A DNA stretch of 64,000 nucleotides from Octopus bimaculoides (lineage: Eukaryota): NCBI RefSeq assembly GCF_001194135.2, contig NC_068989.1, positions 41,629,918 through 41,693,917 of the forward strand, read 5' to 3'. Below the pieces are notes generated by a model. The model worked only from the letters and a program-made list of their open reading frames with translations, searched no databases and had not been told where the DNA came from. Shown in pieces: positions 1-64,000 of this stretch. How positions within the stretch are numbered: position 1 is the first letter of the stretch; each line of letters begins with the position of its first letter. A program made the position numbers and the translations under genes.

Positions 1-1534
1 AACCCATGCCTTCACAGAAGATGGACATTAAATAATGATGATTGATATAAGAAAGTGGAATTTTTTTGGTATTTTTTATCAATAATACCAAACAATTTCC
101 ACTTTCCTGTTTTGTTATACAATAACTCCGCAAATAATATTTCCACAATTCCCAATTTTAATACACATTTTAACTTACAGCAGCTACTATGAATACAATA
201 TAATAATAATAATGTAAATAAGCAGATGTGCTTCAAGAGGAAACAGCCAGGATTTACCTAACTACCTATATCATGTCACACACACACACACACGCACATA
301 CATACATATACACATTCACACCACCATACCATACCATACGTATATATTTGTGTGTACATCAAGAGCAAACTTCATGTATACACAATCTGTTATCATGTAA
401 TAAATAATATCTTTACAGAATTAAAAGGTTTCACCATACACTGACTATAAAAAATAGTCTAACATTAGGGTACATAATTCCCCTTCAAGGATTAAAATGG
501 TCATTATACAAATTTTCACTCTCTATTGTTTTCTCATTCATGCATAATTTGCATATGTCTTTATGCTTGTTAGCTATCTGTAGTTATATGTGTATATATA
601 AAAACACACACACACCAGTCTACTAGACTGACATATATGGACTACAACTAAGAAGACGAGAAAAAACTTGTTGGCTACAAGACTAATTAAACAGAATTGC
701 TTTGCTGACCTCAGAGCTGAACAGCGATAAAAGTTTAGTCATATCAAAACAGAAATGAAAATCATGATTCAAGATGGACAAAAACAATAACAACCAGAAG
801 TGAACTTCACCGAATATAAGAATTTGTGTTGAGAGAGTGATGGAAAACAAAATTCGCATTATCTTAGAATATTACCTTAGAATATTAAATATACAGAAAT
901 GTGTGTATGTGTATATATACAGTTTATAAGGCTTTCATGAATGAATCTGCTTCAAGAATGATAGACAGATTGCTATTTTGAACTAATACTGTTTCTGTTG
1001 CTCAAAATGAATATATATATCTATATAATTTTGTATTTTCTCTTCACTATTATCAGTTTTTAGCAGCTATAAGTAAAAATGAAAATTACTACATACAAAA
1101 CACACACACACACACACACAGAGCAACAGTGTCATGTGCTATTTTAAGGGTGAAGTTACCCTGATATGGTACCATTTCACTAAATACTGTCATTGCAACA
1201 ATGTTATGTTAATTTATCTTTGTAAATAATATAAAATAGATAATACAAAGGCTGTTTCTTTATCCTATCAAACTTGTGATATCATAACAGGTGTCATATT
1301 CTCAATACTGAGATTCCAGTAACAAGGTTTTAACAGTAATTTAGCTGATGTGTTATCTCAGTGAAGAAATTAGATATATAGGACTGACTAAACAACTCAA
1401 AAGCGGTAATGTCATGATAGCAACCAGCAAGCCCTAATAAGGTCAAAATCAATCAATTAAAGACTCATATAAAATGGTCCAGCTTGGCCATAAGACTATG
1501 AAAAACGGTAAAAAATAGACAGAAGAAAAGCTCG

Positions 1535-1990
1535 AATTTCCAAAATACCAATAATGTCAGAATAATCAGTCCATTTTCAGAAATGTTCAAAATGTCAGGA
1601 TATTTTGTAAATTTCCTGAAGTATCAGGAATGTCTGAACAATCTGTTAATTTCCAGAACTATGCAGCATGTTAAAACAATTAGTTGATTCACAGACATAC
1701 CCAGAATGTCAGGACAATCTATTTGTTTCCAGAAACATTCAGGATGTCAGAATGATCTGCCCATTTCCAGAATTATCCAAATTATTAGGACAATCTGTCA
1801 ATTTCCAAAGATATCGAGGATGTCAGAACAAACTATTTTCAGATATATCCAGGATATTTGAACAAACTGCAGATTTTCAGAAATACCCAGGATGTCAGAA
1901 CAATCTGTTAATCGTGAAGGATAACCCTGAATGCCTGGACAATCTGTCCGTTTCCAGAAATACCAAGCATTTCAGAACTATCTTTCCATT
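1535..1990. repeat. Degenerate ~38-bp minisatellite, ~11-12 units
   Basis: Units such as atgtcagaacaatctgttaatttccagaaatatccagg recur from 1554, mostly 38 nt apart (one 34, one 39). Confidence 0.85.
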
Positions 1991-2029
1991 CAACAGTTTT
2001 AGTTGAAACAACTGAATCCTTTTATTTCT

Positions 2030-2260
2030 ACATCCAACATCCCAGCTTTGAAAAGAATTGAAGTGGCCAACATAGACAAGGCCTAACCAGTGTTTATTGT
2101 ATTTAATATGGTTTACAGAGGTTAACTCTCCTGCAAAAACCTTCATTGACCAGTTCTGTATGACCACAGAATGTTCTGCTGACCAGCCAAATGCTTTTTG
2201 GGATCATAACGAACAGTGTGATCAAATGAAGCAAATTCAAACATCATTTTTTTCTCTCTG
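2030..2260 (+). mobile_element. RTE/RTE-X-like LINE 3' ORF remnant
   Basis: Translation PAKTFIDQFCMTTECSADQP resembles the RTE C-terminal GRP-KT-IDQL--DT motif. Confidence 0.5.
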
Positions 2261-3534
2261 AACCTCTGAAACATCAAAGGAGAGGACAGAGGCATTATAC
2301 CGATCATATTTTTTACGAAACTCTGATTCATCTTAGATCCTCCCAAGAAGTTAGAGCTAGTAAGTAAGAGTAGTTCAGGAATACAAGGGGTTAGTGTTCA
2401 AGTCTAGCATATGATGCTAATTTGATCAACAGGGGAAAGCTTGGCCCTAATGAACATTTGATGGTCCAAAGCCTATTCCACAAACACACGTACCCTTAAT
2501 GTAATTCTCAGGCAGAGTCAGCATGACAAGACTGTACCTTTCAATTACGGGTACAATCTGAGGGGCTTCTACAGTTTCCACACACCTAATTTCACTCACA
2601 AAATATGGGGTCAGCATAAGGTTATAGAAAATGAAACCTGCCTGAGATGGCATGCAGTGGACTCAAAACTGAGACCTTAAGACTGCAAAGCAAACTACTT
2701 AACCATTGGCCCATACTGCATATATATATATATATATATATAAAGACAAGGTATAAACAATGGTCAATACATATTTTTCTTTGTTACATTAAATTTGATG
2801 CTGTGTTCTTTACTAAACTAAACAATATTGTTAGCCTGGTGTACTAAGAGAGCTTATAACCCTCACTAATACCCCTGTTATATGTATATGCAAAAAGGAA
2901 AATAAAACTGTAGTTCTTTATTATTAATAATCAGCAGACGTTACAGAGTGACTCAAGCGCTGAAAGTTTTGTGCATTGGCACAACGCACAAAACTCTTGG
3001 CCCTTGAGTCACTCAGTAACTTATGCTGATTATTTAAAAAAATATACACACATATATACACATGCATGTAATCATATTGGTCAGGAGCGTAATAATACAA
3101 AAAGTATATTTAACATAGCTATTTATTTATATCAGGATTGTTTTATTGTTATTTTTTATCAAAGGTTTATAAGTCCAACCTTGATGATAACCTTTCTATG
3201 AAGAAACCATTTCTCCCTATACTACCATCAACTCCACAAAACCTTTTACTCTGTTCTCTACAAACAGATATCTTTCACAGAAATGACTGAAAAAACAGAG
3301 AAAGTATTTATGTGAGCAGCAGGAAGCTGCTCTCATCTCGCATATATATTTCAACAGATTTCTTTTTTTTTTTTGTTTAATAGACATTTGTATAGTTATT
3401 CAAATGCATTTATTTAATTGTAAAGAACTTATTGTATCTTGTTTATCTAAGACTTGACAAGAATGCCGGAACACACACACACACACACACATAAAGGAAG
3501 AAGAAAAGCGATGAGATAAAGAAAGCTGACTGAC

Positions 3535-3870
3535 CTATAGAATGCACTAGTAGTGTGAGGGCGCTAGCTGAAGCTGACTTCTGTAGTTTCACAACATCCT
3601 CGTTACTACCAGAAGTCCTAGTTCTCTCACTATAAGTGGACGGGACCACGCTGGTAGCAGCTTTAGAGGATGCAGTGGTAACTAATGGCGTGCTGTTAGT
3701 TGTGCGTTCTACACTCTCACCGCCAACCAAAGACACTGCAGTGGCTGTTGTTGTGGTGACAGCAGTTGTAGTAGTAGTAGTGGTAGTAGTTGTTGTTGTG
3801 GTGGTTGCCTTACTCCTCCCCGAGCTGGTTCCACTGTCTTTATTGTCAATCTCATCCACTGGAGAGAGTT
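3535..3870 (-). CDS. MAST: MAST exon T (336 nt): (E)LSPVDE...polyThr...[20 protein letters not shown]
   Basis: cttacag / gtcagt; within ORF 3443-3859; LSPV-E and KSASA-AL-L are conserved MAST motifs upstream of the PDZ domain. Confidence 0.9.
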
Positions 3871-4539
3871 CTGTAAGAAGAATAACAAAAGAAATGAAAA
3901 GAAACCCGTCAGTTATAAGAGAAAGAAAGAGGTGGGAGAAACAAAAAAAAGCAGAAAGGAGAAGGGAGGGAGAGAGTCTAAAAGTATGAAACCAACTGAG
4001 CTATTACTTGATCTGCTAAAAATAGCAGTCAGATCTCTCACAAATAAAACCCAGATAGTCTAAAAAAAAAGGGAAGACATTGGATACTGTAGTCCATTAT
4101 ACACTATGCTATATTAAAATATAAAGACACAGGATGATCCTCACTGAAATACCCCTGATTATTGGCTTCGTGGGGAGACATGACCAGAGAAGGAATTCCA
4201 GAGTGCTAAGAGTAGTGTTCAATGTGAAACCTGGTGGGGTTACAAAGACAGAGGGGAATTGGAGGAGAGAATGTAGGGGAGGAACCCAAGAATTATGTGG
4301 ATGGATGACTTGAAATACTGTGAAAGCATAAGGTGATCACAGGAGCATCTAAGATAGGAGCAGCTGGTATTAAATCTGCTTGAAAGTAGATGATAATACC
4401 CGATGAAGATGATGTTATGTGGACTGTAATATCACTGGTCAAGCATTGGTGTACTAACCTTTGGAAGGAGGAATATCGGCGTCACATGCAGTCGAGATAG
4501 AGAATTTGGGTATCTGTTGCTGCTGCTGCTGTTGTTGTT

Positions 4540-4570
<31 letters not shown>

Positions 4571-4900
4571 TTGCTGGGTTTGTGGCGTGCTTGATGACAA
4601 GGAAGACTTTGTTGTGCTCGTAGTCTTTTCTGTCTCGCAAACCTGAGCTGGCTGTTCACTGTAAGACCAAAAAAAAACAGAAAGAGATTAAAACCCAGCA
4701 AACACACACACACAAAAGAAGAAGACAATATATATATATATATATATATTGAAAAACAATTTGAAAATCCTACACGACTAGGTGAAAAGCGCTTTATTTA
4801 ATATGTGACATTAATAAAAATCTGTAAATGTACAAACGTCCAGATTTCTGAGTACCTTAATTTTTTTCTATATAATTTCTGTACATCACCTCCAAACCTT

Positions 4901-4953
<53 letters not shown>

Positions 4954-7900
4954 TACGTACACACACACATTATATAAGTAATCAAAAGAATATATACTAT
5001 AAGAATATCTATAACAAAACAACTACAACATCTGTTTAATAATGCCACAGCTAATGTTTAAGAGACAAGAAATTCATTTTGTAAAATGTAGTTAATTATT
5101 TATCAAAAATTAATTCAAAAGAAAGCTCCCATTTAACTGTTTTATAACACACAAACACACACATGTAAACACAAACATGTACACAGAGACTCAAATTTTA
5201 TGCTGTTGTTAATAATTTCAAGTGTTTATGAAAATAGTAATAATAATTGTTTTTGTTTAGGCACAAGGCCTTGAATTTGCGAGGAGGGAGAGGGTTAGTC
5301 AATTAAATCATCTCTTGTACTTGATTGGTACTTTATTTATCAACCCCAAAAAGATGAAAGGCAAAAGTGACTCAGAACATGGAGGGCCTGAACAGAAGCT
5401 ACAAGGCATTTTGTCTGATGCTCTACTTATTCTGCCAACCCACCTCCATATATATATAATAAATAATTTAGAATTTTGGCACAAGGCGATCAATTTTTTG
5501 TGGGAAAGAGCAAGTTGATTACATCAACCCCATTACTTGACTGGTACTTTATTTTATTGACCCCAAAAAGGGCAAATGGCAATGCTGACCTTGACAGGAT
5601 TTGAGCCCAGAAAGTAAATGATTTTGCCAGTTTGCCACCTTATGATGATGACAATAATAATCCTTTCTGCTAAAGGCACAAGGCCTGAAACTTTTGGAGA
5701 GGGGACCAGTCGATTACATCAAGTCCAATGTTTCACAGGTACTTAATTTATCGACTCTAAAAGGATGAAAGGCAAAATCGATCTTGGTGGAATTTGAACT
5801 CAGAACATAAAGATGGAGAAAATGCTGCTAAGCTAACAATTCTGCCAGCTCACTGCCTTAATAACGATGATGATGATGATGATGATGATGATGATATACC
5901 ATGCCCGGATGCAGTACCAGGCAGTGGCTCTCATAGCTTCTGATCTTAATTGATTGGAAGTGTTATCATGTACATTGTTTTGTCTTGGTATAAAAGATGG
6001 GCTACAGCAAATATTCTGCTCAATACCACAGATTTGCTTGTCAGGTCGTGGTTTCTGATTTAGGCACAAAGCCAGTAAGTGAAAAAGGAGAGGATTTGCT
6101 GATCCATCAACCCCAGTACATGACTGGCATTCCATCTTACTGATCTAAGGGGGATGAAGGGCAAAGTATACCTTGGCAGGATTTGAACTCAGAAGGTAAA
6201 TAACTGGATGAAATAACACAAGGTATTTTGTCCATCTCACTGCATTTAATCCTTTAGCATTCACATTATTCTGTCCCATGTAATGTTTATTCATTGACAT
6301 GTTTTGTAGGGTTGGTGTGGGAGGCCACGTTTGGCCATTTTGAACATAAAGTAGGAAGAATATTTGGGTTGGATATGACTTGTTTAAATACTAAAGGATT
6401 AAACAATGGTGTTTTGATGTAGGCATAAGACCAGCAATTTGGAAAGGCAGGGAGGGGGTTAGCTGATTACACCAATCCCCATTGCTTGAATGGTACTTTA
6501 TTTCATCCATCAAAAAAGGATGAAATGTGAAGTTAACCTCAGTGGGATTTGAACTCAGAACGTAAATAGCCAAAACAAATACTGCAAGGTATTTTGTTCA
6601 ATGTTCTAGCAATTTTGTCAATTCAACACACACACAATAGAGAAAGCAAAAGCAAAGTGAAGGAGTTTTTTTGTCAAACAGCATAATCTCAATAGACAGA
6701 AAATATCAAAGAAGACAAATTTAGATGTAGAAAACTGATAGTAAAAAGCCAACACCTAATGAAGCAGATTCACCAAGAAAAATTATTGGTTTAAAATGAA
6801 GCAATCTGATTCATCAACAAGAAAAGTTATTGGTTTATAATAGAAATAAACAACAAACATTAAATAAATATAACAAAACTAGCAACCCACATAGATGCAA
6901 CGAAAAGAAAACAAAAAAAAAAAAAATCATGGCCAAACAGAAAATATTAATGCATAAATTTTGAAGCCAATTTTTCTTCAAGAAACTAGAATTTTGCTTA
7001 GATGTTACTGCTAAGATAGAAAACACAAGAAAAATAAAAGCTTGAGAAGAGGCAAAAACAGAAAAAATTGCATATTCTTGAATGGCTACAGGGGATGCAA
7101 TGATTCTTTTCCATGGCAACAACAGATATAGGGAACAATAGTGCTTACATAGAGCTGATGATACCAATTTTATAAGAAAGTAAACTCCACTGACTTCAGA
7201 TCTCACAAAAATAAAAGATAAGCATTTCAGAATCACTTGAAGATGAAAAGTAAATTCACTACAGTGTATTTAGGACATAAATTATAATATATAAATATAA
7301 TACTCTACTAAATTTGAGATGTTTTATTTCACTGATTAATCACAAAGTATTTTCTTTAATATTTTAAATATGCTGTTACTTAAGTATATTAATATTAGGT
7401 ACAGGAGTGGCTGTGTGGTATGAAGCTTGTTTCCCAACCACATGGTTCCGGATTCAGTCCCACTGTGTGGCACCTTGGGCAAGTGTCTTTTACTATAGCC
7501 TTAGGCTGACCAAAGCCTTATGAGTGGATATGGTAGGCAGAAATTGAAAAGAACCATGTCGTGTGTGTGTATATATATATATATATGTACGTATTTGTGT
7601 GTCTATGTTTGTCTTCATCACCATTGCTTGATAACTGATGCTGGTGTGTTTATGTGCCCGTCACTAAGCGATTCGGCAAAAGAAACAGCTAGAATAAGTA
7701 TTAAGCTAACAAAGAATAAGTCCAGGGGTTGTTTCCAGCACAGCCACAATCAAATGTTTGAAACAAGAAATATATATACACACACACAGATGTGTATGTA
7801 TATACATACATACACACACACACACAGATATATCTTATAAAGATTAAATATGTATATAAAACCCTTCAGTTTTCCCAAGATATTTTTCCTTTTCAATAAA

Positions 7901-10900
7901 TTCATTCTAATCAATGAAAATTATCAAAAAAACTTATCAAATATTTAATTATCAACAAATTTTATAACACAGAAACTAAAATTTGGACAAATGAATTATG
8001 GATTGAAGAATATTTCAAGGTAAAGATAATTATGGAGCTGAATCTGTAATACTTTTTCTCAAAGAGTTGGGAGAAGAAATTTAATTGGAAAGGAATGGTG
8101 GAGTGTGCAGGGGAAGAGATGGAAGCATGAAGCTGGCAGAGACAATAGCAGCAGCAGACTAACGTACCAATCTATGGCAGCAGTAAAGATATCATCATCT
8201 CGCAGTGTGAGTTCTAACCTGCTACTTGAACTGGATATGTCTAGCAGACTGTCTCCATAACTGCTCCCTGTACTGTTAATTCGGAGGACACGTTGTACTT
8301 CTATTGAGCTCTCAGAACTTTCTGACTGATTGGAATCTTTCCGGTCAAGAACTTGTTTCTCCAGCAAACGTGTTCGAATTTCATCTGAGCTAGAGTGTCG
8401 CCTTCGATCTTTCCGCTCCTACAAGAATAGTTATAAAAGACACAAATTCATGAAAAAAGAAACAAAAAAACCCACTACAAATAAAATGCTTATTAAACAT
8501 TACAAAAATAAAATCTAATCAGATAACAACAGATGGAAATAGGGAAATGTGAATGAAGTCGTTGCCATCATCATTTAAAGTCTTTGTTCCATACTGGCAT
8601 GGATTGAATGGTTTGACAGCTGGATGTCCTTTTTAATGCCAACCACTTCATAATGTATGCAGGATGTTTTACTTATGCCATCAGCATTAGCGAGGTAGCT
8701 ATGTAGCTTGCAAGACTACAAACTCTTAGAGAGGTGGCTTTAAATGTGATGATGATGGGGTTAAAGTAAGAGAGAAGAGGCCAGAAGAAAATAGATCTCT
8801 TGTAGAGGGATCACAAGGCTATTTTACTTACATTTTAGAAGAGGTCAGAGGGGAAAGTATTAGGGTGGGGGGAAGGAAAGAGATAAAAACAGCAGCGATG
8901 AGGCACCCGTACGCACCTTTCATGATACAAGGCGAGTAGAACTGAATGAAGACAGAAGAACTAGGAGTGTGAAGGTTGTATGAGTAAATGGGAGAGTGAT
9001 AGATAGGAAATGGGTGAAGTGGCAAAGATAATGAATGAAGAACAAGTAGGGGAGGCAGGGAAGAAGAGGGGTGACTGATGACGATGAAGTGGGTAAGAAA
9101 GTAAAAGGTGTTCATATATGATTTGAGATTCACCAATTCTAACAAGAAAAACAATATATTTCCCTCAGGTCCCAGGATTTCTTTTATTCTGTTTGAAATA
9201 TCTAACTTTATTTCGTACAGTTGAAAACAGAGGAAATAGTCGTAATGTTTATAACCACTGATTAAATAACTATACAGGAACAGGCAAAAGGTTAAATCCT
9301 TAAATTATTCAATGATGTGGTTGTTCTGGTTAGCTGACAAAGTTGAAATATTGAACACTGCGCTTACCTCTTGAGAATCCTCCAGTTTCAAACTGAGTTT
9401 GTTGTACCGTGGAGAACAAGATGAGAAGCTGTGAAACATGATGTCATCTGTATCATCTTCCGTGTCCTCAGTTTCCAGGTCAGGGTGGCTATAGCGGTCA
9501 GTTCGGGCTAGAAAAGAAGAACAACAGCAGCTGATTAAACCATCCACAACTATATTCAACATATACTGGATAACTCTAAACTAAACATCTGGTACTAACT
9601 AAATAACAAAGTTTAAGTTATCTAAATATTACCTTGCTTAGAAACAGATAAGCGTTGGCAGCAGGAAGAGCATCCAACAGTAGAAAATCTGCCTCAAATT
9701 CCGTCAGACCCATCTAAGCCATAGAAAAGCAGCTGTTAAATGATGATGATGAAAGTGTCAATACTCACTATCAAAGTAGCTTGTGTCCTCTTCACTGTCT
9801 AATTGTGGAACAAACTCAGCTTTCTGCCGTAACAATCCATCCCAGTCTACACTCTGGAAGAATTCATGTTCTTTCACTTGGTGGGCACCACCAGAGCCAA
9901 TACGCTCCCTTGGATTATTCCTGAGCAGTTGAGTTATTAAATCTTTAGCTTCATCCTGCACTTTCAATTCTTTCTCTGGTGGCCATTCAAATTGTTCTGA
10001 AATAGATTATGAAAACGAGAAATAATTAGATGTTTATAAATATTTACGAATAGACACAGGAGTGGCTGTGTGGTAAGAACTGACTAAATCTCCATACTGC
10101 AAAATTACTGGTCTTGTGCCAAAGTTAGAAACAAAGTTAGTTACTAATGTGACCCATGGAGTAGTAGTAGTAGTGGATGAAATGTAAAGTTGATCCTGGC
10201 AAAATTTGAAATCAGTCATGGAAAAATGAACAAAAATAAATCAATCAATATTCTATTCAGGTCATAAAAGTATGAAAATTGGGGTCAATGTTTTGATTAT
10301 TTGGTGAGCTGATATATCTACAGGTGTTATTAACCGTATTTAATTGAGCTGATATATCTGTAGAAGGTGTTATTAACCCTATTTAATTGGAGAAGAGGTA
10401 TTGTGAGAATCATGCTATCCCAGGGGAATCATCAATATAACTGAAATAATTATATTCAAAGAAATTTGCTGGATTCTTTAATGACTTCTAAACTACCGAC
10501 AATACTGATAGGAAATGGAAGCACAGAGGTAGCCGTGAGGTTAAGAAGCTTGCTTCCCACCCATGTGAAGTTCAGTTCCAATGTGCAGTTACATGGCAAA
10601 TTTCTTCTACTGTAGCTCCAGGTTAATCAAAGCTTATTAAGTAGATGTGTGCGATAGATGAAAACTGAAAGAAGCCCATCATGTGTGAGAGTGTGTGCGT
10701 GCGTGTATGTGTGTGTGTGTGTACCCTTGTCTAGGAGTCATGTGATGGTTGTCAACAAGCTTCAATGCCATTCAAGCTATGTTGTTTGTTTCCAGATTTC
10801 TGTGGAAAAACATGTCTGACCACAGAGAAATATTACCTGACTTGGAAACAGTGACAGTTGGCAAGAAAAAGGGCATCCAGCCATAAAAATTCTGCCTCAA

Positions 10901-13900
10901 CGAATTCCATTTGATTCAAGCAAGAATGGAGAAGTGGATGCTTAAAACAATGATGAAGCACAGATATTGTAAATCTCAGAGGAATGGTTAACAAAAATAA
11001 TGACAACTAACTATACATACATATATATATATATGTCTGTTGTTTCCTCTTTCTCAAGGTATTAACCATTTAGCATTTAAACTAGCTACACCCAACCCAA
11101 ATATGCCACTTGTTATATGTTGTAACCAGCCAGAATGCAGCCTATCACACTTACCCATCAATGCCATTTTAAAAATATACAACCACATCATCAAAATTTC
11201 AAAGCTATGAGATAATACATGATGAATTAAAATACAAGGTAGATTAAAAAGCATTACATTTGACAGTATAATCTGAATGTTAAAGAGTTAAAGATTTCAA
11301 TAGCTAGATTACTGAGTACTTTGATCATGTGATTCCCTGACATGTAACTAAAATTCTCAACTATGAAAAAAAAAAAACCCAGAACAAAAGATAATATTGA
11401 GAACACACCATTGATGACTTGGGAAAAGAGGATTTCCGGTGTTTTCCCGAAAAAAGGAACATATCCAGTTAGAAACTCGAATAGGATTATCCCCATTGAC
11501 CACCAATCAACAGGTTTTCCTGAAATTAAAGAAACAAAAAAACAATTTTAATTAAAGAACAGAAAAACAAACAAACATTTCTTTGACTACATTACCTAAC
11601 ATAGCCTTCCATTCGTAACACTGTAGGCTGTGATACCAGAAAGAGTTTCTCATTTAAAGCATGATTATTTTTGATTTGTTCAGACATGTAATTAGGGATA
11701 AGGGTGGAAGTTTTTATAAACCTATATGATGCAAAGCAGGAAAATGTTTTTGTTTAGCTCTCTGTAGTCAGTCTTAATCAAGCAGGTCTATGATCTAAGG
11801 TATTTCAGTTATGATCATCCCATCTTTCTAGGGTATTTAAGATTATGTTATCTAATGTGTCTTTTCTTTCATAGGATGGTGCGCATTATGATTTGAATGA
11901 AATTTGGCTGCTATTTTTACCAAGCCAAGCGACCACATAGAAGTTGCCTTGTTGGCTTGACAAACAAGTTTCATTAGCCAGAAGTGATGAGTTAAAATCC
12001 TCCTAAATGTTTTTGTCTTGTCCTAACAAGGGAAATGTCACGGAACCATTTAAGAGAACAATGTAACAAGTATGACACTTGGTTAAGTAAAGCCAGTGGT
12101 AGTGATAGCTTTAAGTAGGCAATGGTGTTAGGAGTTCTAGTAATCAGTACAGCTACATCTAAGAGGAGAAAGGAAAAAAAAAGAAAATAAGCCACAAAAA
12201 CAAACAAAACTGTTATAATAGTTTAGTTTAAAGGATTAGTGGAGACGGTGAAAAATTTTAATTCTACTCACCATAACCTTGCCTTAAGATGACCTCAGGC
12301 GCAATGTATTCTGGAGTGCCAAATACTTGTTTGTCTTTGAATTGTTTACAATCTTTATCAATAGCTCCTTCGTACATATTTGTAGTCACTAGATGAAGAT
12401 ATAAAAAGAAATAGTTAGGAGTGGATTAGAAATGAGAAGCACACAAATAAAAGAATAATAAAATTTAATCCTAAATTTCAATTTTTTTTTGTATTTTAAA
12501 AGAATAGGAAAACTGTTTTGTTTCTTAATACTCTTTTTCCCGCCATATCAGCATTGGTTGTTTAGATGGGGATGTCATTTGAAACAGGTTTTACTAACTG
12601 GATGCTCTTCCTATTGCCAGGTCATTGAAAGAGCAGAGTAACTGGTCATAATGTCAACAAGGGATGTTAAAACCAACACTGATTTGCATGGAATATAATC
12701 ACATATGCACCCACATAGACATAGTGGGCTTCCTGCAATTTCCATCTACTAAGTGTGCTCACATGGCATTGGTTGGCCTCAGGCTGTATTAAATGTCAAA
12801 GTGCCTCACAATGAAGTAGGACTCAACTTGAAACCACATGGTTGTAAAGCACACTTCTTAACCACTACATAGCCACACCTACATTTATATATACAAAGGG
12901 GTTGTTAAAAAGTTCCTGGTTTAAAAGGTATTGCAAAAGGCCTGGTTGGGGGCCCAACTGTTTGAGTTCTTTTACAGGCTATAGAAACAGTGAAGGGCCG
13001 CTGCATAATTGTGTGAATCTGAGAGGGGAATATGTTGAATAAAATCATAATTAACTAATCCTTCCATGTTTTCTTTTATCCAAAGCCAGCAACTCTTTAG
13101 CAACCACTCGTATAGTTTTTTCTTTTATATTTAAAATATGTGTGATAAATTTAAATAAATTTTAGAATTTTTAAAGCATGATAATAATATAATTTGTAAA
13201 AAGTGTCTCAATAGTTGATGCTGAAATGTCTTGGTGGTCAGAGAGAAAAGGGATAATTAGGAAGAAATGTCCAGCCTGGCTTTATAGGCTCTTTCAGTGG
13301 AACTCCAAGATTATAATAAAGAATCTACCTAAATATTTTATGGTGAGAAACTGGATGTTACAATGATGCTTTTCTTAAGATTTGTATATTTTTGTAAGCT
13401 GTATATAATGTTATGGCATAACAACACAACAAATAAATTCAAAGTTTAATATACTTGAATATCAACTAGGATTTTTGTTACTAATTGCATTATAAGACTT
13501 TACTATATTGTTGGTGGAAACGACAACACAGATGGAAGATTTTATTAAACAAGAATGACCAATAAATACTTACAGCTCATCAAACCAACTTTAGATAAAC
13601 CAAAATCTGTTAGTTTTATATGTCCTGTGGCAGTGATCAACAAACTGGAAAAGAAAGTATTTGGTGAGAGATGTGTCTAATTTTACAAACTGACTGCAGG
13701 ACAATAAACCTTGAAATATATGAGCAATAAAATAATAAATGAGGCTACAGCAGTACAATCTATAACTTTCTTCAGAATAGAAATTTTATCTTTGTACTTT
13801 TATGTAACACATGACTTAAGCTTCAATATTAACTGTCAATCAAATCCTTTTGAATTGTAGAATAGCAACAAATGTAATTCCACTCATGTCAGCCTCTTGA

Positions 13901-16799
13901 TTCATACCTAGAAATTTCTACCATAATTTAAACCAAGTTTAAAGTCTACAGGCATCTGATAAAGACACTAACAACAAGCAGGATAAAACCTGTCATCAAT
14001 GTAATTATTTCTACCATTGTCAGATTGAGGTTTTGTTGATCTAACGAAATTTAAATACAAGAATAACATCACAACAAAAAGAACATAATCTTAATAACTG
14101 ACAGGTAAGTTTAGAAAAAAAAAAATGCCATCAATATTTTATATGGAGAGAAAAAGGCAAAGAAAGCACAGAAGCACAGATGCTCGAGTCAAACAATAGT
14201 TTGAGTTTAAATGTTGTACTGGATCCCAACTTCTATCTTTTTATAGATCAAATAACTACCAAAAATATGTGATCATACTGAGTTTGTGAATATCATTATC
14301 ATAATTTTATGACATTTTCCCATGCTTGTATAGATTGGACCAGTTTTCCTTAGCACAACAGCTTGCCACTTGAGGTTCTTTGACACCATCTTCATAAGAT
14401 TCAGTTTCCTGAGATCATCTTTCATAATTTGTTTCCATATCTTCCTTGGTCCTCCTTTGCACAGGTTCCTTCCACTTGGATCACTCAATAGTTCTCTACC
14501 CAGCTGTCATCCTTTAGACACATCACATGTCCATACTTAGTCTTCTCTCTTGCACACAACATCTGATTCCTCTTATACGCTCAACAAGATAAGTACCTGC
14601 AACATATTGAGTTAACCATTTAGAGTTCAAACCGGCCAAAACTAATTCCCCTTTATTTGTTCAAACCGGTCAAATCCGGCTGTATCCACCTGCTCTACGA
14701 AATCGCTAAAAAAACTAAACAAATCACACTATTGAATTCTTGTAGCTTTGAGATAATGTGAGATGAAGCCTTTCCTGCCTTTATTCAAGTATAAATACTG
14801 TGAAAGCACAGAACTGGGAGAAAAGCAAAATTAACTGAGGTGGATGTCAACAGAGAAAATATTGACTTCCATAAAGTGGAAAAAATAAATGGAAGAAAAA
14901 AGTTTGCTGCATAAAAGAAAAACTGCGAAAGGGTATCAGATTGAGACTTCGTATAGGTGTTCCTATTTGCAAAGTGCCCTTGTGTAAAGGGTGCTTTGGG
15001 TAGTTTTGTTGTTAACACAACGTTTCGGCTGATATACCTTCCTACCTTCATCAGGTGTCTTGGGGAAATTTTGAACCTGGGTTCTCATTCCTAAGGTATT
15101 TTTCGATGTTATTATTATTATTATTATTCAGGTCACTGCCTGGAATCAAACTCAGAATCTTGGGGTTAAGAGCATGAGCTACTAACCCCAAGATTCCGAG
15201 TTCGATTCCAGGCAGCGACCCGAATAATAATAATAATGATAATGATAATAATAACAACAGCGAAAAATACCTTAGGAATGAGTACCCAGGTTCGAAATTT
15301 CCCCAAGGCACCTGATGAAGGCTGGAGGGTATATTAACTGAAATGTCGTGTTAACAACAAACAAGATGAGGACAAATATCTGTCAAATGTAAATAATGTA
15401 CATAATTCCTCATCTCTTAAATATAGAGCTACAGAAATATGTCATAACAATATTATTTTATCACATATTCCTTTTCATTTTATCATAAATATGTGAAAGT
15501 GAGAAATACATATTAATATTCAGTATGTTACACACCTGTATTCACCTTTGTCTCACCTGTTAATGAGCTATTTTTATTAGATGCATTCTGTTATGTAAAT
15601 TAATTCCTTAAATTGTATACGAGTACATAGCCAATGGTATGACTAGTAAAATAGTTTTGTACTTTATTTTCTATGAAAATGTTTGAATGAAATATAGAGA
15701 AAGAATAAAATCTTGTACCAATTATACATGTATTTTAATTAATTCAAATTAATGTACTTCATCTTAAAAAATGTAAAATTGTTGGAGGTTGACATCTGGG
15801 ATAATTTTAGTAACAAATCAAACATGTAAGATGTTTTAAGGATATGAATTTTAGTGTTTATTCATAATGTTATTGTTTTTACACCTGTTAATTAAATTTA
15901 CCTGCCCATAAAAGTCAAATTTAATCAGAAAGATCAGCTAAAATTACATAACTATAAACCACTGGCTTATAAGCACCCATTTATGAAATTTCAAATCTGT
16001 ATGTAGAAAATTAACAAAGTTACAAGCAAATATTGTGGACACCCCACTTGAACCTGAATAAATCAAAATTAATGTGAACAGATCAGCATTACACTTGACA
16101 AATTAATCTGAACACTAAAGGGTTAAATTTCAGCAAATATGAACTAATCCCATAACAGTTGTCCAGTTGACTAGTTGAAAGAAATCTGTATTTTACCAAC
16201 AATGTAGAACTGCTATTAAAAAAAAAAGCATCATCATTGTCATGGATAAAGGATACTTACTTATCAGGTTTTAAATCTCTGTGTACAATCCCATAACTGT
16301 GAAGGTATTCCAGAGCAAGCACTGTTTCAGCAAAATACATCCTGTTAACGATAACATAATAACATTACTACACAAAAGAGAAAATATAAAACATTGATAT
16401 AACATTTCTTTCCACATTCTTAAAACAAATCATTTAAGCTAACTTGGATGGCTAGCTTTGACTAATGATAATGACCAGTTTGCTGGCCAGCCAACATCAC
16501 TGGCTAGTGACTAGCTATAGTTAACAACACTGATCAGTTGGTTGGTTAGCTTCAACTAATAACACTGACCATTTAGCCATTGAAGGAGGTAGGTATGTGA
16601 GTAGCAATCAGAGTGATATTAGAAACTTTGCTAAGTCAGACTAATAAGTGTGTGTATGAGGGGGGGGGGATACATTAGGATTTAAGTAATAGTAGGGTTT
16701 TTACCTGGCAAGGTCCAAATGCAGTCCACCTGTAAACTTCAACAACGTAGCACAATCTCCTCCTTCCACATATTCCATTACCATACAGAAGTTTTTCTG

Positions 16800-16833
<34 letters not shown>

Positions 16834-19800
16834 TAATAATAATAAAAAAATACAAGACATGCTCTATACAATAAAGGTCCAATAAAATAAACAACCATCA
16901 CAACATGTACTCTACAGACTGGATACCAAACAAAAAAACACAGAACACACGATACAAACACTAATACAACAAAAGACAGCAACCAAACTTCATAACAAAA
17001 CGAAATAATGCAATACAACACCAGGAAGAGTTTGCATTCCCCTAGCAAAAAAGAACACACAATCTACAGTCAACAATAGAAATCCTTCAACCACTTTTTG
17101 TCAACTGATTTACTCGATTTTTTTCTATATATCTTAATAATTACAACTCAAACATAATATAGATTATGATTGTAAGAATAGAATTTATCAACCAAACACT
17201 TTAAATAATGTCATTGTACAACACACTGGCTGCTTTTGACTGGAAGACATTAGGAAGGTGTAGTAGTAAGGGTAATTCAATAACTTACTTTGGTCTCAAA
17301 ACTGCAGTACATGCTCACCACAAATGGGTTGTCAGTGAATGTGAGAATGTCCCTCTCAACAAATGCTTGTTCGGTTTGGTTGCGCATGAGTAAATGCTGT
17401 TTGCCTATTTTCTTGATGGCAAATCGTTTCCTTGATTCTTTGTGACGCACTAGATAAACAGCTCTGTAAAATACAGGAGATTTAGAGTAGACATAAGTAT
17501 GGTGACAAGAACTGTAAAAAGAAGTATATATTAAAAGAAGAAAACATAGACACAAAAGCATTCTTTTTTACTTGCACAACTAACCTAATTATTGAAACTT
17601 CAAATATGCTGTAAGCATGTTGAATGTTTTCTGATAAAATATCAGCCTGTATTAACCCTTTAGCATTCACATTTCTTTGTCAAATGCATTGCTTATTTAT
17701 TCACATTGTTTTAAATTAATCATGCATTATTTTGTAGCTTCAATGTTGTATTTGTATATTTTTAGAACAACACTGTAGGGTAGGTGTGAGAGGTTGGATA
17801 TGGTCAGTTTTAACATAAAACAGGTAAAATATTTGGGTTGGATACGACTGGATTAAATGCTAAATGGTTAAGTACTTTATTCTATTGTATTTTCAACATA
17901 CAAATCGAATTTTTCCCACCAAAATTAACAACCAAAAACGGTAGGCCGACTTATAAACAAAGATAACTTTGGAGAAGCAAAAATTCCATGTGAAATGCAG
18001 CAAGATTTGGATAGATAATGACGATACTTGAATGTTTACACTATATACATTTGACTTGTATGCTGGAAAATATGGTCTATAGAAAACTTTACTCTATATA
18101 GAACACCTTAATCTAGATAAAAATTCCTTTTTCTATATAGGACACTTTGTACAGAACATCTTATTCTTTAGAGAACACTTTATTGAATATTGGCCCAGGT
18201 TGGAACCTGGCTATAATAAATAAAAATTATTCTCCATTACCATAGTTCATCTAACTGACAAATAAACATCAGATCATCCAGGAAAGTTAGCTACAACATC
18301 CTAATCATGGGGACTGTTATTCTTCCCACTATGTCTCACTGCATTTGCTGGAGCTGTGATATGGCTCACCAACCTGAATATATGATGGACTCTTCCATTG
18401 ATTTTAACATGCCACCCTCCAGTCATTCCATTAACTGGACAACCAAATCATTGAATTACACATATGGTCAATCTGACACGCTTCTATATAGTTTTTGTCC
18501 ATCCAAATTCACTCATAAGGTTTCAGTTCATCCAGGGCTATTGAAAAGGTGCTTGCTCAAAATGCTGTGTAGCCAGATTGAACTTGCAGCCTCATGGTTG
18601 TAAAACAAACTCCTTTACCACTCACTAATGCCTGCATCCACTCTGAACACACACACACATATTTATACACGCACGCACACACGCACAAACAGCTTAGATA
18701 AACACTTATGATATCCGGTAGTTGTTTACAGAATATTGAAATATTTAGCTGTTTAAAAAGCTATGTTGAGTGACTTTCTAGCTTCAACATACTTTTACCA
18801 TGATAGAACCAACCACTATGAAGAAGACACAATGTTCTTCACATAACCAAAAGCAAATATTGTTTTGCTATGGTGCTTCTGCAGCCAGTTCTTTTCTTAC
18901 AGCTGATATAAATAGTATGTCTTCCTTTCTCTTTTATAACTGGGGCATGTCTGTAGGAACTGCTTGTTCAAATTGTGTTTTACGCTTAATGCTTTTGCTG
19001 TAATTAACCACTTCATTAAATGTCCTTGTAATAATCACAGGAAATGGGTGTGATGTCTGGTTTATATTTCAACAAGCAATATAATTATATCTTGATTAGA
19101 CAGCATGTAATGATTATAGTTTAAACTTATGACATTGTGGAGAGTAAGTCAATATCTTCTGACTGCAAATGAAATATGAAGATACAAGAGTTTTCTCAAT
19201 ATTTGCAAGACACTTTCTTTAATTTATTGCAAACATACACATCGTTCATTCATTTATTGCTTGTTTTATCATCCTGGTATGAATTAGATGGGGAGGTAGT
19301 TGAAGCAATATTTCATGGTTACATCCAGATGCTCTTTCTGTAACCAACTCTTATCTGTTTTACAAGTACAAGATTTTTTTTTTATTTCACTAACCTCTGG
19401 AAGCATAGAGCAACTGGTTGTAATGTCAACAAGGAATGTAAATATTATATTAGTGTTTAACTTAATAAAAAGCCAAGGAACATCAACATTTGTGCAAACA
19501 GGCACACACACAAACAAGCAATACAGGCATTGGTCAATTCGAGGCTAGAGTTGATGGCACTTGCCCAAGTGGGACTGAACTCAGTACCACATGGACGTGA
19601 AGCAAATGTCTTAACCATACAGACATGCCTGTACCTATACATAAAATTACATGACAACCATCCACCTTTATAGCAAATAGAAGTATTGCATACAGGACAG
19701 CACCATGTGTGTCACTCAAATGTAAACCTTAACAAATAAGAAAATTATGTTAGCTTAAAGCTTTTGATACCAGATTCCTGCTCACATACACTACCTCTGT

Positions 19801-20481
19801 TTCAATTGATTTTGAAAATAACAATGAATCTAGTAAAATAACTGTAGTCATTAACCTCGTGTTTGAAACAAATTAACATAAAATTTTGATGGAAGATTAT
19901 AATTTAGATGACTTTAAAGAGAAATTTGCATCAAAGAACCATTGGTAGTTTTCAGGCAATTTGTATTATAAAACCAAAACTGGTTTTAGGTGGGTTGGTA
20001 TCAAAAAGGCTTAATTTTGCTAGTGATTTATATTGACAGGGCAATAATAAAAATGATGATAATGATGCAGTTGCTTTACTGACAGCTTCTTTAATAGGAC
20101 CTTATTTGCATTGACCCTGAAACTATGAAATGGTAAAGTCAAGCTAGGTAAGATTTCGAACTCTGAACAATGAGGTATTGAAATAAAGCAGTATGTTTGT
20201 CTAGTGTTGCAACAAACAACAAATGTCTTGAAAGGTGGGATAAAACACAAAACACGGAATTGAAGTAAAAGAAATAAAAGAGTAAACTAACACGTAAACA
20301 AGAAACAAAGAGTGAAGGAAGTAACTTACGCAAAAGCTCCACTGCTAATTAGTTTTATTGTATCAAAATCATCCTCTGATGGGGTTGCTTTCTTCTTTTC
20401 TTTTGTCTACAAATTGGAGAAGAAAAAATTTAATGACCAACATCATTATTGAGCCATGAGGAGGAGAGATAGAAAAAGAGG

Positions 20482-20525
<44 letters not shown>

Positions 20526-23500
20526 TGTATGACATTATAAAATAAATTTTGTGAATGTACAAGTCTCCATACTCTTTATTATTATTATTAATTATATATA
20601 TATATATATATGTCTCAAAATGTATTTAAAATTTTTTTTTCTATAAAGCCAAAACAATGCGAGTTATAGGAAGTAATGTAAGTTGATAGCATGTACTTTG
20701 TATTTCAATATTTCAGTTAGGACCCCCTACATAGAAATACTGATATACAAGACAAAAGTACAAACCATCGACTTGTATTACTTCTTATAATTTGCGCTGT
20801 TTTGGCTGTATAAAAAATAAAAGCATTTATATATATATATATATATATCAAGCCAATGCTCCATACAAACTATATTTACACACATACACACAGACACATG
20901 CAGGCGTGGCTGTGTGGTAATAATTTGCTTCTCAACCACATGGTTCTGGGTTCAAAATGTCTTCCACTATAGCTTCGGGCAAACCAAAACTTTGTGATTG
21001 GATTCGGTAGACAGAAACTGAAAGAAGTTTGTCAAAAATATATGTGTATGTGTGTCATTGTTTATGTTTGCCCCCCACCCACTGCTTTTTGATTGGTGTT
21101 GGTGTCTTTACGTCCCTGTAACTTAGCAGTTCAGCAAAAGGGACCAATGGAATAAGTACCAGGCTTTAAAAAAATAAGTCCTGGGGTTGATTCACTCGAC
21201 AAAAAATTCTTCAAGGCGGTGCCTCAGCATGGCCACAGTCTAATGACTGAAACAAGATAATATATATATATATATACATATATGACTACATTGCCCAATA
21301 CATCTTTTATTAAAAATGGTTACGATGTAAGTTGAGAGAAATTTAGCTGCTGTTTCCAGCAGGTTGAGCATTCATGCAAGAGTTCAGTTGCTGAATGACA
21401 TACATTGATGTCATCCTACTCGTTAGGCAACAGACACAGTAGAAAATGGCTTTTACTTTCTCTCATTTTCTATTTCATTCATTCAAAGTGCTCGGTGCAA
21501 AGAGCAGTGTTAAGAATGAGTTACTTAGGGAGGGTGTAATAAGAGATGAGAAGAAGGGCTGGCAGAGTTTCAGTTATGCATATATACATATACGTATAAT
21601 AGATTCATTATGAGGATGTGATAATTATTTATTGCAATGAGGAGGATCAGTGCTAAAAGATTTTTCAGTACCTTACCTATCTAGATCAGAAAAGTAGAAA
21701 AAAATAAGTAAAGTTAAAATGATTAATGTCTGTGATAAGAAAACTCGGGCAGATATAGTTCCAGAGTGACAGAGTTAAGGAGAGAAAGAACTGGATTAAG
21801 TGCTTAATAGGTTGATCAGATGATAGATAACAGAAACAGAAGATGAAAGTAACAAGGCTGAACTGTACAAACATCAAGTTCCTTACAAGTCCGTTTTTTT
21901 GTATAATGAGAGAGAAGGTCTTTTTTAGATGGATGGATTCTGTTTCTGAAGTAAGATAATTATGACTTACTGCATTGCTATCCGCTGATTCTGCTCCACT
22001 AGCGCAATCTGTACTATCGTGCATTCCGATTTCCTGAACATCTGGAGAAAGAGAACAAACATATGGTTAATTTGTTTAATATCAGTTATGGCATACATAC
22101 ATACATGGGCTGGTTGTAGGACTTATTTAAGACAGGATTTTAGAACTGGCTGCTTTTACAATTGCCAACTCTTTCTAAGGATTTTTTTTTTTTTGATATT
22201 CCACCAGTTTTTGAAAATTCAGAGTGACCACTTGTAACATCAACAAGGAATGAAAACATCCTATTACCATTTAGCTCAGACAGTGACGAGTGAAGCTATG
22301 GAAAGTCAACATTGACATACATATGCACACACATATATGTACACACGCACACACACATGATGGGCTTCTGTCCAGTTTGTCTAATTAATGCTTTTCCTTG
22401 CCACTAAACTTGAGTTTGCATTCCACAATTTTGAAAATGCAGCACATAATGTTCATCGGGAGTGTAAACACCATGGCACTGTTTTTTTTTTTTTTATTTC
22501 AGACAATTTCATGTAAGTGGAAATAGTAACTTTAAAGTATACATACACATGCACACAGAATTTCCAAGCAAAGTCTATTCATCAGTTTTATTCACGAGAT
22601 ATCAGTCAGTCTAAAGCAACAAATATAAGACAAATTGTCCAAGGTGCTATGCAATGAGACTGTACCTAAAACCATGTGGCTGTGAAGCTAACTTTATAAC
22701 CATGTAACTATACTTACACACATCCACACACACCCACTCACATACATACATACATACATATATATATAAAGAGAAACAGACAAAGTTGTGTATTAAATGC
22801 TTGAACAATTCACAATTCACTCTGGTCTACTTTGCATGTAATATTACAAAGCCTTTGGTATTTAAATCAAAAGAAACTGAAAAACTCAGATTGGCAGGAA
22901 AGAGAGAGTGTGTGTGTTCTTACCAGCAAGTGGATCTCTGTTTAATCCCAATTTCTGGATGATATACTGGGGGATATCAGCTTTGACATACTGGCGTGCA
23001 TGGCCTTCTGCTGCCTCCAGCATATGGTAAAATTGCTCTGGGTTGAATTCCTTTAGGGGACAAAAAGGGAGAAAAAACAAAAATAAGATGAATAAACTTA
23101 ATTGTAATCAAGATAGCTCAGTTGGTTTATTCACCAGTGAGAAGCATATTTAGTTTCTTATCAATTCTATCTTGTTCTGTTGTAGCACTAGCACATCATC
23201 TTAGACAAATTTCAACAGTCATAATTCTTTCTTGTGAAACAATTCTCAAATCTTTTAGAAATGATTCTCATTTCACTATAGTCACATATGGGTTAGATAT
23301 TTCTTCAGAATTGGATATTTGCATTAATTACTGGGGAGGTTAAAAGTGGGAGCAACTACATCCTGATGTACGTGGCACTTTAGACACAATAAGCTTGAAT
23401 TTCAAATGTTGCATCATCACGGGTTCAAAAACCCCACTTTTTTCCAATGAGGGAGAGATTATTTTGGTTAATACAGATTAGGCCGACTTGACAAGACAAA

Positions 23501-24747
23501 CACTGTAGTGACTTACCAAGCATTCCAGTAGACGAGCTGGTCGGGAAACTATGATGAGTAGCTTTTTGATGAGTGGATAGAGGTACTGATATGTCTCTTC
23601 AGATCTCTCTTGAGCCTTCAATAAGAAATAGGAAACAAAATTATTGGATAATGGAATACAAGATTCAAAAGGTAGAAACAATATATAAGTCAGTATGATG
23701 CCACAGTAACAAACCCAAAACCACGTGGTTACAAAGTGAACTTCTTAGCCACATTGTTGCACACACAAACTATAATACAAGGTTCTGAATAAGGCTAAAA
23801 AGGCAGTTACTGAAATTCATTGTTGTTCTTAAAAAGCTTCTCTAGGCATTGATGCACGAAAGCTTCAACATTTCACAGCAGAATTAGCTGAAGCCCACAA
23901 AATTATGTACCAATTTTCCAACAAGTTTGGCTACCTTTTTGAATTCAATAAGCATGGCTTAGTGGTTAGGAATATTCGGCTTGTACTTGTAAGGTAGTAA
24001 ATTCAATTCTTGGCAGCACATTGTGTCCTTGGGCAAGGCACTTTCACATCACTCCAGTTCACTCAAATGGCAAAAATGAGTCATACCAGTAATTCAAAGG
24101 GCTGAATCTCTCTACACTAAGTGTAGACATGTCTGTGGAGTGCCCAGCCACTTGCATATTAATTTCACAAGTAGGCTGTTTCATTGATTGGATCAACTGG
24201 AATGCTTCTCAATATAACAGATGGAGGGCAAGTTATTTCTACCATCTATGGGTATGCTAAAAAACAGCACAATATCCATGAAGTTTGAAAACAGTTTTCC
24301 ATGCTCAGAACTGCTGAAGCATGGAATAAAATCTGCATTGGCTGTTATCTATCAGGACGCTGCATCCTTCAAAAGTTCCATGTCTTCCAAAACCCACCAA
24401 TACTACTCCTGAATTGCTGATGCACACTTTCCACTTTATGTCCTTTTGTGCTTTATCCTATATACTGTGCAAATATTTTTGGCTATCATTTTTGTCTTTC
24501 TTTACTTGACTTATTGTTGCTCTCTGTCCCCTCTTTTACCATTTTCTGAGGAACAGTAGTGTACCTGAACACTGTATACAACAAGCTTATTATTATTATT
24601 AATAAAGTGGTGAGCTGGCAGAATCGTTAGCATGCTGGGCAAACTGCTTAAAGGCATTTTGCCTGTCTTTATGTTCTAAGTTCAAATTCTGCTGGCATCA
24701 ACTTTGCCTTTCATTCTTTCAGGGTCAACAATTTCCCTGGAATAATA

Positions 24748-24786
<39 letters not shown>

Positions 24787-26500
24787 GTCATCGTTAATTC
24801 TAGAAGGATCATGGGTAAATTCAGGTTGTTTGTCAGCAGTAAATATTTGCTATAAAGAAAAACAATAAAATAACCAAATAAAAGAAATAAAAGAGCTTAC
24901 ATCTTTGAGTAGTTTCTCTAAATTTTCTGACAATTCACAGAAATAATTACTAGTTATTAGTTTTTCCTGAGATTTTTGAAGACAATCTCTTGCCATTTCA
25001 AGTACTTGGTGATGAAGAAAGCTTAAAATTGCATCAGGTTCAACTGGTGCTCGGTTTAATTCAATAAAGAGCTCCAGTCTTTCTTCCATCTGATCAGTGG
25101 CCTATATAAATAGATAGAAACAGAATTTATACCTTGGATACTATCAATGAGCCCTACAGTTATCATCCAACAAATATTTACAAACAAACATTCAAACAAA
25201 GGATTTAATCTTCCTTGGCAGCAACACCTTACAAAGCAAAAGATGTATGGCATCTTGATAATCAGAGAAAGAACACATTATGCAGAACACTGCTGGAGAA
25301 AAAGAACAATCTTCTCCTCTTGTAACCCATGCACTGACATACAGGTATTGGTAGAACAAGAAGTGCATATATCAATCAACTCGTGGAAGACACTGGATAT
25401 CAAGGTGAGGATATGAAGACTGCAATAGCAGATCAGGACATCTGCTGTGAAAGAGTTGTATTGCTCTGGGCAAGATGTTTGACCATTGACATATAGAAGG
25501 ATTTAATTGTATACATGATTTCTCTATTAACCATGTCAGACCACCAGAATAAAAAAAAAAAACAAATAAAAAACATTTCTAGTTACTTTATTCATAAAAA
25601 AACACTAATAAGTAAAGTTACTAAAAAAAACAACACTTCATATTCTCAAAGCCATTTCTTCTCTTTAGATGCTTTTAAATCTATTTTTAAAACATAATTA
25701 AGCAGAAAAATACAATTAGGAAGACAAGCATAAATTAATTTAGAGCTATGTCTGATTGAATTGAGAAGAAATCATATTAAGGAAGCTGTTGGATTTCATG
25801 TTGAAAATTAATTCAAAATGTTCATGGAAGTTTTTTTAAGAATATTATTCCTGAACTGATTTTAAGGAATAAAGGAGTATAAAACTAAAAACAGCAGATG
25901 AAATAATTTTACAGCAGACATAGTTAAGTCTAAACATAAGGCAGACAAATTTAATTTTTGCTTTTGAGCAATACAATACTGAAGTAATGGATATGTGTAT
26001 ATGAAAGAGACAGACAGATAGAAATATGGTGGCAATGAAAGGAAGAGAGAAATATTTAAAAGAATCTAACCTTAGGGAATCTCTCTTTATACATATTATT
26101 CATCATGACTATTTCCAAATCACTTGCAGGAGAGCGAGCAGGACTACTACAATTGGAAAATATAAACAAACATTAGTTAATTAATCAAATATTTTTTTTT
26201 GTACATTAATGAAGAAATAAGAGAAGCATGTATATCTCAGTATTGATGTGTATGTAAATGTATGTATGATTGTATGTGCATTTATATATATATAAACAAT
26301 ATCATCTAACATCCATTTTTCCACACCTGCACTGGTTGGACAGAGCTTATTTGAAGCAAATTTTTTATGGCTGGATGCCCTTCCTGTCACCAACCCATAT
26401 CTGTTTCCTAGCAAGATAATATTTCCCTGTGGCCAGATATGTTCTTGCAGAATATTGGAGACGAATGACATTGCTTCTAAGACAGTGACAATCATTTACA

Positions 26501-26560
<60 letters not shown>

Positions 26561-26751
26561 TGGTGGGCAACCTTTGACTTATCCAAAAGGCTTTTTAACC
26601 CAATATTTACACATCATTATTGACAGCTTTACCTGCTTCAAGTTCCAATGTTCTTCAATATCCCCAAAACACACACACACACACACACACACGTATATAT
26701 AAATAAATATATCTAAAATATGATCGTATGGAAAAATGGACATTTTATATC

Positions 26752-26793
<42 letters not shown>

Positions 26794-27107
26794 TCATCAT
26801 TTAACATCCGTTTTCTATGCTGGCATGGGGGTGAACAGTTTGACTGGAGCTGGTAAGGCCAGGGGTTGCACCAGGCTCTATTGTCTGTCCTAGTTTCTAT
26901 GGTAGGATACCCTTCCTAATGCCAAGCATTCCAGAGTGTATTGGGTGCATTTTATGTAGCACCAGAACCAGAACCAGTGCTTCTAGCATGATATATATAT
27001 ATATGTACACACACACACATATATACATATAAGTGTCTTCTACTATAGCTTCAGGCTGACCAAAACCGTGAGTGGATTTAGTAGACGGAAACTGAAGGAA
27101 GCCTGTC

Positions 27108-27159
<52 letters not shown>

Positions 27160-29995
27160 TAATTTGTAGCTGATATCTAAAACTATTTTGATTTTCTTTT
27201 GTCAATAACTTTTACTTCTGATGTTACATCATTATATCTATCAATAACTGGACCAAAGTAACTGCTTGTATCAAAACGACTGAATAGCTGAGTTGTTTTG
27301 GTAAGATAATCTCTTTCAGATCAAACTGTCTGCATCAGGTAAATCTTTATCAGTTTTTGTTTTTAGTTTTTTTTTACATTAGAATCTAGGGGAGGTCATC
27401 TGAGTTACTGCTTTATTGCTTTGTTTGCTTCTCAAAAAATAAGGAGGTCAGTGAAAATTTTTCTTTTTTCTTTTTTTTAGATAAAGTTAAAACTCATCTT
27501 CATTGTCATATATGACAAAGTACATCAACTGATGCACTAGATGATGGTGCTTTTGCATTCGAAATGGTGACAGATTGACACATTATGGTAAATGCTACCA
27601 TCACCAGGCAGCATTCTGAATAGTAGTTGAAGATGAGATAAGAGACCAAAGAAAACACATGACCTTTGACATATAAGGCTGTAGGTTATCTAGTGAAAAC
27701 AAAAACAAATGAAAATAAATAAAAAAGCCTTTTTGAAAGAAACAACCAACTGATATAAACTAGTTTTAAAAATGATACAAAGAAAGTAAATACAAACAGA
27801 TAAGGCTCACCTACAAATATCATCTTAACCAAGATGCAACTTGTTTAGGTTCCGGAGAAAAGTGGATTACGAATAAACCATTTTACTATATTTCTGTTGG
27901 CAGACGTTACCTTTTGTTTCAATTAATTTTGAAAATAAACAAAGAACTTAGTAAAATAACTTTGTTGTTATTACACTAATCTAATGTGAAATTTTGATGG
28001 AAAGTTTTGATTTAACCCTTTTGCATTCAGATCACTCTTTCAAATGTAATGCTTGTTTATTCACATTGTTTTGAATTAACCATGCATTTTCTCAGAGTTT
28101 TGAGACTGGTGTATGAGAGGTGTGCACCACAACATACAGGTCTGTAAAATTATAAATAAGCAAATAAAGTACAGTGCTGTGCAGTGGCAAGAGTCCTTAC
28201 CTCAAACTTCGGGAGCGGGGTCGGGGTCGCGGTGACCACCGTCCTCCACCAGAGTCATCCTCAGGTGGAACAGCATTGTTTTCGTTACTTCCAAAATGTC
28301 TAGTGAGAATATGCAGTTCATCTGGAGTAGGCTGAGATGGCAGCTGGTGAAGACGCTCTTGAGAAGAGCACTGGGACTGAAATGTTAAGGAAAGAAAACC
28401 AAAATTAACAAAGGGGATTGGCAATTAAAATGATATAAGTGATTTGAAAGAGATTTGGCTGTTATTTCTAGCAGGTCAAGCGAGCCCCCACATCAAAGTG
28501 GCTTCTAATTTTTTTCTTCTTTTTTAAAATCTTTTGGTTAGGAAGAAAGATAGTGTCCATGATTTTTTACAGGTCATGTGGCACAGGTGGGTGGAAGAGG
28601 GGAAGATATTCTCAAACTAGAGACTTGAATGCTTGCAACAGAACGAACTGTGTTAAAGGTAGCAACCAGATGGTGGTGCTAACTGGGTGACTGATTAAAT
28701 CTTCCACCCAAGTGGACTATGGCAGGAGGAATTGAACTCAGAGTTCAAAGAACTGCAACAAATACTACAGGATATCTGGCCAGACATTCTTACAGTTCTA
28801 CCAATCCACTGCCCTAGATCAGTATTTTTTTTTTTCGTCTTCAAAAGAGATGAAGGCCAAGCTTGACTCTGGCAGGATTTGAAATGGGGAATTGTAACAA
28901 ATACTGTGAGGTGTTCTACCTTGTGATTTTATGACTCTGCCAATTTGCTATCTTAGTTAGCTTGTCTTCTACCTGATTTCAGGAACATTGTGATTTTAAG
29001 CCAGGAATAAAGATAAGGAGACAGAAAAGATTAAAAAGTCATTATAATCATCATCATCATAATGCCCACTTTTCCATGCTTGCATAGCTTCGACACAGTT
29101 TATCAAGGCAGGTTTTCCACTGTAGGATGCCCTTCCTGTCATCAACCCTTACCTGTTTTGAAGCAAGGTAATATTTCCCCACAGCCAGACATGTTTTCAC
29201 AGAAAATTGAAAATTTGATATTCATTTAGAACATTACAAAATGTCACACACATACATACAAATACACAAATAGATCTTTCAGTTTGCTTACCAAATTCAT
29301 TCATAAGGCTTCGGTTGGCATGGGGCTTTAGTAGAAAATACTTGCCCAAAGTGCCACACAATGGAGCTGAACTTAAAACTGTGTATGTAGTTGGGAAGCA
29401 AACTTCTTAAAGTAAAGTTATAAAAATATATAAATACATAAAAATTTGAAGTAACATACCGAGACATTGGAGCTAGCAGGTGTGTTGGTTCCATAACCAG
29501 ATGATGGCAGTGATGCAAAAGACCATCTACGCCCATCCATCCTGAAAAACACAGAGAGAAGGAAGAGAGGATGATAATTTTGAAAAGAGAGACAACAACC
29601 AAACTGTTTAACAAAGCAGAACTCCTTTCTGTACAGGATTAATGTGGTAATAATAATATAACATGAGGGTGGAAAGTCACAGGCTTTAATAGTGGATCAT
29701 AGGGTATGTTTCTGCACTCCACATCAGCTTTAAGTTGCTGGGTTCATATTCATATTGCATCAACAGCTGTCTGTGGATGCTTCATCAGGGCAAGAACTTG
29801 ATCATACTTCATCCAATAAAGCATCTGCAGATAGATGTTGTTGAATAATATTCAAATGCACAGTAATTATTAAGAGTAATCTTGCATAATACTAGATGAA
29901 TATGAACCCAGTAACTTAAAGCTGATGTAGGGTGCAGAAACATACATTGTGATTCACTTTGTCAGGCATGGTAACTATTCTGTCAGTTTGCTGCT

Positions 29996-30060
<65 letters not shown>

Positions 30061-31338
30061 GCAGCAAGCTGGCAGAAATGCTTAGCAGTATTTTATCTGT
30101 CTTTATGTTCTGAGTTCAAATTCCACCGAGGCTGACTTTGCCTTTCATCCTTTTGGGGTTGATAAATTAAGTATACTGGGGTCGATCTAATCGACTGGCT
30201 CCTTCCCCCAAAATTTCAGGGCTTGTGCCTAGAGCAGAAAAGAATAATAATAATAACAATAATCTTTTCTACCATAGGTATAAGGCCTGGATTTTGTGGG
30301 GAGAGAAACAGTCAATCTCATCGACCCCAGTACTCAATTTATCGACCCCAAAAGGATGAGAGGCAAAGTTAACCTTGGTAGGATTTGAACTCAGAACATA
30401 AAGACAAATGAAATACTACTAAGCATTTTATCCGGGCTTGCTAACAATTCTACTACCTCACTGCCTTAATAATAATAATTATGGTTTCAAATTTTGGCAC
30501 AAGGCCAGCATGCTCAGGGAAGGGGTAAATTGATTATATCAGCCCCAGTACTCAACTGGTACTTATTTTATTGACCCCTCAAAGATGAATGGCAAAGTTA
30601 ACCTCAGTAGAATTAATAATGATGATGACGATTTCTTTTATCAATGATAATAATAATAATACAAAGCATGTTGTCAAGTAACATCATCCCACCAGTACCT
30701 CAAGCCCATAATATGGACCCAGCAATACAAGATCTAAAACAGAAGTCACAAAAGGAGCAACCGTTATAAGGACTGTTTGTTGTATGGGCACAAAACCCGA
30801 CAACTTTTTGAAGGGGAAGGAAGGATTAGTTGATTACATTGACATTAACTCAGAACTTAAGCAATTTTAAGATAGTGCAAAACGGAAAAAAAAAAAAAAA
30901 AATTGAAAAACAAGAATTATTTTTACATTTATTCTCAATCATTGCAATTCAAATTAGCAGACAGGTTAATTTGAAAGGGTTAATAAATTAGCTAGTTGCA
31001 GTTTGTTTCCTTTTTCAATATTTCCTAGTAAACAATCCTTTGGGTGTGAAAAGACATATTAACATGTGTGTATGTCAGTGTGTTTGTGTGTGTGCTTATA
31101 TATTTAAATATATACAGGTGCACATACAAATATACACACACATATGTATACATNNNNNNNNNNNNNNNNNNNNNNNNNNNNNNNNNNNNNNNNNNNNNNN
31201 NNNNNNNNNNNNNNNNNNNNNNNNNNNNNNNNNNNNNNNNNNNNNNNNNNNNNNNNNNNNNNNNNNNNNNNNNNNNNNNNNNNNNNNNNNNNNNNNNNNN
31301 NNNNNNNNNNNNNNNNNNNNNNNNNNNNNNNNNNNNNN

Positions 31339-31372
<34 letters not shown>

Positions 31373-31455
31373 CATATATCTATACACACACACACTCACA
31401 TGTCTATGCACACATGTAGACACTACGTTTGCACATATGTACACACAATACATGG

Positions 31456-31495
<40 letters not shown>

Positions 31496-32937
31496 ACGCG
31501 CGCGCGCTTGCAAATGCGTAGAGCAAAAAAACAAAAATGTACTTTCAAGTCACCAAGCTGCGTCTATTCTAAGCTTTCAGTTGTCAGCAGTGTTTTATTA
31601 GCTATTTGATCAGCCAGCACAATGAAACCCAGCAAGACTGGTTATTAAAAATGAATCGATAAATATGTATGCAGCGCATGGAAAATGACAGTGACAGCTA
31701 AGAAGAAGAAAGTGGGAGGTTGGACAGAGCAGAATAGGAAACACGTTGAGAAGAGGATGGCAAACATGAGAGTAAAATGGTGGAAAGGAGTGAAGCCCAT
31801 TGCCCGTTCAGCATGAAGAAATAAGTGGGGGAAGTTAGCGAAGATAAAATAACAATATGAACTGTTGCATGTTTAATGACCGAAGAGAAAACAACAGAAA
31901 TATATAGTTCCAGTTTATAAAGAAGTATAGAACAGTTATATAGACACTAAAACTACATATAACAAAAGTGAAAGAGAGAGAGAGAGAGAATGATTATAGA
32001 AATGCTATAACTATAAACAGGTAAGGTGGAGGTGACCATTGTAGATATAGAGGTTACAGAAGCAATATGTACTATAAGTGGTATATACTCATTGCACCGA
32101 TAAAGATGCAGTGATTAAAGGCATACTGAGTATCAGGGCACAGTGAGTATAGAGGTGTGGTGAGTAGAAGCATAGGGAGTATAGAGGCACAGTAAATATG
32201 GAGGCATGGTGAATATAGAGGAACAGCGAGTAGAGGGATAATGAGTATAGAAGCGTAGTGTAGAAACAGTGAGTATAGACGCTGATTGAGTATAAATTTT
32301 CAGCGAGTAGAAGCATAGTGAGTATGGAGGCACAGTGAATAGAGGCAGAAGGCGTATAGAGGCATAGGGAGTATAGAGACATAGTTGAGAAGTACAGAGT
32401 GTATGAAAGCACTTTAAGTATAGAGGTGTAGCATGTGCGGTAGGCAGCAAGCACAGAAGCACAGAGAATACAGATGTGCAATGAATGCAGAGGGTCAGTG
32501 AGTATAGAGGTACTGTGACTACAATGGTGCAGTCAGTAAATGCACGGGGTCTGTGCATATAAAGTACAGTAGAGTTAACCACAGCCTTAGGTGTTCAAAT
32601 CAAGTCAGAGCCTAGTTTAAAGAAAATCAATAATTTATTTGCAGCCAAGTGAACGACTTGGCTAGTGAACAACAATTAACAACTAATAGACAGATGCATG
32701 AACAGAACAAATAAATCTATCTGCATTCATGCTAATATGACAGCTATTTATAAGGTAGGTTATTTGGCAAGGTGGTACTGTTTTAGATGTCACATTTCAT
32801 GGAATTTTGCAGAAGATCTCACTACTTATCTATGCCAAAGCCACCAAGTTATGCAACAGAAAGCTTACAAATCTCTTGTGAGAGAAGGGCAGCAAGAGAG
32901 AGAGAGAGTGAGTGAAAGAGAGAGAGAGAGAGTGAGT

Positions 32938-32994
<57 letters not shown>

Positions 32995-33678
32995 TAAAGG
33001 GTAGGTTTGTATGCTGTTTAACATTGTAGAGTAGGTGAAATGCTGCAAGATGAAGGTTTCACACACATTCCACACAACCAAACAAGGTGTAAATCTTCAC
33101 TGGCACACCAAAGAATGCGCATATTGTAGTGTGTGTGCCGATAGAAAGATAGATAGATAGACAGACTCCAGTCAGGTGGCAACAGCGATGCATGATCACA
33201 TTATGATTATTCCTTGAGTGGGGGTCAAAAGTTATGTTACACATTTGCAATCATCCACTACAACTCTGAGTAGCATGCATTTTAAAATTTCACTTAGGCA
33301 TAGCAATACTGAAATCCTGGTGTTAGAACTCAATATGCCATGCTTCAGAATAAAGCAATGAGTACAGAGCATAATATGAAATTTTTAAAAATAACAAAGA
33401 AACAGTAATTGCATAATCAACTTAATTCCTGTTCTGTTGTTGTTTCTTTAATTTCACACACACATTTTTAGGATATATACTTTTAGGATGTTGATAGTTA
33501 TGGCTGGTCAGAGAGTGACCCTTGGTTTTGGACTTATAAAGCGCTTAGTCGTAGAGGCAACTCAGACTCACCAATTTGAGTCTGATGAGTCACCTATATG
33601 GCTTTATAGGTGTGAAACCAATGGTCACTCTCTGACCGGCCATAAAAATACATTACTGCTTTAATGAACTACAGACGA

Positions 33679-33731
<53 letters not shown>

Positions 33732-36700
33732 GTCATACACACATCTCCAGAGAACTTCACTAACAATGTACTAGTGCTGCTTTTTCTAACACACCACAGC
33801 ATTATTTATGTTTTCACTTCTACTTAGTAATACTTTTCACAGCTGAGAGGAATGGCAGAGTCTGGGATCTTGCCAATTATTTGGAGTTCATATTCTACAT
33901 TGGGTGTTTGTTGACTGTGTCTAATACTCACCACATGGAGCAATAAAATAAATACAAGGGGGCGTTTCAGTTGATTGCTTCCTTTTCTACAAAATTAACA
34001 CTAGTGTGTGCATGCGTGTGTGTGAATGCCTATATATTGAAAAAAGGCAGTACAGAGGAGTCATTCAGCCAAAGGCCATTGTACTAGAAAGAGGTGATGT
34101 CACATCAATTGGCCAACTACCACAGTGATAGACTGTAAGTTCAGTTAGGATTACTGTGAAAAAAGGCTGAAACACAAAGGAACTGTAGGAGATTGTGTGT
34201 GTGTGTGTGTGCATACCTTTGGGTAATCATAAACAATGATAATGATGCTGATGCTGTGTAGTTGTACATAAATCAGCAAACAGGTAAGGTTTGTGAAAAA
34301 AACATCCTGAAACATGACTAAAGAACTAAAATATAACCAGCTATTTGTTAACTTGAATCTGTTCTTCCAGCTGATTAAGCACACAGAGATAGATATTACA
34401 TACAGAGCTCTAAAACACAAACTGAAACTAAAATAACAAATATTAAAATGGAGGTACAAAGGCACGTCAGGCGTTTGTGCTTGAAATATATGAAGGTTAC
34501 TTGATTTTTTTTTTCACATTGTTAGAAGCTCACTGTTTTCATTATTTGTTATTTTACTTCTGTAACACAATGCCTCAAGCAAATTACAAAGCTCTTTTCA
34601 CAATCAGAACCATACAACTACCACTGCTAACAACACACCACAACTACTGCCACTGCTCTCAGTACTTCTGCCATAACATTCAGTAATCACCAGCTTTAGT
34701 ACTCAGAGTACCAAGCTAGATACTAATTCTTACTGTAAATGTCTTGAGGAAGCCAGTTAAGTATGCAGGCGTTGGTCAAGTGAAATGCTAACCACCAGCA
34801 ACAACTTAACAGAAGATATATGATATTTCAAATGAAACCAGTTGCAGTCGATATTTGATTCCAACAATATTGAAAGACATTCAGGAATTTAAACTAATTA
34901 ATGACTAACAATGATTTTTTAACAAAATTTCATCTAATTGCTATGGTTTCATTTCAATAAATTAATTTACAAGCTAATTACTTCTATTTACTGAAATATC
35001 TTTGTCTTACTTCTATAATTTTTTTGCTGACTGTTGATGTCTGAAACACAACAGTTCCACAGTGGACCCAACATTGTAAGTGTATAGCACTTAAAATGTA
35101 GACACAAATGAGGAATGACACTAGACATTTCTCCTTTTGCTTCAGACAAACTTCTCTTTAGAGACTATGTGTGTTAAAAATACTGCTCACACTGAATGAC
35201 ACCAGTAAACCATCAGACACTAGTTTCAACTTTTTAGTGACAGATTTATTGGTCATTTAGAGATAAGTCATAACTTTTGTTCCTATATGGAAATGAACAA
35301 ACAAAACACTAGCTGATTTGTGCAGAAGCTTACCCTGGCTACATTTACAACAATGTATGCATTTGAAACAGTATTATATTACAATAACGATGTCTATAAC
35401 ATTTATAAAATATAGACGAATGCTGTTTTTCCTTTTGTGCAAGAGTAAGTTCTTCTTGGAAATTGTGTGTATTAGAAAGATAGTTCTATCTGATATCTGA
35501 ATGGTGTTAGTGGACCATCAAACACAGGTGTTTTGACTTAACTTCATCTCCTTGGTATTGGCTGCCCTCAAACCAGAGATTTAACCAGAATGCTCAAAAC
35601 AGAGTGAACTCTGCTAAAGGTACCCAAGGTAGCAAGTGGTGGTGTTAAAACCAGGTGACAAAAGTGTACTACCCATGTCGACTGTAGCAGGATTTGAACT
35701 AGAACAAATACCACAAGGCCTCTGGGTTGACACTCTTACACTTCTGTAAATGCACATCCCTGAATTGGTACTTTTCTTAATCTAGTACAAAGGATGAAAG
35801 GTGAATTTGACCTTGGTAGCATTTGAACTTAAAGCGCAATGTGTCAGAAGAGATAGTGTGAGGCATTCTAACCAATGGTCTAAAAATTCTGTCAATTTAC
35901 TGCCTCCCAGATGAAGAGAAATCAGATTCTAGTAGAATTTGTTGTCCTATTCTCTTTTAATTTTGAAATGTTCAAATAACTCTGAATGGATTTGGAAGAA
36001 TTTAATTTACTGTACCAAAATACAGATAACAATACTGTTTTCTATGTTTTTATATAAAAATACAAACCACCACACCTATACAAAATTACTAGATGTACCT
36101 ACAGTTACTTGTAGCTGTGCAACTGCTAATTATATGAAGCATGTGAGCAAGATAAAAGCTACAAGAAGACCACAGAACAAATAAATAACAAGCCATAGTT
36201 TTGTTAGCATTCATCCTTCTTGCTCTCTTCACCCACCAACTCTGACATTTCTTAAGTGTAGACAAAAACTCCAAACACAACCAGACATTACTTTGATGGC
36301 ATGGAAGAGTTAAATGACCATGTCAGACATTACTTGATTCCAGCATAATTATGGAGGAGACAATAAAAGATTTTCTAACAATATTCCTGTCACACCTGAA
36401 TGGCCTGTAATGTTATCATTATCCAAGCTAGATGTTATATACAGTTCTTTTACATTTGACATTTTGCAGAAATGTCACAAAATCGAACAGAAGAAGCAAA
36501 ATTATTTTGATGACAATGAACTATGTTAAATGAGTAATATGGCAAATATGATTAATTTATCTATAGCTTTGGACATCTGATGAAATAAAGCTGTAAGTGA
36601 AAGAGTAAGATCTGCTTGTTAGTTTAATGAAGTGAAATATCATTCAACCTTCCAAAGCTAACATTTGTCAGATGGCCTCACACAAACCCCTGTTTTCTTC

Positions 36701-39700
36701 TAGAGATATAGGTAAATGCTTACATATGTATATATACATACATATAAATACCTCTCTCACTATGTATGGATAGGAAAACAAGAATTTTAGTGAAAAAACA
36801 TTGTTGCATTTGGGTATTGTTCTCTTTTGCACACTGCATCTTATTGCTCTAATACCCAGTTTTTCTTTCAGCTCATTTGTGTATGCTAACATTAATATCT
36901 GATGAAGAAGCATGTTCTCATTCCTTTCCAGCCTACATATATCCTTCATATTTAATGCCCACTGCAATCATGCAACATCATACAAATCTACCTTTGACTC
37001 AGCAGGAATAGCTCATCTTGCCAACAGAGATAATAACTTCCAGAACTTCTTCCATCTTGTTTTTTTTCCTTCTCAAGCTACTATACTTTCAGACCACTCT
37101 CCTTCACTACTAATTGAGTCACCTAGGTAATATAACAGAAGCTATCAAATATTCCCACAGAGCATTTTGAGTATTTGAAATAATTCATTTTACAGGCGCT
37201 CTTACTGATAGCTAGTTCTGTGTATCTGCTCCATAAAAAAAGCACTCTTTCCTTCTCAGTTTTGCTGTGATCTCACTGTATCTCTTGTACATTCAAAGTT
37301 TACCCTTTTTCTGTGTATCTAGGAAGGCATCCTACCAGATAGCAGTAGAGTCCTGTTTTCTTTCCTCTTGGCTAACACTTTTGTTGTTGCTAGAATAACT
37401 TTCAGGCCCCGTCAATTTCTAAGCTTTCCATCCTTGTTTGGAACTTCTTTTCTAAATATTCATCAAATTCAGCTATGAGGACCAAGACATTGGCATACTG
37501 ATGTTTCAGTGAACAACTGGTCTTTAAACACTTCTGTTATATATGACTTGAGAACTATAACAAACAGATGAGGATTGAGAAATGGTCCCCCAATGAACAC
37601 CTACCAACACAGTAAATTTTTTGTTGAATTTATTGCCAACTCTTTCTTTGTTGAAAACAATGCTGTATATAGCTTTGCACAACTCTCACAAACCATTTGT
37701 CTAAACCTAGTTTTGTTAACAACAACTACAAAGCATGGTACTGTATGAAAGATCTCCAAGCTGACAAATGCTAGATATAGTGGCTTGCTTTTAGTCAAGA
37801 ACTCCTGCAGTTATTTCTTTAGGAAGAAGGTACCACTGTTACCCATCAAATCTCAAAAGCATTTCATCTTAATTAATTCTCTTCTTAACCAGGTGTCCTG
37901 TAACTATCCCTGTTACTTTCATAACTTGCCCAATCAATTTGATACCTTAGAAGTTCTATCTTTCTAGAGCATCTTAGCCTTTGTAGCAGCTGACAATAAT
38001 GTTGCTACACCACTCACAGGGTGTGATATTTCAGTCTACTGTCCAAGTGACCATCAAGTGATTAACACATGTCCTACTTTTCTGGATATTTTCAGCAGGT
38101 CATCAACTATTCCTGATAGTCCAACCGCCTTCCCTACCTTCATTTTCTTAACCCTCTGATTATTATATTTCTGCTGGAATACACTATCCTCGTTTCAATT
38201 AATGAAGAATTTAGAGGAATAACATTGCCATTATTAAGTAGCTGTTTGGAACATGAAATAACATGAAATTTTGATGGAAGGTTTCAATGAAGCTATTTAA
38301 AAGAAGAAACTTGCATCATAGAACTAGGTGGGAGTCTCAAGTGAGTTGGTACCAAATGGATTAGCAGCACTTTTCGACTATATAATTGTCAACTTAATAA
38401 GCTACTCCTTCTGTTGAATTTTCCTCAATTAGTCCTTTCCATTCCCAGCGTTCTCTGCATCCAGTAACTTCAAGTACTAACATTTCCATGTTTCTTTCTT
38501 CTCAGCGTCAGTGGAGATAAGTGTACTTCCGTAATTCCACAAATAATTTTTACCACCAACAACTAGCTTTGAAATCTTGAATGCTTCACTGCAAAACACA
38601 GACAAACCTCTTACCTTCACTGTCTCTCACATACAACTACCTGATATTATTTCCTTCCCCACACTTCCAATCTTTCCAGGTCTGTCTCACATACTACCTG
38701 GCTCTATCTACAATACCACTTGATCACCTTGTTACCTTCTATCTGTCCATTGATCTTGTCTGTCGTTTGCAGCAAGTTATCTCATAGCTTTCTTCTTCCT
38801 CCTCTTCTGTCTCAACATATAATTCTCTTTCTTTATCTCCTCTCTGCCTTCTAGAACTTCTCTGAACTTATGTTTAGCAGAAGGATCTTTCAGCTGCCAT
38901 ACCTTCCTTATATAGAATTTATTTATAAGATAAGTTGACTGAAGCTAACAGAAATATATCTAGACCATTACAATAACAACCAATATTTTAATCTATGCTC
39001 ATATATTGTTTATTGTCCTCTACTTTAACTAGATAGCAGCTTCTTCACTTCCAATATTCAAGAAATTAATACGAATTCTACAGATTAGAGATCTTACAGA
39101 TTAGAGATTTGAAGAGAATTAAAAATTGAACACATTAATTCTTAAAAACAAGAACAAAACAATGCATCAACCAGACTTTAAAAAAAAGAGAATTAATACT
39201 TCAGAAATCCCATATCAGTGAACCTAATTAAGCTTTTTTGTCCATCACCACCACTGTCATTTTAACTGATAACAGTTGACTATTAATTATAACCTGCTTC
39301 ACACACACACACACACACACACAGAGTGTTTCCAATTGAATTCATTGAGATTATGTGTCACAACCAATCTAATTGGAAGGTTTGCGAGATGGAGCTGAAG
39401 CTGCTCTACTGTGAAATCTCAATAGCTGACATCTTTTCTAATTCTGTATTTAATGGGTGCAGAAGCGACTGTCACCTTCCACACGCAAGTTCAATGGTCA
39501 AGATATTACTACAGTGCAATAGATAGTTTGACAACAGACAACTAACCAGTCACAATGATTACTGGACACACAGACAACAGAGAAACAAGCAAGGTGTTTT
39601 TTTTTTCTTTTTTTTTTTAAAGGTGAATAAATAAGATAATCATTCTTACTTCTTGATATTTTGGAATGGAAACTGGTTGTGAAGGTTGGGTGATGCTTGG

Positions 39701-39722
39701 CGTGGACTGTCCATAGGACTTC
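3535..39722 (-). CDS. MAST: MAST-family (microtubule-associated serine/threonine) kinase, partial multi-exon gene: 20 coding exons, 5' and 3' ends not identified
   Basis: Manually spliced exons give a continuous frame with MAST hallmarks: [78 protein letters not shown] (DUF1908), then [77 protein letters not shown] and KSASASAL. Every intron is GT-AG with matching phase. Confidence 0.97.
4230..4420 (+). mobile_element. RTE-like LINE 3' end remnant
   Basis: Translation [16 protein letters not shown] resembles RTE RGRP--RW-DDI; followed by a gatgaagatgatg tail. Confidence 0.5.
4459..4658 (-). CDS. MAST: MAST exon S (200 nt) with a 21-residue polyQ: [27 protein letters not shown](Q21)[18 protein letters not shown]
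   Basis: cttacag / gttagt; phase 2 to 1 fits; mixed CAG/CAA codons; IPKFSIS resembles the P-FSIS motif of MAST kinases. Confidence 0.87.
5240..6625 (-). mobile_element. Cluster of ~5 tRNA-derived SINE family A copies (approx. 5240-5450, 5465-5640, 5655-5860, 6060-6243, 6418-6625)
   Basis: Repeated reverse-complement of ggtgagctggcagaa...gagttcaaattcc (B box)...ctttgcctttcatccttt...ggccttgtgcct + (ATT)n tail; boundaries approximate. Confidence 0.85.
6246..6402 (+). mobile_element. TTAA-flanked MITE (piggyBac-like), internally deleted copy
   Basis: TTAA-tcctttagcatt ... aatactaaagga-TTAA; same family as 17652-17871. Confidence 0.7.
7402..7775 (+). mobile_element. tRNA-derived SINE family B (long, with internal GT/TA microsatellite)
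   Basis: A box tggctgtgtgg, B box ggattcagtccc, body ccttgggcaagtgtc...gaccaaagcctt; homologous to 20901-21260. Confidence 0.85.
8168..8418 (-). CDS. MAST: MAST exon R (251 nt): [38 protein letters not shown]...FTAAID(C)
   Basis: cttgtag / gtacgt; open frame, phase 0 to 2 matches neighbours; overlaps ORF 8059-8367. Confidence 0.88.
9368..9507 (-). CDS. MAST: MAST exon Q (140 nt): (T)[46 protein letters not shown]
   Basis: ttctag / gtaagc; conserved R--RY-H and [10 protein letters not shown] (hydrophobic-motif region). Confidence 0.95.
9769..9996 (-). CDS. MAST: MAST exon P (228 nt): (E)[24 protein letters not shown]...[20 protein letters not shown]
   Basis: tttcag / gtgagt; subdomain XI and AGC C-terminal tail; overlaps ORF 9758-9967. 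Confidence 0.97.
10525..10945 (+). mobile_element. SINE family B head with RTE-like 3' tail
   Basis: Head gtagccgtgaggttaagaagcttgcttccc; 3' part gggcatccagccataaaa...agaagtggatgcttaaaacaatgatga. Confidence 0.7.
11062..11291 (-). mobile_element. TTAA-flanked MITE (piggyBac-like), reverse copy
   Basis: TTAA-ccatttagcatt ... aatgttaaagag-TTAA; reverse complement of the 17652-17871 family. Confidence 0.75.
11409..11519 (-). CDS. MAST: MAST exon O (111 nt): [36 protein letters not shown]
   Basis: tttcag acceptor; the only phase-compatible donor is a weak G|gtgtgt; subdomains IX-X. Confidence 0.93.
12272..12388 (-). CDS. MAST: MAST exon N (117 nt): [38 protein letters not shown](G)
   Basis: catctag / gtgagt; activation segment and APE. 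Confidence 0.98.
13574..13644 (-). CDS. MAST: MAST exon M (71 nt): [23 protein letters not shown](L)
   Basis: tttccag / gtaagt; DFG motif. Confidence 0.98.
14285..14590 (-). mobile_element. RTE-clade LINE 3' end remnant
   Basis: ORF 14273-14488 [30 protein letters not shown] matches the RTE ORF2 C-terminus (GRPRK-W---V--DL); ends in agcatgggaaaatgtcataaaattatgataatgat. Confidence 0.7.
15014..15059 (-). ncRNA. Type I minimal hammerhead ribozyme (Penelope-like), core intact
   Basis: GACAC-CUGAUGA-A-GGUAG(loop)CAGCC-GAAA-CGUU-GUGUU: stem I GACAC/GUGUU, loopless palindromic stem III ACGU, GUU triplet; one A-A mismatch in stem II. Confidence 0.7.
15307..15352 (+). ncRNA. Type I minimal hammerhead ribozyme, stem II decayed
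   Basis: GGCAC-CUGAUGA-A-GGCUG(loop)UAACU-GAAA-UGUC-GUGUU; GUC triplet. Confidence 0.6.
16261..16341 (-). CDS. MAST: MAST exon L (81 nt): [26 protein letters not shown](N)
   Basis: aacag / gtaagt; catalytic loop HRDLKPDN; too short for the ORF track. Confidence 0.98.
16705..16796 (-). CDS. MAST: MAST exon K (92 nt): [30 protein letters not shown](R)
   Basis: tatcag / gtaaaa; hinge [14 protein letters not shown]. Confidence 0.97.
17289..17463 (-). CDS. MAST: MAST exon J (175 nt): [22 protein letters not shown]...[26 protein letters not shown]
   Basis: ttacag / gtaagt; subdomains II-IV with catalytic Lys (AIKK) and alphaC Glu (ERDIL). Confidence 0.98.
17652..17871 (+). mobile_element. TTAA-flanked MITE (piggyBac-like non-autonomous element)
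   Basis: TTAA-CCCTTTAGCATT ... AATGCTAAATGG-TTAA: TTAA on both sides and CCC-starting TIRs; partial relatives near 14613-14770 and 28011-28120. Confidence 0.8.
20330..20406 (-). CDS. MAST: MAST exon I (77 nt, kinase start): [25 protein letters not shown](A)
   Basis: ttgtag / gtaagt; P-E-DF-TIKLIS-GA motif at the start of the MAST kinase domain. Confidence 0.95.
20901..21260 (+). mobile_element. tRNA-derived SINE family B, near full length
   Basis: caggcgtggctgtgtggtaa...ggttctgggttcaaa...gacagaaactgaaagaag...aataagtaccaggc...cagcatggccacagtctaatgactgaaacaag. Confidence 0.88.
21971..22041 (-). CDS. MAST: MAST exon H (71 nt, linker): (D)[23 protein letters not shown]
   Basis: ctccag / gtaagt; open frame and phases (1 to 0) bridge exons G and I exactly; the sequence itself is not conserved. 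Confidence 0.8.
22924..23050 (-). CDS. MAST: MAST exon G (127 nt): [42 protein letters not shown]
   Basis: aag / gtaaga; conserved end of DUF1908. Confidence 0.96.
23517..23615 (-). CDS. MAST: MAST exon F (99 nt): [33 protein letters not shown]
   Basis: aag / gtaagt; conserved [16 protein letters not shown]. Confidence 0.95.
23945..24220 (+). mobile_element. tRNA-derived SINE family C (also 48630-48870, 52620-52760, 60135-60400)
   Basis: Head gcatggcttagtggttag; shared core gtgtccttgggcaaggcact-t-cacat-ctccagttcactca-atggcaaaaatgagt. Confidence 0.75.
24605..24730 (+). mobile_element. SINE family A, 5' half
   Basis: ggtgagctggcagaatcgttagcatgctgggc...aagttcaaattct...ctttgcctttcattctttcagggtc. 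Confidence 0.8.
24901..25101 (-). CDS. MAST: MAST exon E (201 nt): [14 protein letters not shown]...[10 protein letters not shown]
   Basis: tatag / gtaagc; overlaps ORF 24850-25089; [18 protein letters not shown]1908 helix. Confidence 0.96.
25255..25470 (+). mobile_element. RTE-X-like LINE 3' ORF remnant
   Basis: Translation [32 protein letters not shown] matches the GRP--TY--QL--DTG---EDL--AM-DR pattern. Confidence 0.6.
26071..26146 (-). CDS. MAST: MAST exon D (76 nt, or 73 nt with the second AG): (S)[25 protein letters not shown]
   Basis: tgtagTAG tandem acceptor / gttaga donor; conserved MMN-YKERFPK. Confidence 0.95.
26310..26480 (-). mobile_element. RTE-tailed SINE/LINE fragment (family D; relatives near 9633-9730, 26790-26990, 29050-29230, 50620-50800, 56400-56600)
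   Basis: Shared ctggatgcccttcctgtc-ccaaccc-tacctgttt-aagcaaggtaatatttcccc segment next to (ATC)n-type tails. Confidence 0.7.
28201..28376 (-). CDS. MAST: MAST exon C (176 nt): [32 protein letters not shown]...RPRSRSL
   Basis: tttcag / gtaagg; lies within ORF 28197-28424; DUF1908 start. Confidence 0.96.
29460..29541 (-). CDS. MAST: MAST exon B (82 nt): [27 protein letters not shown]
   Basis: ttttcag / gtatgt; highly conserved [19 protein letters not shown] motif. Confidence 0.97.
29704..29945. mobile_element. Element with ~50-bp terminal inverted repeats and internal inverted segments
   Basis: gtatgtttctgcactccacatcagctttaagttgctgggttcatattcat vs reverse complement of atgaatatgaacccagtaacttaaagctgatgtagggtgcagaaacatac; ~5 mismatches by eye. 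Confidence 0.8.
30057..30612. mobile_element. Three SINE family A copies: + (30057-30243), - (30260-30466), - partial (30483-30612)
   Basis: Family A consensus motifs in both orientations, separated by (AAT)n. Confidence 0.85.
31154..31338. other. Assembly gap (185 N) inside TA/CA microsatellite
   Basis: Run of n. Confidence 1.
32085..32575. repeat. Degenerate ~17-bp minisatellite (gtgagtatagaggcaca)n
   Basis: Recurrent gagtatagag(g/a)ca(c/t)agt with ~15-17 nt spacing; explains the Y/L/S-rich spurious ORFs 32089-32582. Confidence 0.85.
33498..33645. mobile_element. Inverted pair of hammerhead-containing units forming a ~148-nt hairpin
   Basis: ttatggctggtcagagagtgacccttggttt vs reverse complement of aaaccaatggtcactctctgaccggccataa; central tcagactca/tgagtctga palindrome. 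Confidence 0.85.
33578..33630 (+). ncRNA. Type I hammerhead ribozyme, near intact
   Basis: GAGU-CUGAUGA-GU-CACCUAUA(UGGCUU)UAUAGGUG-U-GAAA-CCAAUGGU-C-ACUC: stem I GAGU/ACUC, 8-bp stem II, stem III ACC/GGU, GUC triplet (predicted cleavage after 33626). Confidence 0.8.
36790..38800 (-). mobile_element. Decayed RTE-clade LINE ORF2 (linker, RT, C-terminus), interrupted by a MITE fragment at ~38190-38380
   Basis: Fragments with stops/frameshifts: [15 protein letters not shown] (K--KA-GP-GI), [32 protein letters not shown] (L-LAFVDLEKAFD), [23 protein letters not shown]. Confidence 0.85.
39650..39722 (-). CDS. MAST: MAST exon A (73 nt, phase 1 to 2): (G)[23 protein letters not shown]
   Basis: Acceptor ttttccag, donor gtaaga; SP-DSPR motif precedes DUF1908 in MAST kinases; phase joins the next exon (AA+G = K). 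Confidence 0.85.
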
Positions 39723-42700
39723 CTGGAAAACAAAAGAAATACAAGACTGATGTTATATTAGCATTAGTAAAGGACATTGAAGTTAAAAACAGCAGCTGGA
39801 GCAACAAAAGATGCCTTCATTGTTGTTATTAATAATTGTCAATCTAGTTTGCTTTGGGATAATAGTTCATCTTCAGCAAGGTTTTCTCTTTATTATAAAA
39901 CAAACAACAAGCAAACAAAAATCCTTCTATGTGGCTTGCTTAGAATCCAAGGGTTCATGGGCTCTGTCATGTCTTCTACTCACAAGTAAGATTCAAGAAG
40001 GAAGCAAATGAAATATCAGTCTTGATCAAATTAGGTTTGGACAAAACAATGGGAGAAAGCAAATTCGTTTCTCAGAACATAATGAGCTGAATAGAGACAT
40101 CAAAGTCAGATTTTACAATATTTGCATTACATTGTGTACAAACACACAAACATATAAGGTGGCTTGTTGGCAGAGCTGTGAGAACATCATACAGATTAGT
40201 TGTAGTAAATGTTCTGGTTTTCTATACTCCGAGTTCAAATCATGCCAAAATCAACTTTGTCTTTTATCCTTTTGAGGTTGATAAATAAAAGTACCAGTCC
40301 TGACCTGCAATCAATTCTTTTTCTCACTCTCTTTCACTCTGTCTTTCTGACTTTCTCTCCTTTGGAAGAAATCAGCTGTGGTTAGACCTGAAGAAGGATA
40401 GACTCTGCCAGGTTTAAAAGATGCCCAAGACAAAGTAAGAATGCATGTGTGCGCACATGCATACATGTACACACATGATGAACTCCTTACAGTTTCTGTC
40501 TACCAAATCCACTAACAAAGCGCCACATAGGAATGAAACCAAATCCACTTGGATGGGAAGCAAACTTCATAATTATGCAGCCATGTCAGTGTCTAGCATG
40601 CATGCATTTACATATGTGGTTATATAAATGTAAATACATATTTCTATAATGCTACAAGCTATTAATGTCAGGGATTGAAATCCTAAAACAGTAGTAAAAC
40701 AAGGGCATCCAGTAGATTTTCATATCAGAAAAGTGTAATTAATATGATAGATTGCCAAAGCCATGAGGCAAGAATATTTATAAGTGCTTGGTGTAGCATT
40801 TGAAGAGATCAAGTTAAACAGTGGAAGTTCAACCATCTGAAAATATATTTCTAAACATCTATCATTGGAAGATCAAGTATACATAAACAACAATGGATTA
40901 GGGTGTCATGTTGAGGAGCTTACAACATTGAAGGATGTTAAAAAAGACAATACAACTGATATCAGGAAGGCAGTTTCACAAATTTAGATTTGAATATTAT
41001 TCCTAAGATCAATATGAAATGTGACACTATCCACAGTTATTTCTAATAACCTCAAAATTATAATTATTGAAAATGGTATGGTTGTATGGATATGAAGTGT
41101 GTTTTGAAATGATGGGGTTTCAATTATTTTTCTTACTGCCTAACATCTCAGACAAGTGTTTTCTAATGTAGCTTTGGGCTGACCAATGCTGTGTGAGTAG
41201 CATTGGTATGTGGAAACAGTATGAAAGGTTGCTGTGTGTTTATATTTGTGTGTACCAGTGTAAATATTTACATTGTGTCTTTGCATGAAATCATTTGAGC
41301 AAATGTGTGACATTATGTCGGTATTCTCTGTTAACAACTCAGCCTATAGCTCAATGCATTCTAGGATGAATGAAATAAGAAGTTCCCAACATAAAATACA
41401 AGTAAAGTATAGCAACAAGAAGGCATCCTGCTGTAAAATAAAGTCTTACTAAAAAGTTTTCATCCAACCCATGCTACCATGGGAAAAACAAGATGTAAAA
41501 TAAACCAATGAAATACACTCCAAGTATCCCAAAATATATGTATTGTAGTTATTGAAAATATAATAATGTAGTTATTAAAGAATGCATATATTGTAGTTAT
41601 TGAACTCACTGAATATATACTTTGAAAAAGAAGAGAAAACATACTTTCACACATATATTCAAACAAACAATATATACAAATGTATATATGGAGACTGCAA
41701 TATTGTGAATACTTTCCTATTTATTCTTCACTTTTATTGAACATAGCTTTCAGTTGTGAGTGAATACATACATATTGCCTATCTATCCAAATAAGTGTGT
41801 GTGTGTGAGCATATGTGAGAGTTTATATTGCAAATACATCATTACATTTCTAAGAAATATAATGGAAGTTCAGTATAATAGAACTTCTCTATCCAGTAAT
41901 GTTTGTGACGATAACAATTGCTGTTTCTCATACACTATGTTGGATGAGAATAACTACTGTTATTCTGTATTCAGGTTTATTTTTCTGACTATTACAACTA
42001 ATTCATTTGAAAAGCTATTTTGATAATCTAAATACACACACACACACAACCAAGATATCACACTTGACTACCTAAACCTTCACCTGTGTTACAAACAGAT
42101 TTTAGAAATGCAATGACAATTAATTTCCACTCAAAAGATTCCGTCTTTACACGAGAAACATTATTTAACATTTATTCAGTTGTACCACCATGCTTGTATG
42201 GGTTGGGTGGAGAGGTATTTAAAGAAAGACTTTTATGGTAGGATACTTTTCCTGTCACCAACTTTCACATATTTTTCAAGTAAAGGGATGCCTTTATTCC
42301 ATGGGTCTTTGAAAATGCACAGCAGCTGATCATTATGTCAATAAAGAATGTATACATCGTATCACTGTCTCATTTACATAATGACAAGCAAAGCCATGGA
42401 ATGATAACATTTGTGTACACAAGAACACACACACACGAATATATGATGGGATTCCATAAAGTTTCTGTCCACCAATTCCATTCCCAAGGCATTAATTGGC
42501 CTGGAGCCATGGCAGAAGATACTAAATTAAGGTCTGCACAATGAGACTGTGCCTAAAACTACAAGGTTGCAAACCACACAGCCATGCCTGAACCTACAAT
42601 CTAAAAATTGATTATGAAAATAATTATTTCCTCTCCTCTCCCACCATCACTGATACGCACAGTGAGTTAAACAGTGAAAGTTTAAAGCTGTTAATGCATC

Positions 42701-43238
42701 ATCAATATGCAAAGGAATGTGTTGACAGGTGGTGAGTAATAGCTTAGAAAATGTGGTTGTCTGAGGAAAGGTTCTAAGATACTTGACTAATAAGAGGTCT
42801 GCTGATTGGTGACCAACTTCATTAATCTCAGGAATTAATAATGGGAAAACAGTCATTCAGAAAAACAAAAAAACAAAAACACAAAACCCTTTCTGTAATT
42901 CAGGAATGCTCAATTTATTGGAGTGAATCGCTTGACTAATGAGTATAGAGGTGGAGTGAAATATCTGCGGTTTAATAAAGCAAAATTAAGGAGAATATGA
43001 GATAAATGACAAATGAGTGTGCATGAGTGTGTGTGTGCGTAGTGCTCATATGTTTGTGTATATGGATGTGTGTGTGTGTGTGTGTGAGTATAAGAAAGCA
43101 GACGCTTGTGTAGGGCCAACTGATAGATGTTAGCTTTGGAAGGTTGAATGATACTTTACACACACACACATCTAAATATATATGTTTTACTTGCTTCAGT
43201 CATTAGACTGTGACCATGCTGCCCTACTTTTCTCTCTC

Positions 43239-43309
<71 letters not shown>

Positions 43310-43444
43310 CCTGCCAGCCCAGGGAGTGGAGTGGGATCATTTGGAAGCTAAAAACAACATGATGTGAATTGTAACTAGCAGTGCATAACAACATTCAATA
43401 GTTTGGTTAATACAGTGAGATATATATATGTATGTATTCTTCTA

Positions 43445-43722
43445 TTCTTTTGTTTCAGTCATTTGACTGTGGCCATGCTGGAGCACTACCTTTAGTCGAA
43501 CAGATCGACCCCAAGACTTATTCTTTGTAAGCCTACTACTTATTCTATCGGTCACTTTTGCCGAACTGCTCAGTTATGGGGACGTAAACACAAGCAATGT
43601 TGTGGGGCACAAACACATATAGTAGAAAATGCTTGCCCAAGGTGCCATGCAATGGAACTGAACCCGGAACCATGTGGTTGGGGAGCAAGCTTCTTACCAT
43701 ACAGCCATGACTGCACCTACAT
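43445..43722 (-). mobile_element. SINE family B, reverse orientation with internal deletion
   Basis: Reverse complement of caggagtggctgtatggtaagaagcttgctcccaaccacatggttccgggttcag... and of the 3' ccagcatggccacagtcaaatgactgaaac. Confidence 0.85.
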
Positions 43723-45744
43723 GTATAATATAATTCCATTAACATAAGGACAATATATTTAATTACTCATTCTCCCAACCTTTGTTTATTTCGTTTCTGT
43801 CTCCTTACTGACCTACACAGTCAGGTGCATTTGAAGACATAACTCTCAGTACTCCAAATATGCATAAACTCATCCTATCCTTCCCACTCCTTTGTTTCCT
43901 CAATACTACCACCTAGATCTCACATTTGATTGACCTTTGCATATTAAATTACCACAGACTTGTACACACACACACACAATTACCTGATATACACTGGCCT
44001 ACCTCTCCACAGATCAACAACTTCCAAACACATTTCTCAGTCCCAACAAAACCCGATGAATCTAGACGGAGCTCTGTTGTTCTCTAGATGAAACATCTTG
44101 TATGTTTTAAGTAAAGTTTAATGAAATAACACCCTGCCCTTTAACACGTTGAGTACCTTTTTTTCACTGGCTGACATTTTAGCACTATGACTAAGAATAT
44201 TAACACTATTCTCTTCCTCTCTTGATCACACACACACACAAATATATGCATCATATATGCATAAATATATACAAATATATGCATATGCAAACATATATAT
44301 ATATATATATATATATATAAACATACAAATATATGCACATACACATATAAACATACATATATACATATGAACATATATACATACACCTATATAAACATAC
44401 ATATATATATATGTATATACATGCATACAAACATATACATACTCTTTCCAAGCAATTCTGACTATCCCAATATCTATTTTCCCCTGTGTATGTCTGTATA
44501 TGTAATGTCTATCCTTCACTGTGTTTGCGTGTATACACATATATAAACACACACACACACACACACACACAAGGCAGCCAATCAGTAGAGTCTTTACAGC
44601 ATCAAATAGTATTTCTTTGAACTCTGTGCTCCATGTTCAAATCCTGCCATGGTCAACTTTGTCTTTTGTCCTATCAAGGCCTATAAATGAAGCACTAATC
44701 CCATACTGGGGTTGATTCTTCTCCTCTTATTCTTTTCTTTGTTTCTGTTAGTCTGTCTCTCTTTAGTACGAATCCATTGTCGCCTGATTTGAGAGAGGCA
44801 TGGCCTCTACAAGGGCAAGAAAAAAAAATGCCATAGACACTACATATTTCATAAAAACTGTTTCTAAGGCTCTGGGAAGAGTTGAGGACCCAATGCAAGG
44901 CAATCCATACAAAAAAATACATTGAGATGATCAGAGTTACTGGGAAAGAGCTCAAGTAATATTGACAGAGAAAATGAGGGAGAAAGAAAAACAAAAAAAT
45001 TTCACATCTCCATTGCTTATATAGACACACACACACACACATGCTTGTGCACATGCACACACAAATACACGCAGCTGCTACAAATATCATTAAATTCATC
45101 TGAAGCTAAGATTACTCAAGATCATTTTGCCAAACAATGCAAGATTTACTTTATAATTATTCTAAATAATCCTCTTGTGAAAGCAACAGATTTTTAAACC
45201 TCTGGCCATTGTTACTACTACTACTACCACTACCACCACCGCCGCCGCTGACACCACTAGCACGACTTACACCCCACCACCATCATCCCAAATCGTCACT
45301 ACTATCATTGTCAAGGCTGTCACTCACACCATCTCAGACAGCTAGCAAGGTGATGTGCTGTGACCCACAACTGTGCAGATGATGCACTAGGATCAAACTG
45401 TAATGCTACATACAGTACAACACACACACACACACACACACTCATGCATGCACACCACCATATTTTCAATATTAAACATATGTACAAATCAGGAGACAAA
45501 CGCTTTATGTTCACCCTCAGCTGCTGGCATTCATCTGCTTGTTCTGTTACACTTTTTTTTCTTTCTGTTCCTCATATTTCCAGTGAAAACGAAACACTGA
45601 GTATACATGTGTGTGTGTGTGTGTATATATGAACAAATCTCTATAAACATGAATATATACAAATGTGTATATGTATGTATATGCATGTATGTATGTATAT
45701 ATATATATATGTATATGCACAAATCTATATATACATGAATGTAT

Positions 45745-45902
45745 CATCATCATCATCATCATCATCATCGTTTAACGTCCGCTTTCCATGCTAGCATGGG
45801 TTGGACGATTTGACTGAGGACTGGTGAAACCGGATGGCAACACTAGGCTCCAGTCTGATTTGGCAGAGTTTCTACAGCTGGATGCCCTTCCTAACGCCAA
45901 CC
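45745..45902 (-). mobile_element. Young RTE-tailed element, 3' fragment (third copy of the 52287-53193 family)
   Basis: Nearly identical to 52287-52442 (one C/T difference seen); (GAT)n tail on the minus strand. Confidence 0.9.
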
Positions 45903-45965
45903 CTATATAAAATGTATATATGCATGTATATGTATGTATGTATATATTAATAAATATATATATGC

Positions 45966-46014
<49 letters not shown>

Positions 46015-46074
46015 TATCTATTTGTATATATATGTATATAAATACATACATACTTACATAAGTGTACATATCTA

Positions 46075-46124
<50 letters not shown>

Positions 46125-47345
46125 CATATCTTAATTTACTAAGACAGGAATACCCAATAGCAAGGCTAAGTTGCTTAACCTAATGCCCAAATGCACTTTT
46201 GTTTTTTGAAGAATTCAATGCGTGGCTAAACCATGGTACCCTGCATAACACACAGAAACGCTGCAACGCCACAGCACTGCAGGAACTAACAAGATTTATT
46301 CAAGCTGCTTGTGTGTTAACATGTCTGGATGCTGGATGAATTAATTATAGGACAGTGAGAAAAGGTATATGAGATTACTTGAACTGCAAATCAATAATAT
46401 TCCAGCATTCAGATCAGCTGGATATCGGGAAGATACTAATAAGGGAATATAAAATTATTTACGCCATGCACCGGTGCTCAAATGATATGAACGATTTAAT
46501 ATCAAGGAGATATTGATTAAGAAATAATAACATTAGCTCTTTTACACTGCAATGTTTATGATGTTTGCAAAACTCTTTATCAGAATAGCTATAGCTATTC
46601 TGCCACACCAGCCTTCACTGGTGCGGTCTCTGCTATTTATTTTGAAGTTGGGAAGTGTTTTGTCATGACACTACCATAATGTAATAATATAAACAATGGC
46701 AATTCTAGGGGTTTGCCTAATAAGAGATATTATCAAGAGAAAAATACAATTATATGAGATATTATAAAACCACCAAAATTCCAGGGAGAAAAGACAAACT
46801 GGTCAACTAATGGCATTTATCAGTTACAAACCTGATAATCTTGGTAATTAATTTTTTATTATTACATTAGTTTAATCATTATTAGAACAGCATTGAGAAT
46901 GAGTGGATAGGGTGTGTGTGAGAGGGTGGAAAAGATATGTTGTTGCTTTGATGGAATCCTGCACCGGATTTGAATTAGACAATACCAAAGAATTGGTGAA
47001 GCAAATATCAGCAGCGAGGTTTGTTGCATGGCATTCCTTTTGCCATGTGTCATCAGTAGCCTGTTTCTGAGTTGTCACCTTGCTTACCATTCTATCACAC
47101 AGTTATTGGAACATGATGGTGCATACTGATGGGATAGTGGGGGGTTGGTGGGGTGGGACAGCGTGTAAGTGGAGAGGCGGGGAAAGGAAGAGGTGTAGAA
47201 GGTGTTGTGAGTCAGAGCATGTGTTTTGAGGGAAAAAATAGTGGAGTGTATATATATGTATATAGGAGAGAGGAAGAAAATAAAAAAGGCATAAGAAAAA
47301 TAGATTGAGAAGAATATTAAATGAAATAGAATGTGTGTGTGTGTT

Positions 47346-47437
<92 letters not shown>

Positions 47438-47511
47438 NNNNNNNNNNNNNNNNNNNNNNNNNNNNNNNNNNNNNNNNNNNNNNNNNNNNNNNNNNNNNNN
47501 NNNNNNNNNNN
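47438..47511. other. Assembly gap (74 N) inside (GA)n
   Basis: Run of n. Confidence 1.
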
Positions 47512-47554
<43 letters not shown>

Positions 47555-50500
47555 AGTATGTATGGAAAGATATTATCAAAGTCAAATCATTGAAATTACT
47601 ATAAATATTCAAGTAGGCAACAATAGCAAATTTATAAATATTGAGTACAGAAATATTCCTTTAACATATTGATTATAGGAATATCAACTATAGAAAAACT
47701 CCTTTAATGAAGGAAAAGAAATAACAAAAATAGCTAATTTTTTTTTACATATTCACAAGGTTGTGGAGAGGCAGGAGAGGGAGACAAATAGAGAGAGAGA
47801 AAGATATATGTTGTGATGTTGGTAGTTTTTACAACAGTATTTATTACTAAATAACAGTGGCACTAAAACAATATTCTAAAGAATGTAAGTTTGGTCAAAG
47901 AATATACCATGGTAAAACAGGAACAAAGTGTAAGATGTTTATACATCCTTTCACCTATGTTTATGCCAAATACACCTGATGCAGATCTTTGTTTAATTCA
48001 AATATTCAATTACTACAGTGAACTTATAAATTATCTTATGGAATCTGTTTTGCTTCTCTCTTGTTTTTGTCCTGAAACCTGAAGTCGTTAACATTATGTT
48101 GGTAAAACCATTTCATTTCTCTATTTTGTTTAGTCAGGAAGAACAGGCAGTGTCCATGATCTTCGCATTCAATGAATGTTTCACCATTCTAAGTTGCTTA
48201 CAGTTTTTAGCTCTGTTGTCTGAATGTAATTGCCAAACAAACACACCTAGCTACTTCAGTCCTATTGAATGGAAGGGCAAGGGTGGGAGAGTGTTCTTCA
48301 CCAACAATAAAACCATGGTATATTTGTTTTATATATTCTTAAAACCTTTGCTTCCTACACACACACACACACACGCATTCCACTTTCATCTGTTCACTGA
48401 AATCTGATGACAACCATCCATTCTGTAGATATTTAGCAGCTAAACAATCCTATCTATTCCACCAGTATCACATATGCTTGCCCCACCTGCTCTATTGTAG
48501 GTTCAACATGTACCACCTTCAATGGAGCAGATAGAGCATACACATATGATGATAGTGGTGGCAGTAATAAGTAACAATTGCGGTTGCATCTCCCCCAACA
48601 TTCTGGTTGTTCTCTCCATCTCCTGTGGAGGTATGTGGCTTGGTGGTTAGGGTGCTGGACTCATGATCGTAAGATTGTGGTTTCAGTTCCTGGACTGAGC
48701 AACACGTGTTCTTGAGCAAAACACTTCATTTCACATTGCTCCAGTTTACTCAGATGGCAAAAATGAGTAATCCTGCGATGGACTGGCATCTTGTCCAGGT
48801 GGGGAATATACCATGAAACTGGGAAACTGGTCTTTATGAGCCAGTATGACTTGAGAAGGTAACTTTATCTTTTTTCTTCTCTATCTTCAGCAATACAACA
48901 CTATCTTTACACAGCAGTTGAGTGGCATGGCCAGCAGCAATATCCTCCAGGTCCTCAGGTTAGGCATTTCCAAAAAGTGCTCTTTATCAAGTGCCCAAGT
49001 TAGTGTATCATGTGGTAGAGGATCATGGCTTCAACAATGACCTTTGCAAGCATTTCGCTGTAAGACACAGAATCATGCCATGCAGCTCATGCGAAGGCTC
49101 ACCAAAAACTTAATATAGTGAGAGTACACTACTCAAGTGTCGCAGCTACGGAGGAGGGTGGTGATACAGACTGATTAGCATATGACAATCTTTGGGGAGG
49201 AACAACTTGTTCAGAAAGATTCTGTGCTGAAGTCTCCCAAAGACAGCTTACACCTGTTTAATCTAACTCTAGATGTACTATATGAATGCTGTCGTCATAA
49301 GGGAAAATGCTAAGTTTCTCAAGCAACATCATAGCCAGGGCATTACCAGCAATAAAAAAAGAGTGATATGCTCCAACTTTTGTTGTAACTCATCTTTGCA
49401 CCTTTGTTCTTATAAACCATGACATACATCCATTGCTATGAGAAGCAGTTCTTAATCCAGGCCTTAATGATATACAAGTAGAGGATACTCTATACATATA
49501 TTGCCTTTCCTTCAGTTGCTCAGCAGAGGTTTTATTGTCAGTGCCAGAGGACTTGTCCTTAAAAGAATGGATAGCTGACAGAACCTCCTCAAGGTATGGT
49601 AGACCAACCAGCATATACACCATGTATAAGCACATATACAGACATCTTCGACCCACTGTAAACCTGCCTTTTAAGTGAGAATGTAGAATGTACAGGTATT
49701 GCAGTTTAGGACACCAATGAGACTCTGTTGAAAGACAGAATACAATCCAAGCTGAAATACTGTTGACCAGTTTGCTTTCTTGAAAAATACATACATTCTC
49801 ACTGCTAAATGACATTATTTCCAGTGTTAGACTATCCCACTTAGTTTTATTCAACTTCACTTATCTTTAACTATTTTGATGTGTCTGTCACACAATGATA
49901 AAAAGCAAAACTAGGATAGTATATCTGGCAAGCTCCTGCTTTGATGGGATTGTTCAGTGTTGACACAATTCTTCCAGTAACAACAAAAACAACTTTCAGT
50001 GATTTTGCACTACCAAGAATGGTGTTTAATGTACAAACAATGTACCACTGACCACAATCAAACAGCACTACTGTTGTATTTATTGCCCATGGACAGGGCA
50101 CTCTAGCTACAGCTGGCTCAGATACACAAAGAACAGGTTCCTTTTTCTACCTATAAAAAACAATGGCTCAAACAAATAAACCATTTCATTTAAGTAAACA
50201 TACAAAAATATGTGCATGTGTGCATGACTCTCTTCCCTGCTGTGTGTCTTATCTCTCTTTCTCTCTCAGATGTTTATATGTAAAAGTTATTCCAGCTTAT
50301 TTCTTCTATGCATTTTCTTAAAATTCCACAAATAAGACTTGTAATAAAGGAATTAAAGTGCTACTTCTAGCAGTGCTTGTAGAGACTATACTGCAAAGTT
50401 TGTGGTTACACATAAAAGGAATGTGTTAAGATTCACACAATCAACAAGCTTGATGATATGTTTATTAAAAAATTACTTCCGAAATTCAAATCCACAAATG

Positions 50501-50562
50501 CTGTGTATTTGAACAGGATATTTATTTTTACATATCACAGGTCACAATCCATTTAGTAGTAA

Positions 50563-50602
<40 letters not shown>

Positions 50603-51087
50603 ATCATCATGATCATCATTTAACATCTGTTTTCTACACTAGCATGGGTTGGATGGTTTAACAGGATACAGTGAGCCACTGGGCTGTATTGAGCTCCAGT
50701 GCTAGCTTTGGCATGCTTTTTATGGCTGAGTACCCTTTTTAATGCCAACTACTTTACAGTGTGCTCTTTGTGCTCCTCACATTTGTGACGTTGCCCAATA
50801 ACTTGCGAGACAGAAGAAGAACATGGAGAAATGCTTAAAGAAAAAGCTCCTGCTACTAAGTGGTGATGAATTTACACCACATTATACAGGGGCAGGAGTA
50901 ACTGAGAAAGAGATAAACATGGTAGTGATTATATAATCATCATCATTATCATAGACGTTGTGGAAACACTGCGGCCATATTGTAAAAATTTGAATAAATA
51001 TGAATATATGGTATTCAGGTTTTAACAATGAGTTCTTTCTTTTTCATGGATGACATAGATCAACGTATTGGAATCCTCTGAACAAAG

Positions 51088-51427
51088 TGTAGTAGATACC
51101 ATGATAGAAACTCTCATATTGGCTTTTGGTGCAAAAATGCACTCTTGGTTATATCACTAGTGGGGAGATAAAACCCTGCTATTTCCAGCGATGAGACCAC
51201 CAGATCACATGGTTTTGACCTTCCTTGGGTTTCATCACTAGCACAAAGATGAGTTACTGCTATCTCTAACAGTCGAGTGTCCATCTTTGATGAGACCAAG
51301 GAAGGTCGAAATCACATGGTCTCGGCACTGGAGAAAGTAGGGATTTATCTCCCGACAAATGATATAAGCAAGAGTGCATTCTGCATCAAAAGCCAATATG
51401 AGTGTTTCTCTCATGGTATCTACCACA
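51088..51427. mobile_element. Inverted pair (~140-150-bp arms, 50-nt spacer) of a third hammerhead-containing element
   Basis: tgtagtagataccatgatagaaactctcatattggcttttggtgc... matches the reverse complement of ...gcatcaaaagccaatatgagtgtttctctcatggtatctaccaca at roughly 80%; core UUGAUGA-GACC(AAGGAA)GGUC-GAAA-UCACAUGGU-C at 51287-51321. Confidence 0.85.
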
Positions 51428-52286
51428 TTATAGTTTGTTCCAATAGAACATTCACGTTTAAACGGGGATAAATATTACCTCTCAGTATTGATACTGCCTC
51501 TGTTGCTAATACATATATTTCTAACATATATATGTATGTATACATACATGTATGCATTTATACAGTTAGCGGTCTGGAAAATAAGTGACCTGAGAAAGTA
51601 TTTTCTCTGTTAATATATATGGGCCGACAGCCAAGATTTGAAGTCCGGGTGGTGTTTCAGTACCATCAGTTTTGGCTTTTTCCAAGGAGAAACAGCAATA
51701 AGATAGGAAGGAGTGTTTTGATAAACAAAACAGATTAGTAGAAGAGACACACATTCACAGCAGAGGCACATGTGTGCGTTCTTTAATAATATTTCATCTC
51801 AGCTGGTTTGGCATATAGAACTGTATCTCAAATTCCATTGTACGAAGTAAATAAGAAACAACTCTGAAATGGGCTGCTTACTCAATTGCAGAAACAGCAG
51901 TTACACTTTACCTTGGCACTTTATTATATTACATCAAAGACAGAAAGTGAACAAATGCCATGAGATACCATCAATCTTTTTTGTATACAAACGGAGATGT
52001 ACTATCTCTTAACTCCTTACGTTATGATTGTCAGGTTGAGATAAGTTGAGATAATATAAAACAATTATAGCAATACAACAACAGTCACAAATAAACAATT
52101 TTACTGCCTTAAAACAAAAAGAGTATCTCTGGTTATGGAGCAGGATTTATATTTATGCTCCTTTTCCTACTTTATTAACATTATTATTATTGAACTTAAC
52201 CAGACAGAATAATTCAGGGTTTAATTTAAGATGATTGTTTGGTAGAGAAGAGGAAAATTTATAGTTATAATTATATATATATATAT

Positions 52287-52584
52287 ATCATCATCATCAT
52301 CATCATCATCGTTTAACGTCCGCTTTCCATGCTAGCATGGGTTGGACGATTTGACTGAGGACTGGTGAAACCGGATGGCAACACCAGGCTCCAGTCTGAT
52401 TTGGCAGAGTTTCTACAGCTGGATGCCCTTCCTAACGCCAACCACTCAGAGAGTGTAGTGGGTGCTTTTACGTGTCACCCGCACGAAAACGGCCACGCTC
52501 GAAATGGTGTCTTTTATGTGCCACCCGCACAAGCCAGTCCAGGGGCACTGGCAACGATCTCGCTCGAAAATCCTACGGGAGCCA
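52287..52584 (-). mobile_element. Young CpG-rich RTE-tailed retroelement fragment, (GAT)n tail at left
   Basis: Reverse complement ends ggttggcgttaggaagggcatccagctgtagaaac...cccatgctagcatggaaagcggacgttaaacgatgatgat, an RTE-type 3' end. Confidence 0.85.
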
Positions 52585-52867
52585 ATATATATATACATAT
52601 ATATATATATATTATATGCATAGGCATGTGACTTAGTGGTTAGAGTGTTGTACTTATATGCAGTTTTGGTTCCCAGTTTTGGTGCATTGTATTCTTGAGC
52701 ACAATACTTCACTGCATGTTGCTCTAGCCCACTAGGCGATATTCTGTTCAAGGTGAATGTTGGCCGGCTTGCCTAGCAAACCAGTGTGGTATCATTTGAA
52801 AGCTACAACAATGAGAGGAAGCACATTGTGAGCAGTGTTGTATAAAAGCAACCAATTGTCTGGTTGA

Positions 52868-53193
52868 TACAGTGATGTTGCCAGTACCGCCTGACTGGCT
52901 CCTGTAGGATTTTCGAGTGAGATCGTTGCCAGTGCCCCTGGACTGGCTTGTGCGGGTGGCACATAAAAGACACCATTTCGAGCGTGGCCGTTTTCGTGCG
53001 GGTGACACGTAAAAGCACCCACTACACTCTCTGAGTGGTTGGCGTTAGGAAGGGCATCCAGCTGTAGAAACTCTGCCAAATTAGATTGGAGCCTGGTGTA
53101 GCCATCCGGTTTCACCAGTCCTCAGTCAAATCGTCCAACCCATGCTAGCATGGAAAGCGGACGTTAAACGATGATGATGATGATGATGATGAT
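52868..53193 (+). mobile_element. Young CpG-rich RTE-tailed retroelement fragment, (GAT)n tail at right
   Basis: 274-nt inverted match to 52311-52584 with 5 mismatches in my manual alignment. Confidence 0.85.
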
Positions 53194-53754
53194 ATATATA
53201 TATATATACATACATACATACATACATACACACTTTTCCATGGTTACATGACTTGGACAGAATTCATTTAACCAGATACACTTCTCATGGCCACATATAC
53301 ACATATATATGAGTACATAATTCAGCTGATCAAAAAACTGAATCTGATTATTGTAACCGGCTGAGAACCACTTACAATTTACTTTATAATACGTATTCAT
53401 TGATCAGTGATTCTAGGTAGAACATCTTACACAATTCTGTCAGCTTGTGGTGTGACTTTGAACCATCTTGATGACATGCTTTTAAAAAGCATTATCGACA
53501 CAGAACAATACGAGAGGGTATTATCACTAGTAGCGCCATAATGGGGTACTACAATTTCTTATTAGGGGAATACTGTCTAAGATTCATGATATTAGAAGGG
53601 AAAATAAGGAGTTAAGATGTTGAAGTCTTTCCAAAGAAGTGGTTCCAGCTGAGAATGGAAACCAACTAACATATTTAATTTGATTAGAATTCATAATTGC
53701 ACTAGTGGCACATATCATTTATGGCTGTGTGTATGTATGCATGTATATAGACAA

Positions 53755-54075
53755 AACAATTAAACTCTTTTGTACCATATTTCTATTGAAATACATTGCA
53801 TTTGTTTCAATTGATATTGAGAATAATGAAGAATTTAGTCAAAGAACTTTGTCCTTATTTACCCTTTTGTTATCATATTTCTGTTCAAATACACTGCCTT
53901 TGTTTCAATTAATTTTAAATAATGAAGAATTTAGTAAAATAACTGCCATTATTAAATTGGTATCTGGAACACAAACTAGCATGAAATTTTGATGAAGGCT
54001 TTTAATTTAGATTATTCTAAGCAAGAAGTTAATATCATAAAACCAGGGGCAGTCTCAAGCAGGTTGGTATCAACC
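53755..54075. mobile_element. Second TTAA/CCCTTT-type MITE family with partial internal duplication (relatives near 19740-20020, 27880-28010, 38190-38380, 59915-60010)
   Basis: ttaaactcttttgtaccatatttctattgaaatac...gtttcaatt...aataatgaagaatttagt occurs twice in tandem, then catgaaattttgatg(g)aagg and gtctcaagcaggttggtatc. Confidence 0.65.
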
Positions 54076-54697
54076 TGTTTGTTTATTCAAGACAGATGGA
54101 AGCAGTATTTTAGAATAAATAATATCAAAATAACAAGTTGATTCCATTTCTCTCTCTCTCTCACACACACACACACAAACATTACTAGTTTTATGACAAA
54201 GACACAACTTGGACAATATTTTGCATTTTGCAGCAATAATTCAATTTATATTTGGTTTTCACTGCAAGAATATGAAAGGAGAAAGAAATATCCTTTCTAA
54301 ATTGAAAGAAACATTTATATGGTTTTTGTCAGTATCTTCTACACAGTAATTATCATTCTGCAACAGTGATATCGTTTTTTTATATATTTTATTTTATTTT
54401 ATAGCAAGACAGATTCGAGAACAGAGAACAACAAAACACTGGCCTCAATCAGCAATGACGTAACAAAAGTGTGAGGTAATTAATGGAAGAAGCCCTGAAA
54501 AATTAGTTGCTGTCAGTCATCAAGACACCATCCTGCTTCAACGCTAATACATTAATGATATGTCTTAACAACTTTTTCACTAATAGAAAATTGGCATGTC
54601 ATACACACACACACATAATTATCTGAAGGACTACAGTTACATACCTCATGTGTGTAATTGTCTGAAACTCAGTAATGAGATGAATTCACTGAAGGCA

Positions 54698-54740
<43 letters not shown>

Positions 54741-54824
54741 CTACTTTATCTTTCAATGCTGTCTTTGATAACATTTCGCAAAATTTTTCTCTCCCTACTT
54801 TTATTATTATATTATTATTATTAT

Positions 54825-55022
54825 AAAAGGTGGTGAACTAGCAGAATCACTGGAATTCTGGACAAAATAATTAGTGACATTTCATCTAGCTCTCTGCTGA
54901 GGTCGACTTTGCCTTTCATCCTTTCGGGGTGGATAAAATAGTACCAGTGAAACACTGGTGTTGATGTACTCAGTTAGTCCCCTCCTCTAAAATTAAAGGC
55001 CCTGTGCCTTTAGTAGAAAGGA
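54825..55022 (+). mobile_element. SINE family A
   Basis: ggtggtgaactagcagaatc...gaggtcgactttgcctttcatcctttcgggg...ggccctgtgcctttagtagaaagg + (ATT)n. Confidence 0.85.
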
Positions 55023-55791
55023 TTATTATTTATTATTTTTTATGCATTTAACCTTTTATTTTGTTGTTTAAATCTAGGTTATAAGGTGAAGTGTATGGAC
55101 AGAATATATATATATATAACTGAGTTACGCAGAAGCTATTAATAAGATCAGTAAATAGAAAAATAGAACAGAAATAAATAAATAAAAAACATTTTTTTCT
55201 TTGCGCCCCAAATTATGTTTGGATGAAGGAATATCTTGGAAATAATCTGTGATGTAAATTGCTTCTATTTCTAAGAATAACATGGTGACTAAATCATACA
55301 GCAGGAAATGAAAAAAACAGCCAACTCTGAGACAAGAAAAAAAATGAGAAGCTTCCTGGTATCTACAATTAATCCAATATCATCCAGTATATATTCTGCA
55401 ATTGTTCTCTAGTTGGTTTTAGAGAACAATAGCAACTGGCATTAAAAATAATCTATTTAAGCTCCACAGTGGTTAACACAGATTAAAATACATCAACAAA
55501 ACAAAACAAAACAGGAAAAAAAAAAAAAAACCATTTGGTTTTGTTAAAAAAAATAAAAGAAAAAATATTTTAAAATGAAATTTATAAAAATTTTTATAAT
55601 TATTCTTAATAAAAAAATTCTAGTAAGTACAGAGAGGGCAAAATTCAGACAAAATAAGTTCAATACGCTCTTGAATTGTCCACAGGCATGCTTCAATTTT
55701 TCTAAAATTGAATAAAATAAATAAAATAATGATGAATACACATGTATGTGTACATGATGAACAAAATGAATAATGATGATAATAATAATGA

Positions 55792-56386
55792 TTTCAAATT
55801 TTGGTACAAGGCCAGCAATTTTTTTGGGGGGGAGGGAGAAAGTCAATTTACATCAATCCCAGTGATCAATTGGTACTTATTCTATCAACCCTGAGAGGAT
55901 GAAAGGTAAAGTCAACCTCTGTGGAATTTGAACTCAGAATGTAATGACAGATAAAATGCAACAATAATAATAATCTTTTCTACTCTAGGCACAAGGCCTG
56001 AAATTTGGGGGGAGGGGACCAGTTGATTAGACTGACCTCAGTATGCAACTGGTACTTAATTTATTGATCCTAAAAGGATGAAAGGCAAAGTTGACCACAG
56101 CGGAATTTGAACTCAGAACATAAAGACAAACGAAATATCGCTAAGCATTTCCCCTGGCGTACTAATGTATCTGCCAGCTCACCACCTTATAATAATAATC
56201 CTTTCTACTAAAGGCGCAAAGTCTGAAATTTTGAGGAAGGGAACTAGTCGATTACATATACCCCAGTGTTTCACTGATATTTGATTTATCAATCCTGAAA
56301 GGACAAAAGGTAAAACTGAACTCAGAACGTTAAGACAGACAAAACACTGCTAAGCATTTTACTCAGTGTGCTAATGATTCTGCCTT
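55792..56386 (-). mobile_element. Three tandem SINE family A copies (approx. 55792-55945, 55970-56187, 56195-56386)
   Basis: Reverse family A motifs repeated, each delimited by (AAT)n. Confidence 0.88.
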
Positions 56387-57505
56387 CATAATCATAATAA
56401 CAATGTTTCAATGTTTGCATGGGTTGGACAGAGTTTACCAAGGCAGATTTTCTACAGCCAGATGCCCTTCTTGCCACCGCCCTCACCCATTAACAGGCAA
56501 AGTGATATTTCTCCATAGCCAGACATGTTCTTGCAGTATACTGGAAATGATCGACACTGCTTGTATGACAGAGACAAACATTTACAACTATCATGTGATG
56601 TCAAAACGAGGAGAAACACACACATATATATATGATGGGCTCCTGCGAGTTTCTGGTTACACACACAATTTTATTTTTATTAATAATTGGCAAAACCTAC
56701 AGAAGTTACAAATAAATAATCAAATAAGTGCCAATGCACGAAACTCTTGACCCTTGAGGCACTCTGTAACTTCTGCTGATTATTAAGAAGGGAAAATATA
56801 TATATATATATATTCAAGTTTTGAATTCTATTTTCCTGCTTGCATAACCAAACGTGTGTGCATGTGTATATGTATAATATGCAGACACACAAATATAAGG
56901 ATAATATAACATGATAAAGGAAGATAACAAGTTTTAATAATAGATCACAATGTCGGTTTCTGCACTGTGCACCAGCTTTGGGTTGCTGAATTTGTATTCA
57001 TGTATCATCAAAGAAGATTATTCTTTATAATTATTACAATATATTTGAATATTTTTCAGCAACAACCATGTGTGAGCACTTCATTTAGTGGAATACAATT
57101 AATTCCTGTTGGATTTTTCTGAATACTCTGTCTATATAATGTACATTTCTTTCAGGGATGTAAGCTTTTACTTGAATTATACTATATATATATATAATAC
57201 ACACACACACACACACACACCCTTGTATATATGAAACAGAGACTAAACAATTGTACAAGAACACTGAATAATGTTGTATATATTAAACTGATATGGAATA
57301 AGTGTGTAAACACTGTGAAATACATTAGGTGTAAAAATGATAAAGACACAACAAACCTAAAGCAAGCTGACATTTAGCTAAAGGCCATTCTCATACCAAG
57401 ATACAACAACTTTCAGTCAATGACCCTTGATTAGTGTAGCTCCATTGGACACTGCAATGGACACCTTTATGCATTACTGCTGTGTGTACAAAAATTAAAT
57501 ATTGC

Positions 57506-57825
57506 AGGCTTGGCTATTGGTAAAAAGTTTGCTTCCAAACTACATGGTTCCAGGTTCAGTCATACTGTATGGCATCTTGGACAAGTGTCTTCTACTATAG
57601 CTCAGGGCTGACCAAAGCCTGGAGAGTAGATTTAAGCCTGTTGTATGTGTGTGTATGTGTGTGTGTGTGTGTATGTGTGTATACACACACATGTTAGCAA
57701 GGGCATCCAGCCATAGAAACCAAGCCAAATCATACTGGAACCTGGTACAGCACTCAGTTTTCCAACTCTGATTGAACCATCTGACCCATGTCAGCATGAA
57801 AAACGGACATTAAAGGATGACGTCA
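57506..57825 (+). mobile_element. SINE family B head with RTE-like tail
   Basis: catggttccaggttcagtc...ccaaagcct...; gggcatccagccatagaaac...gcatgaaaaacggacattaaaggatgacg. Confidence 0.75.
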
Positions 57826-58083
57826 ATGATGATATATAATGTATATATGTGAATGCATATCACCTTATCTTTCGCACAACATGATAGTTGTAAAATGATT
57901 GTCACTATCATATGAGCAGCGTCATTCATTCCCAATATTCTGTGAGAACATTTCAACCTTGGTGGGATTTGAACTCAAGACATAAAAGAACTGGAATAAA
58001 TAAGGTAAGGCATTTTACAAGAACTCTAACAATTCTACTAACCCACTGCCATGATGATGATAATAATAATAATGATGTAACCT

Positions 58084-58262
58084 GCTAGAAACAACAGTCA
58101 AGTCTCCTTAAAACCACACTCCATTGTTTCTATGTGTTCATACAATTTGCTAGAAATAGCAGCTAAGTTTCCTTAAAATCACACCCTACTACCTCTATGT
58201 GTTCATACAATCTGGTAGAAGCAGTAGTTAAGAGTTTCCTTAAAATCACACCTTACTGTCTT
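58084..58262. repeat. 65-bp tandem repeat, ~2.7 units
   Basis: g(c/g)tagaa...ccttaaaa(c/t)cacac...ctatgtgttcatacaat units start at 58084, 58149 and 58214. Confidence 0.85.
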
Positions 58263-60556
58263 TTGAAAAAAAAAAAAGAAAGAAAGAAAGAAAACTGGGT
58301 AATGTAGTAGCAGTAGTAAATACAGTTTATTTAAATAAAAGACTGGATGGTCATAACTGGAACAAACCTTATCATGTCTGATGGATAAGAGCTGGAAGAA
58401 GAGATTGAAACCGCCACCACGACCATCATTATTTCTAAGAACCTAGCAAAGCAAGTAGTTTGATTACAAGTGTTTGGTTTCCAGTAAAAACAGCTACAAC
58501 TTGACATTCTGCAATTCATCACAAACACTTTGATGTTTCAAGATTGCCAGACAAGGATTATAAGAGCCTCTCTCTCTGCCTCATTTAACCAAATCACATT
58601 TCACCAGTACCACCACCACCACCACCACCACCGCCGTCGTCACCATCACCATCAATGTCATCACTGTTCCACTGCTGCCACCCAGCTTTTAGTTTTGCTT
58701 CACTGAAATGACTATGCAAGGCAGAGAGGATATAGAACATAAATTCTATAAAGCAGGAAGTGTTAAATAATTTGTTTTTGTTAATGTGCCTCATCAGCAT
58801 CCCACCCCCTGATACACCTGTATTCTGTTGGCACAGCGACAGTGTGTATGTGTATATGCATGTAAGTAATATAATATACCAAAGGCATAAGGGAATTAAG
58901 ACTTGGACTATAAACCAAATGGAAAATAAATTAATAAACAAATTAAATAAATATGGAAGTCTATGATCCGGTAGGAACTGAAATAAAAAGTAGAAGATAT
59001 GGGCAATGGAGGGAGAGAGAGAGAGAGAGAGTGTGTGAAAGTAGTGTTTGAAGAAGGTATTGGAAAACTGTAATGTGTAAAGTTGGCATATAAAACACTA
59101 GGCATTCATTGTTTGGTTAATAAAAATTTAACTATTAATAATAAAATCACTTTATATTAATTATATTACACACATAGTAATTCAAACAAGAGTGATTTTT
59201 TTTTCTCCAACTGTGTTTAAGCTTAACTCCTGAGTAAGATTTATAGGAATAAACTAAAAGATAGACTGATAAATGATTGTAACTTTATGGAAACAATGGT
59301 TTGTTATTGTATTAGTAATAGACAACATTATTGACAGTACAGTTAGGAGTTTTGTGGTTTGACATCCGAGACTAACCTTATATCCAATTTTGAATCACTA
59401 TTTGTCATTTCTGAATAAATATACATTAATCCTTATTCAGTAAAATATGTATCAGTCATCAACTGTGGTGAATACAACCAATCATATTTTGTGCCATTTC
59501 AGAGTTAAAAATAAACCACACACAACAAAATAAGAATAAAACACTTAACACATTATAATCACATCAGGAACTATTGAATTAAGAACAGCAATTATTACAG
59601 AATATCAGCAATTTTCTGTGAAAATTAATCAATAGAAAGAAAATGTTGAGAATTAGATGAAAGTTTCATGACAACCCCTATACATACAATGCTATGCTAA
59701 CTCCCCTCTAATAATCATAATATGCAAACAATTGCTGACGGTGGCATTCTTCAAGTGAAGACTACACAAAATGAATTCAATTACAAAAAGCAATCAATCA
59801 CTCAGAACAAACTTAAAACTATGTTAAAACACTTTCTGTTATGGCAGTGGAGGAGACAGTACCCACTGGGCAATAAAATCATTTTTGAATGCTGTGTTTT
59901 ACATGTATGTTGGCCTGTAACCCTTTTGGTACCAATCCACCCAAGGCTGCCTTTGCTACTGATACAACAGAGTGTATTTCAACAGAAATATGGTACCAAA
60001 AGGGTTAACTTCTCAACACAGATTATTTGTTCTCTAATGCTTGGCCGATCAAAGACCAATCCTGATGAGTACATCACCAGGCATCTCTATTTCCAAGCAA
60101 CTCTCATATGATTAACTTTACCTACTAAGTGCATACTCATGGCCAAGTGGTAATAGTGTTGTAGTCATGATCATAAGTATGTGGTTTCAATTCCCAGGCC
60201 AAGGAGAGTGTTGTGTCCTTGAGCAAGGCTGTTCATTTCACATTGTTCCTGTCCATCTAGCTTAGAATGAGTGTCAGTAGTAGTCGGGGAGTTAACCTAA
60301 CAATGGATTGGTGTCCTATTCAGGATGGGGTTAAGTGGAGTTTTGTATTCTCTTGACTGCTTATGCAACATGCAAACTGAGACATGCTCTGGTTTAATGA
60401 ACCTCAAGGCTTGTTACACACACACACTGTCTGTATGTATGTACGTGTTTCCCAATCTATAAACAACACAGAAAAACCCACAAGTACTGCTCTCTTCCAC
60501 CACCCATCAACTACTCAGACCAACATAAACACACCAACAAAAATAGACAGATAATC

Positions 60557-60614
<58 letters not shown>

Positions 60615-62260
60615 CAGTGGAAAGTGTAGTTGATAGAGGAAATGACTAAGTGATGACAATTTGGTGAGAGAACATTCCATAAGGCTGCATACAAACATGA
60701 AGAGATGAGAAGAATCAATAATGAAGGACATGATGAGATGGCAATATTTATTGAACACATCATGGTAAGAACATTTGAACTAGAGAAGGTCATTGTCTAG
60801 TCTGTTACACAATGTTAAACAAAACATAACAAATAAAATTCCACTGGAGAACGCAAGAGCCTTACGTCATCACTTAACAGTTGGATTTTTGAACCCCCAA
60901 CCAACACATCCCCTTAAAACTGACTCCAACAAGTCTCCTTGAAATCTAGAGATTATCTTTAAAATAGCAGGAGAAAAAAAAAGATCTTGCTAGTAAACTA
61001 ACTACAAGAATGTAATTATAAAATGTTTTATGAGTGGGATAATTCAAGTTCTGCTGCTGTTGTCACCACTGACATCATCACTCCATCACAACCATCACTG
61101 CTGCTGTTGGAGATAAAATTTGTGACCCTCTTCCCTCCTACTTCAACACACAGTTGAAACCACATCACAAATATTAATTAATACACAGAATTTCACAACT
61201 TGTTATCTTAACCACAATTTATTGTGCCTGTATGAAGAATTATTCTGGTAAGGTTAGCAGCTCAGTACCAGGAGATGCAAATCAAAGCCATTGAATATCG
61301 TTATAAGATGAAGATGATGGAGTGATGGCAAGTTAAGCCACTTAGGATATGGTTTGCTCTAGACATCCAGATGAATAGGGACAGGAATGGGGTTAGGAAC
61401 AGAGTGGTCAACCTTTTCCAGATATGAGCCGAGAAATCAGGCAGAGGTGGCAAACATGTACATCTTCTTGATTACATTATCACCTGACCACTGTATCTTG
61501 CTATATTTTTCGTTGACTGGATGGAAAGGTCATGTTCCACTGGTGAGACAGGCCATCTACTACCAACATTCTCTGCGCAGAAGTTTGAGTATGCCTTGGT
61601 TGGTGATGTACAGATAAGTGCTGTGATCACCTTTTGTCAGACACATATCTGTGAGAGAAAAAACAGCTTTGGGCTAAGTGAAGACTAAGACTGGGTGCTT
61701 GGCAACTAAAATGTCCTTAGGTATATGTAACCTTCTACTAGTTGTGCAATATAGCTGGAGAAACTCTGATGTTCTGGTTTTATAGAGGACTGATGGTGAG
61801 GAAAAATGATGACAGTATTGGGAATCATCAAAAATTAACTAGTTGGTCTGTTCTAAAGGAATTTCAGCATAGAAACTATGGATAACTCTTAGACATTTGT
61901 ATGCTATGCATACTATTTTACCACCTTCGTTCACCTGCTTTAAAGAAAGCCTCTCATCACTGTTCTGTAACCATGTGGTGATAGAAAGCTGATTATATTT
62001 TTACATTTAGGACATTGAGTGTAGTGGCAGATGGTAAGATTTGTAGAGTACTGGACAAAATGAATAAAGGGTTGTTTAAGGAAGACAAACGAAATGCCCA
62101 TGTTTCTTGAGGTGAATTATTCAAACTGCAAACAATTCCTCTTAACACGTGGCTATGATGCTTCTCCACTACTCCTGCTCATGATCAGAGATGCACATAT
62201 TGTCAGCCACTAAGGGACTTGCTCAACCGGCTAAGGTCAAGCAATTGACAAGCAAATTTG

Positions 62261-62294
<34 letters not shown>

Positions 62295-62973
62295 ATTATT
62301 ATTAATAGTAGTAGTAATAGTGGTGGTGTTTCAGTGAAATCTCTGTTGGTGCAACACTAAACTGTTGGCACTTTTTCATTTAATGACTGGTTTAAATGCT
62401 TTTACAAAAAGGTAAGAAGATCACAAGTGCCAAATCAAGCCATCACTTTCTCATCCACCGCATCTTGCCACCACCACTTTTACATCAGAAGCAGCTTTAT
62501 TGCTTTGCGCTAAAAAAGTTGTCCTACTCATCACCATCCACCATCATCATCATCATTATCACCATCATTACGAAGATTACAAGACTAAACAGATATACAT
62601 TGAATATACCCCCACCCCATTACACTGCTGCCCTCCTCTCCTTAATCATTTCATGATAACAAAATTACTGGAGTCAGAAAAGACATTACTTGATCAATAG
62701 AGAGAGAGAGAGAGAGAGAGAAGGAAGTCTGTTAGTAAATCCCAATGCACACACACACACATACAGGCAGGCATAGACACAACCATGTCGCACAACCACC
62801 CACTAGTTTTATATGTAATAAGTTTCAGTAGCTGAATGTAGCACATAGTTTAGTCATCAGTTATTATACTATTGACTCACTACAGTTACTATTGATTGCA
62901 AACTAATTTCTTTAGGTCTTTCAAACAGTGTGGCAGCATCCTGTACAAGTATTAGAACTCAACAATAACAGAT

Positions 62974-63034
<61 letters not shown>

Positions 63035-63129
63035 GAGAGCATGTGTGGATGCATATGTGCATGTTTACATACAAACATACACACATACATATATTTTATA
63101 TTGGTATGTATATATATATATATAATATA

Positions 63130-63359
63130 NNNNNNNNNNNNNNNNNNNNNNNNNNNNNNNNNNNNNNNNNNNNNNNNNNNNNNNNNNNNNNNNNNNNNNN
63201 NNNNNNNNNNNNNNNNNNNNNNNNNNNNNNNNNNNNNNNNNNNNNNNNNNNNNNNNNNNNNNNNNNNNNNNNNNNNNNNNNNNNNNNNNNNNNNNNNNNN
63301 NNNNNNNNNNNNNNNNNNNNNNNNNNNNNNNNNNNNNNNNNNNNNNNNNNNNNNNNNNN
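63130..63359. other. Assembly gap (230 N) inside (TA)n
   Basis: Run of n. Confidence 1.
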
Positions 63360-63394
<35 letters not shown>

Positions 63395-63692
63395 CACACA
63401 CACACACACACATGTAATGATGAAGAATGTTTGTGTGAGATGTGATGTATACTAAAGTTTCTCCCTACTCTGCTGTATCAGTTAGTGGTAGTTTGTAAGA
63501 AGTACACTGGCAACCTCTTAAAGAAAAAGATAAGGAATACTGGATTTCCTTCTTTTCAAAAACATCTTTTTATTTTATCCCTAGCATCAACCCCACCCCA
63601 TCTTCCTCCCACACTCACTTCAATGTCTATTTCAATGAGACAACTTTTCAAACTACTGTGACACATGATGATGATGATGATGACGATGGTGA

Positions 63693-64000
63693 TAATCCTT
63701 TCTACTATAGGCACAAGGCCTGAAATTTTGGGGGAGGAAGATAGTCAATTACATTGACCCCAGTGCTTGACTGTGACACATTTTCCATCAAATCCTGAAA
63801 GAATGAATGGCAAAGTAGACTTTGGCAGGATTTGAACTAAGAATGTAAGGATGGACAAAATACCACTAAGCATTTTGTCTGGCACAGTAAGGATTCTGCC
63901 AGTTAGTCACCACTATATTAATAATAATAATGGTTTCAAATTTTGCCCCAAGGGCAGCCATTTTAGGGGAGGAGATGAGTTGATTACATTGACCCCAGTA
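63693..64000 (-). mobile_element. Two tandem SINE family A copies (second runs off the window)
   Basis: cctttctactataggcacaaggcctgaaattttgggg...ggatttgaact...; second copy starts ~63931 after (AAT)n. Confidence 0.85.

Follow-up and report, generated by a model that had tools for sequence, protein, structure and literature searches.

The question raised by this stretch of the Octopus bimaculoides genome (64,000 nucleotides of contig NC_068989.1, positions 41,629,918 to 41,693,917 of assembly GCF_001194135.2, hereafter the window) is whether its palindromic insertions carry hammerhead ribozymes and, if so, what kind of mobile element left them there. A preliminary description had reported three hairpins and a weaker fourth, attributed a type I hammerhead to both arms, and ascribed them to small retroelements mobilised by Penelope-like elements (PLEs). 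The four fold-backs, here named E1 to E4, are real at the positions described, with the arms of E4 extending to the limits listed in Table 1, and they are indeed unrelated, giving no match among themselves. The proposal that the sense strands run away from the centre is borne out for E1 and E2. Counting three or four ribozyme-bearing elements cannot be upheld: both arms carry the signature in E1 only, E2 retains one intact core, in its right arm, E3 does not rise above chance, and E4 is MITE-like. The PLE-type reading is likewise supported for E1 and E2, by their hallmarks, outward orientation and location near the outer arm ends, and lacks such support for E3 and E4. Most likely, E1 and E2 each represent a dead pair of truncated retroelement copies, arranged head to head and ending in minimal hammerheads; E3 and E4 are not supported as ribozyme carriers.

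Assembly gaps occur at 31154-31338, 47438-47511, and 63130-63359, and none touches any of the four fold-backs. Microsatellites, (TA/CA)n and (GA)n, enclose the first two, and every hairpin is over 1 kb away. Since the span 15005-51427 under which the hairpins had been described is a mere envelope of separate elements, continuity across the gaps is irrelevant. Fold-backs free of hammerheads are abundant in the window, for example, at 52257-53223, 30076-30428, 20606-20848, and 2918-3042.

Table 1. Positions of the four fold-backs and their component features within the window
Feature	Position	Strand	Composition	Basis
E1 fold-back	15005-15361		two ~178-nt units, head-to-head	inverted repeat and arm alignment
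E1-L, minimal type I hammerhead	15059-15014	minus	GACAC CUGAUGA A GGU..GCC GAAA CG UU GUGUU	
E1-R, minimal hammerhead, CpG-decayed	15307-15352	plus	GGCAC CUGAUGA A GGC..ACU GAAA UG UC GUGUU	
E1 inner hairpin	15129-15222		B-box-like GAGTT(C/T)GATTCC in each half	
E1 B-box-like 12-mers	15198-15209; 15142-15153	plus; minus		sequence
E1 repeats flanking inner hairpin	15109-15128; 15223-15254		(TTA)n; (AAT)n	TRF
E4 fold-back	29691-29958		arms 29691-29760 / 29889-29958, 86%; MITE-like family	
E2 fold-back	33498-33645		148 bp; two ~74-nt units head-to-head, spacer ~6 nt	
E2-R, minimal type I hammerhead	33578-33630	plus	GAGU, CUGAUGA, GU, CACCUAUA-loop-UAUAGGUG, U, GAAA, CCAAUGG, UC, ACUC	
E2-L, mutated relic of E2 unit	33513-33571	minus		arm alignment
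E3 fold-back	51088-51427		three arm blocks, 81-90%	
E3 helix II module, right arm	51287-51324		UUGAUGAG-ACC-AAGGAA-GGU-CGAAA-UCACAUGGUC	

The bare string CTGATGA is not enriched in the window (14 copies against 12.5 ± 3.6 in shuffles). A full minimal-hammerhead descriptor, widened after the E1 and E2 sequences had been inspected and following published PLE hallmarks, returns two independent matches in the 64 kb, E1 and E2, against 0.023 per shuffled window. Decoy cores applied to the real sequence give a mean of 0.018 matches, and the full motif is ~100-fold enriched over both shuffles and decoy cores. Two matches are reached by 3 of the 3780 core combinations, namely the true core, an overlapping variant, and one real decoy, while the reversed-sequence control yields 0 descriptor matches. 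A stricter descriptor, with no bulge and a compulsory helix III hairpin, picks up E2-R and misses E1; E1-R satisfies the descriptor when a helix II of at least 2 bp is allowed. The exact core (C3-U-G-A-N-G-A9, G12-A-A14, U16.1-H17) is present in E1-L, E1-R, and E2-R and absent from E2-L, E3, and E4. The E1 and E2 hammerhead assignments draw on two or three sequences per family.

These figures bear on a rival reading, in which the whole set consists of common fold-back or MITE-like DNA elements, or of inverted duplications that arose locally, and the hammerhead-like strings are coincidences that caught the eye. That explanation, which we consider rather unlikely, gains from the many hammerhead-free fold-backs in the window and from the fact that an inverted repeat automatically mirrors any motif into its other arm. 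It has to contend with the enrichment of the full motif over both controls and with the exactness of the core in both matches, despite the ~30 times greater number of single-mismatch cores; allowing one such mismatch adds no match in the 64-kb window. Moreover, E1 and E2 share a setting: each is a fold-back with an outward-reading motif whose helix I 3' strand ends 9 and 15-16 nt, respectively, from the element end. A coincidental string would not be expected to lie near the outer end and read outward in both cases, nor to bring hallmarks that had not been searched for, namely an unpaired nucleotide after A9, the G10.1-C11.1 pair, and an ACGU palindrome.

Database models are silent on these motifs, which weighs on the side of coincidence. 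Of the checks proposed in the preliminary description, the Infernal search against Rfam leaves the window without a hammerhead at the gathering score, and the type I descriptor scan locates sites in E1 and E2 and none in E3 or E4. For E1 and E2, no hammerhead model appears even at E ≤ 10; the matches that Rfam did give for the hairpins, to the plant miRNA families MIR2606 and MIR2670, are regarded as long-hairpin artefacts. Rfam hammerhead models presuppose a helix III hairpin, and minimal hammerheads are without one.

E1 is the more elaborate of the two. Its arms (15005-15127 and 15239-15361) are 123 nt long and 89% complementary, and they enclose a nested inner inverted pair (15109-15173 and 15178-15242; 65 nt, 4-nt spacer). 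Read outward, each unit consists of a B-box-like piece, (AAT)n, a ~60-nt body, the minimal hammerhead, and 9 nt. E1-L has an unpaired A after A9, the G10.1-C11.1 pair, an ACGU palindrome, and a helix I of 5 bp. In E1-R, a CpG-type C>T change has produced G10.1-U11.1, the corresponding AUGU self-pairs through G-U, and the cleavage site is GUC. Helix II is short (3 bp plus 2 bp), and helix III forms solely between two copies. The hammerhead folds are no stabler than shuffles (z = 0.25 and 1.6), a further point in favour of coincidence.

The differences between the E1 arms record how the element has aged. CpG-type changes make up 8 of the 18 arm differences and all three of those in the GAAA/helix III/cleavage segment (CG<->TG). 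This pattern of decay, read from the two arms, points back to a putative ancestor CCGAAACGUCG with G10.1-C11.1, ACGU, and a GUC site. The hammerhead segment differs between arms at 9 of 46 nt, compared with 9 of ~124 in the remainder; being more diverged than the rest, it shows no present conservation. A tRNA origin of the inner part was considered and rejected, as neither ARAGORN nor Rfam calls a tRNA there; any tRNA-like character is therefore a resemblance of motif only. A MAST-like gene on the minus strand hosts the element, with kinase-domain exons on either side, and E1-L is in sense orientation relative to that transcript. MAST-kinase homologues of this gene show at most 70% identity.

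E2 is shorter, and its arms (33498-33542 and 33601-33645) are 87% complementary. Folded in full as RNA, E2 reaches -87.9 kcal/mol (z = -13.8). The motif in E2-R is complete, with a helix I of 4 bp, a helix II of 8 bp, GAAA, ACCAAUGGU, and then C. The G (or GU) after A9 is unpaired, and positions 10.1/11.1 are occupied by U/U, or by G-U with a bulge, instead of G10.1-C11.1. Helix III forms 3 bp plus a triloop within the monomer; ACCAAUGGU is near-palindromic, and its pairing in a dimer extends to 8 bp with one central A/A. Helix II alone reaches -9.9 kcal/mol (z = -3.75), and the hammerhead fold -10.4 kcal/mol, compared with an MFE of -13.6 kcal/mol.

The left unit of E2 has lost its core, since the sequence reads CUGA-GU and CAAAA; its helix II is cut down to GACU/AGUC, and its fold is no better than shuffles. 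Apparent covariation in helix II between the arms (C-G to G-C and C-G to U-A) was rejected as evidence, because the left-arm stem has 4 bp and is equalled by shuffles. Both flanks of E2 read TA, an arrangement also compatible with a Tc1/mariner-type MITE, and this lends some weight to a DNA-element origin with coincidental motifs. Since TA reads the same on both strands, the TA...TA pattern is ambiguous.

E3 and E4 follow a different course. In E3, both arms are without C3, with UUGAUGA and GUGAUGA replacing CUGAUGA; the left arm has AAAA, and no helix I adjoins the core. Its score against Hammerhead_HH9 is 16.5 bits, the gathering score being 52 (E = 0.31 in a 521-nt search). Helix II modules of the E3 type occur twice in the window, compared with 0.30 per decoy, and the hammerhead-like module of E3 is not above chance. 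E3 may be an older example of an insertion like E1 and E2. E4 has CUGAUGA in a single arm and lacks an in-register GAAA, and neither a descriptor match nor an Rfam hammerhead at E ≤ 10 was obtained for it. A relative with the same termini lies at 56943-57072. Judged by its sequence, E4 seems to be an unrelated MITE-like fold-back, and its clear membership in such a family is among the points that favour coincidence for the whole set.

Evidence from outside the window and from the element ends helps to separate a retroelement from a DNA transposon. Protein P0003 (UniParc UPI0006952653), found by an exhaustive representative protein search with E1 and known as a protein entry alone, is the one true further copy recovered; it contains a solo E1 half-unit with the B-box piece, (AAT)n, and body, and has no mirror half. 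A solo half-unit speaks against chance motifs in a palindromic DNA element, and a retroelement unit fits it more easily than does a MITE dependent on its TIRs. Translated E1 and E2 frames gave no match in a set of 5.8 billion proteins. An exact-pattern scan of metagenome and viral contigs returned nothing for E1; seven matches for E2, all in GC-rich bacterial sequence, were judged to be due to chance. Terminal inverted repeats are trivially present in elements of this shape. At the boundaries, no target-site duplication was found for E1, E3, or E4 (direct repeats ≤ 3-5 nt), and nothing convincing resembles a TIR-plus-TSD signature. Nor do E1 and E2 carry a 30-40-bp PLE tail, and the arms end symmetrically. 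The linked RT/GIY-YIG ORFs of a PLE, another check put forward in the preliminary description, are absent within the window: none of the 238 stop-free frames of at least 60 aa scanned there contains RVT or GIY-YIG, and the domain matches among them are solely DUF1908 and Pkinase of the host gene.

Taken together, E1 and E2 are somewhat more probably than otherwise the decayed remains of insertions by two small, mutually unrelated retroelement families with a PLE-type minimal hammerhead at the 3' end. They would be PLE copies with extreme 5' truncation or else non-autonomous elements using PLE machinery. Each insertion would consist of two 5'-truncated copies joined 5' to 5', and such a junction makes the 3' ends, with ribozymes 9-16 nt inside, point outward. 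The window itself displays the motifs, where they lie and how they are oriented, the symmetric build of the pairs, and arms that decay neutrally; the formation of the pairs during target-primed reverse transcription is what we infer. Two routes are conceivable. A PLE enzyme might prime cDNA on both strands of a break, or a single cDNA might fold back and copy itself, a route to which the spacers of 4-7 nt point. Transcription through the insertion would leave the sense ribozyme paired along a long duplex with its antisense counterpart, and a minimal hammerhead would require a second sense copy for helix III. For these two reasons, the pairs would be insertion scars rather than working ribozymes, and the copies in the window, which are decaying, are in all probability inactive.

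Decay also weighs on the proposal that the host maintains these elements, for instance to supply dsRNA within introns to ADAR editing or to act as a ribozyme switch on the MAST-kinase pre-mRNA. The location of E1 between MAST-like kinase-domain exons, with E1-L sense-oriented, and the high stability of the hairpins as RNA would suit such a role. The arms, however, are 11-26% diverged and show CpG decay as well as indels, decay has gone faster in the ribozyme segment than elsewhere, and E2-L has lost its core. We regard host-maintained function as highly unlikely.

Much the same low probability attaches to non-LTR retrozymes, in which tandem hammerhead repeats are transcribed, self-cleave, and circularise. 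The type I topology, the low-GC context, and units of ~74-178 nt would agree with such elements, and an origin from PLE pLTRs has been proposed for the retrozymes of animals (bioRxiv 10.64898/2026.07.22.740005). Yet no tandem arrangement exists in the window, where TRF gives microsatellites only and self-BLAST gives the inverted partner only. The hammerheads, moreover, are minimal and not of the canonical type I with loop-loop contacts by which retrozymes are defined (PMC7229834), and an inverted pair cannot give a unit-length RNA between two sense ribozymes.

Within the retroelement reading of E1 and E2, a more specific version can be formulated for the E1 family. It might be a non-autonomous, SINE-like composite of a mollusc, headed by a Pol III B-box, with (AAT)n inside and a PLE-type minimal hammerhead as its 3' domain, and its cDNA would often fold back at insertion; we hold this to be improbable. 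Ordinary SINEs take over the tails of LINEs, which offers a model for a SINE borrowing the 3' end of a PLE. If true, such a family would seed perfect intronic hairpins genome-wide and so add long dsRNA in a lineage whose RNA is heavily edited.

Known PLE hammerheads provide the closest comparison. As hallmarks, they leave a nucleotide unpaired after A9, carry G10.1-C11.1, and combine a short helix I with a palindrome at 15.2-16.2; in Schistosoma mansoni, dual minimal hammerheads occupy opposite strands at distances of 100-700 bp (Cervera & de la Pena 2014, PMC4209133). E1 and E2 agree with these minimal hammerheads in the type I order, the exact CUGAUGA/GAAA/UH core, the nucleotide left unpaired behind A9, a short helix I (4-5 bp) beside a long helix II (8 bp for E2), and a very short palindromic helix III needing a second copy; the opposite-strand pairs 100-700 bp apart and the widespread truncated copies are further likenesses. 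They differ in that E2-R is without G10.1-C11.1, the helix II of E1 is weak, and the window offers no RT/GIY-YIG ORF or pLTR context. Furthermore, a B-box-like piece and an internal (AAT)n, as in the E1 unit, are not described for pLTRs.

The architecture of PLE insertions is similarly informative. Partial tandems accompanied by a 5'-truncated copy in inverted orientation are typical of PLEs (Craig et al. 2021, PMC8557442), and both strands of the target are cut and extended by a PLE protein in purified form (Frangieh et al. 2024, PMC11167929). E1 and E2 resemble such insertions (PMC8557442) in their head-to-head arrangement, outward 3' ends, 5' truncation, and lack of poly(A). In E1 and E2, unlike those insertions, the two copies share one truncation point and are separated by 4-7 nt, forming near-perfect palindromes of 148-357 bp without an ORF or a 30-40-bp tail. 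The hammerhead lies 9-16 nt from the end here, whereas reverse transcription of the Anolis element starts ~85-92 nt downstream of the cut site (PMC8557442; PMC11167929).

Animal non-LTR retrozymes form direct tandem repeats of 150-450 bp with canonical type I hammerheads and circRNAs (Cervera & de la Pena 2020, PMC7229834). E1 and E2 share with them a small, AT-rich, non-coding character, type I hammerheads, and a probable dependence on PLE machinery, and differ in their inverted pairing and minimal hammerheads. The Schistosoma Sm-alpha repeat, reportedly described by Ferbeyre et al. in 1998 and cited in PMC4209133, is said to be SINE-like and to carry a hammerhead. Its possible likeness to the E1 unit is that one short retroelement would unite a Pol III-type promoter box with a hammerhead, although E1 has a B-box-like 12-mer only, and arrangement and ribozyme type differ. 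MITEs, finally, are equally short, non-coding, and palindromic and form stable hairpins, and a standard annotation would probably label E1 and E2 as such; here, no target-site duplication is seen for E1 and none is clear for E2 with its TA flanks, an outward hammerhead lies at each end, and a solo E1 half-unit exists.

The architecture itself is not new, as minimal PLE hammerheads, opposite-strand pairs, and inverted PLE insertions have all been published, and E1 and E2 leave knowledge of hammerheads themselves unchanged. If confirmed genome-wide, they would add two uncatalogued hammerhead-bearing retroelement families to this genome and reassign part of its repeat content from DNA transposons to retroelements. 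The symmetry of the pairs would then stand as a natural record of the outcome of PLE-type reverse transcription, whether by two-strand priming or by cDNA fold-back.

Fold-backs are common in the window. A repeat search recovers the four hairpins E1 to E4 where the preliminary description had placed them, and none matches another in sequence, as it had also stated for three of them outside the ribozyme core. E1 has 123-nt arms (89% identity) with a nested inner pair and a 4-nt spacer, E2 has 45-nt terminal arms (87%), E3 has three arm blocks (81-90%), and E4 has 70-nt arms (86%). As RNA, the whole 148 nt of E2 folds at -87.9 kcal/mol (z = -13.8). The proposal of a hammerhead ribozyme in every hairpin holds for both arms of E1 and the right arm of E2, but is not supported for E3, E4, or the left arm of E2.

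Penelope-like elements (PLEs) carry hammerheads of minimal type I (Cervera & de la Pena 2014, PMC4209133). Hallmarks include a helix I of 4-5 bp, a helix II that is often long, one nucleotide left unpaired between A9 and 10.1, conservation of the G10.1-C11.1 pair, and a helix III hairpin that is absent or tiny and palindromic at 15.2-16.2, so that two copies jointly form helix III (PMC4209133). The left-arm motif of E1 (E1-L) displays all of them. The right-arm motif of E2 (E2-R) has a 4-bp helix I, an 8-bp helix II (-9.9 kcal/mol, z = -3.75), and a near-palindromic helix III, and lacks G10.1-C11.1; in the homologous left arm, the core is destroyed (CUGA-GU, CAAAA). The E1 and E2 motifs read outward from the centre, as first reported. 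Hammerhead folds are 2-3 kcal/mol less stable than the minimum free energy structure, and those of E1 are no more stable than shuffles.

Coordinates of fold-backs, hammerhead motifs, repeats, and gene features in the window
Feature	Position	Strand	Description
E1	15005-15361		fold-back
E2	33498-33645		fold-back
E3	51088-51427		fold-back
E4	29691-29958		fold-back
E1-L hammerhead	15059-15014	minus	GACAC CUGAUGA [A] GGU-loop-GCC GAAA CG UU GUGUU
E1-R hammerhead	15307-15352	plus	E1-L motif with G10.1-U11.1, AUGU, GUC site
E2-R hammerhead	33578-33630	plus	GAGU CUGAUGA [GU] CACCUAUA-loop-UAUAGGUG [U] GAAA CCAAUGG UC ACUC
Large inverted repeat	52257-53223		arms 328 nt, 96-98% identical; spacer 311 nt
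Further fold-backs	30076-30428, 20606-20848, 2918-3042		
~185-nt repeat copies	30060-30428, 5661-5857, 55803-56359, 63696-63875, 6494-6594, 24629-24725, 54899-55022		
MAST-type serine/threonine kinase exons	9700-28424 (~9.7-28 kb)	minus	profile matches and joined-exon search
DUF1908 frames	~21.7-25.1 kb	minus	MAST-type gene
Kinase-domain frames	~9.76-10.0, 11.26-11.55, 16.70-17.06, 17.28-17.57 kb	minus	MAST-type gene

The Rfam check suggested at the outset yields no hammerhead at gathering thresholds in the window and none at E <= 10 in local searches of E1, E2, and E4; only E3 weakly matches Hammerhead_HH9 (16.5 bits; gathering score 52). CTGATGA alone shows no enrichment (14 occurrences vs 12.5 +/- 3.6 in shuffles), and a naive descriptor matches the right arm of E2 alone. 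The final descriptor comprised a helix I of 4 bp or more, CUGANGA, a helix II of at least 3 bp with up to two (5' side) and one (3' side) basal unpaired nucleotides, GAAA, a helix III that is self-complementary over 2 bp or more, and any nucleotide but G at H17. Across 64 kb it matches exactly two independent sites, E1-L and E2-R, and also the right arm of E1 once helix II is relaxed to at least 2 bp. Dinucleotide shuffles give 0.023 matches per window (0/300 reach two), and decoys that keep the real sequence and permute the core letters average 0.018, both figures being somewhat flattering since the descriptor was widened after the sequences had been seen. Among 3780 core combinations, true core included, three reach two matches: one is the true core, another a variant that overlaps it, and the third a genuine decoy. 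Allowing one core mismatch (~30x more variants) adds no match in the window, and reversing the sequence, a control that preserves composition and inverted repeats, yields zero. That hammerhead-like strings arose by coincidence within ordinary fold-backs is the less likely reading: despite the after-the-fact widening, chance hardly explains the exact-core-only matches and the decoy ranking. Nor did the search include the location of both sites within fold-backs, their outward orientation, or the distance between their ends and the element boundary, 9 nt in E1 and 15-16 nt in E2.

The right arm of E3 carries a textbook helix II box (UGAUGAG-ACC-AAGGAA-GGU-CGAAA), a box that by itself occurs twice in the window vs 0.30 times per decoy, which is not significant. 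C3 is replaced by U in this arm and by G in the left, where AAAA stands for GAAA, and no helix I adjoins the core. Change of C3 to U without the compensating G8-to-A change cripples hammerhead catalysis. The box lies ~100 nt from the element end, a distance compatible with the Anolis PLE, whose reverse transcription begins 85-92 nt downstream of its cleavage site (PMC11167929); for this reason, E3 could be an older relic of a hammerhead-bearing insertion. In E4, CUGAUGA is present in just one of the arms and no GAAA stands in register with it; a second copy with identical termini lies at 56943-57072. We regard E4 as a member of a MITE-like fold-back family.

Outward from the centre, each E1 half consists of a B-box-like GAGTT(C/T)GATTCC piece, (AAT)n, a ~60-nt body, the hammerhead, and 9 nt. 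An exhaustive protein search, queried with a stop-free frame that spans E1, returned a single true relative, P0003 (UniParc UPI0006952653). P0003 matches the B-box piece, (AAT)n, and the body, and terminates, like the E1 frame, at the TGA within CUGAUGA. Unrelated microsatellite sequence occupies its upstream part in place of the mirror half, so the E1 family includes at least one solo, 5'-truncated unit, as would be expected of a retroelement more than of a transposon that depends on both inverted ends. ARAGORN and Rfam call no tRNA in E1, and "SINE-like" is for that reason only a lead. The E1 arms differ at 18 positions (14 transitions, 8 CpG-type), distributed as 9/46 nt in the hammerhead segment vs 9/~124 in the remainder. 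Within the GAAA/helix III/cleavage segment, each of the three differences is a CG<->TG exchange, pointing to an ancestor that would have read CCGAAACGUCG, giving G10.1-C11.1, ACGU, and GUC. Nothing in the sequences suggests selection on the E1 or E2 copies since insertion.

Among the other fold-backs, the large inverted repeat is young; its 107-109-aa open frames have no Pfam match, and relatives lie at 45728-45902 (97%), 26793-26974, and 57693-57848. The small family of 2918-3042 has a second copy at 56728-56789, and second copies of this and the E4-type family cluster near 56.7-57.1 kb. An abundant SINE-like repeat (~185 nt) contains a B-box-like GAGTTCAAATTCC, carries an (AAT)n tail, and is present 10 or more times in the window; neither Rfam nor ARAGORN calls a tRNA in it. 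Two copies joined tail-to-tail via (AAT)n form fold-back 30060-30428, without a hammerhead. The plant miRNA-precursor models MIR2606 (59 bits) and MIR2670 (57 bits) of Rfam match hairpins 15073-15293 and 30127-30377 (E = 1e-8 to 1e-11). With scores far below gathering, these look like generic long-hairpin matches rather than miRNA genes.

The window is AT-rich (~34% GC), microsatellite-rich eukaryotic DNA. Five frames of its MAST-type gene match DUF1908 and three match Pkinase, and the joined exons match MAST kinases at <=70% identity. E1 lies in an intron separating kinase-domain exons, and E4, E2, and E3 are all upstream of the last recognisable exon. A 77-aa stop-free frame (14276-14506, minus strand), ~500 bp upstream of E1, has no Pfam match; its end seems to resemble the C-terminal tail found in ORF2 proteins of non-LTR (LINE) elements. 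Of three N runs, 31154-31338 and 47438-47511 fall within (TA/CA)n and (GA)n microsatellites, over 1 kb away from any hairpin; as E1-E4 are four separate small elements, continuity across gaps is irrelevant to the finding. The third (63130-63359, 230 N), absent from the preliminary description, also lies within (TA)n/(CA)n microsatellite sequence. A compound microsatellite, (TC)14(AT)12 at 33679-33731, starts 33 nt downstream of E2, which is not inside it. Microsatellite targets are reportedly favoured by PLEs.

E1 and E2 probably have the suggested PLE-type origin, given the published hallmarks and outward pairs, but the linked PLE frames are missing: a frame scan of the window found no reverse transcriptase or GIY-YIG frame of at least 60 aa. 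Neither a target-site duplication nor a tail was evident at element boundaries. The window contains no tandem array of E1 or E2 units, and pattern scans of metagenome and viral contigs returned nothing, or chance matches. On balance, we lean towards E1 and E2 being retroelement relics. PLE insertions typically contain an inverted 5'-truncated copy that creates inverted repeats (PMC8557442), and purified PLE protein, unlike R2 or L1, cleaves and extends both target strands (PMC11167929). Such two-strand priming would place an element 3' end at either flank, with 5' ends meeting centrally, and E1 and E2 have the geometry expected from it. In each, both copies are truncated at the identical nucleotide, with spacers of 4 nt (E1) and ~6 nt (E2). 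Because two independent truncations would rarely give same-nucleotide ends and short spacers, we infer that one cDNA folded back and served as its own template. Whichever the route, an inverted pair cannot act as a ribozyme, since its transcript contains a single sense copy, which the antisense copy holds in an extended duplex, and minimal hammerheads work only with a second sense copy. The "dual min-HHRs" of S. mansoni, minimal hammerheads on opposite strands 100-700 bp apart, were interpreted as truncated PLEs (PMC4209133); the inverted hammerhead-pair architecture itself is thus already described, and E1 and E2 would be further members.
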